This document shows positions 1-64,000 of a stretch of 64,000 nt of DNA, piece by piece. Position numbers and translations under genes: made by a program. Under the pieces are notes generated by a model. It was not told the origin of the DNA. It worked only from the letters and a program-made list of their open reading frames with translations, and did not search any database. How positions within the stretch are numbered: position 1 is the stretch's first letter; each line of letters begins with the position of its first letter. Origin of the DNA: Pontiella sp. (GTDB lineage Bacteria; Verrucomicrobiota; Kiritimatiellia; Kiritimatiellales; Pontiellaceae); NCBI GenBank assembly GCA_050290185.1, contig JBNKHE010000004.1, forward strand, positions 210,589 through 274,588, written 5' to 3'.

Positions 1-2
1 AT

Positions 3-1001
3 CACCACCGGGGGCTGGGAACGGGATTCGGCAGCTATGACAGCTATTTCGACGGATCGGTGGATGTGGATGCCCTCGCCTATCTGGCCCTGTCGAACAA
101 ACTGATTCATACGGTCCGGCCGGATGCCATTACCATCGCTGAAGATGTTTCCGGCATGCCCGGTCTGAGTTCCGATCAGAAGGAAGGCGGCTGCGGGTTC
201 GACTACCGGCTGGCCATGGGTGCGCCCGATTGCTGGTTCAAACTATCCAACGATGTTCCGGACGAAGAATGGAACATGCACTGGCTCTACCACGAGCTGA
301 CCAGCCACCGTCCCGACGAACAGGTCATCAGCTATGTTGAATCGCATGACCAGGCGCTGGTGGGCGGAAAAACCTTCATTTTTGAATTAATCGACAAGGA
401 AATGTACTTCAACATGCATGTCGAAGCGCAGAACCTGCAGGTAGATCGCGGCATTGCGTTGCACAAAATGGCGCGTCTGGCCACGCTGGGCGCGGCAGCT
501 CACGGATATCTTAATTTCATGGGAAATGAGTTCGGGCATCCGGAATGGATCGACTTTCCGCGCGAGGGCAACAACTGGTCCTATCATTATGCCCACCGCC
601 AATGGAGCCTGCGGGACGATCCGGGACTTAAATTCCACTTCCTCGCCGATTTTGACCGGGCCATGGTTAACCTGATCCGTGAAAAGAACGTTATTGGACA
701 CATCCCGGTGACCTTCCGTCTGATTCACGACGGCGATAAAATGATGGCATTTGAACGCGATGGATTGCTCTTCGCACTCAACTTCAATCCCAGCCAATCG
801 TTTACAGACTATGCCATTGACGTTACTCCAGGAACCTACCGCCTTGCCCTGAATACCGACGACCCCGCATTTGGTGGATTTGATCTGGTTGACCCGGATC
901 AGACTTACCAGAGCTTTGAGTTCAATGACGGAGCCAATACCCGCCATCAAATCATGGTCTACATTCCGGCGCGAACGGGATTTGTGCTCGAACGGGTTTA
1001 G
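3..1001 (+). CDS. glgB: 1,4-alpha-glucan branching enzyme (GH13), C-terminal part; 5' end outside window
   Basis: Frame is open from the window edge (HHRGLGTGFGSYDSYFDGS precedes the listed ORF). Branching-enzyme-like motifs ESHDQALVGGKT and NFMGNEFGHPEWIDFPR. Confidence 0.8.
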   Translation, partial: HHRGLGTGFGSYDSYFDGSVDVDALAYLALSNKLIHTVRPDAITIAEDVSGMPGLSSDQKEGGCGFDYRLAMGAPDCWFKLSNDVPDEEWNMHWLYHELTSHRPDEQVISYVESHDQALVGGKTFIFELIDKEMYFNMHVEAQNLQVDRGIALHKMARLATLGAAAHGYLNFMGNEFGHPEWIDFPREGNNWSYHYAHRQWSLRDDPGLKFHFLADFDRAMVNLIREKNVIGHIPVTFRLIHDGDKMMAFERDGLLFALNFNPSQSFTDYAIDVTPGTYRLALNTDDPAFGGFDLVDPDQTYQSFEFNDGANTRHQIMVYIPARTGFVLERV

Positions 1002-1194
1002 ACGGATCGCGGACCGGGAAAAACGGAGAGCAAAGGAACTTCTGCAGGGCAGCGTTCCGCAGCGTCGCATTTCATGGAATCATGTGACTTGCGCAACCTT
1101 GGATTCATCCGATAACGCGATTAAAAACCCCCATAAAGGGCACGGTTTATGCTACCTGAGATTGCAACGATGAAATTGTAATCAAGGATAGGCA

Positions 1195-2856
1195 ATGGAT
1201 ACCGCAAACACGCAGCAAAATCAGCCCTTCAATGCTATCGAAGATCCCGTTCTCGTCCGTGCGCTCAATGAGCTCGGACGCTCTATCAATTTGGTGACCA
1301 CCTATGGCAAAAGCCATCCAGCCGCAAAAAAGTCAATTTCGGGAACCGTAGAGGCCATGGAGGAGCTCTTTTCCGACCGGGAAAAGATAAGCATCGGCGC
1401 ATTCAATGGCGTCATGACCATCGATGAAAAAACGGTCAATGCTGTCGGCACCCTTCAGAAATCGCTCGAACGTCGTTTGGTTCGTCTCCGTATCACAGGG
1501 CTTAAAATCACTCGCGGTACTTCACAGGAGGAACTGGTCCAATTAACGGAACTGCTCGCCGCGACGGATGCCGATAAGTTTGAACAAAACCTCAGCAGCA
1601 GCGGAATGTCCCATATTTTATCAGAACATACGCAATACGAAGCGGTCCGCGACGGCCAAACCGTTGCCAATGAAAGCGACCTGGCCGGGATGGGCGGAGA
1701 CGGAGTCCTTGTTCTGGAAGACGAGGCCGATGACACCACTGATGCCAACGACGGGGCGTCAGCCAGCATTCATGTTGAACAAATCGTGGCATTCCTCAAA
1801 GGCGACATTGATGCAGAAACCGGAGATGTCGGGGACGAGTTGCAACAACTGGCCTCCGACCCGAATAAACTGGGCCGGATGATCATGGAAAGCGTGGCGA
1901 TTCGCCAGTCCATGTCGGAACTGGCCGGCGAATCGCTGAACGATGTCATTCTCGGGTGTCTGCGCCGCACCTATGACGGACTCCACAAACAACCAGCCTT
2001 CCAGTCCACGAAAGGCAAAGCCGATCTGAAAAAAGCCCTTCTTCTTCTGGAAGAAAGCATTCTGGAGAAAATGCGAGGATTGACAGGCGATGACAATCCC
2101 GAACTGGATCGGCAAATTGTCCAGGCCATCCGCGAAATGGATGAAAACCTGAGCTTTGAAATGGCTGCAGCCCAGTACATGGAACAACGCGAAGCGATTG
2201 AACAAAGCAAGGAACAGCTCCAGCACTTTATTCAGGTCCAGGGATCCGATACCGCGGAAAACCTGTTGCATGGATTGGGGTTCCCGGGCAGCGATTGGCG
2301 CAAGATTGTCGTCGACAGCGGAAAAGCGGCCCGAAAAGCGGAAGGATCGCTGTCCGAGGGACTCAGTACTTTAACCACCGTATTCGAAAAACTCGAACAG
2401 TTGATGAAGTCGGAAACGGCCAGCGGAACGCAAGTCAAGGATCTGCTCGGCCAAGCCAACGACAACCTCGGCGACACCCTGGATAACACCAAGGAAAAGC
2501 TGGCCGCCCTCTCATCCACCATTGGCGGGCAGGCTCACACGATGTCGCGGCCGGAACTACTGGCCTCGCTGGCTGAAGTCGCGCAGGAGCTGATGCAACC
2601 TCTCACGGCAATAAACGCTTCTTTGGAAATGATGCTGCACGGCTATGTGGGCGGAATTTCCGAAGAACAGGAGGATTTGCTGACGCTGGCGTCCAACAGC
2701 GGAGAACACCTCAAGTTTCTGATGGATATGCTGATCGATATCGTCGGATGCCCTGTGAACAAAGGGATCGATGACCGGTTTCATACCACCAGCGAACAGG
2801 TCCAGCTGATGAAGGACGCGGAAGGCCAGGAACACCTTCCGCTGCACTATCAATAA
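1195..2856 (+). CDS. hypothetical 553-aa protein with C-terminal HisKA/DHp-like helix lacking the acceptor His and lacking an ATPase domain
   Basis: Longest ORF in the region. C-terminal AQELMQPLTAINASLEMM...EEQEDLLTLASNSGEHLKFLMDMLID mirrors the histidine-kinase H-box (HELRTPLTAI) with Q at the His position. The ORF ends about 60 aa later. Confidence 0.6.
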   Translation: MDTANTQQNQPFNAIEDPVLVRALNELGRSINLVTTYGKSHPAAKKSISGTVEAMEELFSDREKISIGAFNGVMTIDEKTVNAVGTLQKSLERRLVRLRITGLKITRGTSQEELVQLTELLAATDADKFEQNLSSSGMSHILSEHTQYEAVRDGQTVANESDLAGMGGDGVLVLEDEADDTTDANDGASASIHVEQIVAFLKGDIDAETGDVGDELQQLASDPNKLGRMIMESVAIRQSMSELAGESLNDVILGCLRRTYDGLHKQPAFQSTKGKADLKKALLLLEESILEKMRGLTGDDNPELDRQIVQAIREMDENLSFEMAAAQYMEQREAIEQSKEQLQHFIQVQGSDTAENLLHGLGFPGSDWRKIVVDSGKAARKAEGSLSEGLSTLTTVFEKLEQLMKSETASGTQVKDLLGQANDNLGDTLDNTKEKLAALSSTIGGQAHTMSRPELLASLAEVAQELMQPLTAINASLEMMLHGYVGGISEEQEDLLTLASNSGEHLKFLMDMLIDIVGCPVNKGIDDRFHTTSEQVQLMKDAEGQEHLPLHYQ

Positions 2857-2862
2857 ACCGGG

Positions 2863-3369
2863 TTATGTAATTTCATTCCCGCGGCTCATGACCACCTTGC
2901 CGGTACGGACCAGCTCGATAACCTTGAATTTGGCAATCATCTCCTCAAGAGCATCGATCTTGTCCGGATTCCCGACCACCTGAAGAATCATCGAATCGGG
3001 AGTCAGGTCCACGGTCTTGCAGCCATAATGCTCAGCAATCTGGAGCGCCTCGGACCGACCTTCGCTATCGACCTCAATCTTGACCAGCCCCATCTCCTTA
3101 ATGACCGATTCATCGAAGGTATGGTCGATGCAGTGCAAGACATCGATCAGCTTCAACAGTTGCTTGATGATCTGGTCCAGCCCTTCGGGATCACCGCTGC
3201 AACTGATGGTCATCCTTGAAAAATTCCCGTCGACCGCGGGCGAAACCACAAGCGATTCAATATTGAAACCGCGCCGCGAAAATACCTGTGCAATACGCGC
3301 AAGGACACCCGGCTTATTCGCAACATATACGCTCAACGTGTGCATGGATTTATTTGTATTCAACATCAT
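2863..3369 (-). CDS. ilvN: acetolactate synthase small (regulatory) subunit
   Basis: 168 aa. ACT-domain N-terminus HTLSVYVANKPGVLARIAQVFSRRGFNIESL. Lies immediately downstream of ilvB on the same strand. Confidence 0.9.
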   Translation of the reverse strand: MMLNTNKSMHTLSVYVANKPGVLARIAQVFSRRGFNIESLVVSPAVDGNFSRMTISCSGDPEGLDQIIKQLLKLIDVLHCIDHTFDESVIKEMGLVKIEVDSEGRSEALQIAEHYGCKTVDLTPDSMILQVVGNPDKIDALEEMIAKFKVIELVRTGKVVMSRGNEIT

Positions 3370-3421
3370 TAGACTCCGTTATGGATATTGCCATTACATC
3401 TGGAACTCAGTCTGGCACGGC

Positions 3422-5143
3422 CTAGGTTGATCCAGTCGGCTTGTCCAGCTTCCGGTTCGGCGGTTCAATGAGCATGTCCTCGATCGCCGCACCCGCCGGG
3501 ATCATCGGGAATACATTGTCGGTCTTCTCAACTTCGCAGTTGATCAGACACGGCCCCTCGTTGTAGTCCAGCGCCGTCTGCAAAACACGTTTGACGTCCC
3601 CCGGGCGGCGCAGGTTGAAACCCTTGATCCCAAACGACTCGGCCAGCTTCACAAAATCCGGATTTCCTTCCAGATCCACCCCGCTCTTGCGGTCTTCATA
3701 GAACAGTTCCTGCCATTGCCGGACCATGCCGAGGTAATGATTATTGAGAACCACGATCTTGATCGGAAGCTTGTACAGCGCCACCGTGGCCAGCTCGAAG
3801 AAGGTCATCTGGAAGCCGCCGTCGCCGACGAAGCAGATGTGGAGATCCTTGGGGCGACCGAATGCCGCGCCGATGCAAGCCGGCAGGCCGAAGCCCATGG
3901 TACCCGCCCCGCCCGAGCTGAGCCAGTTGTAGCGGCTGTCGTTCTTGTAGAACTGCGCCGCCCACATCTGATGCTGACCCACATCGGTGGCCACACAGGC
4001 CTTCCCTTCGGAAAGCTTGTAGAACTCGTCGATAATGTGCTGCATCTTCAGGCTGCCCTGGCGCTTGAACTTGAGCGGATACTTGGTTTTGTAGCCGTCC
4101 AGATGCTTGCGCCATTCCTTGGTTTCGAGAATCGGAACATGCTTGATCAGTTCTTCGAGCGCAATGCGGGCGTCAGCCACGCAGGCAATCTGCGGTTGGA
4201 TCATCTTCCCTATTTCAGCAGCATCGATGTCGATGTGGATAATGGTAGCATCCTTGCAGAACTGGTCCGGCTTCCCGAGAATACGGTCATCGAACCGTGA
4301 TCCAATGTTCAGCAGCAGGTCGCACTCGCAGATCGCCTTGTTTGCATAGGCTGTGCCGTGCATGCCCAGCATACCCAGCGCAAGATCATGCGTTTCGGGG
4401 AAAACCCCTTTGCCGAGCAACGTCGTGGTAACCGGAATCCGCGCCTTTTCCGCAAACGCCTTCAGCACATCATCGGCCCCCGAGATCATGGCACCGTGAC
4501 CGGCCAGAATCAGCGGACGTTGCGATTTCGCCAATGCTTCGGCAATCTCGAGAACGACATCCTTGTCGACCGATGTATTCAGCGTGTACCCGGGCAGATC
4601 CATCTCTGCATGCAAATCGGCGGTACATGGACCGGCGCTGATATCCTTGGGAATATCGATTAAAACGGGTCCCGGGCGGCCGGTCGTGGAAATATGGAAA
4701 GCCTCGCGAACAACTCGGGGAATGTCGTTGCTGGACTTAATCAGATACGAATGCTTAATGATCGGCATGGTGATGCCGAAGATATCCGCCTCCTGAAAAG
4801 CGTCCTTGCCGAGCATCCAGGAAACCGATTGCCCGGTCAGGACAATCATAGGAACCGAATCCATGTGAGCCGTCATAATGCCGGTAATCGTGTTCGTTGC
4901 TCCCGGTCCGCTGGTCACCAGCACAACCGCGGGCTTACCCGTCGCACGCGCATAACCGTCGGCCATATGGGCCGCCCCCTGCTCATGCCGGGTTAGAATA
5001 AATTTTATTTTCGTATCCGTGGTGATAAGCGCATCGAAAATAGGAATCGCTGCTCCACCAGAATAACCGAAGATGTATTCAACACCCTCGTTTTCCAGAC
5101 ACTTGATGATCGCCTGCCCGCCTTCCAGCACTGTATTGGCCAT
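3422..5143 (-). CDS. ilvB: acetolactate synthase large (catalytic) subunit, ThDP-dependent
   Basis: 573 aa. Motifs GYSGGAAIPIFDAL, SGPGATN, MLGMHGT and the ThDP-binding GDGGFQM...NN. Confidence 0.92.
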   Translation of the reverse strand: MANTVLEGGQAIIKCLENEGVEYIFGYSGGAAIPIFDALITTDTKIKFILTRHEQGAAHMADGYARATGKPAVVLVTSGPGATNTITGIMTAHMDSVPMIVLTGQSVSWMLGKDAFQEADIFGITMPIIKHSYLIKSSNDIPRVVREAFHISTTGRPGPVLIDIPKDISAGPCTADLHAEMDLPGYTLNTSVDKDVVLEIAEALAKSQRPLILAGHGAMISGADDVLKAFAEKARIPVTTTLLGKGVFPETHDLALGMLGMHGTAYANKAICECDLLLNIGSRFDDRILGKPDQFCKDATIIHIDIDAAEIGKMIQPQIACVADARIALEELIKHVPILETKEWRKHLDGYKTKYPLKFKRQGSLKMQHIIDEFYKLSEGKACVATDVGQHQMWAAQFYKNDSRYNWLSSGGAGTMGFGLPACIGAAFGRPKDLHICFVGDGGFQMTFFELATVALYKLPIKIVVLNNHYLGMVRQWQELFYEDRKSGVDLEGNPDFVKLAESFGIKGFNLRRPGDVKRVLQTALDYNEGPCLINCEVEKTDNVFPMIPAGAAIEDMLIEPPNRKLDKPTGST

Positions 5144-5352
5144 AATTTACCTCCAAATATTAGGAGCAACCTATATTTACCCGCTATAACTGTCAAATAT
5201 TAACCAGATAAAAACAAACGACCGATTTTTAGCTCGTCACATTGTCAGTTTTTACAGCAAAGACAGCCAATCAATCGATTACACGGAGTAATGCGCAAAT
5301 CAAGAGGCGATTCACACCAAACAAAAACCGCCCTCACGGATAAAATACAAGA

Positions 5353-6522
5353 TCAATCCACCCGAAGGCTATTATTTGACGATATTGGAGTGGGATACTT
5401 CCAAACAACCCAATACGTAGACGCAACAAAGCTCAACATAACCACAGTTTGTATCAAATATGATGCATCGACCGAAATATTACCCGATTTTTCAGCGGTA
5501 TAGGCTACAAGCAGAGAAAACTCACTGGCCTGAGCGAGTCGAATCCCCAATTCCCTGGAAATCCCCGCTTCCTCCCGGATGGACTTAAAAGCCATGCGAA
5601 ACAGCAGCGGCTTGGCTAAAATGATGGCGGCGGTCAAAACTACTCCAGGCAGAAACAGATTCTTGGTAACGAATAGGTCGAACCGGGCACCGATGGAAAA
5701 GAAAAACAGGATAAGAAAGAATTCACGAATGGGCTTCAGGCTTTCGGCAATAATGAGCGCGACCGGGAACGCCGCCATGGCGACTCCGGCGATAAAGGCC
5801 CCCATTTCATAGGACAGGCCAATCAGATGCGCAACCTCTGCCGAGAACAGGCACCACCCCAATGACACGAGGAAGAAATATTCCTTGATCACATCGAATC
5901 GCCGAAAGAGCGGTATGATGACGAATTTGACCACAGCAAAGGAAACCAGGCCAAGGCCCGCCAGCTTCAACATAACCAGCACGGCACCCAGCAGACCGCT
6001 TTGCCCACCCTTCCCTCCCCCAAGAAACAGGATCAGCAGGATGGCCAGAATATCCTGGAACAATAATACACTGATCATCATTTCGCCGGTATGCTTTTGG
6101 TGCAAGGTGGTGGTGGGTGTCAGCTTAAGGCTGACGATCGTACTGGAAAACATCATCGCAGCCCCGACCACCACGCTATCCATCCACCCAAATCCGAAGC
6201 CGATGGTGACAGCAAATCCAAGAACCATGAAGGCCGCACTGGTGCCCATGGTGACCACGGAGGTCTTCCGGAACAGCTGCAGTAACTTTTCAGGATGCAG
6301 GTTCAGTCCCAGCAGAAACAGGAGCAGGATAATCCCGACATGGGAAAGGTGTTCGATATGTTCCGCCGATCCCAGCACCTTCAGCCCCAGCGGACCAATG
6401 AGGGCCCCCCATGCAATATAGGCGAGAATGATCGGTTGCCGCAGATAGAGAAACAGCGTCCCCAGCAAGGCCGCACCGGAGAAAATGACCGCCAGCTCAA
6501 GAACTATGTTATCCAACCTCAA
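5353..6522 (-). CDS. cation:proton antiporter (CPA2/Kef-like membrane domain)
   Basis: 389 aa, polytopic hydrophobic protein with Na+/H+-exchanger-like helices. Overlaps the rlmN stop by 14 nt. Confidence 0.7.
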   Translation of the reverse strand: MRLDNIVLELAVIFSGAALLGTLFLYLRQPIILAYIAWGALIGPLGLKVLGSAEHIEHLSHVGIILLLFLLGLNLHPEKLLQLFRKTSVVTMGTSAAFMVLGFAVTIGFGFGWMDSVVVGAAMMFSSTIVSLKLTPTTTLHQKHTGEMMISVLLFQDILAILLILFLGGGKGGQSGLLGAVLVMLKLAGLGLVSFAVVKFVIIPLFRRFDVIKEYFFLVSLGWCLFSAEVAHLIGLSYEMGAFIAGVAMAAFPVALIIAESLKPIREFFLILFFFSIGARFDLFVTKNLFLPGVVLTAAIILAKPLLFRMAFKSIREEAGISRELGIRLAQASEFSLLVAYTAEKSGNISVDASYLIQTVVMLSFVASTYWVVWKYPTPISSNNSLRVD

Positions 6523-7552
6523 TGATGTTCTCCCGCTTATGCTTTACCAGTTGCCCGCAGGCCGCCGCGATATCCGATCCGAGAGAATAGCGCAACGTGG
6601 TATCGAAGCCCGCAGCTTTCAAATGGTCGGCAAACCGCACCCGTTCCGATTGCGGGGTTCCCCGCAGGTTGCTTCCTGCATATTCATTAAACGGAATAAT
6701 ATTAATGTGCACGGGGATGCCGCTTAGATAGGTTTCCAGCGCAAGCAGATCTTCTTCGCTGTCATTGACGCCGGCCAGCATCAGGTATTCGATCATGACC
6801 TTTCCATTACGGGATGCGTTAAGCAGCGTTTCCCGCATTTCATCCAGCGGATATTTTCTGGCCTGGGGCATCAGGCGCTGCCGGACCTCTTGCCGCGCGC
6901 TGTGCAGGCTGAGCGCCAGCTGAACATCCGGAAACCGCTCGGTAAAGTGGTCCATGGCATCAGGAATGCCCACCGTGGAAACGGTGATGCGGGAACCGGA
7001 CAGGTTGAAAAACGGTGCGGCCTTCAGGAATTCCACCGATTCAAATACGTGTTCCAGGTTCAGCAGCGGTTCTCCCATGCCCATGAACACCACATTTCGG
7101 ATCGAACGCCCCTCCACCTTAACCATGCGGTTGGCCTGGGTAACCTGATCCAGAATCTCCGCCGTGGTCAGGTTGCGCGTAAACCCCATCTTCCCGGTAG
7201 CACAAAAACTGCAGTAGCAAGCGCACCCCACCTGCGAGGAGATGCAGATCGACGTCCGCCCCGTCCTGGGCCGCAGTACAACACTTTCAATCAGGTTGCC
7301 ATCCCCTGTCTGAAAGATCAGCTTGCTGGCTCCGTCCGTGGCCGAATCATGGCGCTCCAGCAGCGTGAGCGTTTCAAACTGAATATGGTCGCGGAACACA
7401 TCTCGGGCTTCAAGGGGAAGAACGGCCAACGCCTCGTCCCAGCCCTGTGCATTCTTGAACAACGCATTCCGGAAAAGCCTCATGCCATGCGGTTGCACCG
7501 CGTTGCGGCTTCGCAGCAGCTCAAGTTCATCTATGTCGTAGATCGTGGGCAT
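6509..7552 (-). CDS. rlmN: 23S rRNA/tRNA (adenine-C2)-methyltransferase, radical SAM
   Basis: 347 aa. Radical-SAM cluster motif GCACYCSFCATG, MGMGEPL, and C-terminal catalytic Cys context AACGQL. Confidence 0.9.
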   Translation of the reverse strand: MPTIYDIDELELLRSRNAVQPHGMRLFRNALFKNAQGWDEALAVLPLEARDVFRDHIQFETLTLLERHDSATDGASKLIFQTGDGNLIESVVLRPRTGRTSICISSQVGCACYCSFCATGKMGFTRNLTTAEILDQVTQANRMVKVEGRSIRNVVFMGMGEPLLNLEHVFESVEFLKAAPFFNLSGSRITVSTVGIPDAMDHFTERFPDVQLALSLHSARQEVRQRLMPQARKYPLDEMRETLLNASRNGKVMIEYLMLAGVNDSEEDLLALETYLSGIPVHINIIPFNEYAGSNLRGTPQSERVRFADHLKAAGFDTTLRYSLGSDIAAACGQLVKHKRENIIEVG

Positions 7553-7573
7553 GTCTGCTCCCTATATAAGGAA

Positions 7574-7599
7574 AAAGGCCGGCTTGGCCGACCTTTTTT
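7574..7599 (-). terminator. intrinsic terminator downstream of the Zn-ribbon/EIIA gene
   Basis: On the minus strand: AAAAAAGGTCGGCC-AA-GCCGGCCTTTTTCC. This is a GC-rich stem of about 9 bp followed by a T-run, located 19 nt after the stop at 7618. Confidence 0.6.
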
Positions 7600-7617
7600 C
7601 GACAGAAAGCACACGGC

Positions 7618-8463
7618 TTACTTGAAATTCTTCCGAGTCGCCTTGATCAGCGCCTTCCACAGCGCGTCTTCGGAATCGGCTGCCAGCAACGCTTCACTGG
7701 CTTCTTTCTCGCGGAAGGTCCGCGAAAGGCCCGAGATCAGCTTCAGGTAGAAGGCGCTGGTCGCTGTCGGAATCACCACAAAGAAGAAGATCCGTGTCAG
7801 GGTACGCCCCGGACCTCCGAATTTAATGCCCTTCTTGTGAATACCGACCACCATGGAAAGACCGCCGCCTTCGACGCCGCGCACATGAGGAAATGCCAAA
7901 CCGTTATCCACGGCGGTACTGATAATCGCCTCGCGCTGCAAGGCCATATCGAGCAACTGCGCGCCATCTTCGACAAACCCCTCATCCGCCATGCGTGTGC
8001 ACATCTCGCCAAGCACTTCCTCGGGCGTGCTTCCCTTGAGGGAAACCATCATCAGCTCCGGCGATGTAAAACGGGATATACCCACCTTGCGGGCTTCACC
8101 AATAGAACGGCTGACGCGCTCACGTGCCACCAGTTGCTCCGGATAATAGAGATAACGGGCGCAGTTCGGACAACGGTGCATACCATCCGCCTTGTGCACG
8201 CTGTTAACCAGACTCTTGGTCAGGGCCATTCCACAGCCGGCGCACTGTCCACTCGACACCGGCACAATGGCTTCCGGGTGCTTTTGCAGCAGACGGTTAA
8301 AATGCGATTTTACCTGTTGCGGAATATCCGCACCGAGAGCGGCAATTGATTTTTCCAGTACTTCAAGCCGCGCAGTAGGCATGGATGCACGTTTTTGAAG
8401 GTTAGCAACAATCAGCTCCTGAAGCTGTATCAATTGGTTTATTAGACTATGGGTTGTTGTCAT
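7618..8463 (-). CDS. fusion protein: N-terminal coiled-coil + C4 zinc ribbon, C-terminal PTS EIIA(Ntr)-type domain
   Basis: 281 aa. CAGCG...CPNC zinc-ribbon pair (COG1579-like). C-terminal EIIA fold with GLAFPHVRG (phosphorylatable His context). Confidence 0.7.
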   Translation of the reverse strand: MTTTHSLINQLIQLQELIVANLQKRASMPTARLEVLEKSIAALGADIPQQVKSHFNRLLQKHPEAIVPVSSGQCAGCGMALTKSLVNSVHKADGMHRCPNCARYLYYPEQLVARERVSRSIGEARKVGISRFTSPELMMVSLKGSTPEEVLGEMCTRMADEGFVEDGAQLLDMALQREAIISTAVDNGLAFPHVRGVEGGGLSMVVGIHKKGIKFGGPGRTLTRIFFFVVIPTATSAFYLKLISGLSRTFREKEASEALLAADSEDALWKALIKATRKNFK

Positions 8464-8589
8464 TTAAATCCTCGGTTCAGTTGGAATTTCGATAGCAAAA
8501 GATACTAGAATTTATCCCAATGGGAAGCCTAACACTTACATTTTCCTACGCATTTGAGACCTTGCCCAAAGGAACGTTCAATCTTCCCT

Positions 8590-9972
8590 CTAAAGCTCGC
8601 CAACGGCTGAAATCAGGTCCCGCAAGACCGCCTTCGCATCGCCAAACAGCATGAGCGTGTTGTCGTTGATGAACAACTGGTTCGGGATCCCGGCAAATCC
8701 GGGACTCAGGCTGCGCTTGACGACAATCACGGTGCGGGACTTGTCGACCTCCAGAATCGGCATCCCGTAGATCGGACTTCCGGTATCGTCGCGTGCCGCC
8801 GGATTCGTTACATCGTTGGCGCCGAGCACAATGGTTACATCGGTCTGCGAAAACTCGGGATTGATATGCTCCATTTCGACGAGCTTTTCATACGGCACCT
8901 TGGCTTCGGCCAGCAATACGTTCATATGACCGGGCATACGGCCTGCCACCGGATGAATGGCATATTTAACGTCAACGCCGCGAGCCTCCAGCAAGGTCGC
9001 AAAGTCCTGCGTCGCGTATTGCGCCTGCGCCACAGCCAAACCATAGCCGGGCGCAATGACCACCTTCTGCGCATCTTCGAGCAGCATGGCCACTTCTTCC
9101 GCGCCGCAACTCTTCACCTTGCCCTCGTAGAACTCCTTGCCGGGAATCGAAGCCATCTGTTCATCGCTCACCATCGCCCCGCCAAACAGCACGGCACCCA
9201 GCGACCGGTTCATCGCCTTGCACATGATCTGGCTAAGAATAATGCCCGATGCCCCAACCAGTGATCCGCTGATGATCAATCCGTTGTTCATCAGGACAAA
9301 TCCCGTGGCCGCCGCCGCAAGGCCGGAATAGGAATTGAGCAACGCAATGACCACCGGCATATCCGCACCGCCGATGGCAAGTACCAGCAGAACCCCAAGC
9401 GCAAGCGCAGCGACAACAAGCGCCACCAATAGAATGCCCCAACCCTGCCAGATAAACAGCGCCGCCAAAGTCAGTACACCCAACCCCAGCGCCACCCGAA
9501 GCAAACTTTGGTGCGGCAGTTTCATCGCCTTATCGGCAAACCCCTGTAATTTGGCCCAGGCCACGATGCTTCCCGTCAGCGTGACCGACCCAATCAGCGC
9601 GCTGAGCGACAGCGCCACCATCCATGCCGGCGTTTTGACCGCATCCGGCGAGATAATGAACTGGGAAAGCGCCACCAACAGGGAGGCCCCCCCGCCGAAA
9701 CCGTTCAACAGGCCTACCATTTCCGGCATGGCCGTCATCTTGACCGTTCGTGCGATATAGGCCCCTATTCCGCCGCCCACCACCATGCCGGCGATGACCC
9801 AGCCAAAGCTCAAGACCTGCTTGTCGACCAGCGTCGCCACAATGGCAATCAGCATGCCCACAGCGCCGATCATGTTTCCCCGGACTGCGGTTTTGGGCGA
9901 ACCCAGCCCCTTCAGACCCATAATAAAAAGGACGGCGGCAACGAGATAGGCAAGATTGATGAGATAGGGCAT
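8590..9972 (-). CDS. pntB: NAD(P) transhydrogenase subunit beta
   Basis: 460 aa. Membrane N-terminal half plus dIII domain motifs GYGLAVAQAQ and HPVAGRMPGHMNVLLAEA. Confidence 0.92.
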   Translation of the reverse strand: MPYLINLAYLVAAVLFIMGLKGLGSPKTAVRGNMIGAVGMLIAIVATLVDKQVLSFGWVIAGMVVGGGIGAYIARTVKMTAMPEMVGLLNGFGGGASLLVALSQFIISPDAVKTPAWMVALSLSALIGSVTLTGSIVAWAKLQGFADKAMKLPHQSLLRVALGLGVLTLAALFIWQGWGILLVALVVAALALGVLLVLAIGGADMPVVIALLNSYSGLAAAATGFVLMNNGLIISGSLVGASGIILSQIMCKAMNRSLGAVLFGGAMVSDEQMASIPGKEFYEGKVKSCGAEEVAMLLEDAQKVVIAPGYGLAVAQAQYATQDFATLLEARGVDVKYAIHPVAGRMPGHMNVLLAEAKVPYEKLVEMEHINPEFSQTDVTIVLGANDVTNPAARDDTGSPIYGMPILEVDKSRTVIVVKRSLSPGFAGIPNQLFINDNTLMLFGDAKAVLRDLISAVGEL

Positions 9973-9975
9973 GGG

Positions 9976-10266
9976 TTAATCCTTCTTCTTCTTGAACATA
10001 TGCAGCATACGGTCGGTAACCATGAAGCCGCCGACAATATTGATCATCGCAAGCACGACCGCGAGAAAACCAAGCAGTGCCGAAAAGAAATTGCCCGTAT
10101 CCCCAGCTCCGGCACACAGAATCGCACCGATGATAGTGATGCCGGAAATGGCATTCGATCCACTCATCAACGGCGTATGCAACGTAGGCGGAACTTTCGT
10201 GATCACCTCGTAGCCAATGAAGACCGCGAGAACAAAAATGGTTAATGCTTCTATCAATGCATCCAT
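9976..10266 (-). CDS. pntAB: NAD(P) transhydrogenase subunit alpha, part 2 (membrane)
   Basis: 96 aa with three hydrophobic helices. Sits between the pntA part 1 and pntB genes, the usual split-alpha layout. Confidence 0.85.
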   Translation of the reverse strand: MDALIEALTIFVLAVFIGYEVITKVPPTLHTPLMSGSNAISGITIIGAILCAGAGDTGNFFSALLGFLAVVLAMINIVGGFMVTDRMLHMFKKKKD

Positions 10267-10268
10267 AA

Positions 10269-11420
10269 CTATACTCCTTCTTGTTCCATCAGCGGTTTGA
10301 TCATTTCATGGACGACATGGCCTTCATGCACCAGCAGCGCGCCTTTCACAATATCATCCTCGAGATCGATCCTGAATTCGCCCTCCTTCACCATATTGAG
10401 CAGGAAGGTGGAAATATTTTTCGAGAACAGCTGAGAGGCATGCACGGCCGATCGCGAGGGATAGTCGATGTAGCCGACAATCTTTATGCCATGCTTTTCG
10501 ACCACTTCGCCGGAAACCGCCCCTTCGGTGTTGCCGCCTCGTTCTGCGGCGAGATCAATGATCACCGACCCAGGCCGCATGGCCTGCAGCATGTCGTCGG
10601 TAATCAGTACGGGCGACTTCTTGCCGGGGATCGCCGCGGTCGTAATCACCACATCGACCGCCGCCACCTTGGCCTTCATCTGCTCCTGCTGTTTTTTGTA
10701 GAACTCGTCCGACTGCGCCTTGGCGTAACCGCCCTTGTCCTCAGCACTCTCTGTATCGAGGTCGAACTCGACAAACTTGGCCCCGACGCTCTCCACTTGT
10801 TCCTTCACCACCGGGCGCGTGTCGTAGGCGTCAACAACCGCACCTAGCCGCTTGGCCGTGGCGATGGCCATCAGTCCGGCCACGCCCGCACCGATTACGA
10901 ACACCTTGGCCGGCGTAATCGTACCGGCGGAAGTCATCAGCATCGGGAAATATTTCGGTAGCAGGTCGGCCGCTTCGATAACGGCGCGGTAACCCGCAAT
11001 CGCCGCCATGGAGCTCAGTACGTCCATGCTCTGTGCGCGGGTAATACGCGGCACAAACTCCAGCCCGAAACCGCTGATCTTTTTACCGGCCAGCTGTTCC
11101 ATCAGATCGAGTTTGAAAAAGGCATCCATCAGGCAGATCAAGGTGCATCCCTCCCGCATCTTCCCCACCTCGGACGCCTCCGGCGGACGAACCTTGAAAA
11201 TGATATCGGCCGACGCATAGAGCGCATCGGCATCCGGCGCGATTTTGGCCCCCGCCTCAACGTAGGCTTCGTCGGGAATATAGGCTCCGGCCCCCGCCCC
11301 GCTTTCCACCAGCACCTCCAGCCCCGCCTTGGTCAGAATAGCAATGGAATGGGGAATCAGCGCAACCCGGTTTTCACCCGGCAGGATCTCTTTCGCAACA
11401 GCAACTAGCATCGGCGGCAC
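10269..11420 (-). CDS. pntAA: NAD(P) transhydrogenase subunit alpha, part 1 (dI, NAD(H)-binding)
   Basis: 383 aa. Alanine-dehydrogenase/PNT fold with Rossmann motif VFVIGAGVAGL. The start could be Met1 or Met4. Confidence 0.9.
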   Translation of the reverse strand: MPPMLVAVAKEILPGENRVALIPHSIAILTKAGLEVLVESGAGAGAYIPDEAYVEAGAKIAPDADALYASADIIFKVRPPEASEVGKMREGCTLICLMDAFFKLDLMEQLAGKKISGFGLEFVPRITRAQSMDVLSSMAAIAGYRAVIEAADLLPKYFPMLMTSAGTITPAKVFVIGAGVAGLMAIATAKRLGAVVDAYDTRPVVKEQVESVGAKFVEFDLDTESAEDKGGYAKAQSDEFYKKQQEQMKAKVAAVDVVITTAAIPGKKSPVLITDDMLQAMRPGSVIIDLAAERGGNTEGAVSGEVVEKHGIKIVGYIDYPSRSAVHASQLFSKNISTFLLNMVKEGEFRIDLEDDIVKGALLVHEGHVVHEMIKPLMEQEGV

Positions 11421-11661
11421 CTCGCATTGGATTATATCAGTAAAGCTGATTGAAGATTACTTCATTGAAAAATATCCGTCAAGGAATTGGGATGTCGGGC
11501 GCCAATGTGCACGTTGACCCGCATGAAATGACTCCATCGCATCCGGACGAAGGACAGCGGACTGGGTTCAATGATGCATGAAAAATGACACAGGGTGAAA
11601 CGATAAGTTGTGGAAACAGGAAAAAGCACACATCACCGCATAGCGGCAGCTCTACCACTAC

Positions 11662-13095
11662 CTATGCGCCCTGCTCCGCCAGCATTTTGTTGATGGCGGC
11701 GGCGGCCTTCCGGCCTTCGCCCATGGCGAGGATGACGGTGGCGGCGCCGAGGACGATGTCGCCGCCGGCATAGATGCGGTCGAGGGAGGACTTGCCGGCT
11801 TCGTCGACGACAATGTTGCCCCATCGATTGGTTTCCAGGCCCGGCGTGGTTTGCCGGATCAGCGGATTGGAGTCGTTGCCGATGGCGACGATGACGGTAT
11901 CGAGGTCGATTTCGAATTCGCTGCCTTCAATGGCTATAGGACGGCGGCGGCCGGAGTCATCGGGTTCGCCCAGCTCGTAGCGCAGGCATTCGATCCCGCT
12001 GACCCAACCGCGTTCATCGGAGAGGATGCGCTTGGGGTTTTGCAACATATGGAAAATGACACCCTCTTCCCTGGCGTGATGGACCTCCTCGACACGCGCA
12101 GGCATTTCGACTTCGGTGCGGCGATAGATCAGGTGGACTTCCCTGGCTCCGAGACGCACGGCGGTACGCGCGGCATCCATCGCCACATTGCCGCCACCGA
12201 GCACGGCGACCTTTTCGGACTCAAAAATGGGCGTGAAGGAGCGCTCCTTGTCGTAGGCCTTCATCAAGTTGGAACGGGTCAGGTATTCGTTGGCGGAATA
12301 GACGCCGACAAGATTTTCGCCCTCAATATTCATAAAGCGCGGCAGGCCGGCTCCGGTTCCAATGAAGAGTGCATCGAAGCCGTCTTGTTCGAGCAGGTCG
12401 ATAATTTTGCGGGTACGGCCGATCACGAAGTTGGTTTCCAGCGTGCAGCCCATCGCGGTCAGGGCATCGATTTCCTGCTGCACGATCTTCTTCGGCAGAC
12501 GGAATTCGGGAATGCCGTAGACCATCACGCCACCGGGTTTGTGAAAGGCTTCGAACAGCACGACTTCGTGCCCCTCTCTTCGGATGTCGGCGGCTACGGT
12601 GAGTCCGGCGGGACCGGTGCCGATGATCCCCACTTTCTTTCCGGTCTCCGGCTTAACGTCCGGCACTTCGACCAGCCCGTTTTCGCGCTCCCAGTCGGCC
12701 ACAAAGCGTTCGAGCCGGCCGATGCTGACCGCCTTGTCGACCGACTTGAGCGCCTTGCCCACGGTACAGGGGGCCTGGCACTGGGATTCCTGCGGGCATA
12801 CGCGGCCGCAAACGGCGGGTAGCAGACTGCTTCCCTTAATAATATCCACGGCCTGCTTGTTGTCGCCCTTGGCAATGGCCTGGATAAAGCCGGGAATGTC
12901 AATGCTCACGGGACAGCCGGAAATGCACGGCGCATTTTTGCACTGCAGACAGCGTTCGGCTTCCAGAATCGCCTGTTCGTGCGAGTAGCCCAGTGCCACC
13001 TCTTCCATATTGCCGCGGCGCACCTGCGGATCCTGCTGCGGCATTTCCTGCACCGGAATCGCCAGCCGTTCCTTAGGGGTCAGTTCACGGTTCAT
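11662..13095 (-). CDS. nfnB: GltD-family NADPH-dependent oxidoreductase, large subunit of NfnAB/sulfide-dehydrogenase-type complex
   Basis: 477 aa. Two Cys clusters (CLQCKNAPC, CGRVCPQESQC) plus two dinucleotide folds (GIIGTGPAGL, VAVLGGGNVAMD). Confidence 0.8.
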   Translation of the reverse strand: MNRELTPKERLAIPVQEMPQQDPQVRRGNMEEVALGYSHEQAILEAERCLQCKNAPCISGCPVSIDIPGFIQAIAKGDNKQAVDIIKGSSLLPAVCGRVCPQESQCQAPCTVGKALKSVDKAVSIGRLERFVADWERENGLVEVPDVKPETGKKVGIIGTGPAGLTVAADIRREGHEVVLFEAFHKPGGVMVYGIPEFRLPKKIVQQEIDALTAMGCTLETNFVIGRTRKIIDLLEQDGFDALFIGTGAGLPRFMNIEGENLVGVYSANEYLTRSNLMKAYDKERSFTPIFESEKVAVLGGGNVAMDAARTAVRLGAREVHLIYRRTEVEMPARVEEVHHAREEGVIFHMLQNPKRILSDERGWVSGIECLRYELGEPDDSGRRRPIAIEGSEFEIDLDTVIVAIGNDSNPLIRQTTPGLETNRWGNIVVDEAGKSSLDRIYAGGDIVLGAATVILAMGEGRKAAAAINKMLAEQGA

Positions 13096-13922
13096 TTCAT
13101 GTTCTCCAGCCTGCAGACGTGGTCGCGCTCCTGCTTCTTGTAGGAAGCCAGACGGCTGATCATGTTATCGAAGTCGACGAGGTGTCCGTCGAATTCGGGC
13201 CCGTCGACGCACACAAATTTGGTTTCATCGCCGACCGTTACGCGGCAACCGCCGCACATGCCGGTACCGTCGACCATGATGGTGTTCAACGAGACTACGG
13301 TGTGCACACCGAACGGCCGCGTAGCCTCGGCGCAGAATTTCATCATCACGGGCGGACCGATGGCCACGGCCAGACCCGGCTTCGTTTCGCGCTGGCAGCA
13401 TTCGACGAGCGGCGCGGTGACCAGCGCCTTGCGACCGTACGATCCATCGTCGGTGCAGATGATGAGTTCGTCGGCAATGGCGTCCATCTCCTCTTCAAAA
13501 ATCAACAACTCCTTGTTGCGGGCGCCGAGAATAATGGTGACGTGGTTGCCGGCGGCCTTGAGCGCTTCGGCGATCGGAAGCAATGGTGCGGTACCGATAC
13601 CGCCGCCAACGCATACCACCGATCCCACATTCTCGATGCGGGTCGGCGTTCCAAGCGGTCCCACAAGGGCCTCGATATGATCGTCGACTTCGAGCTGGGC
13701 CAGTAACCGGGTAGTCCTGCCGACCGTCTGGAAAACGATGGTAATCGAGCCTTCTTCAACATCCGCGTTGGCGATCGTAAGCGGAATTCGCTCCCCGTAG
13801 TGAACGTCGACCTGAAGAATGATAAACTGCCCCGGCTGTCGTTCCCGGGCGATTAAGGGTGCCTCCAACCGCATGAGCACCACGGTTTCCGAAAGCTGTT
13901 CCTTATAGAGAATCCTGTTCAT
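13092..13922 (-). CDS. nfnA: PyrK-like FAD/[2Fe-2S] subunit of NfnAB-type ferredoxin:NADP oxidoreductase
   Basis: ORF track gives 13092..13949; Met10 (MNRILYKEQL) is the more likely start. C-terminal cluster GTGMCGGCRV...FVCVDGPEF. 4-nt overlap with the downstream subunit. Confidence 0.8.
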   Translation of the reverse strand: MNRILYKEQLSETVVLMRLEAPLIARERQPGQFIILQVDVHYGERIPLTIANADVEEGSITIVFQTVGRTTRLLAQLEVDDHIEALVGPLGTPTRIENVGSVVCVGGGIGTAPLLPIAEALKAAGNHVTIILGARNKELLIFEEEMDAIADELIICTDDGSYGRKALVTAPLVECCQRETKPGLAVAIGPPVMMKFCAEATRPFGVHTVVSLNTIMVDGTGMCGGCRVTVGDETKFVCVDGPEFDGHLVDFDNMISRLASYKKQERDHVCRLENMK

Positions 13923-14239
13923 ACCCACCCCAATCCTGACCGGTAGCAACTACACTTAAGCAACCTAATACGGCCGAAGGATAATATGCAATAATAGAGC
14001 CCGTTTTTATCAGCATTCAGGTCGAAGAATTATCTGTTCAGCTTGCCGGTAACGCCTAAGGCATTCAGCGCCAGTTTGGGTTCGAATACTTCAACTGCAG
14101 ACTTTCACAAGTAGAACCTCTATTGGCATTGAAGTGGAGTGTGGATTCAGGATCACCATCAGCATGAAAACACTTCACGAAGACCCCGATCAAAAAAAGA
14201 CGGGATGAAAACATTCCGCCTGGGTTTGTTGATACCTGC

Positions 14240-17185
14240 CTATTTCCCGACGGCAGCTTCCAGCGGGCCGAAATAACTTTCGGAAAGCGGATTGCTGTAC
14301 ACAATCAATTTTTGCAGGACAACACCCGGGTCCACCATCGCTATCTTCAGCGTATGCCGGCCGGGTTTCTTGATTTCATGCGAGGATCGCAACGTACGGA
14401 CATTGTCGCGCACCGCATCCGCCCAGCTGTTGTAGTCTTCCGGAATTTTCGGAAAAGCGTCAAGCACCTGCGGCGTTTGCCCATCGAAAGAAACGGCGAG
14501 CCGCAGCCCGCGTCCCGGAACAAAGTTGAGCGTCGGTCCAATGATCACATCAACGCCCACCGTACCGGTTTCGGCAATGTAGACCGGATATTCCAGGCAA
14601 GGCGCTCGATTCGGAGGAAGAATGCTTTCTGCGGTGGTCGGGAAGATTTCCATGCTGGCGGAGTAGCGGCCATAGTCTGGAATCTTCTCCCAGCGAATGC
14701 CATTCACAGGCTTGTTTTCGGTCGCCTCCGACGGAGCGATTGCAATGGGGCCCACCAAACCACCGAAACATCCTTGCGCGTTGGCGGCTTGCTCTTCGGT
14801 CGCACGATGCGCCACAACCTTTACCGCTACGGATGAGTGGCTGTTGGTAATGGTGACCTCACCGGACGCTTCCCCCACCGGAGCTTTCTCCCAATCGATA
14901 CCCACCCAGAGCCGTTGGTCGGTAACATCGGAAGACTTGTCCGCCTTCACCAGAATCCAGGGGTCACTGACCTTGAGTTTGAAGTCGGCAGGCTGGCTCC
15001 CCCGCGGAAATACGACAATATAGGAATGCTGCCGGTTTATGGAATCGAATGGAGGCAGCGAAGCTTTCCCGCTACCGCCGGGCCAGGCTTCGGACGAACC
15101 GTCGATGGCAACGCCGAAGTCCGTAGTGTTGCCGATCTCCAGTTCCATCACTTCGGGCATAATGTTTTCCTGGGGATCTTTCCAGCTGGTGTAGCCGATG
15201 CGGGTCTGGCTCATCATGTGGTTCCACTTCCCATCGGCCAGTTCCGTATTGTAGTAGTCGCTCAGTTGCTGATCCTGCTGGAACAATGTTCGTACCTTTT
15301 CGGCCTCGGCATTCGCGCTGGCCCGCCCCTGCCGGGCGTAGAGATGGTTGCGGCCGGCGGCAATATACATATCGACCACGGTCGCCACGGCCTTGACCGG
15401 ATAGAGCACCAGTTCGAAGTAGGCATCCTGCTGATCCGCGGGCAAAGCTTCGTTGACCTTTTCAGCCCGAACAACCAAGTCGTTCCAAGCGGTCGACACC
15501 CGTTCAGCCTCGCGATGGTTGACCAGACTGAAGGTATCGGGCTCCAGCAGCTCCGGCTTGCGCCAACCAGCTTGCTTTCCGTATTTTGAAACAATGTCTG
15601 CGATCTCCTCCGCCTGCTCCGGCCCAAATTCACGCGCCGCCCAACGATGGGTAAAATCGCCGATCTTCTCTTTCGGCATCGCTTCCGGATTCCAGGCCAT
15701 GCGCAGAAAGAATTCGATGGGTAGCTCCATGGGCTTAAGGTCGCCTACGTTGACAATCCAGATGCGGTTGGCGTCGTATTCGTAGGCCAGATTCATCTGT
15801 TCCCAGATCTTGGGGAGAGGATTCGTGTTGAGCCACTTGTAGCTCCGCGGACCGCCGACATAGTCAAAGTGATAGTACACCCCCGCCCCGCCGCTCCGCT
15901 TGCGCTCCGCCGGCGTTGGCAAGCGGCGGATGTTTCCCCAGTTATCGTCGCACCACAACAGCGTCACGTCGTCCGGAACGCGCATACCATGCTCATAGTA
16001 GTCCATGACTTCCTTGTAGAGCGCCCACAGTTGGGGCACCTTGGTGACGTCCGGATTCATGTATTCCTTCAAAATCCCGCGTTGATCGGTCACGATTCTT
16101 TCCAGCAGCTTGACGTTGTCGTCCATGTTGCCGTCCTTGATCATTGCTTCGTCGCCGTCGCCGCGCATGCCGATGGTCACGATGCTTTCGTAGCCCTTGT
16201 TGCGCTTGATGCCGTCTACCCAGAACTCCGTGAGGCCCTTCTCGTTAGTGTAATAGTTCCACTCGCCGTTCCCCATCTCGCTCCGATGGTTGTGCCACTC
16301 CTGCTGGGCGCGGATCATTGGTTCGTGGTGCGAGGTGCCCATGACGATACCGTATTCATCGGCCAGCACGGGATTCATCGGATCGTCCTCATTGAAGGCC
16401 TTACCCCACATGGCCGGCCAGAGATAGTTGCCGCGCATGCGCAACAGGAGCTCGAACATGTGCGTGTACATCTTCGAATTGATCCCGCCGAACTTTTCTC
16501 GTGCCCAAGGTCCAAAGGCCGGCTCTTCGTCGTTGATGAAGATACCGCGATATTTCACCTTTGGCTCACCGGAGGCGTAGCGGCCGGGAAGGACGTAGGC
16601 TTCGTTGCGCTTCTTTGGCGGCACGTCTGCCCACCAGTACCACGGCGAAACGCCCAGCTGTTCGGACAGTTCATAGATACCATAGATCGTACCGCGCTTG
16701 TCGCTACCCGCAATCACCAGCGCCTGTTCCACGCCTGGTGTCGGATTGTTGATGGTTGATATGACAAAGCTTTCCCACTTTCCTATCAGGTCGGAGGCAT
16801 CAAGCTTGCCGGTAGAGACCAGCGCATCAATCAGGAAACTATGGCCCAATGTTCCGATAATGATGGGTTTCGCGCAGGCGGTCTTGTTCGTGGCGATGGC
16901 CGGCTTTCGTTCCGTCACGCGTTCAATGTCCGCTTGAAGATCCCCAATCGCGCGGATCACACCCGTATAGTCTCCGGCATCGTGCCACAACTCGGTGGTC
17001 TTACCGTTGGCCACCACCGGAAATGCAATCGCCGGCTTCGCCGACTCCACAACGATGTTTTCCGGCAGACCCAGTCCGGCCCGGGCCGGCTCTGTTCCCG
17101 ACACCATTACAGCCATCGCCGTCACCAGAACACCGAAATACCGTTGCACACTCAATTTAAGGGCTGTTTTAAGGTTCATCTCCAT
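14240..17185 (-). CDS. glycoside hydrolase family 115 (xylan alpha-glucuronidase)
   Basis: 981 aa with signal peptide. GH115-like core GIFINDEEPAFGPW...YTHMFELLLRMRGNYLWPAMW. Xylan gene neighbourhood. Confidence 0.75.
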   Translation of the reverse strand: MEMNLKTALKLSVQRYFGVLVTAMAVMVSGTEPARAGLGLPENIVVESAKPAIAFPVVANGKTTELWHDAGDYTGVIRAIGDLQADIERVTERKPAIATNKTACAKPIIIGTLGHSFLIDALVSTGKLDASDLIGKWESFVISTINNPTPGVEQALVIAGSDKRGTIYGIYELSEQLGVSPWYWWADVPPKKRNEAYVLPGRYASGEPKVKYRGIFINDEEPAFGPWAREKFGGINSKMYTHMFELLLRMRGNYLWPAMWGKAFNEDDPMNPVLADEYGIVMGTSHHEPMIRAQQEWHNHRSEMGNGEWNYYTNEKGLTEFWVDGIKRNKGYESIVTIGMRGDGDEAMIKDGNMDDNVKLLERIVTDQRGILKEYMNPDVTKVPQLWALYKEVMDYYEHGMRVPDDVTLLWCDDNWGNIRRLPTPAERKRSGGAGVYYHFDYVGGPRSYKWLNTNPLPKIWEQMNLAYEYDANRIWIVNVGDLKPMELPIEFFLRMAWNPEAMPKEKIGDFTHRWAAREFGPEQAEEIADIVSKYGKQAGWRKPELLEPDTFSLVNHREAERVSTAWNDLVVRAEKVNEALPADQQDAYFELVLYPVKAVATVVDMYIAAGRNHLYARQGRASANAEAEKVRTLFQQDQQLSDYYNTELADGKWNHMMSQTRIGYTSWKDPQENIMPEVMELEIGNTTDFGVAIDGSSEAWPGGSGKASLPPFDSINRQHSYIVVFPRGSQPADFKLKVSDPWILVKADKSSDVTDQRLWVGIDWEKAPVGEASGEVTITNSHSSVAVKVVAHRATEEQAANAQGCFGGLVGPIAIAPSEATENKPVNGIRWEKIPDYGRYSASMEIFPTTAESILPPNRAPCLEYPVYIAETGTVGVDVIIGPTLNFVPGRGLRLAVSFDGQTPQVLDAFPKIPEDYNSWADAVRDNVRTLRSSHEIKKPGRHTLKIAMVDPGVVLQKLIVYSNPLSESYFGPLEAAVGK

Positions 17186-17724
17186 CCTTCTTTATAGCTC
17201 GTTGAAAAAAGCGGGCCGTCTCGGGTCTCCCATACTCAACAGCGCTAATCCCAGTCGGATAGCCTATCATACAGCACGCGTCAGCATCATCAATCCCATC
17301 GAATGAAATCAAAATACCCGTTTATGAAACCTGTCTGGATACGTCGGAGTGCCTGCGATCTCAGCGCCTCGGTCGACAACCCGCAGATAGGACATGAAAC
17401 TAACTGGGTAGCATCCCTACGATCCCCATTCCGCGCTGATGCCATTTCATATTTTCAAACCGACCTTGGAGTTCATTTTTACAACGGATGAACTTGCATT
17501 CAGGACAACGCGGCCTAATGTAGCCCGCAAATGAGAAACGTAATGCACAACCTGAAGCAGGAATGCGCGATTGGAAATCCAGTCGTGATTACCTTTGCTT
17601 GGCTGCGCAGCAAAGCAGCTTAAGTGCTCGGCGTTTCTCGGTACCCCCTTTTTGTCTCCTCTTTATTTCGTGGTTTGACGGCTTAGTAGGTTCAGCAGAA
17701 ACGCTGGCCTGCGGAGAACCGACC

Positions 17725-18690
17725 ATGAAATATTCCATCATCAACAACCTGACGCCCGTCAAAGGACAGCCTTTGAAGGAGCAGGCTTCTACGCGTTCAA
17801 AAGGCATACTGCTGATGCTCGGAGCCGTTGCGGCTTTTACCGGAAGTGTTCTGACACTCCGGTCCGCCGGGATCATGGGCAGCATCTGGATGGCTACGTG
17901 CATGCGCTACGGCATCGGGCTGGCCATGGTGACGTTCATCTACTTGCCCTCGGGCCATTTCAAACCGTTGCAGCTGATCCGCAACCCCGACTTAATCATG
18001 CGGGGTGTACTCGGTTGCATGGGGGTGTATCTCTTTTATTCCACCATTCCAAAACTCGGCGCAGGGGTATCCACCTTCATCAGCACAACCTATATTGTGC
18101 TGGCCCCGCTCATCGCCTGCATCTATCTGAAAGAACAGCTGTCCCTGAAACAGGCTGGACTCATGATGCTGGCCATGACCGGCATGTTTATCATGACCGG
18201 GCTGACCGGTGCCTCCGCGCCGCCCGTGTTCTATGTTGTCATCGGGCTGATCGGGGCCGTGCTGGCGGCCATAGTCGTGGTCTATATCCGGAAACTGACG
18301 CGGACCGAACATAGTTCAACCATCTATGCCGCGCAGTGCTTCTTCGGATTATTGATCGGCTGTGGACCGGCGCTGCTTCAGCAGAATGGAGATCACAGTG
18401 GATCGATCAACGTTTCAGCGATGCTGCTCAGTGGAGTAATGGCTTCAATCGGTCAACTTCTGATGACGTTCGGGTATAAATACCTGCCCGTAACCGAAGG
18501 AGGGCTGATTGCACTCTGCGCACCGGTCTCCATCATGGCCGGCGGAATCATCTTTTTCGGTGAACCCTGCTCCGGCTCGCAGGTGGCCGGTGCCGGGCTG
18601 ATTCTTTCGGCCAGCATGCTGATGACCCGTTCAAAGCCGGGCTCGCCCGGCGGGCAACCATCCGGATTTATTCAGGAGTCATCCGGGTAG
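17725..18690 (+). CDS. DMT-superfamily (EamA-like) transporter
   Basis: Track ORF starts at 17563; the internal Met at 17725 (MKYSIINN) precedes about 10 hydrophobic helices arranged as two EamA-like halves. Confidence 0.65.
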   Translation: MKYSIINNLTPVKGQPLKEQASTRSKGILLMLGAVAAFTGSVLTLRSAGIMGSIWMATCMRYGIGLAMVTFIYLPSGHFKPLQLIRNPDLIMRGVLGCMGVYLFYSTIPKLGAGVSTFISTTYIVLAPLIACIYLKEQLSLKQAGLMMLAMTGMFIMTGLTGASAPPVFYVVIGLIGAVLAAIVVVYIRKLTRTEHSSTIYAAQCFFGLLIGCGPALLQQNGDHSGSINVSAMLLSGVMASIGQLLMTFGYKYLPVTEGGLIALCAPVSIMAGGIIFFGEPCSGSQVAGAGLILSASMLMTRSKPGSPGGQPSGFIQESSG

Positions 18691-18904
18691 CATTCCCTGT
18701 CCCCAGCCGCCTAAGGCGGCATGGGGACACATCCCGTGTCCGCCGAACCAGATGCTTTCGCCAACGTGGAGGACATGCTCGGGGGCATATGATCGCGCAT
18801 GCGTTCGATCAGCATATCGCGTGAAACCGGAAAGAAGGAAGGGGGCGCGTAATGGGTTTGATCCTATATACGAATGCCGGTTAGTTTGATCTGTGGTATC
18901 ACGT

Positions 18905-20074
18905 CTATTTCACCAAGGCCTCGTAGGCCGGCTTAGGTTGATAGTTGCGATCGAAGAGCAACGGGTAATCCGTGCGCCCCCGGACCGGGAAGCCGTTTTT
19001 CCACGAATCACCGTCGCAGATCCCCCAAAAGGTCACGCGCTCCACATCGCTCTTATGGGATTCGAAAATGTCGAAGATGGCCCGATAGCGTTGTGCCTGC
19101 TTTTCCGCCACGTCATCCGGAAGACCGTCACGATAGGGATTGAGTTCGTCCTGCAGTTCAAAGCGCTGGTTGATGTCCGCCCCCGTGTAACCGAAGGCCA
19201 ATGGGAGAACACTCAAATCGAGTTCGGTGATATCCACCTTGACCTTGGCTGATGCCAGTTTTTCGATGGATTCCTCGATACTCTCCAGACTGGGATCCTC
19301 GACATGCCAATGCCCTTGCATGCCCACGGAATCGATGCGAACCCCCTTTTTCTTCAAGGGGCGAACAATGTTCTTGATCACAAAATCCCGCTTGATCGGG
19401 TCGGTCATGCTGTAGTCGTTGTATATGAGAATGGCACTGGGGTCGGCTTCGTGTGCAAACCGGAAGGCCATTTCGATGTAGTCCTCGCCAATAATTTTCA
19501 ACCACGGGGAGTCGCGAAAAAAGGCTTCGTGAACATAGTTCGTCGAGCCGTCCGGTTTCAACGGGTTATCCTCATCGACCACCTGCCTGACATCCACGGC
19601 TTCGTTGACGACATCCCAGTATTTTACGTCTCCCTTGTACCGCCTGACCACGGTTTTGATATGTTTGTGCAAGGTTTTGATGAGTTCGTCGCGGGAAACG
19701 GGTTTCCCGTTTTCATCTTCGAAAAACCATTTGGGGGTCTGCGAGTGCCAGACGAGAACGTGGCCAACCACGTCCAGATCCAGCTTCATGGCCAGCTTCA
19801 CAAACTGATCCGAGCGCTCGAAGTTAAACTTTCCCGGAGCGGGCCGCAGGGAAGCCGGCTTCATGAGATTCTCGGAGGTGACGCAGTTGAATTCGCGTTT
19901 CAGGAGTCTCAACGCATTTTCATTCTGTTCATAGGGCTGGAACAGGTAGCGTTCCCCGAGCGCGGCACCGATCTGGAAATCGTCTCTATAAACCTTCTTG
20001 AGCGGCTTGCTGTCGGCCACACATGCTGCGGTGACCAACAGCATCGTCAATCCTCCAACTAAAACAGCTCTCAT
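18905..20074 (-). CDS. endo-1,4-beta-xylanase, GH10, lipoprotein/secreted
   Basis: Start moved to Met26 (MRAVLVGGLTMLLVTAAC), which has a GGGAGGAA RBS and avoids overlap with the upstream symporter. Catalytic motifs WDVVNEA and VDITELD. Confidence 0.88.
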   Translation of the reverse strand: MRAVLVGGLTMLLVTAACVADSKPLKKVYRDDFQIGAALGERYLFQPYEQNENALRLLKREFNCVTSENLMKPASLRPAPGKFNFERSDQFVKLAMKLDLDVVGHVLVWHSQTPKWFFEDENGKPVSRDELIKTLHKHIKTVVRRYKGDVKYWDVVNEAVDVRQVVDEDNPLKPDGSTNYVHEAFFRDSPWLKIIGEDYIEMAFRFAHEADPSAILIYNDYSMTDPIKRDFVIKNIVRPLKKKGVRIDSVGMQGHWHVEDPSLESIEESIEKLASAKVKVDITELDLSVLPLAFGYTGADINQRFELQDELNPYRDGLPDDVAEKQAQRYRAIFDIFESHKSDVERVTFWGICDGDSWKNGFPVRGRTDYPLLFDRNYQPKPAYEALVK

Positions 20075-20090
20075 CGAGATTCCTCCCTTA

Positions 20091-21596
20091 TCAGGCTTCG
20101 GCTGATTTTTCATGTCTGGCCCGCCGGCGTTTGGCGAGTTCATCGCCAATCTGGTAATTCAGTTCCTTGGAAATCGGATAGAACAGCAGAATGGCAATCG
20201 CGACAACGATAAAGGCGGCCGGAGCCATGGACGAGGCCACCCGTACGCCCGTCATGGCGCGTTCGGTCAATACCACACCTTCGGCCCCGTCGTAGCCATA
20301 CATGCCTAGAATCGAGCCCTGAATATAGCCTCCGATCCCTAGGCCGAATTTGAGAGCAAAGACCACGCCCGCGAAAGTGAATCCGGTAGCGCGGCGGCCA
20401 GTCTTCCATTCGGAAAAGTCGGCGGTGTCCGCAATCATGGACCACAACAACGGAACGGTGGGTCCGTAGGCCAAGCCCCAAAGCGCGCTTTGCCACATCA
20501 TGGCGCGGACGCTCGTGGAAGGAATATAGAACAGCCAAACGGTCACGACCGTGGTTACCGCAAGCGATCCCACGAAAACCATCCGCTTGCCGAACAGCTT
20601 CGACAGGGGCTTGGAACATAATACCCCTAGAAACATGGTAAAGGTTCCCAGCATGCCGAAAATGCCGTAGGCAACGCCGGGCACGTTGGAATGATCGGGT
20701 TTGAGCAAATAGCCGAAGATATCCAGAAACCTCGCAAAACCGGTCGGGGCCACCCCGTCGACCCGCTGCAGCCCCATGCCGCCGATCAGGTCAGCCAACG
20801 ATTGCTGGTCGGCAATGTGTTCCATGAACAGAGGCATCGACCCGCCACGAACCACCAGCATGATGAAGATCATGAGCGTGGCACAGAAAAGGATGACCCA
20901 CGGACGGTTCTTGAAGGTATCAAGCATATCCTGCTTGGCGGAAGACTGCTGGTCCGGGTCCGGCGTTACGCGTTCCCGCACCGAGAAGAAGCAGATCACG
21001 AAAAAGAAAATAGTCACGACCGCAAAAATGCCCATCGTTATCGACCATCCCTTGGCATCATTTCCGTTTCCGAATTTATCCACCAGCGGCAACGTCAATC
21101 CCTGGACGATGAACGAAACGATCATCACAGTAACAAACCGGAATGTGGATAGGCTGGTGCGTTCGTCCACGTCACCGGTCATCACCCCGTTCAATGCGCA
21201 GTACGGTACATTATTTACCGTGTAGACCGCCATCAGCAGGAAATACATGAGGTAGGCATAGATCATCTGGCCGGTGGGCGACCATCCCGGACTGGTGAAG
21301 GTCAGCCAGAAAATGGCAGCAAAGGGCAGAGCCGACCAGATCAGCCAGGGACGAAAGCGGCCCCACCTGGTCTTGGTTCGGTCGGCAATGAATCCCATGG
21401 CGGGATCGGTAAAGGCATCAAAGAAACGTCCGATCAGGAACAGGAGTCCCGCCGCCTTGGGACTGAGCCCCAGTATCGTCGTAAAGAACATGAACTGGTA
21501 CGCCATCAGCACCTGGAAAACCAGATTGGCGGCGCCGTCGCCCAGGCTGTACCCGACTTTTTCGCGAAACGACAATTTTTGATGAAAATGATCCAT
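20091..21596 (-). CDS. glycoside-pentoside-hexuronide (GPH):cation symporter, MFS
   Basis: 501 aa, 12-TM pattern. GPH signature DRTKTRWGRFRPW. Confidence 0.85.
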   Translation of the reverse strand: MDHFHQKLSFREKVGYSLGDGAANLVFQVLMAYQFMFFTTILGLSPKAAGLLFLIGRFFDAFTDPAMGFIADRTKTRWGRFRPWLIWSALPFAAIFWLTFTSPGWSPTGQMIYAYLMYFLLMAVYTVNNVPYCALNGVMTGDVDERTSLSTFRFVTVMIVSFIVQGLTLPLVDKFGNGNDAKGWSITMGIFAVVTIFFFVICFFSVRERVTPDPDQQSSAKQDMLDTFKNRPWVILFCATLMIFIMLVVRGGSMPLFMEHIADQQSLADLIGGMGLQRVDGVAPTGFARFLDIFGYLLKPDHSNVPGVAYGIFGMLGTFTMFLGVLCSKPLSKLFGKRMVFVGSLAVTTVVTVWLFYIPSTSVRAMMWQSALWGLAYGPTVPLLWSMIADTADFSEWKTGRRATGFTFAGVVFALKFGLGIGGYIQGSILGMYGYDGAEGVVLTERAMTGVRVASSMAPAAFIVVAIAILLFYPISKELNYQIGDELAKRRRARHEKSAEA

Positions 21597-21692
21597 ATTT
21601 ACCCTTTATGCCTTCGCGACATCCTTTCAGATGCCATTGTGTTCCTCTGCCCGTCCCGCGGGTTCTCTTCCGCGCGTGCAGCCGGAAGGATT

Positions 21693-22724
21693 TTAGATTG
21701 TGGTTTTTTCCGCATGCGCCGGGCCCGTTGCGCCATGCGTCTTCAGGGGCTCTTTTCTGCCCCCGCCGTCCATGGTGCGGATCGTTCCGTCTTCATTGTA
21801 TTCCAGCTCGCAAACCTTCAAACTGCGCAGCCAGGTCTTTCCCTCTGAAGGAACGCAGTCGTGATGGAACAGATACCACTTCCCGTTAAACTCTGCGATC
21901 GAATGGTGCGTAGTCCAACCCACCACCGGAGTCAGAATAACACCCGTGTAGGTGAAAGGCCCATAGGGATTGTCCCCCACGGCATAGCACAGCTTTTGCG
22001 AATTCCCGGTTGAATACGAGAAGTAATATTTTCCCTGGTAGGTATGCATCCATGCAGCTTCGAAAAAACGGCGTTCATGATCCCCGGCTTTCAACACCTC
22101 GCCGTGGTCATCGAGGATGACAACCTCCCGCGGCTCTTCGCCGAATTCGAGCATATCGTCGCGCAGGATCGCCACCCGTGCGGACAATGCCGGCTCATGG
22201 TCTTCAGGCTCCTTCCCGCAATCGATGGCCTTGTTGTCCCGGTAGCATTGCAACTGCCCGCCCCACAACCCCCCGAAGTACATATAATGCGAGCCGTCAT
22301 TATCACGGAATACGCAGGGATCGATCGAGTAGCTGCCGTTGATCGGAGCCTCCTGCGCAACAAAAGGACCTTCGGGCTTATCGCTGATGGCTACGCCGAT
22401 ACGGAAAACCCCTTCCGGATCCTTGGCGGGAAAATAAAGATAGTATTTCCCATCCTTGCAGGCGCAGTCGCAGTCCCACATTTGACGATCCGCCCAGGGC
22501 ACGTCCTCCACATCCAGGGCAACGCCGTGATCCGTCACCTCGCCCGCGAGGTCTTTCATCGAGAAAACGTGGTAATCGCGCATGGCGAAATGATCCCCGT
22601 TGTCGTTTTCGGGGATGCCCGCGTCGATGTCGTGCGACGGATAGATATACAGTTTTCCGTTGAAGATATGCACAGAGGGATCAGCCGTGTACATATGCGT
22701 TACGAGATATCGTTCCTTTTTCAT
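21693..22724 (-). CDS. glycoside hydrolase family 43 (beta-xylosidase/alpha-L-arabinofuranosidase type)
   Basis: 343 aa. N-terminal YTADPSVHIFNGKLYIYPSHD (catalytic Asp context) and five-bladed-propeller-like repeats. Confidence 0.85.
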   Translation of the reverse strand: MKKERYLVTHMYTADPSVHIFNGKLYIYPSHDIDAGIPENDNGDHFAMRDYHVFSMKDLAGEVTDHGVALDVEDVPWADRQMWDCDCACKDGKYYLYFPAKDPEGVFRIGVAISDKPEGPFVAQEAPINGSYSIDPCVFRDNDGSHYMYFGGLWGGQLQCYRDNKAIDCGKEPEDHEPALSARVAILRDDMLEFGEEPREVVILDDHGEVLKAGDHERRFFEAAWMHTYQGKYYFSYSTGNSQKLCYAVGDNPYGPFTYTGVILTPVVGWTTHHSIAEFNGKWYLFHHDCVPSEGKTWLRSLKVCELEYNEDGTIRTMDGGGRKEPLKTHGATGPAHAEKTTI

Positions 22725-23014
22725 TATTTGATCCGCTGTTTTTCACTATTCATGGTTAGTTAATATCACCCGGCATCGAAATTCTTCACCCGCGAATCTA
22801 TCGCATTCAATCCATTTTAAACCCCATGCAGAATGCGGGTCAGATATTTTCATAGTACACTCCAAGGTGATGACTATCCCACATCCCGGAAATCATCACA
22901 ATCGGGTCTCATGAATTCAAAATCCCGCATTATGAAACATGCAAAACCGTATGCCCTACCCTCTTGACAAGCTGGGCTTTCGCGCCTATAGCTGAACAAA
23001 ATAGTAATAATTTC

Positions 23015-24157
23015 ATGATCAAACGTAAACACATTATGCTGTTGCTCGAATGGTACGATTACCGTATCCATCGCGGAGTGGCCCAGATTGCCCGGGAATG
23101 TGGATGGCAGTTGAACTGCCCGAAAGATCCCGTAACCAATGAAGGCTATCTGAAAGACTGGAAAGGCGATGGATGCATTGCGTTGCTGCAGTGCCGCGAA
23201 ACGCTTGAGTATTTCAGAACCCACCAAATCCCGCTGGTTGATCTGGGCCTCGGGGAACATGGGCTGCCCATTCCCCGGATCGTCACCGACAATCGTGAAA
23301 TCGGCAGGATGGCGGCCGAGCATTTCCGCGATCACGGCTATCGCGAGGTATTCGCACTGGGCCCCGGCAATATCCCGATGTACAAGGAACGCTTCGACGC
23401 CTTGAAGGAATTCATGGAGGAAGACGGGGGAAGCGCAACCGCGTTGCAAACCGCGGAAACCATGCAACCGGACGTGATGCGGGAACTCACCCGGATTGCA
23501 AGGCAACGTGCGCATCGGCTGGAAGAACTCTCGATAGGCTTTTTTGCCTATCAGGACAACATGGCCGCCGAAATGATTTCCATGTGCCTACAGAACGAGT
23601 TGCGCGTTCCTGAGAACATTGCGGTGCTTGGCGTGGACAACGACGACCTGATAAACTCCGGACTCACCGTAAGCCTCAGCAGTATTGACAGTGATCAGGA
23701 AGGACTCGGCCGGCAGGCCGCCCAGCTATTACGCGAGATGCTGGATAACCCTTCATACCAGCCGAACGATACGATTATCCGACATCCGCCAAAAGATGTG
23801 GTGGTACGAAAAAGCACAGACTGCTACGCCGTGCGAAACCCCCTGGTATCAGAAGCGCTTCATTGGATTCAAAACAACTTTCACACAGGCATTCAGGCGG
23901 TGGACGTCGCCGACGCCATGGGCGTTACGCAGCAAGGATTGCAGAAAGCGTTTTCTGCAAACTACTCCCGTTCCCCCGGGCAGGAGATCCGGTATCAGCG
24001 CATACAGACGGTCGCACACCTGCTGAACAGCACCAATGCCCGGCTTGAGGATATTGCAGAAAACTGCGGCTTCACCTCCGTGGATACGCTTATCAGCAAC
24101 TTCCGAAGGGAGTTCAGTACAACGCCGGGAAAATACCGGAAGCAAAAACGAAAATAG
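23015..24157 (+). CDS. XylR-like transcriptional regulator (periplasmic-binding-protein-like sensor + AraC HTH)
   Basis: Start at the internal Met (MIKRKHIMLLLEW). C-terminal AraC-type HTH ...LEDIAENCGFTSVDTLISNFRREFSTTPGKYRK. Divergent from the GH43 gene. Confidence 0.8.
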   Translation: MIKRKHIMLLLEWYDYRIHRGVAQIARECGWQLNCPKDPVTNEGYLKDWKGDGCIALLQCRETLEYFRTHQIPLVDLGLGEHGLPIPRIVTDNREIGRMAAEHFRDHGYREVFALGPGNIPMYKERFDALKEFMEEDGGSATALQTAETMQPDVMRELTRIARQRAHRLEELSIGFFAYQDNMAAEMISMCLQNELRVPENIAVLGVDNDDLINSGLTVSLSSIDSDQEGLGRQAAQLLREMLDNPSYQPNDTIIRHPPKDVVVRKSTDCYAVRNPLVSEALHWIQNNFHTGIQAVDVADAMGVTQQGLQKAFSANYSRSPGQEIRYQRIQTVAHLLNSTNARLEDIAENCGFTSVDTLISNFRREFSTTPGKYRKQKRK

Positions 24158-24276
24158 GATCCCGCTGACCGCCCCGACCTTGCCCGGCATCCGAACCATA
24201 AAACATGTCAACCAAGCTCTAAACGGTGCCCATCGACTACGCAATACACCAGACGCCAACGGGCAATACCATCGGC

Positions 24277-25032
24277 TTAAGATTCATGACGCCAGGCATT
24301 TAGCTCGCCAACAATGCCAAGGCCCTTGAGCGTCAGCTTGGGGTCGATTACGGCCTCAACGTCCCAGTCTTTGAAAATCCATCCGGCATAGCCACCGGTA
24401 CAGCACACCGGGAGCATCGGTGCATCAAGGTCGTCTTTCAGGGCCGCCAGAATTTCTCGCACCATGCCGCGATAGCCCAACCGTGCGCCGATCTGCATCG
24501 CCTGTGCCGTATTGCGCCCGACAACCGCTTTGGTTCTGGATGGCTCAACATGCGGGAGCAAAGCAGTCTTTTCTGCCAGGTAATCGAACATGAGCGGCAG
24601 GCCGGGACAGATAATTCCGCCGATATAGCCGCGCGATGCGTGAACGATGTCAAACGTCAGCGCCGTTCCAAAATCACACACCACGGAAGGGGTTCCAAAA
24701 AGCTGCGCAGCGGCCGCGGCATTGGCCAGACGGTCGGCACCGATCCGATCGGGATTGGGATAATCGACGGGAACACCTAGTTCCATTTCATGCGAGACAA
24801 ACAGCGGCGCCGGCAGGCCGGCACTCTTCAGCACCTTTTTCCAGCGTGTATTTACAGAAGGAACAACGGAAGCAATGACCACAGCATCAACAGACTTGAT
24901 CGTGATAAGCGAAACGACTTCCTCCGTCGCCTTGAAACGCGATTTGCAGCGCCCTATTCCACTCACCTTACCATTGCGATAGTAACCTACCGAGGTGCTG
25001 GTATTGCCGATATCTATGACCAGCGTCGTCAT
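24277..25032 (-). CDS. coaX: type III pantothenate kinase
   Basis: 251 aa. LVIDIGNTSTSVG N-terminus and the ASKHA fold pattern typical of CoaX. Confidence 0.88.
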   Translation of the reverse strand: MTTLVIDIGNTSTSVGYYRNGKVSGIGRCKSRFKATEEVVSLITIKSVDAVVIASVVPSVNTRWKKVLKSAGLPAPLFVSHEMELGVPVDYPNPDRIGADRLANAAAAAQLFGTPSVVCDFGTALTFDIVHASRGYIGGIICPGLPLMFDYLAEKTALLPHVEPSRTKAVVGRNTAQAMQIGARLGYRGMVREILAALKDDLDAPMLPVCCTGGYAGWIFKDWDVEAVIDPKLTLKGLGIVGELNAWRHES

Positions 25033-25895
25033 ACAAAATCGAGGGCGAGATCGATGGACGGTGCGGAATGGGTCAGGGCTCCGACGGAAAGTGCATCAAC
25101 ACCGGTATGAGCAATGGCATGGATGGTCGTCAGATTGATTCCGCCTGATGCCTCGGTCTTGCAGATGCCTTTGCAGAGGGCCACGCACTCGCGCAGCACG
25201 GGGGGCGGCATGTTGTCGAGCAGCACCCAGTCCGGCTTTGTTTCAAGGGCCTCTCTGAGCTGCTCGATGGTGTCGACCTCGACCTCGATCTTCAGGTCGG
25301 GATATCTTGCACGGGCAGCGGCAACCGCCTCGCCCACACCAATCCCGTGGGTACGTTCCCAGGACGCCAGGTGGTTGTCTTTAATCAACACGGCATCGAA
25401 CAGACCGTAGCGATGATTTACCCCGCCGCCGCAACGGACGGCATACTTTTCGAAGGGACGGAGCAACGGCGTGGTCTTGCGGGTGCAGAGAATATCGACA
25501 TCGGGATTGTCGGCGGCCTTGACGTACTCCGCCGTAATGGTGGCCACGCCGCACATACGCTGGATAAAGTTGAGCGCGGTCCGTTCCGCCGTCAGGATGC
25601 TCTTGGCCGAACCGCGGATGATCAACACATTGGTGCCGGCTTCCACTTGGGTTCCATCGGATACCTGTTCTTCGATTTCAAGATCGGGATTGGTTTGCAG
25701 GAAGACTTCCCTAGCCACCGCAATACCGGCGATCACGCATTTTTCGCGCGCAACGAGATGCGCTTCGGCAAGCGCCTCCGGCGAAACGAGCGATTCGGAG
25801 GTAACATCCACCCCGATGTCACCCAGGTCTTCCTGAAGCGCAAGCCGGATCGATGCGCGGACTTCTTTTCGTTCAAATATATTCGGTAGATACAC
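25029..25895 (-). CDS. nadC: nicotinate-nucleotide pyrophosphorylase (carboxylating)
   Basis: 288 aa. QPRTase motifs TRKTTPLLR, HRYGLFDAVLIKDNH, and the TIM-barrel C-terminus. Confidence 0.9.
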   Translation of the reverse strand: MYLPNIFERKEVRASIRLALQEDLGDIGVDVTSESLVSPEALAEAHLVAREKCVIAGIAVAREVFLQTNPDLEIEEQVSDGTQVEAGTNVLIIRGSAKSILTAERTALNFIQRMCGVATITAEYVKAADNPDVDILCTRKTTPLLRPFEKYAVRCGGGVNHRYGLFDAVLIKDNHLASWERTHGIGVGEAVAAARARYPDLKIEVEVDTIEQLREALETKPDWVLLDNMPPPVLRECVALCKGICKTEASGGINLTTIHAIAHTGVDALSVGALTHSAPSIDLALDFV

Positions 25896-25897
25896 CT

Positions 25898-26959
25898 CTA
25901 TTCCCCCTGATTTCCTTGCATTTCCTTCATAAAACTTTTCCCCGACCCCATCAGAATGCTTATAGGCTTAAGCGCTTCGATGTTTTCGCAGAAAATTTTG
26001 ATCGCGGCGGCGATCGGAACCGACAGCAGCGCACCGACAATGCCCCACATCCAACCGAAAAAGACCAGCGAGAGCAGAATGACGACGGGGCTGAGGTTCA
26101 AATGGTCGCCCATGATTTTCGGCTCAATGACATTCCCCATCGTCATCTGGATCAGCAGCAGGAGAATCGCCGTGAAAACCGGCATCCAAACGGAGGGATA
26201 GAACTGGACGACGGCCAACAGAATCGGCGGAATCGATGCGATGATTGAACCGATGCTGGGAATGAAGTTGAGAAAGAAAGCCAGCGCTCCCCAGGTGAGC
26301 GCAAACTCGACCCCGAGGAGGCTCAGACTCAGCCAGACCAAAACCCCGGTCGTGCCGCTGATCGCCACCTTGACGATCAGATATTGACCGATCTGTTTGG
26401 AGATGGAAGCCGTCATGGTGGAGAAGGTTTCCGCCCGGTCCGGCGGGAAGGCCCGTTCAACCTTGTACTTAAAGTAGGGTTTCCCCAGCAGCATAAAGAC
26501 CAGGAAAATCAGGACCAGAAGCAGCTTTCCCAGAAAGTTCCCCATGTATATGGCGACCGACGCGGAAAGGCTGGCGAGCTTAGGCCCCAGTTTTTCCGCC
26601 CAGTTGAATCCGGCAAGATAGTCTTCGGGCAGATCCAGATTCGCGACGGCATCGTGATAGATGGTGTTCAGCTGGGTCACGTACTTGGGCGATTGGGCCA
26701 GCACATCGCTCACCCGGCCGCTCAGGAAGATGCCGAAGAAATAGCAGACAAACAGCACCAGCACGAGCACCGCGAAAACCGCCAGTCCCAGCGGTACTTT
26801 TTTATGCACCAGATAGTTCACCACCGGCCCGCAGATATATGAAAGCAGCCAGGCGATCATCAGCGGGATGACTACATTGTAGGCCACCTTAAACGCCGCC
26901 GCCACCGCGAACAGCACCAGCATACTCAGCAGGCCCACCATTAAATTTGATCTCTTCAT
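25898..26959 (-). CDS. AI-2E family transporter (PerM/YdiK-like permease)
   Basis: 353 aa, multi-TM, with an AI-2E-like C-terminal half (FLNFIPSIGSIIASIPPILLA...). Confidence 0.75.
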   Translation of the reverse strand: MKRSNLMVGLLSMLVLFAVAAAFKVAYNVVIPLMIAWLLSYICGPVVNYLVHKKVPLGLAVFAVLVLVLFVCYFFGIFLSGRVSDVLAQSPKYVTQLNTIYHDAVANLDLPEDYLAGFNWAEKLGPKLASLSASVAIYMGNFLGKLLLVLIFLVFMLLGKPYFKYKVERAFPPDRAETFSTMTASISKQIGQYLIVKVAISGTTGVLVWLSLSLLGVEFALTWGALAFFLNFIPSIGSIIASIPPILLAVVQFYPSVWMPVFTAILLLLIQMTMGNVIEPKIMGDHLNLSPVVILLSLVFFGWMWGIVGALLSVPIAAAIKIFCENIEALKPISILMGSGKSFMKEMQGNQGE

Positions 26960-27136
26960 CCAAATTCCCCTTAAAAACGCGTGTATTGATAAACCACCTC
27001 GGTGATTATTGAAACCCTAATCGTCACGTCCTTGACACTATTGACGGGCGTATCCGGTGGCACATCGGGCAGAAAGAGTTTGCGGGCAATGCGCCGGAAC
27101 GTTAGTTTTTCCGCCACGACTATCATGGAGATCTAT

Positions 27137-30100
27137 ATGAAGTTTTTGAAGCGAACCGCCCTGTTATTCCTCGTCCTGCTGTTATCCGCTTCCCCGCTCA
27201 CCGCCAAGGAATTCCTGTCCATCGAAAAGATCGTCGGGCAGGCCGCTCTGGCCACTCCCGAAAAATATCCCGATTCGGACGACGCCCTGATCGACGATTT
27301 CATCCAGGTGGAATACCAGACCGACGGAACCTCCGAAATGTGGGACGATACGGCGATCAAGATCCTGACAGAAAAAGGGAAGCGCGACAACCGGGTTCAA
27401 ACGCTCTCCTTCAACACGTCGTACGGCACGAACTATTTCACTAGGGTCGAGATCATCAAGCCTGACGGCACAGTGGTTCCGGTCGATCTGAAAGCCAACA
27501 CCAAGGTGATGGCCAACCCCGGACAGATGAGCGCAAATATCTACAACCCCAACTCGAAATTACTGCAGCTTTCCGTGCCCGGTCTGGAAGTGGGCGACAC
27601 GTTGCACTACATCGCATGCGACCTCCAAAGCAAAACCGTCGTGCCGGACACATGGAGCGACTATCAGACCTTCGAGGGCAACACACCGATCGAGCATCTG
27701 ACCTATCAGGTGATTGCCCCCACCAAACGGCCGTTGCAAAAGATTGCGCTGAAGGCCGAAATTCCCGACACGGTCTCCTTCGACAAGACCGTCAGCGATT
27801 CCGGCGATCAAATCGTCTACACATGGACGGTACACGACGTCCCGCGCATGTTTGCGGAGCCCAACATGCCCAAACCCTACACGGTTGTTCAACGGCTGCT
27901 GGTCAGCACGGTTGATTCGTGGGAGGAGCTTTCCACCTGGTATTGGGATCTGTGCAAGCCGCGACTCGAGGCCACCACCCCCGAAATGGAGGCCATGGCC
28001 CACGAACTGACGGCCGGCTGCACCAACACGATGGACAAGATCAAGGCCATCTTCAACTTCGTCTCTCAGGATATCCGCTACATGGGCATCACGCCCGAAG
28101 AAGAGGCCCCGGGTTACGAACCCCACGACGTTAACATCACCTTCGAAAACCGCTACGGGGTATGTCGCGACAAGGCCGCGCTGCTGGCTGCCATGCTTCG
28201 CTGCGTCGATATCGAGTCCTTTCCGGTCATCATCATGGCCGGCCCCAAGAAGGACGAGGAAGTTCCGCAGCCGTTCTTCAACCATGCCGTAACGGCCGCG
28301 CTGGGCGACGACGGTGAATATATCCTGATGGACTCCACCGACGAGAACACCAAGGATATCTTCCCCTCCTACCTGCAGAACATGAGCTATCTCGTTGCCC
28401 GCCCCGAAGGCGAAACCCTACGAACCTCGCCCGTCATCCCCGCCGAAGAAAATCTGCTCCGGATCTCCACCACCGGATCCCTCGATACATCAGGCACATT
28501 GAAAGCCAAAAGCACCCTGCGCTTCGAAGGAATCAACGACACGGTTTACCGGGGCTATTTTTCTCAAATCAAACCGGAGGAACGCCACCGTTTCTTTGAA
28601 GGCCACCTGAAGAAATCCATGCCGTCCGCCGTACTGGACTCGCTGGAGATCCTGCCCCGGGAGCTGCGCGACACCACCCAGCCATTGACGATCACGCTGA
28701 CCTACTCCGCCGACAATCTCCTGATCAAGGGCCCCGCCAACAAGATGTTCAAACCGCCGCGCCTTGGCGGATCGCTGGGTTACGCCAATTTCCTGCTGGG
28801 CCAGACCGGACTCGAAAAAAGAAAGTACCCGCTCTATACGCGCATGACCGCAGGCATCCGGGAAACCTTGAAACTTGAGCTTCCCGACGATCTTGGATCA
28901 GTGAACATTCCCGACTATCAGGCGATCGACACCAAACCGCTTACGTGGAACGTGCAGGTCGCGCAGACCGGCAACTTGCTTTCCGCCACCAATACCTTCC
29001 TGCTCAACACCGTGGAGTTCAGCCCGGAGGAATATCTGGAGCTCAAGCAAAACCTGAAGGACATCGAATACAACCTGCGGAAGAGCCTGATCATCGATAC
29101 GGTTCCAACCACCCTTTCGGGCGATGCCGATGTACGCGTTCTCGATCAGCAGACCGAAATCATATTGGAGAGCCCCGACCGCTGGACAGAAACCCAGCAC
29201 TCGAAAATAAAAGTGCTCACCTATGCGGGAACGAAAGATTCCTCGGAAATCAAGATTCCCTACAATCCGGCATGGCAGGAGATCACACTGGCTTCCGCCA
29301 CGGTAACCCTGCCTGATGGAACCGTGAAGAAAATCGTCGAGGATGAAATCAACCTGATGGATTCGTCCTGGGTGGCCACCGCCCCCCGCTACCCCGCCGA
29401 ACGCATCCTGGTCGCCAGTCTGCCGGGCGTCGAGGTCGACAGCGTGCTTGAATATGAAATCGTATCCAAGGTCGATGGCAAGCCGTTCTTCTCGGCCGTG
29501 CAGACCTTCAACGGCCACGACCCCATCGACCGCAAATCCGTTTCTCTGACCGTACCCGGGTCGATGGATATCGAAATCCGGAACAATGGTGTAGCGGAAA
29601 GCAAAACCGTCAGCGACGGCACCATGACCTACACGTGGACGGCGACCAACCAACCGGCCGTGAACAAAGAGGAAGCGCTGCCGGCATGGTGGACGTTCAA
29701 CCCGGCAGTCTTCATCTCAACCGGCACATGGAAGGAATACAGCGAGCAGATTCTCGACCTTCTAATGGCCGCCACCCAGCATCAATCGAATGCAGAAAAC
29801 CTCGCCCGGAAGTTGACGGCCGGCATGGACAGCAAAAGAGACCAGGTCGTCGCCCTGCGAAACTGGGTGGCGGAAAACCTGCGCACTGCGGGCCCCAACC
29901 TCACCAGCCTGCCGCTGTCGTCCATCACACCGGCGGATCAAACCTTGGCCGACCGCTACGGCAACAACACGGACTGCATGGTCGTGCTCTATACCCTGCT
30001 CAAAGCTAGCCACTTCAAGCCTGAGTTCGTTCTTTCCGGCAACATCCCCCTCGTTCGCGAAGCCGCCAAGCCGTTGATCGACATCCCGTCGCGCACGGCG

Positions 30101-30931
30101 TTCAGCACCGTCCTGATCAAGGTTGATGTGGAAGGTGAAACGGTCTACCTCAACGGCTCTTCGCAGTACGCGGAACTCGGGACTTCCGCATACGACCACC
30201 GGGCCATGCTGAACCTTGGAAACGGAAACGTGGAACAGATTCGTGTCGCCCCGGGCAAGGACGACCAGACCCATGTCATCTATGAAATGAACATTGCCGC
30301 CAACGGCGAGATTGGACTGACCGAAACCGCCTCCGTACAAGGCACGCGTTTCGAAGCGTTCCAGCAAACCTATGCAGAGATGACGCCGGAAAACCGCCGT
30401 CGCCATTATCTTGAATTAGTGTCGTCGATTTCCCAATCCGCCAAGGCCGCCTCGGACCTGGTCACCGACTACAGCATCTATCCCGGCAAAATGGAATATT
30501 CGGTCTATGCTCCGCGCTACGGGGTGCGGGACGGCGATTATCTCTACTTCACCCTCCCCGACGACCTGCTTGGCGGATTGCTGAAATACCGGTCCAACGA
30601 ACGTACCTTGCCATTGTCCTGGGAAAACTATGTCGACCGCGTGGCCGAGTTCATCATCATCCTGCCCGACGGCTACGAGCCGGCCATTATGCCGCGCAAT
30701 TTTTCATGGCAGGCCCCCGAAGGGGCGGGCATGGTGGATGTCAGCGTGGAATACGACCCGCTCGCAAACGCTATTCGAATGGTCCAGATTGCCGACATCC
30801 AGCCGGCTTTGATCCCGGCGGACAAGTTCCCTGCGATTATTGCGGCCGGCCGAAGGCTCGCCCACCCCGACATGCACACGATCCTGCTGAAAAAAACCGC
30901 CACGAAGAAAAAACACAAGAAGCGGCATTGA
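27137..30931 (+). CDS. secreted 1264-aa protein with two DUF3857/transglutaminase-like/DUF3858-type modules
   Basis: Start at Met46 of the track ORF (MKFLKRTALLFLVLLLSASPLTA signal). The first module has a Cys-His-Asp set (YGVCRDKAA, FFNHAV, MDSTD). The second half repeats the architecture (YGNNTDCMVVLY). Confidence 0.7.
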   Translation: MKFLKRTALLFLVLLLSASPLTAKEFLSIEKIVGQAALATPEKYPDSDDALIDDFIQVEYQTDGTSEMWDDTAIKILTEKGKRDNRVQTLSFNTSYGTNYFTRVEIIKPDGTVVPVDLKANTKVMANPGQMSANIYNPNSKLLQLSVPGLEVGDTLHYIACDLQSKTVVPDTWSDYQTFEGNTPIEHLTYQVIAPTKRPLQKIALKAEIPDTVSFDKTVSDSGDQIVYTWTVHDVPRMFAEPNMPKPYTVVQRLLVSTVDSWEELSTWYWDLCKPRLEATTPEMEAMAHELTAGCTNTMDKIKAIFNFVSQDIRYMGITPEEEAPGYEPHDVNITFENRYGVCRDKAALLAAMLRCVDIESFPVIIMAGPKKDEEVPQPFFNHAVTAALGDDGEYILMDSTDENTKDIFPSYLQNMSYLVARPEGETLRTSPVIPAEENLLRISTTGSLDTSGTLKAKSTLRFEGINDTVYRGYFSQIKPEERHRFFEGHLKKSMPSAVLDSLEILPRELRDTTQPLTITLTYSADNLLIKGPANKMFKPPRLGGSLGYANFLLGQTGLEKRKYPLYTRMTAGIRETLKLELPDDLGSVNIPDYQAIDTKPLTWNVQVAQTGNLLSATNTFLLNTVEFSPEEYLELKQNLKDIEYNLRKSLIIDTVPTTLSGDADVRVLDQQTEIILESPDRWTETQHSKIKVLTYAGTKDSSEIKIPYNPAWQEITLASATVTLPDGTVKKIVEDEINLMDSSWVATAPRYPAERILVASLPGVEVDSVLEYEIVSKVDGKPFFSAVQTFNGHDPIDRKSVSLTVPGSMDIEIRNNGVAESKTVSDGTMTYTWTATNQPAVNKEEALPAWWTFNPAVFISTGTWKEYSEQILDLLMAATQHQSNAENLARKLTAGMDSKRDQVVALRNWVAENLRTAGPNLTSLPLSSITPADQTLADRYGNNTDCMVVLYTLLKASHFKPEFVLSGNIPLVREAAKPLIDIPSRTAFSTVLIKVDVEGETVYLNGSSQYAELGTSAYDHRAMLNLGNGNVEQIRVAPGKDDQTHVIYEMNIAANGEIGLTETASVQGTRFEAFQQTYAEMTPENRRRHYLELVSSISQSAKAASDLVTDYSIYPGKMEYSVYAPRYGVRDGDYLYFTLPDDLLGGLLKYRSNERTLPLSWENYVDRVAEFIIILPDGYEPAIMPRNFSWQAPEGAGMVDVSVEYDPLANAIRMVQIADIQPALIPADKFPAIIAAGRRLAHPDMHTILLKKTATKKKHKKRH

Positions 30932-30954
30932 TGCACTTCGGTCAAGGGATCCAC

Positions 30955-31638
30955 ATGAAACTCCACTATCTACAGCATGTCCCCTTTGAAGGGCTCGGCT
31001 ACATCGAAGAGTGGGCACAGGCCCGGAACGTTCAAATCAGTTGCACCCGGCTGTTTGCCAACGAATCGTTGCCGGACACCGAAGACTTCGACTGGCTCGT
31101 CGTTATGGGCGGTCCGATGGGCATTTTCGACTATGCCGAACACCCTTGGCTTACGGCTGAAAAAAAATGCATTGAACGGGCCATCCACGCAGACAAAACG
31201 GTGGTCGGAATCTGCCTGGGGGCCCAGCTGATGGCTGATGTGCTCGGAGCAATAGTTTACCCCGGCCCGGAAAAGGAAATCGGATGGTTCCCGATCCTGC
31301 GGTCGGAAGACGCGCCGGAGCTGATCCCATCCCCTCTGACCGTCTTCCACTGGCACGGCGATACGTTTGACATTCCGGAGGGCGCAGTCGGACTGGCCAC
31401 CAGTGAAGCAGGAATCAACCAGGGGTTCGTCTACAACCACAAAGCGGTTGCTCTGCAATTTCATATGGAAACCACGCCCGCCAGCATGAACGCCTTGATT
31501 CAAAACTGCGGTCACGAACTGGTCAATGCGCCCTATATTCAATCCGCCGGAGAAATGCGCAGCGGGCTTTCGAATATTCCATCCGTCAATGCCGCCATGG
31601 CAACCCTGCTCAACAACCTGTTGCAAGTCCCCTGCTGA
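30955..31638 (+). CDS. class I glutamine amidotransferase-like protein
   Basis: Start at MKLHYLQHVPFEGLG; the upstream part of the track ORF overlaps the previous gene. GICLGAQLMA nucleophile elbow and FHWHGDTF. Confidence 0.8.
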   Translation: MKLHYLQHVPFEGLGYIEEWAQARNVQISCTRLFANESLPDTEDFDWLVVMGGPMGIFDYAEHPWLTAEKKCIERAIHADKTVVGICLGAQLMADVLGAIVYPGPEKEIGWFPILRSEDAPELIPSPLTVFHWHGDTFDIPEGAVGLATSEAGINQGFVYNHKAVALQFHMETTPASMNALIQNCGHELVNAPYIQSAGEMRSGLSNIPSVNAAMATLLNNLLQVPC

Positions 31639-31656
31639 TTCCATACGCTTCAACAC

Positions 31657-32589
31657 ATGTTAATCATCAACAGCATTGCCCCGATTTTCCTGCTGATCGC
31701 GCTCGGCAAGATTCTGCAGAAAACAGCCTTCCTCCCGGACAGTTTCTTCAAGGGCCTGAACCGCTTTGTCTTCTGGTTTGCCCTGCCCGCCCTGCTAATC
31801 AGCAGCATTAGCGAAGCGAAGCTGGAGCTGACCGCCATCTCCCGGATTGTATTGCTACTGGCATGCGGCACCCTGCTGTCCATGTTGCTGGCATGGCTGC
31901 TCTCACGTCGGCTTTCGCTGCCAGCCCCGAAAACCGGCTCCTTCATCCAGGGTTCATTCAGGGGCAACGGCGCCTTCATCGCACTGCCCGTTATCACCTA
32001 TTCCCTCGGCACCATCGACCCGCAGGCCAAAACCCTCGCCACCGTCGTGCTCGCACCGGTCGTTGTCCTGTTCAATATGCTCGGAGTTCTCGTACTCACG
32101 CATTACAGCAGAAACAGAAAAAGTGCCGGCATATCGATCATTGCCGTGCTGACCGAACTGCTCAAGAATCCACTCATCATCGCCTGCGCGTCAGGCCTTG
32201 CTCTAAATCTGTTTCACCTGCATCTGCCGCAATTCCTGATCCGCCCCCTCGATGCGCTTGGGCACACGGCCCTTCCACTGGTACTCATGAGCATCGGGGC
32301 CTCCCTCGAATTTGAACGGTTGCGCGGCGCGGCATCACCCACACTGATCGCCTCGCTCATCAAAACCATGGCCGCACCGGCCTTCGGCTTCTTGCTGGCT
32401 GGGTGGTTCGGACTCAGTCCGACGGAAAAACTGATCGCCATCTTCTATCTCGCGGCCCCCGCCGCCGGCATGTCGTACGTCATGGCCGAAGTGATGGGTA
32501 ACGATGGCCCATTGGCCGGTCGAATCGTCGCCTTCAGCACGTTGCTCTCCGCCGGCACCATCCCTATCATCATGGCCATTGGCTTATAG
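31657..32589 (+). CDS. AEC (auxin efflux carrier) family transporter
   Basis: 310 aa, 10-TM pattern, AEC-like N- and C-terminal halves. Last GC-rich gene before the AT-richer island. Confidence 0.75.
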   Translation: MLIINSIAPIFLLIALGKILQKTAFLPDSFFKGLNRFVFWFALPALLISSISEAKLELTAISRIVLLLACGTLLSMLLAWLLSRRLSLPAPKTGSFIQGSFRGNGAFIALPVITYSLGTIDPQAKTLATVVLAPVVVLFNMLGVLVLTHYSRNRKSAGISIIAVLTELLKNPLIIACASGLALNLFHLHLPQFLIRPLDALGHTALPLVLMSIGASLEFERLRGAASPTLIASLIKTMAAPAFGFLLAGWFGLSPTEKLIAIFYLAAPAAGMSYVMAEVMGNDGPLAGRIVAFSTLLSAGTIPIIMAIGL

Positions 32590-32620
32590 CCCACCGACCT
32601 CCACACCAACCCGATACATC

Positions 32621-32649
32621 TTTACAAGTCCCCAAAAGCATCCTATTTT
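32621..32649 (+). promoter_or_regulatory. sigma70-like promoter candidate reading into the cassette array
   Basis: TTTACA-N17-TATTTT immediately upstream of the boundary palindrome. Motif match only; the promoter consensus of this organism is unknown. Confidence 0.3.
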
Positions 32650-32651
32650 CT

Positions 32652-32679
32652 GCCTAACACGGTAATTCGTGCGTTAGGT
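32652..32679 (+). other. array boundary site: minimal palindrome GCCTAAC-N14-GTTAGGT (perfect RYYYAAC / GTTRRRY pair)
   Basis: GCCTAACACGGTAATTCGTGCGTTAGGT. The core sequences are the same as those used by attC sites in the array (GCCTAAC at 42324 and 46355; GTTAGGC at 42030). Too short to be a normal attC. Confidence 0.5.
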
Positions 32680-32729
32680 GGACTTTCTCTACCTAATTAA
32701 CTGTTTATTTCAAAAAAAAGGATAAATCT

Positions 32730-34730
32730 ATGTCCAATAACACAAAGAATATAAAAATTAGCATTAAATACTGTTTAGCAATTACAATTCTAATGGTCTG
32801 CAGCTCAGCCAACGCGTACCAACAAATCTTTGTAGATAGAGATGGATCAGATACAAATAGTGGCTTGAGTGCTGACTCTCCGCTTCGAACATTCACTCAA
32901 GCAGTAACTAATGCTAATTATGCGGTGTCAAATGATCACCCTGATGGTGTCGAAATTATTTTAGGACCAGGAAAATTTGATGAGACCACTCATAGTAAAA
33001 CCAACACTTCGTGCGTAATCTGGAGACTAGCCAATAATGTTTCTGTCACGGGAGCAGGTTCTGGCAAGGGCACAAATTCAACACAAATTATAAATAACAT
33101 CGTTCCAGATGGTTATTATTATTACATACTCCTATTGGAACCCGGAAATAATTCTAGAATTCAAGATCTCTCTATTATCAGCCATCCTCAAGAAATGATC
33201 AAAGGCGGAGTTATCTGCATAGGATCATTTAGAGGCTGGCTATCTCAATTTCCCACATTATCTGAGGACCGTGTTTGTTTGCTTAAAAACATCTACATGG
33301 AATCGAATGATGCCGGAATTGGTATTGCTGGATATTATCCAGATCCCTACAGCTTAACATTCAATTGTTTTGATATGGATATCAATGTCGGAACTGATGG
33401 CGTTATTACCACATACCGTGATAACACCCGTATAAACTTGTTTAATTCGAGTGTGAAGGTGACAAGTTGGACTAACTCCATTCACGACCCACGAACTATT
33501 GGCTTAACAGCTATTAATTCAAGTGCTGAAATATTTGCTTATAATACTTCTATTTGGGCAATTGATGATGCCCCCGACAATGGAGCAACGTATGCCGACA
33601 GTTACTGTGTCGCGGCCTTTGATGAAGGAGTAGTTCGCACTCATAACTGCAATTTCTATAAAAGCTCAGCAACCAATGCTGTTCAGAATTCTTCTCACCT
33701 TCATACTGATCACACAATTAGCGCCGAGTATTATACAAATGGTATAATTGAACATTCCCTTAGTCGTTTCTTTATAGGAGATACAAATTTTAATATCGTT
33801 GCTTCTAATATTCATCCTGTAGTGCGAGGCTCTAATGATTATGAAGTAGTTAATCTTTACATTGACAAAGCAGCTGCCGGAAATATGACTGGAGTCGACT
33901 GGAATAATGCATATACAGATATTTATGATGCATTATCAAAGGTTGAGACTGGAGATTATACCCATGGAGCAAATTTGATCTTTGCGGGTGGTGATACACA
34001 TACAGTTACCAATGTGCTTAATCTTCCTTACGGAGTGTCCCTGATCGGTACTAACCCAACAAATTTAACAACAATATCGAATACCACTCCTACGTCCTGG
34101 ACCTATCAGTTTTTGACACAATCCTCCAACTTCACAGTTCTTGCAAATCTAGATCTTCAAACTACAGGGTTGGGAAATCTTCTTATCGGAGGAGCAAACA
34201 CCAATCAAGCTGCTACTGTAATTGATAATTGCCTAATGAGCTCTGACGACACAACAATTGGCTACATTGATGGTTATAAGCATGGCTCTATACTCTCCAT
34301 TTTTAATTCGGGCATAATCAGTTCACTGAATGGCATCGCAACTTATGCTGAGCATTTAAATATTGTTTCACAGAACACTTACATTGCCGCAGAGGGTAAC
34401 CATCCGAGTTATCCAGGATATTCGTGCGGAGTTTATGCATCACATGCCCGAATTCACTTTTATGGCACGTCCTCAAGCAATTCAACTATTGCAACCGCAA
34501 ATACTCAAAAAAACACTCTCTATCCTTACAATGGGCCAGTCTTCTCGGATAATGCTCGGATCTATCTTGAGAACTACCACTTAGATACTTCTGAAATGAA
34601 GGATATTACTAACTATACGATGAGAGCCGTTGGATTAACGGGTCATATACTTTATCGCAATTTAGACTTCTCACCCTCGATTACAACAAATGCATCATCG
34701 AGTATAACGGAATTGGTTGATTTCGACTAA
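32730..34730 (+). CDS. cassette 1: secreted 666-aa protein with two beta-helix-type modules
   Basis: Signal-like LAITILMVCSSANA. Two cap-like motifs, DRDGSDTNSGLSADSPLRTFTQAV and AAGNMTGVDWNNAYTDIYDALSKV, as seen in DUF1565/pectate-lyase-fold proteins. Confidence 0.6.
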   Translation: MSNNTKNIKISIKYCLAITILMVCSSANAYQQIFVDRDGSDTNSGLSADSPLRTFTQAVTNANYAVSNDHPDGVEIILGPGKFDETTHSKTNTSCVIWRLANNVSVTGAGSGKGTNSTQIINNIVPDGYYYYILLLEPGNNSRIQDLSIISHPQEMIKGGVICIGSFRGWLSQFPTLSEDRVCLLKNIYMESNDAGIGIAGYYPDPYSLTFNCFDMDINVGTDGVITTYRDNTRINLFNSSVKVTSWTNSIHDPRTIGLTAINSSAEIFAYNTSIWAIDDAPDNGATYADSYCVAAFDEGVVRTHNCNFYKSSATNAVQNSSHLHTDHTISAEYYTNGIIEHSLSRFFIGDTNFNIVASNIHPVVRGSNDYEVVNLYIDKAAAGNMTGVDWNNAYTDIYDALSKVETGDYTHGANLIFAGGDTHTVTNVLNLPYGVSLIGTNPTNLTTISNTTPTSWTYQFLTQSSNFTVLANLDLQTTGLGNLLIGGANTNQAATVIDNCLMSSDDTTIGYIDGYKHGSILSIFNSGIISSLNGIATYAEHLNIVSQNTYIAAEGNHPSYPGYSCGVYASHARIHFYGTSSSNSTIATANTQKNTLYPYNGPVFSDNARIYLENYHLDTSEMKDITNYTMRAVGLTGHILYRNLDFSPSITTNASSSITELVDFD

Positions 34731-34772
34731 AAGCCGCAATCACACATCCAAAAAAATAGGAATAAATAGCAA

Positions 34773-34860
34773 GTCGAACCAGCTCATAGACCCTACTTGG
34801 ACGACGCCCATCGATTCGGTCAAAGCCTGATTCCCAAGCGGATCATGAGTAACGTTGTGC
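34773..34860 (+). repeat. attC site (88 nt, type B)
   Basis: GTCGAAC CAGCTCATAGACCCTACTTGGACGACGCCC...GATCATGAGTAAC GTTGTGC. Near-identical left arm to the site at 42324. Confidence 0.75.
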
Positions 34861-34966
34861 ACAGATAATTTATCGGAGATAAATAACGAGTGAAAAGAGA
34901 GGTTCAAACCGCACAATCTATAGTGTCAAACGTTTATGCCCGCTCAGGTCACACGTAACGTTGGAA
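34861..34966 (+). repeat. right half of a long type-A attC (no left arm), directly abutting the preceding attC
   Basis: ACAGATAATTTATCGGAGATAAATAACGAGTGAAAAGAGAGGTTCAAACCGCACAATCTATAGTGTCAAACGTTTATGCCCGCTCAGGTCACACGTAAC GTTGGAA. Lacks AACCAGCGCGTGGACC. Confidence 0.7.
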
Positions 34967-34982
34967 ATTAAAAGGAGAACAG

Positions 34983-35612
34983 ATGAAAAAATTATTGATA
35001 GGACTATCGGCTATAGCGGCATCCACAGCTCTTGCATCCACAGTTGTACCCACAGAGCCTAAGGCCCAAGGAAAGAAACTGGCGGTACAGATAGTTAAAG
35101 TTGATTCAACCAAACATTACGACATGACATCTCCCGAATATCCCGACATTCTTCTAGCCCCAGATAAATTGCTAAGTGATGAATCCAATACGATAACACA
35201 ATATCCAGTGTTATATGGAGAACCTGGAACATCAGTTACAAATGATCAAACTGAAGCGATTAGCTATGTTGATGGCTATTCCATTGTTGAGGGAAAGGTA
35301 GTTCCTGAAGAACACGTCCATAAGATTGGATTATTTATTTCTGCGGATATCTCCGAACTTAAAGGCAACGCAGTCAAACTAAACCTTAACATTCAAAATG
35401 AGCAGTTTTTTGGATATGACGAACAAACTGTGGACGGTAATCAGAAAGTGAAACTAGCCTTCTTCAACAGCCAAAGCCACAATACACCGATAACGTTGGC
35501 AATAGGAAACTGGCTAGTGCTCGGTGGCATATTGAATGAGACAACCAGTTCAAGTGCTATCTCACACACTTCTGTCTATCTGGTTCGCGTCATAGACCCA
35601 TTGCAGGAATAA
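34983..35612 (+). CDS. cassette 2: secreted hypothetical protein (209 aa)
   Basis: RBS AAAAGGAGAACAG-ATG. Signal peptide MKKLLIGLSAIAASTALAS. Followed by an attC. Confidence 0.65.
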   Translation: MKKLLIGLSAIAASTALASTVVPTEPKAQGKKLAVQIVKVDSTKHYDMTSPEYPDILLAPDKLLSDESNTITQYPVLYGEPGTSVTNDQTEAISYVDGYSIVEGKVVPEEHVHKIGLFISADISELKGNAVKLNLNIQNEQFFGYDEQTVDGNQKVKLAFFNSQSHNTPITLAIGNWLVLGGILNETTSSSAISHTSVYLVRVIDPLQE

Positions 35613-35617
35613 AATAT

Positions 35618-35766
35618 TTCCAGCCAGCGCGTGGGGACCCTACGCGGCCGAAAGCGAAGCGACAGATAATTTATGAAAGAAATAACGAGAGAAACGAGTG
35701 GTTCAAAACGCAGAATTTTCATGCCTAACGCATAAGTCCCGCGCAGGTCACACGTAACCGTTCGGC
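35618..35766 (+). repeat. attC site (149 nt, long type A, degenerate R'')
   Basis: TTCCAGC CAGCGCGTGGGGACCCTACGCGG...module...CCCGCGCAGGTCACACGTAACC GTTCGGC. Confidence 0.75.
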
Positions 35767-35777
35767 ATAAGGAAACA

Positions 35778-36125
35778 ATGAAAATACTATCCATCGTAAC
35801 AATAAGTTCTCTTTTTCTTTTTGGATGCAATCCATCCTCTCAAAACAGCAAATGCATAAAGAAGATAGAGGTTAGCTCTGTCACTATTGTTGATCCAACC
35901 ATTCCTACGGGCGTATCTGGGTCAACCAATACAAAAGGAGGACTATCCGAGGAAAGAGAATCTCCATACAAAACCTATTATAAAACTGACTTCAGTCACA
36001 TTTACATCGAGTCAGATGAGGAATGGTTAAGAATAACCCGAGTATTCAAAAAATCCGGAGTAAAAGAAACAACGGTCGATTATTATAAGCCAGATTCGGT
36101 GATAAAATTTACGACTAAAGATTAA
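35778..36125 (+). CDS. cassette 3: small lipoprotein (115 aa)
   Basis: Lipobox SSLFLFGCN. RBS AAGGAAACA-ATG. Confidence 0.6.
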   Translation: MKILSIVTISSLFLFGCNPSSQNSKCIKKIEVSSVTIVDPTIPTGVSGSTNTKGGLSEERESPYKTYYKTDFSHIYIESDEEWLRITRVFKKSGVKETTVDYYKPDSVIKFTTKD

Positions 36126-36134
36126 ACATAATGA

Positions 36135-36224
36135 GCCGAACCAGCGCGTGGACCTTACGCGGTAAAACGCACAGTTTTCATGCCCAACGCATAAGTCCCG
36201 CGCAGGTCACACGTAACGTTCTTG
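36135..36224 (+). repeat. attC site (90 nt, short type A)
   Basis: GCCGAAC CAGCGCGTGGACCTTACGCGGTAAAACGCACAGTTTTCATGCCCAACGCATAAGTCCCGCGCAGGTCACACGTAAC GTTCTTG. Confidence 0.85.
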
Positions 36225-36347
36225 CGGACGCTGCGCTTGCCGCAGAACCAGGCCGCTGCACCAACATTCCGGCTGGCCGTCCGCAGGCTCCGCCTGCTAC
36301 CGTCCACCCGGAAAGTTGGTGAGCGCCGCATTAGAAACGGAGATAAT

Positions 36348-36851
36348 ATGACGGAAGAAACAAAACAGAAGTTTATAGATCATCCTGCACCCAGCATCGG
36401 CTTGTTTACGCTTCTCGTTGTAATTATCTGCTTTCTGATTACCGTAATCCCAATGGCAATATCGGACATGCCCAAAGAAGAGCTTGGTTCACCTTCCGCA
36501 ATCGGAATTTATGCTGTCCTTGGCTTTGCGATTGCCATCCTGTGTTTCTACCTGTGGCCACTCTACACCACATATTACATCGTTGATGATAATGGCATAA
36601 CGATAAAATATGGTCCATGGACACGTGTATCCCAATGGAATGAATTCAAAATGGTATATTGGCAAAAGGGGATGTTTGTCTCAAAGATCGGGGTGCCTTC
36701 TATCACCCCATGTGTACGCCTCTCAAATGGTCTTGTCCTTCCAAGGAAACACAAGACATGGGGACTATACATTACCCCAAATGATCCGGAAGCATTCATC
36801 CGTAAGATCGAGTTGTTTGCTCCAGAATTAACCAAAGAGATGATAAAATAG
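36348..36851 (+). CDS. cassette 4: membrane protein, two TM helices + possible bacterial PH-like domain (167 aa)
   Basis: Start at MTEETKQKF (RBS ACGGAGATAAT). Two hydrophobic helices, then YYIVDDNGITIKYGPW... The PH-domain call is tentative. Confidence 0.55.
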   Translation: MTEETKQKFIDHPAPSIGLFTLLVVIICFLITVIPMAISDMPKEELGSPSAIGIYAVLGFAIAILCFYLWPLYTTYYIVDDNGITIKYGPWTRVSQWNEFKMVYWQKGMFVSKIGVPSITPCVRLSNGLVLPRKHKTWGLYITPNDPEAFIRKIELFAPELTKEMIK

Positions 36852-36854
36852 GAT

Positions 36855-37002
36855 TTCTAACCAGCGCGTGGACCTTACGGGACCGCATGCGCATCGCAGA
36901 TAATTTATCGGAGATAAATAACGAGTGAAACGAGAGGTTCAAACCGCACAGTTTTCATGCCTGACGTTGGTAGTCCCGCGCAGGTCACACATAACGTTGG
37001 AT
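36855..37002 (+). repeat. attC site (148 nt, long type A)
   Basis: TTCTAAC CAGCGCGTGGACCTTACGGGA + 58-nt module + ...CCCGCGCAGGTCACACATAAC GTTGGAT. Confidence 0.85.
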
Positions 37003-37024
37003 GCAGAAAACAAGGAGAGTAAAG

Positions 37025-37453
37025 ATGGAAGACAAAGTTTCAGAAGAGCAAGAATTTCATGCAGGGCAAGCATCAACTCCGGCTGTAGAGGTTGCGCCCA
37101 CACCCGAATCGTCGCCGATTGCTGGATTTACTAATGAGCAAAGAACGCTTGCGCTCTGCGCATATCTGATCCCGTTAGTAACCAGTTCAAACTTCATTGC
37201 TCCCCTCATTATCTGGCTGTTAAAAAAAGGTGAAGACTCATACGTCGAAAATCATGCCAAGGAATCGCTCAACTTTCAGATTACGTTTGTGATCTTTGTC
37301 TTCGTTGCATGGCTGAGCATCTTTTTATTAATAGGTGCACTTTTGTTCCCTGCAGTCATAATCACTTATATAGTTTTTGGCATCATTGCCTGCGTCAAAG
37401 CGTACAAGGGTGAAGAATACAGAATCCCACTCTGCATCCGCTTCATCAAATAG
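37025..37453 (+). CDS. cassette 5: DUF4870-like membrane protein
   Basis: Start chosen at the ATG preceded by AAGGAGAGTAAAG; the alternative ATG at 37001 lies inside the attC R' box. Motif LCAYLIPL...IIWLLKKGEDSYVENHAKESLNFQITF. Confidence 0.65.
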   Translation: MEDKVSEEQEFHAGQASTPAVEVAPTPESSPIAGFTNEQRTLALCAYLIPLVTSSNFIAPLIIWLLKKGEDSYVENHAKESLNFQITFVIFVFVAWLSIFLLIGALLFPAVIITYIVFGIIACVKAYKGEEYRIPLCIRFIK

Positions 37454-37495
37454 TCAAAAAATACCATAAGAAGACCTCTTCAGATAAATAAGGAC

Positions 37496-37641
37496 ATCCA
37501 ACCAGCGCGTGGACCTTACGCGGCCGCACGCGCAGCGCAGATAATTTATCGGAGATAAATAATGAGTGAAACGAGAGGCTCAAAACGCACAATCTATCGT
37601 GCCAAACGTTTATTTCGCGCAGGTCACACGTAGCGTTGGCT
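37496..37641 (+). repeat. attC site (146 nt, long type A)
   Basis: ATCCAAC CAGCGCGTGGACCTTACGCGG + module + AAAACGCACAATCTATCGTGCCAAACGTTTATTTCGCGCAGGTCACACGTAGC GTTGGCT. Confidence 0.88.
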
Positions 37642-37668
37642 TTCATAAAATCCTAAAAGGAGCAAGCA

Positions 37669-37923
37669 ATGGAAATTGAACAAATTATTATCACATTAGT
37701 TATAGGTGGTGTTGCGGGCTGGCTAGCTGGAATTCTCTTCAAGGGAGGGGGATTCGGCCTCGTTGGAAATATAATTGTAGGGTTGCTTGGAGCCGTGTTA
37801 GGAGGATGGTTATTTAGAGTTCTTAATATTTCAGTTGGTGGTGAATGGGTAGGCCCAATTGTTACATCGACGATAGGAGCAATCGTTCTCCTCTTTGCGA
37901 TAAGCTTCGTGAAAAGGAAATAG
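37669..37923 (+). CDS. cassette 6: GlsB/YeaQ/YmgE-family small membrane (stress) protein
   Basis: 84 aa. GGVAGWLAGILFKGGGFGLVGNIIVGLLGAVLGGWLF is the family's glycine-zipper pattern. RBS AAAAGGAG. Confidence 0.8.
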   Translation: MEIEQIIITLVIGGVAGWLAGILFKGGGFGLVGNIIVGLLGAVLGGWLFRVLNISVGGEWVGPIVTSTIGAIVLLFAISFVKRK

Positions 37924-38011
37924 CCAACCAGCGCCTGAACCTTACGCGGTAAAACGCACAATTTTCATGCCTAACGCATATGTCCCGCGCAGGTTACACG
38001 TAACGTTCGGT
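37922..38011 (+). repeat. attC site (90 nt, short type A); R'' overlaps the stop codon
   Basis: AGCCAAC CAGCGCCTGAACCTTACGCGGTAAAACGCACAATTTTCATGCCTAACGCATATGTCCCGCGCAGGTTACACGTAAC GTTCGGT. Confidence 0.85.
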
Positions 38012-38021
38012 AAAAACATAA

Positions 38022-38348
38022 ATGAAGCAACCCATATCAACCTCTGAAACTCGACCCAAACGGAATCGACTGTTGTTTATGTCCACACTAGTTGCTCTTA
38101 CTGGATTTTTTGGAATTCCTCTCACGTTCCAAATAATCGCCAAGGCAGACTTCTTCAGTATTCTTTTCTTTCTGCCATGCATTCCTCTGATGTTCAACCT
38201 AATCGGACTAGGCTTAGTTGCTTGCGATAAACTCAAGACAAAGGGACTCATTATTTACCTAATTCCATGCTTCATTCTATCATTTTTCGTAATAGCAGGC
38301 ACAGCCGGCATGCTCCACTTCTTTATTGTGTATGAATCAATGCCCTAG
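38022..38348 (+). CDS. cassette 7: small polytopic membrane protein (108 aa)
   Basis: Three or four hydrophobic helices and no recognisable domain. Followed by an attC. Confidence 0.55.
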   Translation: MKQPISTSETRPKRNRLLFMSTLVALTGFFGIPLTFQIIAKADFFSILFFLPCIPLMFNLIGLGLVACDKLKTKGLIIYLIPCFILSFFVIAGTAGMLHFFIVYESMP

Positions 38349-38381
38349 AAAGATGAACAAAACATCTCCAATAATAATGAA

Positions 38382-38476
38382 ACCGAACCAGGGCATGGAC
38401 CCGACAGAGTCCGGCAGTTAATTTAACGGCAAAGAACCACTCCCCCCATTTTTGCGGGTCACGCCTAACATTAGAC
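38382..38476 (+). repeat. attC site (95 nt, divergent; R' ATTAGAC)
   Basis: ACCGAAC CAGGGCATGGACCCGACAGAG...TTTTTGCGGGTCACGCCTAAC ATTAGAC. G-to-A change at the first R' position. Confidence 0.65.
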
Positions 38477-38484
38477 AAAAATAG

Positions 38485-39042
38485 ATGATTAATCTCCGTC
38501 CATTCCAATCCTCAGACATTTCCTGTTTTAATGAGTTCTCAGGGGATGATTGGACGGTTTTTAATTGGTTGGATGAGATCGGGCGGCCGATTATAAAGGA
38601 AAAGTTTTTGAAAGATCTAGAGAACCCTGAGTTGCATTCTTACATCGCGGTTGAATCGAACCAGCAAGAAGTCGTCGGGCATCTTCAAATAAAAGAAATG
38701 GAACCAGGAGTTGGTCGCTTTCACAGGTTTGTAGTAAGCAAAAAAGAGAAAAGAAGAAAAGGAATTGGAAGAGATATATTGTCCCAAGCGCTTAAAATCG
38801 CGTTCGAAGAATTTGAGTTCGACCTGATGACTCTGGGAGTTTTTGATATTAATACTCCAGCAATCAGTTTCTGCGAATCTATGGGCTTTCAACCACACTC
38901 CTCAAAGTTGATTGATTATCGCTTTAACGATAATCTCACCCACCCTTTGAATATGACGCTCCCGAAAGAAAATTGGGAGTCTAACAAGGCATGTGAGAGG
39001 AATGCCGAGATCGCTCCCGCTCCTCGCCATCTCTCCACTTGA
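38485..39042 (+). CDS. cassette 8: GNAT-family N-acetyltransferase
   Basis: 185 aa. Acetyl-CoA-binding pattern FVVSKKEKRRKGIGRDILSQAL. The last ~21 codons lie inside the following attC. Confidence 0.8.
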   Translation: MINLRPFQSSDISCFNEFSGDDWTVFNWLDEIGRPIIKEKFLKDLENPELHSYIAVESNQQEVVGHLQIKEMEPGVGRFHRFVVSKKEKRRKGIGRDILSQALKIAFEEFEFDLMTLGVFDINTPAISFCESMGFQPHSSKLIDYRFNDNLTHPLNMTLPKENWESNKACERNAEIAPAPRHLST

Positions 39043-39050
39043 CGTTGGGC
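38979..39050 (+). repeat. attC site (72 nt, divergent, perfect core sites) overlapping the GNAT 3' end
   Basis: GTCTAAC AAGGCATGTGAGAGGAATGCCGAGATCGCTCCCGCTCCTCGCCATCTCTCCACTTGAC GTTGGGC. Confidence 0.7.
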
Positions 39051-39061
39051 AAAGAAAAAAT

Positions 39062-39667
39062 ATGTACATACCTGATAGATTTAAGATGAATGACAGGGAG
39101 GTAGTTAATACCTTCATTCGTAAGCATAATTTCGGACTGCTTGTCACAACCGACGGAAAAACCATCGATGAGACCTTAACACCCTTCCTAATTTCAGAAA
39201 CCGAAGAGTGTCTGTACGGCCATATTGCACGGGCAAACCCGCAATGGACGAAATGGGATGACTCAACAATAGCCAAAGTGATGTTCACCGGCCCTCATTC
39301 TTATATTTCCCCAAAGTTTTATGAGTCTGAATTGAACGTACCGACGTGGAATTATACGGCGGTTTCAATCAGCGGAGAAATTAAGACCCAAAATAACAGG
39401 CCTGAAATTATTGAATTTCTAGATGCCTTGGTTACCCAACATGAAGCACCGGAAGCTCCATGGAATCTAGATAAAGATGATGAACGCTATATGAAGCTAC
39501 TCGACGGGATCGTTGTCTTCAGACTCCAAATTAAGGATGTCGAAGCATCGTATAAATTAAACCAAAATAAGAAAGTAGAGGATCAGTTGAGTGTTATAGC
39601 GGCTCTGGAAAGTTCAGATAATCCAATTGATAACGAAGTTGCTAAAATGATGAAGCAGAACATATAA
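39062..39667 (+). CDS. cassette 9: PaiB-family FMN-binding protein
   Basis: Start MYIPDRFKMNDREVVNTFIRKHNFGLLV (typical PaiB N-terminus), 201 aa. The track ORF's upstream extension runs through the attC. Confidence 0.8.
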   Translation: MYIPDRFKMNDREVVNTFIRKHNFGLLVTTDGKTIDETLTPFLISETEECLYGHIARANPQWTKWDDSTIAKVMFTGPHSYISPKFYESELNVPTWNYTAVSISGEIKTQNNRPEIIEFLDALVTQHEAPEAPWNLDKDDERYMKLLDGIVVFRLQIKDVEASYKLNQNKKVEDQLSVIAALESSDNPIDNEVAKMMKQNI

Positions 39668-39669
39668 TA

Positions 39670-39818
39670 GCTCAACCAGCGCGTGGAGCTTACGCAGCCG
39701 CACGCGTAGCGCAGATAATTTATCGGAGATAAATAACGAGTGAAACGAGCGGTTCAAAACGCACAATTTTCATGCCCACAACACAGAAGCCCCGCGCAGG
39801 TCACACGTAACGTTTCAG
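39670..39818 (+). repeat. attC site (149 nt, long type A)
   Basis: GCTCAAC CAGCGCGTGGAGCTTACGCAG + module + ...CCCCGCGCAGGTCACACGTAAC GTTTCAG. Confidence 0.88.
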
Positions 39819-39828
39819 GAGAGAAAAT

Positions 39829-40170
39829 ATGAACAAAATATGCATCTATGCTTCTTTGTTAATTCTACTGTTGAGCGGATGCACAACACCCGAAATACAA
39901 ATAGAGAAAGCTTCAGCTTTATCCCAAGAAAAAATCGAAATTATGAGAGAGCAAGTTCAGGAAGATTTACAGCAATATCAAATGCAGCAGATCAGAGCTG
40001 GTCTGCCACCCCTCCCCATTCCTCTGACCGAAGAAAACATTGCTCGCATTCAATCTGAACTAAAAGCACATACAGAAAAACCAGAGGTTTATGTTGAGGC
40101 AAAAACAACCCCTGAACTACAAAAAATGATACACGACTCCATCGTTCGTGGAATGCAGCAAGCAGATTAA
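39829..40170 (+). CDS. cassette 10: small lipoprotein (113 aa)
   Basis: Lipobox LLLLSGCT. RBS CAGGAGAGAAAAT-ATG, located directly after the R' box. Confidence 0.6.
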   Translation: MNKICIYASLLILLLSGCTTPEIQIEKASALSQEKIEIMREQVQEDLQQYQMQQIRAGLPPLPIPLTEENIARIQSELKAHTEKPEVYVEAKTTPELQKMIHDSIVRGMQQAD

Positions 40171-40176
40171 AAATTT

Positions 40177-40267
40177 TGCCAACCAGCGCGTGGACCTTAC
40201 GAGGTAAAACGCACAATCTGTCGTGCCAAACGTTTATGTCCCGCGCAGGTCACACGTAACGTTCTGA
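40177..40267 (+). repeat. attC site (91 nt, short type A)
   Basis: TGCCAAC CAGCGCGTGGACCTTACGAGGTAAAACGCACAATCTGTCGTGCCAAACGTTTATGTCCCGCGCAGGTCACACGTAAC GTTCTGA. Confidence 0.85.
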
Positions 40268-40466
40268 CATATATTATTGATTTTTTTACAGCATGTGTAT
40301 TTGCCTGATAATAACAGTTTTTCTTAGAAATAAACATAGTTTCGATTCGGGTTTTGCAGATACCAACTCAATAGCTTAGCGAGCACAATATTTGCATCAT
40401 AGACAGGCCAGCAAATATGTTTCCATTTAGGAAAATGCAGGTAAAACATTAGTATTAGGAGGTTTT

Positions 40467-41168
40467 GTGAAGAAATGTAAGTTCGTGGCGTTGTTGGCCT
40501 TCATGGCATTTGTGGGAATATCATCGGCTGATTTAGTAAGTATCACTGTCAGGGGGAAAGCTGACACAACTAAAATGGGATATTTATCTGGTCATAGTTA
40601 CAGCTTTACTTGGGTTCTCAATGATACATATACCGGCAGTCCTTGGGATGAATATTCTGCTTCTAAAAATCAATGGTATGTTCAAGAATCCATTTACCCG
40701 GCACTGTGGGACTCAGTTCACGGAAGCGGGTTATCTGGAACGTACGTCCGTCCCTCACCATGGAATGAGGACTACTTGTCTATAAATTCTCAACTTGATA
40801 CGGATCAAGTAAACTTAACCGCCGAAGCACCCGTTACCGACATCGGTCTTACCGTGAACGGCGTCAAAGTGGCATGGGTTGCGGCTATAAATCTTCGGTT
40901 TAGTGAATTTTCATTTCCGGAGACATTCTCTAACCCTGCAAATTATATGACAGGATATTTAGGGACATATACACCGAGTGATGGATTTATGCGCGTCGGA
41001 GACATAAATGGTAACAACATCTACTTTACTGCGACCAGTGTAGAAGTAGTTCCGGAGCCGTCGAGCGCGTTGCTGCTGGTGGTCGGTTCTGGCGGCATCC
41101 TGCTCTATCGCCGCACGAGGGAACGTCATCAAACCGAGATTCCCTCCCGCCGACATTTCTTCCAGTAG
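40467..41168 (+). CDS. cassette 11: PEP-CTERM-anchored secreted protein (233 aa)
   Basis: GTG start after TAGGAGG. Signal peptide. C-terminal VPEPSSALLLVVGSGGILLYRRTR is the PEP-CTERM sorting signal. Confidence 0.8.
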   Translation: MKKCKFVALLAFMAFVGISSADLVSITVRGKADTTKMGYLSGHSYSFTWVLNDTYTGSPWDEYSASKNQWYVQESIYPALWDSVHGSGLSGTYVRPSPWNEDYLSINSQLDTDQVNLTAEAPVTDIGLTVNGVKVAWVAAINLRFSEFSFPETFSNPANYMTGYLGTYTPSDGFMRVGDINGNNIYFTATSVEVVPEPSSALLLVVGSGGILLYRRTRERHQTEIPSRRHFFQ

Positions 41169-41452
41169 TTCATGGAGGGCTGATCTTGTATTGTCCTTAG
41201 GTCGTAATAGAGCCGTGGGGGTTATTATACATTGTCATGACGAGCAGGGATAACGTTTCAGAACCAGCCAAACCATAAAGATGTCCTCTATCTCCCCCAC
41301 TCCCTTCAATTCACACCTAGTAAAATCTACTAAATAATCACCAATGGTGTATTTGATGACTCACAAAGAAATTGACTAAACTAATTGTATTTTATGGGGA
41401 GTAATGACTCAAACTTGCTCGACCAAAGACGTTAGTCTGAAAAAACAAATGA

Positions 41453-41600
41453 ATCGAACCCGTGCGTGGACCTTACACGGCCTCACGCGCAGCGCAGATA
41501 ATTGATCGGAGATAAATAACGAGTGAAACGAGAGGCTCAAAACGCACAATCTATCGTACCAAACGCTTATTTCCCGCGCAGGTTAAACGTAACGTCCGAC
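41453..41600 (+). repeat. attC site (148 nt, long type A; R' GTCCGAC)
   Basis: ATCGAAC CCGTGCGTGGACCTTACACGG + module + ...CCCGCGCAGGTTAAACGTAAC GTCCGAC. Confidence 0.8.
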
Positions 41601-41667
41601 GAAAGAAAAATTTAAGAAACCTGCCTAATGCAGAGATTTGAAAACATTAAAATTATAAGGAGATAGA

Positions 41668-41883
41668 ATGAAAAAAATCGGCGGTACAATATTCTTTTTT
41701 GGAGCGGGATCCATAGTTCTATATTTTGTGCATATGGAATTTATCATCTTATCTTGGATTGACATGTGGGGCCCTTTAGTCGGTTGGATAATTCGAGGAG
41801 TGTTACTTGTGGTTGGTGGTGTTCTTTGGCTCATTGGAAGGCCTGATACGGAACAAAAACGACAGTCTGAATTTGCAGAATAA
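41668..41883 (+). CDS. cassette 12: small two-TM membrane protein (71 aa)
   Basis: RBS TAAGGAGATAGA-ATG. Two hydrophobic helices. Confidence 0.55.
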   Translation: MKKIGGTIFFFGAGSIVLYFVHMEFIILSWIDMWGPLVGWIIRGVLLVVGGVLWLIGRPDTEQKRQSEFAE

Positions 41884-41888
41884 TTTAT

Positions 41889-42036
41889 ATCGAACCAGCG
41901 CGTGGACCTTGCGCGGTCGCACGCGCTGCGCAGATAATTTATCTGCGATAAATAACGAATGAAATGAGAGGTTCAAACCGTACAATCTATCGTGCCAAAT
42001 GCTTATTTCCCACGCGGGTCACGCCAAACGTTAGGC
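41889..42036 (+). repeat. attC site (148 nt, long type A)
   Basis: ATCGAAC CAGCGCGTGGACCTTGCGCGG + module (ATCTGCGATAAATAACGAATGAAATGAGAGGTTC) + ...CCCACGCGGGTCACGCCAAAC GTTAGGC. Confidence 0.85.
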
Positions 42037-42107
42037 ACCTATAAAAAAGGAACAAAAATGAAAAACAGATCAAACGAATATCAGTCGCCCAAACTAGTAA
42101 AATCATT

Positions 42108-42329
42108 GTGATTTTATACGTAGTATTCAGCCTGCTGTATTCTCTAATCGGTATTCCAATGATTATCTTTGGTGGTTCTGAAATGAAGATAATGGGCTTC
42201 ATGTATCTCTTCATGCCAATTCTCGCAGGCATCTTTGGGTTTATCGGTTGCTGGGTTTACAACCTGGTTGCAGGGAAATTCGGTGGTGTTGAATTTGAAG
42301 TAAAAGACATTGGAGAAACAATGGCCTAA
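42108..42329 (+). CDS. cassette 13: small membrane protein; possibly the frameshifted 3' part of a ~90-aa gene beginning at 42058
   Basis: GTG-start ORF of 73 aa with two TM helices. A well-placed ATG (42058, RBS AAAAAGGAAC) opens a 17-codon ORF whose TGA overlaps this GTG (TTGTGA). Confidence 0.5.
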   Translation: MILYVVFSLLYSLIGIPMIIFGGSEMKIMGFMYLFMPILAGIFGFIGCWVYNLVAGKFGGVEFEVKDIGETMA

Positions 42330-42411
42330 CCAGGTCATTGACCCTACTTGGACAACGCCCGTTTTTGAAGGCAAAGTCTGAGTTCCAAGAAGGTCACACG
42401 TAACGTTCGAC
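42324..42411 (+). repeat. attC site (88 nt, type B); R'' overlaps the stop codon
   Basis: GCCTAAC CAGGTCATTGACCCTACTTGGACAACGCCC...AAGAAGGTCACACGTAAC GTTCGAC. Confidence 0.8.
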
Positions 42412-42426
42412 TGAGAGGAACATTAT

Positions 42427-43170
42427 ATGATCAAACCAAAAACATTCGTATCTTCAGTAATCCTAACCATGGTTGCGTTAATCTCTCAACATGCTGACGG
42501 ACAGGTATTGTTTGGCAGCACCAACGATGGTTCCGGCTCTGGAACTCATTCAGCAGGGCATTTAACCGGACATATAATCTACGTTTCTGAAGAAGCCATC
42601 CTCACCCATATCGGCATCATTTTTGATCAGCCTGGAGGAACGTGCAGAGCAGGAATATACGCAGACTCGGAAGACCAGCCCGGGAAATTACTTGGCGAGA
42701 TTCCTGCGCTTCGCATACGTGATCGCGGAGCTACGGAACTTCCCATTGCCGAACCACTGGTTTTATCCCCTGGTAACTACTGGGTTATGATTGCATGTAA
42801 CCGAGATACGAAGATTTCAAAGTCACAATCAGCTTCAACCAAGGTTTGTTATCGTCCCTTTGTCTTTGACGAAACCATGCCGGATCCCATAGGTATAACA
42901 ACTAATTATATGACGACCTCAACCGAAGACGTTTATCTCAAGTGCAACTATATTAAAGAAGACGTCTGCCCTTTCTCCTCGGCACCAGCAGGAGAGATTT
43001 ACTTCCCAACAATCAAAGGGAAAGTATATCAGGTTCAGTTTACAGAAGATATAGAATCACCCAACTGGCAACCTTTTGCACCTCCCTTTACGGCAACCGG
43101 AGCAAACACCAATATATTTTTCTCAACACGCAATACACCAAAACGGCGGTACCGGGTTATTGTAAAATAG
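42427..43170 (+). CDS. cassette 14: secreted protein (247 aa) with C-terminal '...W...RYRV' beta-sandwich-like tail
   Basis: Signal peptide SSVILTMVALISQHADG. Tail KGKVYQVQFTEDIESPNWQPF...KRRYRVIVK resembles the tail of the chromosomal gene at 63554. Confidence 0.6.
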   Translation: MIKPKTFVSSVILTMVALISQHADGQVLFGSTNDGSGSGTHSAGHLTGHIIYVSEEAILTHIGIIFDQPGGTCRAGIYADSEDQPGKLLGEIPALRIRDRGATELPIAEPLVLSPGNYWVMIACNRDTKISKSQSASTKVCYRPFVFDETMPDPIGITTNYMTTSTEDVYLKCNYIKEDVCPFSSAPAGEIYFPTIKGKVYQVQFTEDIESPNWQPFAPPFTATGANTNIFFSTRNTPKRRYRVIVK

Positions 43171-43175
43171 AATTA

Positions 43176-43311
43176 GTCGAACCAGCGTGTGGACCTTACG
43201 CGAGCGCAGATAATTTATCAGAGAAAAAACGAGTGAAGCGAGAGGCTCAAAACGCACTCTCCGTCGTGCCTGACGTTGATGGTCCCGCGCAGGTCACACC
43301 AGACGTTCGCT
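43176..43311 (+). repeat. attC site (136 nt, long type A with shortened left part of the module)
   Basis: GTCGAAC CAGCGTGTGGACCTTACGCGAGCGCAGATAATTTATCAGAGAAAAAACGAGTGAAGCGAGAGGCTC...CCCGCGCAGGTCACACCAGAC GTTCGCT. Confidence 0.8.
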
Positions 43312-43323
43312 AACAGGAATATT

Positions 43324-43986
43324 ATGATACAAAAATTAATCAAGAACACTCTGATCCCAACGCTGACCTTAATCGGATTAGCAGGATGCCAAGTTTACCA
43401 TCATGCCGAAATTTCTGGGAACGTAATTCACGACCCACAGCTAGGTTGGAATGGTTATACTGTGAATATTCCAGACGGTTACTACATTATACCAAAAAAG
43501 GTCGCAGCCGCATCAGCTGGCCCCCTTGAGCATCCGGTTAACTGGTTGGTGAAGGAACGCGATATTTACACGCTCTCTCTAGCACTCAATTTTGATGAGC
43601 GCTTTCTATTTAAGAGCGATGATGAGCAATCATACATTTTATTTGCTTCTGAGCGGCTCGATTTTATCAAGAGCCTCAATCAATTCTCAACCGTAATAAA
43701 AAAGAGAGTAATGTATAATATAAGGGACTACCAAAAGGTCCGGTTAAATGACAGCGATGCATTGTTCGAGCAAATGACCATCAACGGCATGATGGCCTGC
43801 CGCGTAAGCGGACGGCTACGGCCCTATTTCAAAAAGAATTATCCCACGATTTTTTATGAAGGTTATTTTTTCCTAGGCCACTTAAACGAAACTTTTTGGG
43901 TTGAGGGGATTTCATCGGCAAAAGGTCGAACTGAGCTGCAACGCGGAGTAAAAGAGATGGCGGAAAGCCTGATGAATCCATTATAA
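43324..43986 (+). CDS. cassette 15: lipoprotein (220 aa)
   Basis: Start MIQKLIKNT. Lipobox LTLIGLAGCQ. The track ORF's upstream extension crosses the attC. Confidence 0.6.
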   Translation: MIQKLIKNTLIPTLTLIGLAGCQVYHHAEISGNVIHDPQLGWNGYTVNIPDGYYIIPKKVAAASAGPLEHPVNWLVKERDIYTLSLALNFDERFLFKSDDEQSYILFASERLDFIKSLNQFSTVIKKRVMYNIRDYQKVRLNDSDALFEQMTINGMMACRVSGRLRPYFKKNYPTIFYEGYFFLGHLNETFWVEGISSAKGRTELQRGVKEMAESLMNPL

Positions 43987-43995
43987 TTCAAGATA

Positions 43996-44144
43996 AGCGA
44001 ATCAGCGCGTGGACCTTACGCGGGGCATACGCGCAGCGCAGATAATTTATCGGAGATAAATAACGAGTGAAACGAGAGGTTAAAAACGCATGATTTTCAT
44101 GCCAGACGTTTATGAGCAGCGTCGGGTCACACGTAGCGTTGGGA
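43996..44144 (+). repeat. attC site (149 nt, long type A; R'' AGCGAAT)
   Basis: AGCGAAT CAGCGCGTGGACCTTACGCGG + module + ...GCAGCGTCGGGTCACACGTAGC GTTGGGA. Confidence 0.8.
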
Positions 44145-44154
44145 GAATGTAAAC

Positions 44155-44949
44155 ATGAAAGTATATCATATTGATGCATTCACCGACGACCTGTTTAAGG
44201 GGAATCCTGCTGGAGTTATCATTCTGAACAATGACGACATCAGCGATGCTCTCAAACAGAGCATCGCAAGAGAATTGAAGCACTCAGAGACTGCGTTTGT
44301 CCTCATAAAAGAAGGACATGTAAATTTAAGGTGGTTTACACCGGAGCGGGAAGTTGACCTTTGTGGTCATGCAACCATTGCGTCAGCTCATATCTTATGG
44401 GAGTCTGGAGTATTTGATTCTCAGGAGAAAGTGGACTTCCAAACTAGATCAGGCACTCTTCGAGCTATTCACAATAGAGGGAAAATTGAATTGGATTTCC
44501 CTCAGCTGTTTGTAGATGAATGTGAGCAAAACATAATCCTAAACGAAGCTTTTAGGATAGAGCCAGTTTATACGGGAAAGAACTCCAAAAGATACCTGCT
44601 CCAAATAGAGAGTCCTGATGAGCTTAGAAAATTACAGCCTGATTTTGAGTTGCTGAAGAAAGCAGATCTTGGAGCATTCATGATAACCTGCAGATCAGAT
44701 CGACCGGGTTATGATTTTCTTTCGCGATTCTTTGCCCCATGTGTTGGAATTCATGAAGACCCGGTTACCGGATCTGCACATTGTTACCTTGCTCCATACT
44801 GGGGTAGGATTCTCAATAAAAAAACCATGGTTGGTTTTCAGGAATCAAGCCGTACAGGAATCGTTGAATGTGAGCTCCAGGAAAAACATAGATTAAAAAT
44901 ATCAGGACAAGCTAAAACTGTATTTGAAGCTGAAATGAATATCACCTAA
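44155..44949 (+). CDS. cassette 16: PhzF-family isomerase-like protein
   Basis: 264 aa. N-terminus MKVYHIDAFTDDLFKGNPAGVI and a DapF-like two-domain pattern (ETAF..., CGHATIA). Confidence 0.85.
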   Translation: MKVYHIDAFTDDLFKGNPAGVIILNNDDISDALKQSIARELKHSETAFVLIKEGHVNLRWFTPEREVDLCGHATIASAHILWESGVFDSQEKVDFQTRSGTLRAIHNRGKIELDFPQLFVDECEQNIILNEAFRIEPVYTGKNSKRYLLQIESPDELRKLQPDFELLKKADLGAFMITCRSDRPGYDFLSRFFAPCVGIHEDPVTGSAHCYLAPYWGRILNKKTMVGFQESSRTGIVECELQEKHRLKISGQAKTVFEAEMNIT

Positions 44950-45007
44950 CCAGAGCATTCACCCTATCGTTTTCTCCGCGCGCTCAGGGTGATGCTTAAC
45001 GTTGGCC
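44944..45007 (+). repeat. attC site (64 nt, minimal form, perfect core sites); R'' overlaps the stop codon
   Basis: ACCTAAC CAGAGCATTCACCCTATCGTTTTCTCCGCGCGCTCAGGGTGATGCTTAAC GTTGGCC. Stem GCATTCACCCT/AGGGTG(A)ATGC with one bulged base. Confidence 0.8.
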
Positions 45008-45018
45008 AGAAATAACAA

Positions 45019-45450
45019 ATGAACATTACGAAACTAACAGAAGCTGATCTCCCAGCCCTTGCATCTCTCTACACGCAATTCTGGGGCGAAGAGTCATCAG
45101 TGGATAAAATGCAGTCCACATTTGCTAAACTCCAAGATAATCCTGACTACACCTTCTTAGCAGCACGTCTTGATGATCAAATTGTTGGCTCTGTAATGGG
45201 TGTAGTTTGTCATGAGCTATACGGGGACTGTAAACCATTCATGGTCGTTGAAGATATGATAATTGATAAGACTGTACGACGGCAAGGTATCGGTTCCCTT
45301 TTAATGAATTCAATTGAGGAAAAAGCGAAAGAGAGAGAGTGCTGTCATCTTATATTAGTGACCGATACAGACCGATATGATGCACGTCAGTTCTATGAGT
45401 CATTGGGATTTGATCCAGAGAAGAACAAAGGATTCAAAAAGAAACTATAA
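45019..45450 (+). CDS. cassette 17: GNAT-family N-acetyltransferase
   Basis: 143 aa. MVVEDMIIDKTVRRQGIGSLLMNSIEEKAKE is the Q/RxxGxG/A acetyl-CoA motif. Confidence 0.85.
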   Translation: MNITKLTEADLPALASLYTQFWGEESSVDKMQSTFAKLQDNPDYTFLAARLDDQIVGSVMGVVCHELYGDCKPFMVVEDMIIDKTVRRQGIGSLLMNSIEEKAKERECCHLILVTDTDRYDARQFYESLGFDPEKNKGFKKKL

Positions 45451-45453
45451 CAG

Positions 45454-45686
45454 GGCCAACCAGTGCGTGGACCTTACGCGGCCGAAAGCGACACGTAGTG
45501 AGGCTGGAGTTCACAGCAATGAAGCGCGGAATGGCAACCGAAGATAATTTCCGCATGCGCGAAGCCATAATTTCCAGAAGGGAAATAGTGAACAGAGAGA
45601 ACGGTTCAAGAACGAAGAGGTTCAAAACGCACAATTTTCTCATGCCCAACGCATATATCCCGTTCAGGTCACACGTAACGTTCGAC
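45454..45686 (+). repeat. attC site (233 nt, extra-long type A variant)
   Basis: GGCCAAC CAGTGCGTGGACCTTACGCGGCCGAAAGCGA...~170 nt...GGTTCAAAACGCACAATTTTCTCATGCCCAACGCATATATCCCGTTCAGGTCACACGTAAC GTTCGAC. Confidence 0.7.
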
Positions 45687-45766
45687 AAAGATATCTAAAC
45701 TAAACTATCTGGCTTTAACGTTATTAACGTTTATATGCGTCCAGCCATGCAACAGAAAGGGAACCT

Positions 45767-46351
45767 ATGAAACACACGATCGTACTAATCGTTGCAATTC
45801 TGCCTGCACTTATTTGGGGTTGCACAACAAAGAGCATTCAAGCTCCTGCTATTGCGCTATCCCAAGATCAGGCGGAAAACAATGCAGATTTAAGAGCAAT
45901 GTTACCTAGGGGTACATCGATTGAAGATGCTAAGCAGATTATATTGGCTCAAGGATATGACTGGGAGTTGAAAACAACACGTTCAAAGCTAGACGGGACT
46001 CCAACACCATCCAACCCTTATGCCATATGCACCAAGCCTAACACTGAACCTGTAACCATCGCATTTTCTTCTGACAATACAGTGGCTATAGTCAACATCC
46101 TCGAAACACCAAAAACTACTAAGATCGAAAACATTGTCTACAGTGCAATTGCTGACTATCCGAAGGAAAACGGAAGGAATCCGAACACCACCGAAGAGAT
46201 CATAGAGTATATTTTGAAAAACAATCCGAATGTCGATAAGGCTGACTTAGGATCTATTTCCTTAATAACAAGACCCAACGGAAAGAAACAGCTACGGTTT
46301 AATCCTCGAGACTACGCGATAAGTTATGTTGACTTGCCTAAATTACAATAA
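45767..46351 (+). CDS. cassette 18: lipoprotein (194 aa)
   Basis: Lipobox LPALIWGCT. RBS AAAGGGAACCT-ATG. Confidence 0.6.
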   Translation: MKHTIVLIVAILPALIWGCTTKSIQAPAIALSQDQAENNADLRAMLPRGTSIEDAKQIILAQGYDWELKTTRSKLDGTPTPSNPYAICTKPNTEPVTIAFSSDNTVAIVNILETPKTTKIENIVYSAIADYPKENGRNPNTTEEIIEYILKNNPNVDKADLGSISLITRPNGKKQLRFNPRDYAISYVDLPKLQ

Positions 46352-46354
46352 CAG

Positions 46355-46443
46355 GCCTAACCAGCGGGCTGAGCTTACCCGGCACAACGCCCGTCGATTA
46401 AGTGAAGTTGATTTCCCGGGTCAGTTCACCCGTAACGTTCGAT
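46355..46443 (+). repeat. attC site (89 nt, divergent)
   Basis: GCCTAAC CAGCGGGCTGAGCTTACCCGGCACAACGCCC...TTTCCCGGGTCAGTTCACCCGTAAC GTTCGAT. Confidence 0.78.
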
Positions 46444-46465
46444 TAATAAAGGAAAGAGTGAGATT

Positions 46466-46915
46466 ATGATACCAACGCAATGGACCACCCAAAGCGGGCA
46501 GAAGGATCTTCCAGAACTTTTGAAGAAACTGGAACAAGAAGGTGGCTCAATTGTTGAGTATAGATCCGTGATCTCTGCAGTAATCTTCTATCGGATATCA
46601 TCAAAGCTGTATTGGGTTTCCAGAGATAAAAGCCAATCATTCCAGGGACTCATTGTTTCCATACCAACCATGCTCCTTGGGTGGTGGTCTATACAGGGAT
46701 TCTTTTGGACCTTTTCAGTTATAGTCAGCAACGTTTTGGGCGGTATTGATGTAACAGAGTTGTTCACGACTCCACCAGAGAATGGAGAGCTAAGTGATCG
46801 CATAATTAGAAGGATTGAACAGCAACGGAAAAATCAGCAATGGTCGTTTGTTGGTGGATTACTTCTCTTACTGGCAATCATCATTATTTTTTTCGTGATG
46901 CCCTGTTTAAAATAA
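46466..46915 (+). CDS. cassette 19: membrane protein (149 aa), no recognisable domain
   Basis: RBS AAAGGAAAGAGTGAGATT-ATG. Two central TM helices and one C-terminal TM helix. Confidence 0.55.
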   Translation: MIPTQWTTQSGQKDLPELLKKLEQEGGSIVEYRSVISAVIFYRISSKLYWVSRDKSQSFQGLIVSIPTMLLGWWSIQGFFWTFSVIVSNVLGGIDVTELFTTPPENGELSDRIIRRIEQQRKNQQWSFVGGLLLLLAIIIIFFVMPCLK

Positions 46916-46918
46916 TAA

Positions 46919-47064
46919 ATCGAACCAGCGCGTGGACCGTGAATCGCACCAAGGCGCTATTTCCCCTTAAGGGAAGTTATCTATCGCTGCGCTTTCGGCG
47001 CGGAACAACGCATTTTTGATTCGGTCAACGTTTAGCTCAACGCGGGTCACACGTAACGTTGGCA
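46919..47064 (+). repeat. attC site (146 nt, type-A arms with a different central segment)
   Basis: ATCGAAC CAGCGCGTGGACCGTGAATCGCACC...CTCAACGCGGGTCACACGTAAC GTTGGCA. Confidence 0.8.
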
Positions 47065-47078
47065 GTAAAAGGTAAAAC

Positions 47079-47867
47079 ATGAAGAAAAACATAATTGCAA
47101 CGGTGATAATTTGTTTGCTGATGGAAATACACGTCACAGCGGCAAACGAGAATTTCCATACATTTACCGATACGAAAGGACGAAGCATTCGAGCTAAACT
47201 GCTTAAATTCGAGGCCTCAACCGGGCGGGTCTTCATCTTGACTGATAGCGGTAACAGGACATGGATGAATCCTTCTGCCTTATCGTATGAATCCGCAGCC
47301 TATGTCCGCAGATGGATACAGGCCAACCAGTTTCTTTCTGAGAATTATCTACGCGTATCAATCAATAAACGGTTCATTGGTGATGAAATTTGCTATGACT
47401 TGACGATGGAAAACCGCACGAAAAACCCGCTACCTTCTTTGAAGGTAGACTATGTTATTTATATCAACCGGAAGGGGTATAACGGGACGCCTGATGAGAT
47501 GCGCTGTATTGGAGGGACAATCACGATAGACAATTTTGCCGCCCGCAAAAAGGTCGTAAAGACAACAAAAGAGGTATCCTTGGAGAAGCAGATGCGGGCC
47601 GCTTATACGACTGGCCTTAACGGCACTCTGACAACAGATAACATGAAGATTCGCGAGGATAAGCCCTTAGGGATATGGTTTAAGATCTATGGTCCCCCTC
47701 TGGATGGTGTTCGTTCGGTGCGTGATGCTTCCTTTCCAAATGCGTTAAAGGAGCATGTCGTGTGGGCAAAACATGTGTTTATTTCGCAAGATACGGATTT
47801 GAGTCCGGATGTGGATTCGATGTCAGGTCTGGATTCTCAGCTGGATAATCTGAATTCGATGATGTAG
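47079..47867 (+). CDS. cassette 20: secreted protein (262 aa) with N-terminal SHD1-like motif
   Basis: Signal peptide IICLLMEIHVTAA. FHTFTDTKGRSIRAKLLKFEASTGRVFILTDSGNRTWMNPSALSYESAAYVRRW resembles SHD1-type domains (tentative). Confidence 0.6.
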   Translation: MKKNIIATVIICLLMEIHVTAANENFHTFTDTKGRSIRAKLLKFEASTGRVFILTDSGNRTWMNPSALSYESAAYVRRWIQANQFLSENYLRVSINKRFIGDEICYDLTMENRTKNPLPSLKVDYVIYINRKGYNGTPDEMRCIGGTITIDNFAARKKVVKTTKEVSLEKQMRAAYTTGLNGTLTTDNMKIREDKPLGIWFKIYGPPLDGVRSVRDASFPNALKEHVVWAKHVFISQDTDLSPDVDSMSGLDSQLDNLNSMM

Positions 47868-47880
47868 CAATGAACTAATT

Positions 47881-48083
47881 GTTCACCCAGCGCGAGGGGC
47901 CTTCCGCGGACGGAGCATCGCGGAGGAGGTTGCGCAAGGAACGAGAGTCCCCAAAATGCATTCGCCATCGCCGAAGGCTTCATCATTCGCTGAAGCTACG
48001 GCAGACGAGATGGCGGACAAGCCTGTTTTAATGCCTGATATGAATTGATTGGAGTAGGGACAAGATCGCACGTAAGATTCTCC
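47881..48083 (+). repeat. terminal, degenerate, GC-rich attC-like site (~203 nt) at the array/chromosome junction
   Basis: GTTCACC CAGCGCGAGGGGCCTTCCGCGG...GGGACAAGATCGCACGTAAG ATTCTCC. Arms are recognisably related to AACCAGCGCGTGGACC / GGTCACACGTAACGTT, but both core triplets are mutated. Confidence 0.5.
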
Positions 48084-48086
48084 TCC

Positions 48087-48734
48087 ATGATTGAATACAA
48101 GAACATCATATTGCAGGTGCATGGCCAGACGCTCCTGAAGCAGGTGAGCCTGCATATTGCTGCGGGTGACAAGGTCGTACTGCGCGGAACATCCGGTTGC
48201 GGCAAAAGTTCGCTATTGAAATGTGCCATGGGGGCGATTCCTATCGCGGCGGGTTCGGTACGGGTCGATGGGATGGAACTCTCGGCAGAGACAGTGATGG
48301 ATATCCGCAGCCGTATCGCCTTCATCGGACAGGAACCCGTACTGGGTGCCGGCTCTGTTCGCGATGCCCTCCTGCTGCCCTTCGGCTACAAGACCCATCG
48401 TCATAACCATCCGGACAAAGGAAAGATTGCCGATCTGCTCCAACGCCTGCATCTGGCGGTTGATATTCTCGAGAAACCCTGCGCCCGGATTTCCGGCGGC
48501 GAGAAACAGCGCATCGCCATCGCCCGCGCCCTGTTGCTCGATAAGACTGTTTTTCTAGCCGATGAAATCACATCGGCCCTCGACCCGGCAAGCAAGGCCG
48601 CGGTCATGGAGGAACTCTTCAATTCCGGCATTACGCTTTTATCGGTATCGCACGATCCGGAATGGATCAGAGCGGGAAACCGCATTATCGACATCGCAAA
48701 CCAGGAGCTGAACGAGGTACGGCATGACCGCTGA
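48087..48734 (+). CDS. fetA: ABC transporter ATP-binding protein, FetA/YbbL-like
   Basis: Start at MIEYKNIILQV; the track's TTG at 48045 lies inside the terminal attC. Walker A GTSGCGKSS, signature ISGGEKQRIAIARAL, Walker B FLADEITSALD. Confidence 0.8.
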   Translation: MIEYKNIILQVHGQTLLKQVSLHIAAGDKVVLRGTSGCGKSSLLKCAMGAIPIAAGSVRVDGMELSAETVMDIRSRIAFIGQEPVLGAGSVRDALLLPFGYKTHRHNHPDKGKIADLLQRLHLAVDILEKPCARISGGEKQRIAIARALLLDKTVFLADEITSALDPASKAAVMEELFNSGITLLSVSHDPEWIRAGNRIIDIANQELNEVRHDR

Positions 48735-49509
48735 ACTTTCCCTGCTATCCATGCTATGGATGTACGCACTCATGCTAGTGCCGCTGGCGATTTTCTTCTA
48801 CCTGCGGCTCGGCATTGCCCGCGACACGCTGCTGGCACTGGCACGCATGACCATCCAGTTGATTCTGGTCGGCCTCTATCTAAAGTTTGTCTTCCAGCTC
48901 AACAATGCTTTTATCAGCCTGCTGTGGGTGGTGACCATGCTGGTGGTGGCAAACATGAGCATCCTGAACAAGGCAGGCCTGAAACGCAGCCGTTTTTTCT
49001 GGCGGTCCCTGGCCGGCGTGGCAGGAAGCACGCTCCTAGCCAGCGGATGGTTCATCCTCGTGGCCATCCGCCCCGACCCCATCTACGACGCACGCTACCT
49101 GGTTCCGATCACGGGCATGATTCTGGGGAATTGCCTGCGGAGCAACGTACTGAGTCTGGAGCGGTTCTACAGCGGCATCCGGAAAAATGAAAACGAGTTC
49201 ATGACCTATCTCATGCTCGGCGCCACGTTGCGAGAGGCCGTACAGCCCTACCTGCGCGATGCCATCAAAGCCGCCGTCAATCCCTCTGTCGCCACCATGG
49301 CCACCATGGGCATAGTTTCCCTGCCCGGCATGATGACCGGCCAGATTCTGGGAGGCGCGATGCCGATGGAAGCCATCAAATACCAGATCGGCATCATGAT
49401 CTGCATCTTCACTTCGATGGTTGTAGCTGCGCTGGTCAACATCCTGCTCAGCCTGCCGGTCGCCTTCGACGACCACCAGCGGCTGAACGAGGGTATCTTC
49501 AGATCGTAA
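48724..49509 (+). CDS. fetB: FetB/YbbM-like (UPF0014) ABC permease
   Basis: 261 aa, 7-TM pattern. 11-nt overlap with fetA. Confidence 0.75.
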   Translation: MTAELSLLSMLWMYALMLVPLAIFFYLRLGIARDTLLALARMTIQLILVGLYLKFVFQLNNAFISLLWVVTMLVVANMSILNKAGLKRSRFFWRSLAGVAGSTLLASGWFILVAIRPDPIYDARYLVPITGMILGNCLRSNVLSLERFYSGIRKNENEFMTYLMLGATLREAVQPYLRDAIKAAVNPSVATMATMGIVSLPGMMTGQILGGAMPMEAIKYQIGIMICIFTSMVVAALVNILLSLPVAFDDHQRLNEGIFRS

Positions 49510-49566
49510 ACGTAGAAGCGACTTCCTGTCGTTTCTGCGATATCGCAGCCAGCGTATCCATCCGTT

Positions 49567-50427
49567 TTACAACGCCGAGCCGCGCCAATGCAGCTTCTGC
49601 GTAAGAACGGAGAAGTAGCTGTGATCCTGGAGTTGCAGGAAGCGGGCTTCATGCGGGCTCTTGCGGATTTCGATGCGCCCGCCCTTTTCGATCTTGTATT
49701 CATCCTGTCCATCGATCGAAAGAATCAGTTCCTTGGTAGCGTTCACCACCTCGATTTCGATCCGGCTGGAGTCGGGCACCACCAGCGGACGCGTTCCGAG
49801 GGTGTGCGGACAGATGACATTAATCCCGAAACCGCCGATTCCCGGATGCAGAATCGGACCGCCAGCCGATAACGAATGGCCGGTGCTTCCGGTCGGGGTC
49901 GATACGATCAGGCCATCGCACATCAGCGAGCCGATCGGCTCGCCATCAATCGAAAGCTTTAAGGTGGAAATACGGGAAGACGCCCCCCAACCAAGCACAA
50001 TGTCGTTCAGCGCGGATTCCTCGCCCACCGGATTGCCATTCTGGAAAATGCGGCATTCAGCAACGAGACGCCTGGACACCTTGTAGGTCCTGTGTGCGAT
50101 GGCGTCGAGTGCTGCGGCGATTTCCGTATCGCCCACGCTGGTCAGAAAGCCGAGACTCCCGAGATTGATCCCCATGATCGGCACGTCGGAGCCATGCAGC
50201 GCGCGCGAGGTATACAGCACCGTACCATCGCCTCCCAGCGCCAGCACCACATCGACCTTTTTGTCGAACGAGTCGGCGGGAAGGTACTCCGCACCGAGCG
50301 CTTCAACCATGGAAGCATCTTCGGCATAGAGCGCAAACTTGTGCTTTTCCGCCAGTTGCCGCAGCTCTTTCAGTACATGCGATGCACGAGGCCGCTTCGT
50401 ATTCACAATAACGCCAATCTTTTTCAT
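49567..50427 (-). CDS. nadK: NAD(+) kinase
   Basis: Start at MKKIGVIVNT. GGDGTVL motif (ALGGDGTVLYTSR) and the C-terminal beta-sandwich motif ..STPTGSTGHSLSAGGP. Confidence 0.9.
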   Translation of the reverse strand: MKKIGVIVNTKRPRASHVLKELRQLAEKHKFALYAEDASMVEALGAEYLPADSFDKKVDVVLALGGDGTVLYTSRALHGSDVPIMGINLGSLGFLTSVGDTEIAAALDAIAHRTYKVSRRLVAECRIFQNGNPVGEESALNDIVLGWGASSRISTLKLSIDGEPIGSLMCDGLIVSTPTGSTGHSLSAGGPILHPGIGGFGINVICPHTLGTRPLVVPDSSRIEIEVVNATKELILSIDGQDEYKIEKGGRIEIRKSPHEARFLQLQDHSYFSVLTQKLHWRGSAL

Positions 50428-50525
50428 GGCAAAAGTATAGATGGCCGGCGCCGGCTTTCCAAGAACACGGAAAGCCATTTTTAAACGGTCAGCAAGCCTG
50501 TTTCATCAACGATCTGGACCGCTCA

Positions 50526-51824
50526 TCAATCAGTCTTCTGTGTCGCATGCAGGTAGGAGTCCAACGGAGAGGCGAACGACGTGCCCCGGTGTATTTCGCC
50601 ATCATACAGGACGCTGCCAGGAAGGAAGTCATCCGCCTTGGTATTCGAGTAGCCGGCGACATTTCCATTTTCGTCCGTGGCACCCACTGAGATGGTGGCG
50701 GGACTGGCCGCCGGGTTGACGGCAACATTGAGTCCATCGTTCCCGGCAGCAACGAAAATGGTGATCCCCTGCTCCGCGGCATACTGTACCGCATACTCTA
50801 GAAAACCGAGATCCTCGTAGGTCCCGAAACTCAGGTTGATTATATCGATCTTTGATCCGATTGCATAATCGACCGCCCGCATGAGAATGTCGGATGAGGT
50901 CATTCCGTTTTCATCAAACACCCGCACCGCCAATACCGGAGCCCCGATCTCCGCAGGATTCGCGCCCAAAGGGGTTATCGCTCCGGAGGCAATCAGGGCA
51001 ACCAGTGTGCCGTGACCGGAAGGATCCGTCATATCGGCAGCCGGATCAACGGCGTTATAGATGCCCCGGATATAGGGCAGGTCCGCGTATTTTGGATCCA
51101 GCCCCGAGTCAAATACAGCGATTGCCGTTTCGCCGGGAACCAGATTTAAATTCATGCCGGATCGCGTTCCGGAAATCGGAACCGCCGGATTGCCGTCGCC
51201 GGAAAAGGCGCGATTCGGTTCTGCCGCCTTCACCTTATCCTGCGCCGATGCGATAGCCATCGCATCTTCAACAGACAGCCCTTCCCTGAGCTTGATGCGG
51301 TAGATTCCGGGAGGATCGATGACTTCGATCACGGTGCCGCCAAGCTTATCCAGCAGCGCCTTGAGATCGTCCGTGGTCGAGCCCTCGGCAAAACCCACCA
51401 TGATCTCGCCGCGGACATATTTAATACCGTTGGGCCCTTCAACGACATCCAGTACCCGCTCGCCTTTGCCCAACCTTTGAACAGACGACTCATGCCCATC
51501 GGAAAAGATGCGAATGGAGGAGACCTTGTAGAATTTTCCGAGCGGGCCATCGACCAGAGTCCATTCCAGGAGATAGCTGTGCGGACTCGCCAACTGAGAG
51601 ATCACCCGGTCGACCTTGGCGTTTTCCCAGCTACCCGGAACGCGGGCGAGGTCGAGTGACGGGTCGATCAGAACCTCCACACCGCATTGTTCAAATAGTG
51701 CCAGCACCTTGGGCAGGGAGGCCCCCTCACCGTTCAGCCATACGCGATCGCCCTCCATGCGGAGCGACGCCCCCGTGGCCATCAGCGGCAATAAAAGAAA
51801 CAGGATGGCAGTCTTAAATCTCAT
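50526..51824 (-). CDS. secreted S8-family (subtilisin-like) serine peptidase
   Basis: Start at MRFKTAILFLLLPLMATGA. Catalytic triad contexts AVFDSGLD, GHGTLVA, GTSFASP. Confidence 0.85.
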   Translation of the reverse strand: MRFKTAILFLLLPLMATGASLRMEGDRVWLNGEGASLPKVLALFEQCGVEVLIDPSLDLARVPGSWENAKVDRVISQLASPHSYLLEWTLVDGPLGKFYKVSSIRIFSDGHESSVQRLGKGERVLDVVEGPNGIKYVRGEIMVGFAEGSTTDDLKALLDKLGGTVIEVIDPPGIYRIKLREGLSVEDAMAIASAQDKVKAAEPNRAFSGDGNPAVPISGTRSGMNLNLVPGETAIAVFDSGLDPKYADLPYIRGIYNAVDPAADMTDPSGHGTLVALIASGAITPLGANPAEIGAPVLAVRVFDENGMTSSDILMRAVDYAIGSKIDIINLSFGTYEDLGFLEYAVQYAAEQGITIFVAAGNDGLNVAVNPAASPATISVGATDENGNVAGYSNTKADDFLPGSVLYDGEIHRGTSFASPLDSYLHATQKTD

Positions 51825-51927
51825 ACCAGCAAAATAACGGCTTCCTTCAGGAAAACAATGCATACTTTCGCGCAGCGCAAAATCTCCGGCCTTGTCTTAC
51901 GGGAAAGGACTGCATTAGAGTCCCGGC

Positions 51928-52806
51928 ATGTATCCGGATATTCATGAGGCTAAACAGATCACAGTCGCAGGCATGGTGGCCAACCTGCTTCTATCCGCGG
52001 TCAAATTTACCCTGGGTATACTGGGACACTCCCATGCGGTAATCGCCGATGCCGTACACAGCCTGTCGGATATGGTGACGGACGTACTGGTATTGTTCGG
52101 ATTGAAATTCTGGTCCGCACCGGCGGACGAGCAGCACCCGTATGGCCACCAGCGCTTCGAGACCATCATCACGCTGCTGATCAGTGTATTGCTGGCCGTT
52201 GTCGCTGTTGAAATCGGATGGGATGCCGTCGAACGCCTTGGCGGGAAAGCGAGCCGGCCCCCGCTGCTGTTTGCGGTGCTGGGCCCGGCGGTGTCGATTA
52301 TCACCAAGGAGATTCTCTTCCGCAAAACCCGGGCCGTGGGCAAACGGATCCACTCGCCGGCGCTTATCGCCAATGCCTGGCACCATCGAAGCGATGCCAT
52401 GAGTTCCATTCCGGCGCTCGTGACTGTGGGCATCGCCGCCATCGGCCCGCGCTGGGCGTTTCTCGATGCGCTCGGTGCCGTCCTCGTGGCCGGACTTATT
52501 CTCAAGGTAGCCTGGGAGATCGCAGCACCGGCCCTATCCGAGCTTTCCGAACGGGGAGCCGATGAACAAGATGTTCAGCAAATCGCAAATCTGGCCAAAT
52601 CGGTTACGGGCGTTTGCTCGGTTCACCGGTTGCGGACCCGCCGTCTCGGAGCCGGCCTGTTTGTCGACCTGCATGTACTGGTAAACGGCGACCAGTCGGT
52701 GCGCGAAGGCCACGACATCGCCACCGCCGTCCAGAACCAGCTTCTCGAAAAAGGGCCGGCGGTTGCAGACGTCACCGTACACATCGAGCCGGATAACGAC
52801 GATTGA
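51928..52806 (+). CDS. cation diffusion facilitator (CDF) family metal transporter
   Basis: 292 aa. HSHAVIADAVHSLSDMV and NAWHHRSDA metal-site motifs. Six TM helices plus a C-terminal cytoplasmic domain. Confidence 0.85.
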   Translation: MYPDIHEAKQITVAGMVANLLLSAVKFTLGILGHSHAVIADAVHSLSDMVTDVLVLFGLKFWSAPADEQHPYGHQRFETIITLLISVLLAVVAVEIGWDAVERLGGKASRPPLLFAVLGPAVSIITKEILFRKTRAVGKRIHSPALIANAWHHRSDAMSSIPALVTVGIAAIGPRWAFLDALGAVLVAGLILKVAWEIAAPALSELSERGADEQDVQQIANLAKSVTGVCSVHRLRTRRLGAGLFVDLHVLVNGDQSVREGHDIATAVQNQLLEKGPAVADVTVHIEPDNDD

Positions 52807-55800
52807 TCAGCGCTTGAGCGGAAGGAACAGCACGTCCAGTTTCTTCTCTCCGTTTTCCGGATCCTTCTCATAGCGGAACAGACGCCACATGAACGAAAGC
52901 TTGTAGTATCCGTTCTTATAGGAATCGACGGTGATCGCAGGGAAGATGTCCGTGCTCATGTCGCCATTGAGTTTTTCGTAGTGGAACAGATGCCACAGCA
53001 CGCGCCGGCGGAAATAGTCGTGCCCCTCTTCTTTCGATTCCTGTTCGTGCCGGGTGTCGTACAGGATGCCCAGCAACGAAGAGGTTTCCAGCCGGCTTCC
53101 TGATATACGCCTGTCGTTGATGCGATGATGCCACAACGGGAAGAACGATTGTTGTTTTGTGTAGACATGCAATGTACGGGAACCCTCTTTCCGGCCCGCT
53201 TCGTAGTCCCAATATTCCGATGATTCTCCCAGGGAGAGCAGGTAGTGCAGTTTTTTGGTTTCCTGCACCGTCTGCGTGGTGCCGGCTTTTGCCCCCCGAG
53301 TCTTTCCCTTCCCGGTCCAGTGGTCATAGTCATAGATTCCCAAGAACCCGTGGTTCGAGCGGTTTTCGTTCTTTCTGTAATAGCCCAAAGGGAAATAATA
53401 GCCTTGGACCGCATCGGTCGAAAGGCTTCGCTTGTGCCAGTAAGCCGGGAAAACCCAACTCCCGGATTTACCGCTTCCGATTTCATAGCGGCCCACCAAA
53501 GGCGTGGCAAAATAGCTCCTCTGCCGGTTTTTGCCGTAGATGGCCGAATAGAAATATTTATCCTTCTCCCACAGATAGAACGGCAGGAGATGCGAACCTT
53601 CCGTGCCCGACAAGCCCTGCCGCCAATATCCCAGACCGCCCAGCAACAGATAATCCGTGGATTCGGGGGCCTGACTCCAGCCACTCAGCAAGAGCGGAAT
53701 GGCATGGTTTCTTCGATTACCCGATATCCATGTGGCATAGGGGAGCGACAGAAATGACCCTTCCTCCGGAACGGCGTAGTAGAACGGGAGCACGTAGCTG
53801 TAGGAGTATGCTCCGCCCTTCCGGTAGCCGGCCAACCCGAGCGCAAACGTCCCGCCCGAACTGTCGCTGCCGGTATGCCATCCGCTCAACAGCGGAAGAA
53901 CCAGATGGTTTTTCCGGTAGTCGTCGCCCCAGGTGGAATACGGGAGCGAATAGAAGCTTCCGTCCTGCGGGGCGGAATAATAGAACGGAAATACGTAGTG
54001 ATAGGGATGCTCCGTACCTGATCGATATCCGGCCAGTCCGGCGGCGATGATTCCGCGGGACATCCCTTCTTCTGAATACCAGCCGCTCAGCAACGGCGGG
54101 AGGAGACGGTATTGCCGGTCGTCGCCGTTGCGCCATGCGCTGTATGGGAGCGAAATGAAAGATCCCTGTTTCGGGGACGCGTAGTAGAGCGGCGCAACAT
54201 AGGAATAGTCATTGGGACCTCCCCGCTGGAAGCCGACCAGCCCCGCCGCCAATATGGCGCGGGTCTTTTCATCCCCGGTTTTCCAGCCGCTCAGCAACGG
54301 TGGAATCACGTGGTTCTGTTTTCCATCATCATCCCAGGTCGAATACGGCAATGAGACGAATGTACGATCCCGGGGAGCCCGGTAGTAGAACGGGAATACA
54401 TAGTGCGAGCTTCCGGTTTCACTCCATCGCTGGGCAGCCAATCCGCCGAGGTAGATGTTGCGCCCGGAATCTGCATTCTTTGCCCCGCCGCTCAACAACG
54501 GCAATGCCATCCAGTTTTCCTGGTCGCCCAGCCGCCAGCGGCCGCCAAGCAACGTCATGAAATGCGCGTCATAATCTTCGTTCACATAGACCAACGGGAT
54601 ATAGCAGCGCCAGGCCAGCGATCCATCGTCATGCAGCTTACGGGCATAAAACGGAGTGACCAGGATCGAGCCATCGGCGGATCGGGCGCTGTAATAAAAC
54701 GGGAAAGAAGCCTTCCACGCCGTTCCATCCGGATGTTTTTCCGCCATCCAAACCGGCGAATAGAACGAAGAAGAATTTGGCGTATAGTTCCGATAGTAGA
54801 GCGGAATGGTCGTGTCCCAGCCGGATCCATCAGCCTTTTTCCGGCTTAACCACGGTAGGGAATAGAACGACGAAGCCTCGGCCGAAAAGTCCCGGTAAAA
54901 GAGCGGAACCGAAGCCTGCCACCCGGAACCATCCGCACGCTTTTTTGAGAGCCACGGCAGCGAGTAGAAGGCCGATCCCTCGTCGGAATAGCTGCGGTAG
55001 TACAACGGAGCAAGTGCATGCCAGCCCGAACCATCGGCATACTTCTTCATCCACCAGGGCAATGTATACAGGGATGTTGATTGCGGGTTCGAGCTGTAGA
55101 AATAAAGCGGAAACGAGCTGTTCCAGCCGGTGCCATCGGCATACTTCTTGCGCATCCACGGCAGGGAATAAAACGAAGAATACTGGTCGGAATAGCCATG
55201 GTAATAGGCCGGCACAACAGCACTGAATCCGGAACCGTCAGCCCGCTTTTTCCACCACCACGGCAGGGTGTATAATGCCGTGGCTTCAGGATTGGAGCCG
55301 TAGTAGTAAACAGGCAGAAGATGGTGATGCCGGCTGTCCGGTGACGAGGCCAGCCCCCCCAATCCCAGGGCATACCAGCTACATGACCAGTCATCCCCCG
55401 TGCGTCCCCACGACAAAGCAGGGAACAGCGTCCAACTGGTGAGGCTCCCTTGCCAGGTTCGCTGCCACAGCGGCAAGGCCAGATCCCAGCTCCTGCCGCC
55501 CGGATTTTTCGCCAGGCTACGGCTGTAGGGCAACGATAGGAAAGTGGAACGTTGGCCGGTTTTTGCATAGGCGTAAGCCGGGATGACCCAGCTCCCCGAG
55601 CCGGCCCTATTCGTATAGGAGTGGATCAACGGCCATACAACATCGCGTTCAAGAGAACCCGGAGTCTGCTTCATCCCGTAAACCGGCCAGAGGTGCCAGG
55701 CATTCCAGGTGTCGTAGCGATGCCGTGCATAGAACGGCCATGCCAGATGCAGCGAGTTGCCGCGTTCCTTGTTCTGCCAGATCCACAGCGGAAACAAGGC

Positions 55801-56208
55801 ATCGTGGCCGGTACCCGCCAGCGGGCGACCTTCATGCCAGTACAGGGGCAGCACATTGAAATAATCATCACCCCAATAAACCGGAAAGAAACGATAATCC
55901 TTTTCAGCGGGAGCGAAGCGCCCGAGCGGCCACAAGACGTTGTAGACCGGATGGTCCGTGTCCAGGTCGTACGCCGAATACACCGGCCGAACCGCCTGAT
56001 GTTCCGGGCTGAATTCCATCAAAGGCCATAGAACAGCCAGTGCGGGATCGCGGTAGTAGACGATGGGCCAAAGATTAAACCGATCCGCAGCCGGACCTTC
56101 ACGCTTCTCATATTCCCCGGAATAAAACGGCGTCCCTTTCATAGACGTCGTACTGCATCCGGCCGACAACAACACTCCAACTGCCAGCGGCAGAATCCAT
56201 TTCTTCAT
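52807..56208 (-). CDS. 1133-aa repeat lipoprotein of unknown function
   Basis: Start at MKKWILPLAVGVLLSAGCS (lipobox). Contains at least 6 repeats of ~38 aa (FYSLPW..KK.ADGSGW...PLYY) and at least 4 repeats of ~65 aa (Y.FPFYY..P..GSF.SLPYS.W......N....PLLSGW). Confidence 0.7.
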   Translation of the reverse strand: MKKWILPLAVGVLLSAGCSTTSMKGTPFYSGEYEKREGPAADRFNLWPIVYYRDPALAVLWPLMEFSPEHQAVRPVYSAYDLDTDHPVYNVLWPLGRFAPAEKDYRFFPVYWGDDYFNVLPLYWHEGRPLAGTGHDALFPLWIWQNKERGNSLHLAWPFYARHRYDTWNAWHLWPVYGMKQTPGSLERDVVWPLIHSYTNRAGSGSWVIPAYAYAKTGQRSTFLSLPYSRSLAKNPGGRSWDLALPLWQRTWQGSLTSWTLFPALSWGRTGDDWSCSWYALGLGGLASSPDSRHHHLLPVYYYGSNPEATALYTLPWWWKKRADGSGFSAVVPAYYHGYSDQYSSFYSLPWMRKKYADGTGWNSSFPLYFYSSNPQSTSLYTLPWWMKKYADGSGWHALAPLYYRSYSDEGSAFYSLPWLSKKRADGSGWQASVPLFYRDFSAEASSFYSLPWLSRKKADGSGWDTTIPLYYRNYTPNSSSFYSPVWMAEKHPDGTAWKASFPFYYSARSADGSILVTPFYARKLHDDGSLAWRCYIPLVYVNEDYDAHFMTLLGGRWRLGDQENWMALPLLSGGAKNADSGRNIYLGGLAAQRWSETGSSHYVFPFYYRAPRDRTFVSLPYSTWDDDGKQNHVIPPLLSGWKTGDEKTRAILAAGLVGFQRGGPNDYSYVAPLYYASPKQGSFISLPYSAWRNGDDRQYRLLPPLLSGWYSEEGMSRGIIAAGLAGYRSGTEHPYHYVFPFYYSAPQDGSFYSLPYSTWGDDYRKNHLVLPLLSGWHTGSDSSGGTFALGLAGYRKGGAYSYSYVLPFYYAVPEEGSFLSLPYATWISGNRRNHAIPLLLSGWSQAPESTDYLLLGGLGYWRQGLSGTEGSHLLPFYLWEKDKYFYSAIYGKNRQRSYFATPLVGRYEIGSGKSGSWVFPAYWHKRSLSTDAVQGYYFPLGYYRKNENRSNHGFLGIYDYDHWTGKGKTRGAKAGTTQTVQETKKLHYLLSLGESSEYWDYEAGRKEGSRTLHVYTKQQSFFPLWHHRINDRRISGSRLETSSLLGILYDTRHEQESKEEGHDYFRRRVLWHLFHYEKLNGDMSTDIFPAITVDSYKNGYYKLSFMWRLFRYEKDPENGEKKLDVLFLPLKR

Positions 56209-56327
56209 TACACACCCTCCAATCAACGGTTGATGCCTCCCGCTCCGCCAACTCATCGCAAACTATCACGCTCTTATAGGGATTTTAACAGCCAAAAACG
56301 TCGCGAGCTGAATGCGTTTGACCTGCC

Positions 56328-57140
56328 ATGACTAAATCCGCACAATCCCGCGCCGATATGAAACAAGAAAAAGCAACCGTACTCGAACACCATAACTTCC
56401 AGGGCGACTACCGCATCCTCCGCCTCGGCGCACCCGCCGTGGGACCGCTGGTCAAGCCCGGACAGTTTCTTCATCTTCAGGTTCCACAGCTGGGCGACCG
56501 CATTCTGCGCCGCCCCTTCAGCATCTACAAAGCCGGCGCCGAAGGCGTGAGCATTCTCTACAAGCCGGTGGGACGCGGCACAGAGTCCATGATCTCGCTG
56601 CAAGTCGGCCAGAAGCTCGACATCATCGGCCCGCTGGGCAACGGCTATCCGAAAATGGCCCCCGGCAAGCTACCGGTTCTGGTGGCAGGCGGCTACGGCA
56701 ACGCCGCACTTTACCTGAAGGCCAAAGAACTCCCTGTCAAAGGCGTCGCCTTTTTTGGAGGACGTGCAGCGCAGGACATCCTTTGTGTCGATGAATTCAA
56801 GGAACTCGGGTGGGACGTCCGCCCCACGACCGACGATGGCTCGCTTGGGATCAAGGGTCTTGTGACCGATGCCTTCGATCCCTGGATGAAGGAGCAGGAA
56901 AACGCTACCGATCTAGAACTGTTCGTCTGCGGCCCCAATCCCATGCTCAAAGCCATGGGCGACCGGGCAATTGAAAACGACTTCACCGCGTGGCTTTCGC
57001 TCGACAAAAACATGGCCTGCGGAGTCGGCGCCTGCCTGACCTGCGTCATCAAGCGCAAAACCGACGATGGATGGGAATGGGCGCGTTGCTGCAAGGACGG
57101 CCCGATCTTCGAGTCCAGAGAGATTATATGGGAAGAATAG
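56328..57140 (+). CDS. pyrK: dihydroorotate dehydrogenase (class 1B) electron-transfer subunit
   Basis: 270 aa. FAD/NAD-binding fold and C-terminal [2Fe-2S] motif MACGVGACLTCV...CCKDGP. Upstream of pyrD. Confidence 0.88.
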   Translation: MTKSAQSRADMKQEKATVLEHHNFQGDYRILRLGAPAVGPLVKPGQFLHLQVPQLGDRILRRPFSIYKAGAEGVSILYKPVGRGTESMISLQVGQKLDIIGPLGNGYPKMAPGKLPVLVAGGYGNAALYLKAKELPVKGVAFFGGRAAQDILCVDEFKELGWDVRPTTDDGSLGIKGLVTDAFDPWMKEQENATDLELFVCGPNPMLKAMGDRAIENDFTAWLSLDKNMACGVGACLTCVIKRKTDDGWEWARCCKDGPIFESREIIWEE

Positions 57141-57222
57141 AAACCACGGAATACACAGAAAACACGGGGAACTCTCAAACCTACTTCCGTGTATGCAGTG
57201 GTTGGTAAAAACGGATTCTTAA

Positions 57223-58137
57223 ATGAGTGTAGATTTGAAAATAAAAATCGGTGCGATGGAGATGAAGAATCCGGTGACGGTGGCTTCGGGAACATTTGGC
57301 TACGGACCGGAATATGCCGAACTGGTCGATCTGAACCGGTTGGGCGCCATCACCGTCAAGGGCATCTGCCCCGAAGAGCATATCGGAAACCAGACCCCGC
57401 GAACCTGCGAAACGCGCGGCGGCATGCTCAATGCCATCGGCCTGCCGGGTCCGGGGGCCAAGGGTTTCATCGAAAAATATGTTCCCTTCCTGAAACAATA
57501 CGACACGCCGGTTATCGTCAATATCTGGGGCAAGGCCATGGGGGATTATGGCCGGGTTGTTGAATTGCTCGATGATGAAGATACTGTATCCGCCTATGAG
57601 ATCAACCTCTCCTGCCCCAACGTAAAGGAAGGCGGCTCCGCCTTCGGAACGGATGTCGACATGTTCTCGCGGGTGATCGAACTGGTCCGTGGCAAAACGC
57701 AAAAACCGATCATCCCCAAGCTGGCACCGAACGTTTCCAATATCGGTGAGTTTGCGAAAGCGGCGGAGAACTGCGGAGCCGACGCGATCTCGATTATGAA
57801 TTCGTATCCTGCCATGGCCATCAACATCGAAACCCTCGAGCCCGAGCTGGCCAACCGGACAGGCGGACTCAGTGGTCCGGCCATCAAACCGATTGCCATC
57901 AAGCTGGTATGGGATGCCGCCAAAGCCACGAAACTGCCGATCATCGGCATGGGTGGAATCTTCGAACCGGAGGATGCCATTGAATTTATGGTGGCCGGTG
58001 CAACCGCCGTCGCCGTGGGAACCGCGAACTTCATTGATCCCTCGACTGTCGACCGGGTTATCGACGGGATCGAGGCCTATCTCGTACACAAGGGCCATGC
58101 TTCGGTTCAAGACATCGTCGGAACTGTTCGGGCATGA
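57223..58137 (+). CDS. pyrD: dihydroorotate dehydrogenase (class 1B) catalytic subunit
   Basis: 304 aa. Motifs ASGTFGYG, NLSCPNV, PKLAPNV, GMGGI. Confidence 0.92.
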   Translation: MSVDLKIKIGAMEMKNPVTVASGTFGYGPEYAELVDLNRLGAITVKGICPEEHIGNQTPRTCETRGGMLNAIGLPGPGAKGFIEKYVPFLKQYDTPVIVNIWGKAMGDYGRVVELLDDEDTVSAYEINLSCPNVKEGGSAFGTDVDMFSRVIELVRGKTQKPIIPKLAPNVSNIGEFAKAAENCGADAISIMNSYPAMAINIETLEPELANRTGGLSGPAIKPIAIKLVWDAAKATKLPIIGMGGIFEPEDAIEFMVAGATAVAVGTANFIDPSTVDRVIDGIEAYLVHKGHASVQDIVGTVRA

Positions 58138-58715
58138 CGAAACTGCGTTTTAGCGGAACACTTGCATTGGGAGCGCTCTTTACCGCTCTCATACTGTATT
58201 ATTCATTTTACCAGCCCTTCATCCCCGGTGCTGTTCAACAAGCCATTCCGTCGGAATCATCGTTTGTATACCACGCAGAGTCACTGGAAGACCTGCTGCA
58301 GAGCCCGGTCTGCGCACAGCTTGATAAAACCCTGGGTGCTGGCAACTCGCTTCGCGGGCTGCTGGAGTCGAATGAATGGACCGGACTGGCCGCGGCCTCG
58401 GAGATAGCCGTAGCCGACATCCCGTTCCAGCAAGTCGGCCAGTGCAAAAGCTGGGCGGTGGCGAGCTGGGTCGGGTGGCGCAGCCCCTGGCTACGCTGGA
58501 AGCTTGAAAATGCGTCCGACAAAAACCTCATTTTTCTTGGAAAGCATTCCGTCTGGCCAGTGTGGCGCTATGATGCACCCGACATCGCCAGAGGTATGAG
58601 CCTTACCTTCGCCTTGACGGACAATCTCTTCCTGGCTTGCCTTTCCGAGAGACCTGCGGATATTGTGTTTCTGCTGGATGCCTACGACAAAGACGTTCCG
58701 ACAGCCACCCCCTAA
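58134..58715 (+). CDS. hypothetical membrane-anchored protein (193 aa)
   Basis: ATGA overlap with the pyrD stop. One N-terminal TM helix and no recognisable domain. Confidence 0.5.
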   Translation: MTKLRFSGTLALGALFTALILYYSFYQPFIPGAVQQAIPSESSFVYHAESLEDLLQSPVCAQLDKTLGAGNSLRGLLESNEWTGLAAASEIAVADIPFQQVGQCKSWAVASWVGWRSPWLRWKLENASDKNLIFLGKHSVWPVWRYDAPDIARGMSLTFALTDNLFLACLSERPADIVFLLDAYDKDVPTATP

Positions 58716-58730
58716 AAAAGGACATCAACG

Positions 58731-59699
58731 ATGACCCGAAAGATTATTGCCCTACTGGCCGCCTGCACCTTGATATCAGGTTGCAACAGCATAAAAAGCG
58801 ATGGTAAATCCGAAGTTCTGCTCAACGAGGACCAGATTCAAGCGGCCCTCGCGAACGCCAAGCCTCCGCAGCAGTTCGGGTTTTCGGTCTATCCCACCGT
58901 AAACAACGGAATCGCCATGCGCGGCAGTGCCCGGTTGCATCCCAGACATGTGGCCAGCGCTAAATTTATCTCCAGCGATCTTCCGGTCATCCACATGAAC
59001 GGATCCGCAGCCCGGATGACGATGAATGCACTCCTTGACCCAAGCTCAACGGAATCATGGTTTGACTTTGAAAAAGCACAGGAATTCAAGGCCAGTTTTC
59101 TGGGACTGGACGGACGAACCATTGCTTATCAGGGGAATAGCTATGTCGGCAACATCGCGGCCTATGCAGCTGTCATTCCTCAGATGCGTATCAACCAGCT
59201 CTTTATTGAAAATTCGCCTGTGTTTGTGCGTATGGCCCTGAACTCACTGGGCCCACTGAACCGCGGCATTCAGGATTGCAAGATCCACAGCCTGATCGGA
59301 TATGATATTCTCAGCACCTTTGAATATGTCCAGTTTGACCTGGATCGGGGACGCGTAAACTTTTCAGCAACCATCGCCTACACGCCAAACGAAAACCGGC
59401 TGATCGGTGAAGCTGCAATCGTCCGGGCCAGGGGAATCGGGCTGGCCGTTGCCGGTGCCGTTGGCGGAAACAAAACCCCCATTATACTCGATGTGGCCGG
59501 CAACTATGATTTTGTCGTCAACAACGCAACCGCGTCGATCACCCCGATGATCGAGCTTGGCGAAGTGGTCTATGTGAACACCCCTACGATCCAAAGCGCC
59601 ACATACGATGGACTGCCGCGCGCGGGAATCGGTATGCTCAGGAAATATGTGGTTACCGTCTGCCCCCGAAAAGGCGTGGTTTATTTCGAGCGTCCATAG
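58731..59699 (+). CDS. hypothetical lipoprotein (322 aa)
   Basis: Lipobox LAACTLISGCNS. RBS AAAAAGGACATCAACG-ATG. No domain recognised. Confidence 0.55.
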   Translation: MTRKIIALLAACTLISGCNSIKSDGKSEVLLNEDQIQAALANAKPPQQFGFSVYPTVNNGIAMRGSARLHPRHVASAKFISSDLPVIHMNGSAARMTMNALLDPSSTESWFDFEKAQEFKASFLGLDGRTIAYQGNSYVGNIAAYAAVIPQMRINQLFIENSPVFVRMALNSLGPLNRGIQDCKIHSLIGYDILSTFEYVQFDLDRGRVNFSATIAYTPNENRLIGEAAIVRARGIGLAVAGAVGGNKTPIILDVAGNYDFVVNNATASITPMIELGEVVYVNTPTIQSATYDGLPRAGIGMLRKYVVTVCPRKGVVYFERP

Positions 59700-59995
59700 G
59701 TGCTGGATCTTGAACGCACCAGATGCCGAAGCGCCAGAATGGGATGGTGCCGCATCATGCGCGGACCGGAAAAGCGCATGATTTCCTGAACCTGTTTGCG
59801 CATATCCGGTTTATAGCAATGCACCGAGCACTGGTTGCAAACCGGCTTTTTGATCCCGAATGGGCATTTTTCGATGCGCTGTTGCGCATACGTCAAAAGC
59901 CCGGAACAATTTTCGCAAAGATCCTTTGCCGCACCGTGGTGGGCGCGGCAATAGATGCGGATCATGGCTTGGATCGTCCGGGCTTCGAGATTCAT
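59681..59995 (-). CDS. nitrous-oxide-stimulated-promoter (YgbA-like) family Cys-rich protein
   Basis: Start at the internal Met (MNLEARTIQAMIRIYC). Pattern YCRAHHG...CENC...C...PVCNQCSVHCYKP...MRFSGPRM. Confidence 0.7.
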   Translation of the reverse strand: MNLEARTIQAMIRIYCRAHHGAAKDLCENCSGLLTYAQQRIEKCPFGIKKPVCNQCSVHCYKPDMRKQVQEIMRFSGPRMMRHHPILALRHLVRSRSSTYGRSK

Positions 59996-60189
59996 GCCAG
60001 ATGGTTTATTCGAAAACCCAGCCCCTGCCAAGGTTGAACCGCTGGTTCGTCGCCGGTCATTTGCTTCCAAGCCATGCGGATGTTCCGTGAATACGAGGCT
60101 TTGATTTGCAAAGCCAATACTTTTTCCATCTCAAAAAAAGCGGTTTTTAAAGGGATTTTCGGGCGCTGGAAATAAAAACAAAAATAAAT

Positions 60190-60344
60190 GCGGTTTTCGG
60201 GTAACGATCTGAATTCCCACCTCGTATTCATAGTTGAACCCAACAACACCCTATTTGAAGCAAACGCAGCTCAAGTGAACCCAAACCCATTGCGTGCTTC
60301 CGATACTTACTCCGAACCCCGCCTAACCAGCGGGGTTTTATTTT
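60190..60344 (+). ncRNA. candidate small RNA / conserved noncoding element, copy 1 (promoter-like motif + intrinsic terminator)
   Basis: ~155 nt, largely alignable with 63251..63399. Conserved blocks GGTTTCGGGTAACGATC, TGAACCCAACAA, GCAAACGCA, CTCAAGTGAACCCAAACC, TTACTCCG. Ends in CCCCGC-CTAACCA-GCGGGG + TTTTATTTT (60317..60344). Confidence 0.45.
60201..60226 (+). promoter_or_regulatory. ECF-type promoter-like motif GTAAC-N17-CGTA in copy 1
   Basis: GGGTAACGATCTGAATTCCCACCTCGTATT. The same spacing and motif (GTAAC-N17-CGAA) is conserved in copy 2 at 63262..63287. Confidence 0.3.
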
Positions 60345-60386
60345 GCCCGCAACACACGACAGTGCTACGCTTTCCTTTAACTTTTC

Positions 60387-62606
60387 ATGGATGAAAATGG
60401 TATGGACGAGTCCGAAAACAAGGATCAGCAGCCGGAACAAAAAAACAGGCAACCCAACCGGGAGATCGGAAATCCCAACCTCTTTGCCGGCGACATCGTT
60501 TTTTCGGATACTGAAAAAATCCTTTTCGAAGAGGATTTGCAGGATCAGTCTAAATCCCACGACGATCTGATGGATGGGAATCCGGCCGACCGCTACTCGC
60601 CCAACAGAAAACTCAACCAAGGCGGAATGAAGGCCATCTGGGAAGTCGATGACCACCGTACGGCCCGCAAGGTGGCTATGGCGCTGATTCAGGACTCCAA
60701 GATAGCCGCGAAGGAGGACATAGATTCATTCCTTTACGAAGCCCGGTTAACGGCAAACCTGCAGCATCCAAACATTATTCCAATCTACGACATCGCCGTC
60801 GATGAAGACGGGAATCCCTATTTCACCATGAAGGCGCTCAAGGGCGAAACCCTCGGCGAGATCATCAGGAAACTGCACGAAGGCAATAGTGCCTACCGTA
60901 AACGCTACACCCGAACCCGCCTGATCGGCATCTTCCTGAAGGTCTGCAACGCCATTGACTATGCCCATACCAAAGGCGTCATCCATCTTGACCTAAAGCC
61001 ATCCAATGTCATTGTCGGCGATTTCGGCGACGTACATGTACTCGATTGGGGCCTATCCACCTTGATCACCCATCTCAATGAATATGATGGAGAACCCGTT
61101 TCGTGGCATAGTATGGACGATGTGGCCTTGGAAAATGGTCAGACGCTCACCCGATATCTCGAAAGCACCGCCAAACGCCGCCATGTCGTGGGCGGCACCC
61201 CGGGCTACATGTCGCCGGAACAGGCCCAGGGATCGCCGGCGGATATCGACTTTCAAACCGATGTCTACATGCTCGGCTCAATGCTCTACGAAATCCTGAC
61301 CTACCAGTGCCCTATCCTTGGCGACACGGTCAAAGAAGTCCTTCAAAAAACTGTGCGAGGCGATTTCCCAACACCAACCAAACGCGCTCCTGAACTCCGC
61401 ATTCCGCAGGCGCTTGCCGCCATCGCCATGAAAGCCATGCGGACCGCGCCGGATGAACGCTACGCCAATGTCGCCGCACTGATCCGCGACATCCATCAAT
61501 ATCAGGACGGCTTCGCCACCATCGCCGAAAACCCAACCTTCTTTACCCACTTTGCCCTACTGGTGCGCCGGCACAAGATGGCGGTCAGCCTGATTGCAGC
61601 CTCGGCTGCGCTTATCACAGTTATTCTGGTGCAGAGCTTCAACGAGATCAAAGCGAGCGAACAGGTAGCGGTCAGCGCCCTGGCCGCGTTGCAGGAAAAA
61701 AACGACTATATCGCCGAAACGGCCAAGCAGGTGGCCCCGGATTACCTCACCCTCGCACAACGCGAGGAAAGGACCTTTGCTTTCGACGCCGCGGAACAGG
61801 ATCTAGACCGGAGCCTGGCCTTCGATCCAAACAATCCGGCGGCATGGAAGCTGAAGCTCCGGATGCTGCTGGCGCAGCAACGTTTTACCGAAGCCCGGGA
61901 AATCCTTGAGGGGGAAACCGGACCGGATGATGACGACGCCCTGCGCAAGCTGGCGCGAAGCAGCGGCTATGCCGAGCCGGTGACGGATGCAGACCTCCCC
62001 CGGCTGGCCATCGATTTCCGTTCGCATGGTATGTCCAGCGGACTCCCGCGCCTGTTCCATCACCTCAACCAGCAACCATTTGATCCGGAAACCCGCTTTC
62101 CGGCCCTGGCCGAATCCCTCAAACAACTCAACCCCAATGTTCAGGAGCTCCATTTTAGCTGGCAGGCAGGCGAACCGAATGGCTGGAACATTGACATTGG
62201 AAACAACCCGGGGCTAGACGATATTACACCGCTGTGCGGATTAAACATCGTAAACCTCAAGGCCCATAACATCGGCACACCCAACCTTGCCCTGCTTACC
62301 GAAAACGGCATGCGCTCCCTCGACCTGTCAAAGACGCAGTTGAACCATCTGTTCGACCTGGACCAGCTTGCCGGCCTACGGGAACTCAATATCAACGGAA
62401 CCCGAATCCGCAACATCTCCAATATCGTAAAGTATCCCCAACTCACCTCGCTCGACATCAGCCATATTGATGGCCTTTCGATTTCGCCACAGCTTGTTTG
62501 GTGCCGAAATCTCAAGTGGCTCACCGTTGCAGAAAGATTCCGCAATGATCCAACCATCCAGTCCCTGGCAAACCGCGGCGTCATTATCATCTACACCGAC
62601 AACTGA
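60387..62606 (+). CDS. membrane Ser/Thr protein kinase with extracytoplasmic TPR-like and leucine-rich-repeat region
   Basis: 739 aa. Hanks motifs HLDLKPSNV, DWGLS, GTPGYMSPEQ. TM helix VSLIAASAALITVILV. C-terminal LRRs (LDLSKTQLNHLFDLDQLAGLRELNINGTRIRNISNI). Confidence 0.88.
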   Translation: MDENGMDESENKDQQPEQKNRQPNREIGNPNLFAGDIVFSDTEKILFEEDLQDQSKSHDDLMDGNPADRYSPNRKLNQGGMKAIWEVDDHRTARKVAMALIQDSKIAAKEDIDSFLYEARLTANLQHPNIIPIYDIAVDEDGNPYFTMKALKGETLGEIIRKLHEGNSAYRKRYTRTRLIGIFLKVCNAIDYAHTKGVIHLDLKPSNVIVGDFGDVHVLDWGLSTLITHLNEYDGEPVSWHSMDDVALENGQTLTRYLESTAKRRHVVGGTPGYMSPEQAQGSPADIDFQTDVYMLGSMLYEILTYQCPILGDTVKEVLQKTVRGDFPTPTKRAPELRIPQALAAIAMKAMRTAPDERYANVAALIRDIHQYQDGFATIAENPTFFTHFALLVRRHKMAVSLIAASAALITVILVQSFNEIKASEQVAVSALAALQEKNDYIAETAKQVAPDYLTLAQREERTFAFDAAEQDLDRSLAFDPNNPAAWKLKLRMLLAQQRFTEAREILEGETGPDDDDALRKLARSSGYAEPVTDADLPRLAIDFRSHGMSSGLPRLFHHLNQQPFDPETRFPALAESLKQLNPNVQELHFSWQAGEPNGWNIDIGNNPGLDDITPLCGLNIVNLKAHNIGTPNLALLTENGMRSLDLSKTQLNHLFDLDQLAGLRELNINGTRIRNISNIVKYPQLTSLDISHIDGLSISPQLVWCRNLKWLTVAERFRNDPTIQSLANRGVIIIYTDN

Positions 62607-62607
62607 C

Positions 62608-63216
62608 ATGGAATCAGAAAACTACAATCCAACGCGGGTTACCCTGCTCGCCAAACTGAAAAAGACCGAGAACGACCAGGCGTGGCTCGAGTTCGAAACC
62701 ATCTACCGCGGCTTTATCCTCAGCCTGATCCTGCGCATGGGCATCAACTCCGAGGATGCCGAGGATATCAGCCAGGCGGTCCTGACCAAGGTATGGCAGA
62801 AGATCGAGGATTTCGAATACAACCAGAACAAAGGCAAATTCCACAACTGGCTCGCCGCCATGACCCGCAACACCGTCAAGGACTTCTTTCGGACCAAAAA
62901 GAATTTCATCACCGGCCGCGATTCGGTCGAATATCAGGAACAATACCTCGATATCGAGGAGCATGTGCTCCCCGGCATCGAAAACCTCGCGCGCGAAGAA
63001 TGGGTGCTTCACATCACCAATCTGGCGTGGGACAACATCAAAGATGGCATCTACGAAAGCAAACGCGAGGTGTTCAAACTCGTATCACAGGATGTCTCTA
63101 CCCGGGAAATTGCTGAAAAACTCGGTATTTCAGAGGCCAGCGTGCGTGTCTATAAGGCCGAGGTCTTTGAAAAAATGCGCACGGAGATCACCCGTCTCAA
63201 CCGGGAACTAGGCTAA
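62608..63216 (+). CDS. ECF-family RNA polymerase sigma factor
   Basis: Start MESENYNPTRVTLLAKLKK, 1 nt after the kinase stop. Region 2 (DAEDISQAVLTKVWQKI) and region 4 HTH (STREIAEKLGISEASVRVYKAEV). No anti-sigma gene follows. Confidence 0.85.
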   Translation: MESENYNPTRVTLLAKLKKTENDQAWLEFETIYRGFILSLILRMGINSEDAEDISQAVLTKVWQKIEDFEYNQNKGKFHNWLAAMTRNTVKDFFRTKKNFITGRDSVEYQEQYLDIEEHVLPGIENLAREEWVLHITNLAWDNIKDGIYESKREVFKLVSQDVSTREIAEKLGISEASVRVYKAEVFEKMRTEITRLNRELG

Positions 63217-63250
63217 AAATACGGATTTTATGAAAAAATCATAAAAAAAG

Positions 63251-63399
63251 TCCGGTTTCGGGTAACGATCCCCCCTGCACCCTCGAATTACTTAATGAAC
63301 CCAACAATTTCATAAGGCAAACGCAACGACTCAAGTGAACCCAAACCTGTTGCAGCCAATTACTCCGGCCCCGCCCTAACCCAGCGGGGCTTTTATTTT
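63251..63399 (+). ncRNA. candidate small RNA / conserved noncoding element, copy 2
   Basis: Paralogue of 60190..60344 in the same orientation. Terminator CCCCGCC-CTAACCC-AGCGGGG + CTTTTATTTT (63369..63399). Confidence 0.45.
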
Positions 63400-63450
63400 A
63401 TCTGAATCAATACTCATTATTTATCCCTAGGTTTTGGGGGATCAAAAGGG

Positions 63451-63478
63451 AAAGGCCCCGGCTTGCGCCGGGGCCTTT
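63451..63478 (-). terminator. intrinsic terminator for the convergent minus-strand gene
   Basis: AAAGGCCCCGGC-TTGC-GCCGGGGCCTTT. On the minus strand the stem is followed by CCCTTTTGAT. Lies 76 nt after the stop at 63554. Confidence 0.65.
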
Positions 63479-63553
63479 CGAGATACCGGACCCCTTGTTT
63501 TAGGAGGGAGGACCTGTTCCAAACAGTCCGGATTTTATTTGGGAGATTGATTT

Positions 63554-64000
63554 CTAGTTTCTGACCTCCACCTTGTAGAATCGGCAACCGTCGCTATTCG
63601 GGTCAACAATCACCATAGGATTGCCATCGCCCGGTTCATCGACGATTAGTTGCTGCCATGTCCCGCCGATTTCGGTGCAATAGTAGACCGTGTAGTAACG
63701 ACCTGCTACCGAATCAAAGACGATATCGCAACCACCTTCAGCAGACGGCTGGATGTCGGAGACATAGAAGTAGGAAGTCGGATCGGTGGCACTGGTGCCG
63801 GCAATCACTTCGTCTCCATCCGGACTGAGGTCACCATCGGTGTCGGAATTCGTTGGATCGTACCCGGCCATGAATTCCTGATAGCTCGTCAGTCCGTCTC
63901 CATCGGAATCCGTCTCGAAGGAAGTAAGCCCGTAATTAATAACGAAACTTTGCAGCGAAGCCGTCAGCGTTGTCCAGGTCTCCCTGGGATCCGTTCCATT
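63554..64000 (-). CDS. C-terminal part of a secreted protein with calcium-binding (thrombospondin type-3-like) D-x-D repeats and a '...FYKV' tail; 5' end outside window
   Basis: Frame stays open to the window edge (..TDSDGDGLTSYQEFMAGYDPTNSDTDGDLSPDGDE..). Tail GRYYTVYYCTEIGGTWQQL...CRFYKVEVRN. Confidence 0.65.
   Translation of the reverse strand, partial: NGTDPRETWTTLTASLQSFVINYGLTSFETDSDGDGLTSYQEFMAGYDPTNSDTDGDLSPDGDEVIAGTSATDPTSYFYVSDIQPSAEGGCDIVFDSVAGRYYTVYYCTEIGGTWQQLIVDEPGDGNPMVIVDPNSDGCRFYKVEVRN

Follow-up and report, generated by a model that had tools for sequence, protein, structure and literature searches.

Between the housekeeping genes of a marine bacterium of the Pontiellaceae (Kiritimatiellota, PVC group) lies an AT-rich island of genes separated by palindromes, and the question is whether this island is an integron-type cassette array and, if so, how it is maintained, given that no recombinase of any kind was found in the 64 kb analysed, which we call the window. 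We conclude that the locus is very probably an integron-type cassette array, and our preferred reading as a whole, namely an integron-type array still serviced today in trans, receives a probability of about 0.55. The first-pass annotation had placed such an array in a non-proteobacterial genome, and the host assignment bears this out.

The island and its repeat family

The island (32.65–48.08 kb of the window, ~15 kb) contains 20 ORFs, all in one orientation, and is bounded by an AEC-family transporter gene, which stands at the head of the array, and by an ABC-transporter operon. Its overall GC content is 42.9%, compared with 55.3% and 55.4% in the flanks (39–47% vs. 50–59% per kb). Each unit pairs a + strand ORF, whose leader is short, with an attC site 3' of it, as previously described for the 20 ORFs, and the palindromes between the ORFs form one imperfect family, with short (~82 nt core), long (~140 nt), and longer forms. 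The sites were defined by pairing 5' arms with 3' arms (GGTCACACGTAACGTT), and a covariance model (CM) was trained on 32 short-form sites. The features are as follows:

32646–32706, +, left junction: TTTTCTGCCTAA, 29-nt mini-palindrome GCCTAAC..GTTAGGT at 32652–32680, CTTTCTCTACCTAATTAACTG/TT
32730–34730, +, cassette ORF 1, 666 aa, no family
34773–34860, +, attC 1, short form, R'' GTCGAAC ... R' GTTGTGC (CM 73.6 bits, E 1.8e-22)
34861–34966, +, 3' fragment of a long-form attC joined directly to attC 1, R' GTTGGAA (CM 24.6 bits)
34983–35612, +, cassette ORF 2, 209 aa, weak Secretin match (Pfam)
35618–35766, +, attC 2, long form, AAC changed to AGC
35778–36125, +, cassette ORF 3, 115 aa
36135–36224, +, attC 3, short form, family archetype (CM 102.6 bits)
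36222–36851, +, cassette ORF 4, 209 aa from TTG (called as 167 aa, start 36348, in a sibling MAG)
36855–37002, +, attC 4, long form
37001–37453, +, cassette ORF 5, DUF4870 (Pfam)
37496–37641, +, attC 5, long form
37669–37923, +, cassette ORF 6, Transgly_assoc, 84 aa (Pfam)
37922–38011, +, attC 6, short form (CM 96.3 bits)
38022–38348, +, cassette ORF 7, 108 aa
38382–38476, +, attC 7, subfamily 2 (CAGGGCATGGACC...) (CM 53.8 bits)
38485–39667, +, two-gene cassette: GNAT acetyltransferase 38485–39042, FMN_bind_2 protein ~38993–39667
39670–39818, +, attC 8, long form
39829–40170, +, cassette ORF 10, 113 aa
40177–40267, +, attC 9, short form (CM 95.9 bits)
40467–41168, +, cassette ORF 11, 233 aa, weak PEP-CTERM motif, unusually long leader (200 nt)
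41169–41456, +, ORF-less stretch with attC remnants: ATAACGTTTCAGAACCAGCC near 41250, ACGTTAGTC at 41429; no CM match
41453–41600, +, attC 10, long form
41668–41883, +, cassette ORF 12, 71 aa
41889–42036, +, attC 11, long form
42108–42329, +, cassette ORF 13, 73 aa
42324–42411, +, attC 12, short form akin to attC 1 (CM 69 bits; family D13)
42427–43170, +, cassette ORF 14, 247 aa
43176–43311, +, attC 13, long form
43324–43986, +, cassette ORF 15, ~220 aa, start taken from Logan contig L045
43996–44144, +, attC 14, long form
44155–44949, +, cassette ORF 16, PhzF family, 264 aa
44944–45007, +, attC 15, divergent, 64 nt, bulge on canonical arm (CM 37.6 bits; fold)
45019–45450, +, cassette ORF 17, GNAT acetyltransferase (Pfam)
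45454–45686, +, attC 16, extra-long form, 233 nt
45767–46351, +, cassette ORF 18, 194 aa
46355–46443, +, attC 17, short divergent form, bulged G on canonical arm (CM 67 bits; fold)
46466–46915, +, cassette ORF 19, 149 aa
46919–47064, +, attC 18, long divergent form
47079–47867, +, cassette ORF 20, 262 aa, last cassette
47881–48083, +, degenerate terminal attC (CACCCAGCGCGAGGGGCC ... GATCGCACGTAAGATTCTCC; 4-mismatch arm matches), not detected by the CM, adjoining the start of the ABC-transporter ATPase gene (48087)

The count of 20 full attC sites given earlier thus comes down to 18 well-formed ones (64–233 nt), plus a single 3' fragment and one or two sites that are degenerate, while the high similarity between sites held. 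The pairing of one ORF with one site is also supported, with the exceptions of the two-gene cassette, where the CM found no attC between the GNAT and FMN_bind_2 genes, and of the ORF-less interval. The cassettes carry two GNATs, a PhzF protein, and DUFs, with ORFans as the majority and no NCBIfam or PADLOC match for most of their ORFs, a content typical of integrons; Pfam returned only housekeeping or cassette-type families for all 20 island ORFs, the scanned outside ORFs of at least 220 aa, and the precomputed flank annotations.

The repeat is not scattered over the window. Its arm AACCAGCGCGTGGACC, allowing up to 3 mismatches, occurs 14 times within the island, on the + strand only, and once more outside it, with 3 mismatches on the - strand; shuffling predicts 0.6 copies, and no shuffle reaches 15. 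Likewise, all CM matches with E<0.05 in the 64-kb window fall within 34773–47064 in a single orientation, the best match elsewhere having E=0.33.

Structure of the sites and the cassette boundary

The attC-like architecture claimed by the first-pass annotation is present: the sites have R''/R' AAC/GTT cores, a spacer that does not pair, a bulged base in the L box, and a variable loop. Across 48 different sites, drawn from the window and further Pontiella loci, 94% of cells are paired in the bottom-strand structure and both sides are changed in 12 of its 18 pairs; none of 500 shuffles matches any measure, and slid controls pair just 27–41%. For the L box, the paired fraction is 94% of cells on the bottom strand but 72.5% on the top strand, a gap due to 56 G-T wobbles, and neither of the conserved spacers, GTTA and CTG, can pair. 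Covariation places a single bulge, mostly C, on the bottom-strand R''/L'' arm, whereas the minimum-energy fold prefers a different register with the bulge on the other arm; the bulged A of GGTC-A-CAC proposed earlier fits the latter register but not the arm that covariation favours.

Work by Bouvier et al. (2005/2009) and by MacDonald et al. (2006) is reported to have described the canonical attC architecture. Like mobile-integron attC sites (e.g., aadA7), those of Pontiella are ordered R''-L''...L'-R', have AAC/GTT cores around a central spacer that stays unpaired, carry extrahelical base(s) on the bottom-strand R''/L'' arm, and possess a variable terminal structure; in both, crossover at the GTT triplet makes the R-box halves cassette-specific. 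Unlike them, the Pontiella sites are similar in the core triplets alone, have one well-supported bulge (C) in place of the classical T and G pair, show extra internal-loop asymmetries, and reach 233 nt vs. the classical ~57–141 nt.

The boundary rule is that the four variable R'' bases of one site complement the bases after the GTT of the preceding site, and it is followed at 27 of 41 junctions, while the same R'' bases complement the GTT flank of their own site in only 1 of 55 cases; none of 100,000 permutations reaches 27, the maximum being 11. Two extra window junctions fit by eye (the fragment at 34861–34966 to attC 2, and attC 2 to attC 3, the latter if a one-base offset is allowed in attC 2), and with these, 10 window cassettes obey the rule. 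This sequence pattern places the putative crossover at the GTT triplet, as with IntI.

All this leaves effectively refuted the notion that the repeats are REP-, BIME-, or MITE-like palindromes or terminators that merely resemble attC. They are indeed imperfect palindromes between genes, and individual site folds gain only modest stability over shuffles (z-scores from +0.14 to -2.2), but they occupy one island in one orientation within 64 kb, every site is 3' of an ORF, terminator-like sites are not enriched (18 vs. 15 expected), the R-box halves pair by cassette and not inside the repeat, and the repeat is conserved while the cassettes wholly differ across species.

The rule is broken at 8 window junctions, which, together with several degenerate sites, is expected if parts of the array decay. 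This speaks for a fossil CALIN, that is, an array built by an integrase that has since been lost, with the cassettes now fixed genes and the attC sites decaying relics, as do the degenerate or fragmentary sites at 34861–34966, 41169–41456, and 47881–48083. We regard this as a possible but rather unlikely state of the locus, given that most arms are intact and that, in the majority of cassettes, the R-box halves have kept their perfect complementarity.

Relatives, empty sites, and the left junction

The same attC family was found in 14 loci of MAGs labelled Pontiella, Pontiellaceae, or Verrucomicrobiota, 9 of them contigs of one MAG. Other Pontiella MAGs carry it as arrays and as single cassettes with different contents, and none of the window's cassette proteins occurs in the other attC-family loci. 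Some attC cores are nevertheless identical or nearly so across MAGs; the attC 3 core is identical to that of a site in a different MAG (locus L020), and for two window sites, the best match outside the window shares 98% identity in the arms. Such near-identical cores beside wholly different cassettes are hard to square with long neutral decay, and the arrays and single cassettes at several loci suggest repeated insertion; in favour of a fossil, overlapping contigs of the same species, recovered from several samples, agree throughout in cassette order and thus give no sign of ongoing shuffling.

The locus varies among relatives. The AEC gene is followed directly by ABC_tran in three of them (L049, L051, and L053), and the array is therefore a lineage-specific insertion. 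We give almost no credence to an assembly artefact or chimeric bin in which foreign low-GC DNA was misjoined to a Pontiella contig: the GC content does fall sharply, sibling MAG assemblies are broken by repeats, and the left end of contig L040 is unlike the window, but both island junctions recur at 100% protein identity in independent MAG and Logan assemblies from several samples, the right part of the island recurs at 99.98% DNA identity in independent assemblies, and the same attC family lies between host genes in Pontiella MAGs of other studies.

A sibling contig, L040, has the N-terminal part of an IS110-family transposase gene directly beside a truncated attC of this family, the join being at attC 14; the assembly includes just 319 nt of this element, and the join could have arisen artefactually during assembly via the shared repeat. 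The IS1111-attC group of IS110-family insertion sequences reportedly targets attC sites (a finding ascribed to Tetu and Holmes, 2008), and the L040 element, known from this one join, is similar in its placement.

About 20 nt before the first cassette are nearly identical in the window and in the unrelated loci L021 and L020, while the L051 left end has only the shorter TTTTGCCTAAC motif in common, and the empty site of P. sulfatireligans that is homologous to this junction also contains TTTTGCCTAAT. The left junction may therefore be an attI-like or preferred landing site. The single cassettes L020, L035, and L038, each an AT-rich ORF and then an attC between GC-rich housekeeping genes of the host, far from an integrase, resemble SALIN/attG insertions and agree with the published route by which cassettes spread into genomes (Loot et al., bioRxiv 10.1101/2022.09.11.507474). 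The attG sites of IntI1, however, have nothing beyond a GWT consensus in common; the ~20 nt common to three independent left junctions suggest that the Pontiella landing sequence is much more specific.

Integrase, mechanism, and place among known elements

The reported lack of an integrase in the window held under both tblastn and Pfam: with IntI1 and XerC queries, tblastn gave nothing below E=0.5 in the window, and it found no integron integrase in the other fetched loci. Four left ends of arrays were observed (window, L020, L021, and L051), none of them with an adjacent integrase, and neither intI nor a recognised attI/Pc module is present at the head of the array. A fossil would agree with this absence from all DNA examined, and many CALINs do occur in genomes without IntI (Cury et al. 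2016, PMC4889954).

The same left ends could also point to a non-canonical enzyme, e.g., a host Xer-type or other recombinase, which would move cassettes in Pontiellaceae arrays that have no array-linked integrase; the ~20-nt junction sequence common to three of them and a bulged base that is not the canonical G agree with this. We consider it improbable, however, because all hallmarks read by IntI are present (AAC/GTT, unpaired spacer, R''/L''-arm bulge, and structured bottom strand), the crossover appears to be at GTT as with IntI, integrons with IntI have been recorded in Verrucomicrobia and Planctomycetes, both neighbouring phyla within the PVC group, and the integrase negative covers the window and the fetched loci and is not evidence of absence.

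Under our preferred reading of an array serviced in trans, the attC bottom strand would fold into a hairpin with a 7-bp R box (AAC/GTT plus four variable pairs), a short unpaired spacer, an L box whose R''/L'' arm bears one extrahelical base, and a variable stem-loop. An integron-type tyrosine recombinase, presumably an IntI homologue, would cut within the conserved GTT/AAC triplet, and cassettes would be excised as circles and reinserted at another site.

The array resembles the Vibrio cholerae superintegron and its VCR arrays in being chromosomal, with ~20 mostly ORFan, co-oriented cassettes that are AT-richer than the host genome, and in having one dominant homogeneous attC family common to the species of the lineage while cassette content varies. 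It differs in having no intI or recognised attI/Pc at its head, in its host, which belongs to the Kiritimatiellota and not to the Gammaproteobacteria, and in its attC sites, which come in short, long, and longer forms with a mostly C extrahelical base. According to Cury et al. 2016 (PMC4889954) and Neron et al. 2022 (PMC9024848), a CALIN comprises at least two attC sites and has no integron integrase near it, and this definition fits exactly, as the array has no integrase for at least 16 kb on each side; like 95% of CALINs, it also has no intI pseudogene nearby, and its attC sites are more homogeneous than those of typical reported CALINs.

In summary, the element is a genuine CALIN whose attC sites are homogeneous in the manner of VCRs. 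Elements of this kind are known, but the literature searched describes none from its phylum, the Kiritimatiellota. With the gene of its enzyme probably located elsewhere in the genome or brought by a mobile element, the array would be serviceable in trans.

Composition and order of the island

The island at 32652-48083 is sharply bounded in 1-kb GC windows, which give 39-47% from 33 to 48 kb and 50-59% elsewhere in the window, and the array as a whole has 42.9% GC against 55.3% and 55.4% in its two flanks. Its 20 ORFs all lie on the + strand with short leaders, and the minus-strand ORFs are short and overlapping. Eighteen of the 20 are immediately followed on their 3' side by a site, and one cassette carries two genes, which is the order typical of gene cassettes, namely one or, rarely, two promoterless co-oriented ORFs and then an attC. 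Promoter-like sites are not enriched (25 found, 31.9 expected). The 5' arm AACCAGCGCGTGGACC, allowing up to 3 mismatches, occurs there in 14 copies, exclusively on the + strand, compared with 0.6 expected from shuffles, and is partnered 56-225 nt downstream by 3' arms resembling GGTCACACGTAACGTT.

A covariance model was built from 32 short-form sites of the window and related loci, and all of its window matches with E<0.05 fall within 34773-47064 in a single orientation, the best match outside the island reaching only E=0.33. This confinement speaks against dispersed palindromes of the REP/BIME/MITE kind, as does the lack of any model match in the ~21 kb searched of each of L049 and L053, two related Pontiella loci. 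The first-pass annotation had proposed an integron-style array with 20 full sites; that number was a slight overcount, given that we count 18 well-formed attC sites, but the rest of its description stands. These 18 sites are packed within 12.3 kb, and they measure 64-149 nt in 17 cases and 233 nt in one. The first cassette begins 140 nt past an AEC-family transporter gene, and at the other end a degenerate site reaches right up to the ABC-transporter ATPase start codon.

Partial or degenerate elements of the island
32652-32680: mini-palindrome of 29 nt at the left edge
34861-34966, + strand: 3' fragment of an attC
near 41250: attC remnant
47881-48083: degenerate terminal attC

Several local irregularities were recorded. 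At 34773-34966, attC 1 runs straight into the 3' two-thirds of a long-form attC, with no intervening ORF, as though recombination had placed a cassette in the middle of another site. At 38485-39667, a GNAT acetyltransferase and an FMN_bind_2 protein form the two-gene cassette, with overlapping reading frames and no attC between them, and the R'' of its attC mismatches the preceding R', which is consistent with the fusion of two cassettes. The PEP-CTERM-like cassette (40264-41456) has an unusually long leader of 200 nt with a promoter-like site at 40285-40312 (10/12 matches), and after it come ~290 nt free of ORFs and, except for small remnants, of recognisable attC. The long-form sites (~136-149 nt) equal the short form plus a ~55-nt insert, whose conserved core, GCAGATAATTTATCGGAGATAAATAACGAGTGAAACGAGAGG, includes both a small palindrome and an apparent degenerate second 5' arm; the covariance model treats the 3' 90 nt of these long forms like complete short sites.

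Copies of the long-form insert core
34858-34883: insert core
36893-36918: insert core
37534-37559: insert core
39708-39733: insert core
41491-41516: insert core
41927-41952: insert core
43203-43228: insert core
44035-44060: insert core

Searches of NCBIfam and PADLOC with the family-less cassette proteins gave no matches. The flanks, by the annotation of window 14240-22724 and of L001, are rich in GH115, GH10, GH43, MFS sugar transporter and AraC regulator genes, and these polysaccharide-degradation genes fit the lifestyle of Pontiella and support the taxonomic assignment.

Structure of the sites and cassette boundaries

An Rfam scan of the window gave no matches at the gathering threshold, which is uninformative given that Rfam has no attC family, and because of this the features that define an attC were tested directly on 48 distinct sites having both bottom-strand arms, in a gap-free alignment. 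The AAC and GTT triplets are fully or at least 90% conserved, with their three core pairs formed in 99.3% of cells, and the arms carry the inverted core sites R'' (RYYYAAC) and R' (GTTRRRY) of an attC; the outer four R-box bases are variable, and the strict R/Y pattern is sometimes broken (e.g., GTCGAAC). The bottom-strand spacers, GTTA or GTTT on one arm (45/48) and CTG on the other (44/48), are conserved yet non-complementary, like the unpaired central spacers of attC sites. Inward of the spacer lie a 5-bp L box, two 5-bp stems and, between the conserved arms, a centre variable in both sequence and length, in keeping with the variable terminal structure and length (~57-141 nt) expected of attC.

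The L box admits two registers. In the minimum-energy register, a T is bulged on the R'/L' arm, 90% of cells are paired and one L-box pair is broken in 20 of the 48 sites. In the alternative register, a single base is bulged on the R''/L'' arm (C in 40/48), 94% of cells are paired and 12 of the 18 pairs have changed on both sides, with 17 double-sided changes in the outermost L-box pair, alternating among C-G, G-C and A-U. None of 500 shuffles reached any of the measures of this alternative register, and slid controls paired in only 27-41%. Covariation favours the alternative, which was preferred to the minimum-energy register. Owing to 56 G-T wobbles, the share of L-box cells that are paired is 94% for the bottom strand but only 72.5% for the top strand. 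Canonical attC sites, from the work of Bouvier et al. and MacDonald et al., reportedly fold better as the bottom strand and carry an extrahelical base on the R''/L'' arm. The Pontiella sites appear to be like them in both respects, judged by this comparison; they differ in that the bulge is mostly C and not G and in having a single well-supported bulge, and the placement on the R''/L'' arm favoured by covariation is opposed by the minimum-energy fold.

Integron crossover takes place inside the GTT of R', so that the bases after GTT belong to the next cassette and are expected to complement that cassette's own R'' and not the R'' of the preceding site. Across 41 consecutive site pairs, drawn from six further Pontiella loci as well as the window, the four variable bases were a perfect 4/4 cassette-wise complement in 27 junctions; compared with the R' of the site itself, they were so in 1 of 55 cases. 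None of 100,000 permutations reached 27 (maximum 11); this places the crossover in the GTT, as in attC. Script scoring found 8 of the 18 window pairs perfect, and by eye two further window junctions fit, the one from the 34861-34966 fragment to attC 2 and, allowing a one-base offset, the one from attC 2 to attC 3, making 10 window cassettes that obey the rule. Such cassette-wise complementarity is unexpected for REP/MITE-type palindromes, and it shows units that were assembled singly, cassette by cassette, through crossover in the core triplet.

The boundary rule alone is silent on whether an ORF moves with its upstream or its downstream attC. The canonical ORF-then-attC polarity follows from three single-cassette insertions in other MAGs (L020, L035, L038), in which an AT-rich ORF and then a single attC are set between GC-rich host genes. 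The only shared cassette that could serve as a test of which site accompanies the ORF, that of L009 and L014 (85% amino-acid identity), was uninformative because both flanking sites differ. This same cassette ORF, present in two arrays of one MAG (L009:3891-4145 and L014:2101-2355), has identical R-box bases and different attC types on both sides. Hybrid sites mixing the arms of the two subfamilies also occur, e.g., in L008 and L014, and the two findings are each suggestive of exchange within attC sites.

Integrase search, host and relatives at the locus

No integrase was found in any of the fetched DNA searched, that is, the window and the other loci. By tblastn with IntI1 and XerC queries, nothing better than E=0.5 appeared in the window, and nothing in the genome-collection and metagenome loci or the same-species contigs. 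Pfam families of all island ORFs and of the scanned outside ORFs of at least 220 aa were only metabolic, transport, glycoside-hydrolase, kinase and sigma-factor families, in agreement with the precomputed flank annotations, and the flanks of arrays in other MAGs yielded only housekeeping genes. The 64 kb hold no tyrosine recombinase or pseudogene of one, as the first-pass annotation had claimed for the integrase. The AEC transporter gene occupies the place next to the first cassette where a complete integron has intI, and the clustered attC sites have an integrase-free vicinity of 32 kb upstream and 16 kb downstream, which is the arrangement of a CALIN (at least two clustered attC sites).

The source contig is 308 kb long. 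The left-flank AEC protein has 72% identity to that of Pontiella sulfatireligans and 65-70% to those of other named Pontiellaceae or Pontiella, which bears out the non-proteobacterial host suspected earlier and places it in Pontiellaceae; Pontiella belongs to the Kiritimatiellota, in the PVC group. When one genome per species was scanned with a degenerate 20-mer derived from the 5' arm, 20 loci were found. Fourteen belong to MAGs that come from several studies and bear the label Pontiella, Pontiellaceae or Verrucomicrobiota, and 9 of these are contigs of one and the same MAG. Loci whose arms pair or that match the covariance model are arrays or single cassettes of the same attC family. Pattern matches ascribed to chance were the six outside PVC (among them Sphaerochaeta, Nitrospiraceae, Janthinobacterium, Chloroflexi and Hydrogenedentota), all single and without a convincing model match, and likewise L011, one of the 14, and the metagenome match L029, both in coding sequence and without a convincing model match; all the chance matches that were inspected fall in coding sequence. 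Scans of viral collections gave 2 and 0 matches, the 2 apparently by chance. None of the 20 window cassette proteins occurs in the other loci. The attC cores are sometimes identical or near-identical between MAGs, and two window sites have arms that share 98% identity with the best match outside the window.

Three relatives have the ABC_tran, UPF0014 and NAD kinase genes directly after the AEC gene, and the AEC-ABC_tran gaps, of 1, 172 and 85 nt, contain no attC.

Relatives empty at the locus
L049: Pontiella sp. A1A2.bin.3, AEC protein 80% identical to that of the window
L051: metagenome contig, AEC protein 79% identical
L053: P. sulfatireligans, AEC protein 72% identical

The 15.4-kb array is therefore a lineage-specific insertion; a locus identical in all relatives, which the first-pass annotation had named as counting against its reading, is not what is seen. 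A chimera is excluded by same-species contigs from several samples, in which both junctions recur and the cassettes keep their order in every overlap. No ongoing shuffling was seen among these overlapping contigs, and look-ups of four cassette proteins for polymorphism within the species returned fragments only, in the same order, one protein not being on record.

Some neighbouring features deserve mention. The metagenome contig L051 has a separate three-site array at 300-2100, ~8 kb upstream of its empty site and by an Rce1-like gene, with attC sites of a variant subfamily, CAGCGGTTAGAGCC...GGCTCACACGTAACGTT. At L053:13491-15057, 2.5 kb downstream of the empty site of P. sulfatireligans, there is a Y1_Tnp (IS200/IS605-type) gene together with an IS110-family fragment. 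The sibling MAG contig L040 (JBNKOG010000125.1) equals window 44031-50348 at 99.98% identity and joins it at 44031 (L040:1-330); its first 319 nt are unrelated GC-rich DNA encoding the N-terminus of an IS110-family transposase (its homologue P0003 has PF01548, and its closest match is from a Pontiellaceae bacterium), directly adjoining a truncated long-form attC. This join is either an attC-targeting IS (cf. the IS1111-attC group) or an assembly join via a shared repeat.

Left junction, nature of the array and significance

At three unrelated loci, ~20 nt before the first cassette are nearly the same, TTTTCTGCCTAATCAACTG/TT, with the common ending AACTG/TT (slash at the junction).

Left junctions
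window 32646-32706: CTTTCTCTACCTAATTAACTG/TT
L021, ~7330-7360, reverse: CTTTTCTGCCTAATCAACTG/TT
L020, ~4975-5000, reverse: GTTTCCTGTCTAATCAACTG/TT

The sequence considered as a candidate attI is TTTTCTGCCTAATCAACTGTT, and a weak promoter-like site (9/12 matches) stands at the array head, 32621-32649. The empty site of P. sulfatireligans (L053:10990-11020) has the related TTTTGCCTAAT just before the ABC_tran start codon, and joining the left and right junctions of the window approximately rebuilds that empty-site sequence. The left-junction sequence may represent an attI-like landing pad, a motif of the host for which the recombinase has a preference, or part of a larger mobile unit.

The island is thus an integron-type cassette array that lacks an integrase, which makes it a CALIN as defined by Cury et al. 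2016 (PMC4889954). Their paper also documents that integrons occur in non-proteobacterial phyla, Verrucomicrobia and Planctomycetes among them, and that CALINs can have as many as 114 sites. More than 10 attC sites occur in only 6.6% of CALINs, and low attC similarity is typical of them (PMC4889954), in contrast to the present array, which is large (18 sites) and has homogeneous attC sites; by its size and attC homogeneity, it resembles a sedentary chromosomal integron minus its head. The single cassettes of related Pontiella MAGs are the counterpart of what Loot et al. call SALINs (bioRxiv 10.1101/2022.09.11.507474).

Recent or current activity of the array, to which we give a probability of roughly 55-60%, is favoured by the intact arms, by attC cores near-identical across species beside unrelated cassettes, and by perfect R-box complementarity in most cassettes. 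The degenerate sites and the invariant cassette order within the species speak for a fossil array that is no longer serviced, which we hold to be less probable. A further and rather improbable proposal is that Pontiellaceae run a dispersed integron, with many arrays or single cassettes of one attC family at several chromosomal loci, where one unlinked integrase, or a recombinase other than a canonical IntI, would serve multiple attI-like pads in trans. At least three arrays begin at the conserved ~20-nt sequence (..CTAATCAACTG/TT), and none was seen linked to an integrase.

We found no paper linking Pontiella with integrons, nor any description of integrons in Kiritimatiellota, marine polysaccharide degraders of the PVC group, the two terms co-occurring only incidentally. 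The array is real and well formed and belongs to a known kind of element, found here in a lineage for which the literature searched does not describe integrons; it leaves the integron concept unchanged and extends homogeneous, well-formed, VCR-like cassette arrays to Kiritimatiellota. It also provides a clean lineage-specific attC family (55 paired sites extracted, 48 distinct in the covariation analysis), which could improve attC models trained mostly on Proteobacteria, and, as a large CALIN whose sites are intact and homogeneous and whose empty counterpart is defined in relatives, it is a good natural case for studying CALIN origin and possible servicing in trans. The recurrence of the left-junction sequence may point to site-specific landing pads other than the classical attI. 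The sole route to greater novelty is the dispersed, integrase-unlinked organisation with a common landing sequence, which, if true, would break the organisation of one intI, one attI and one array that defines integrons.
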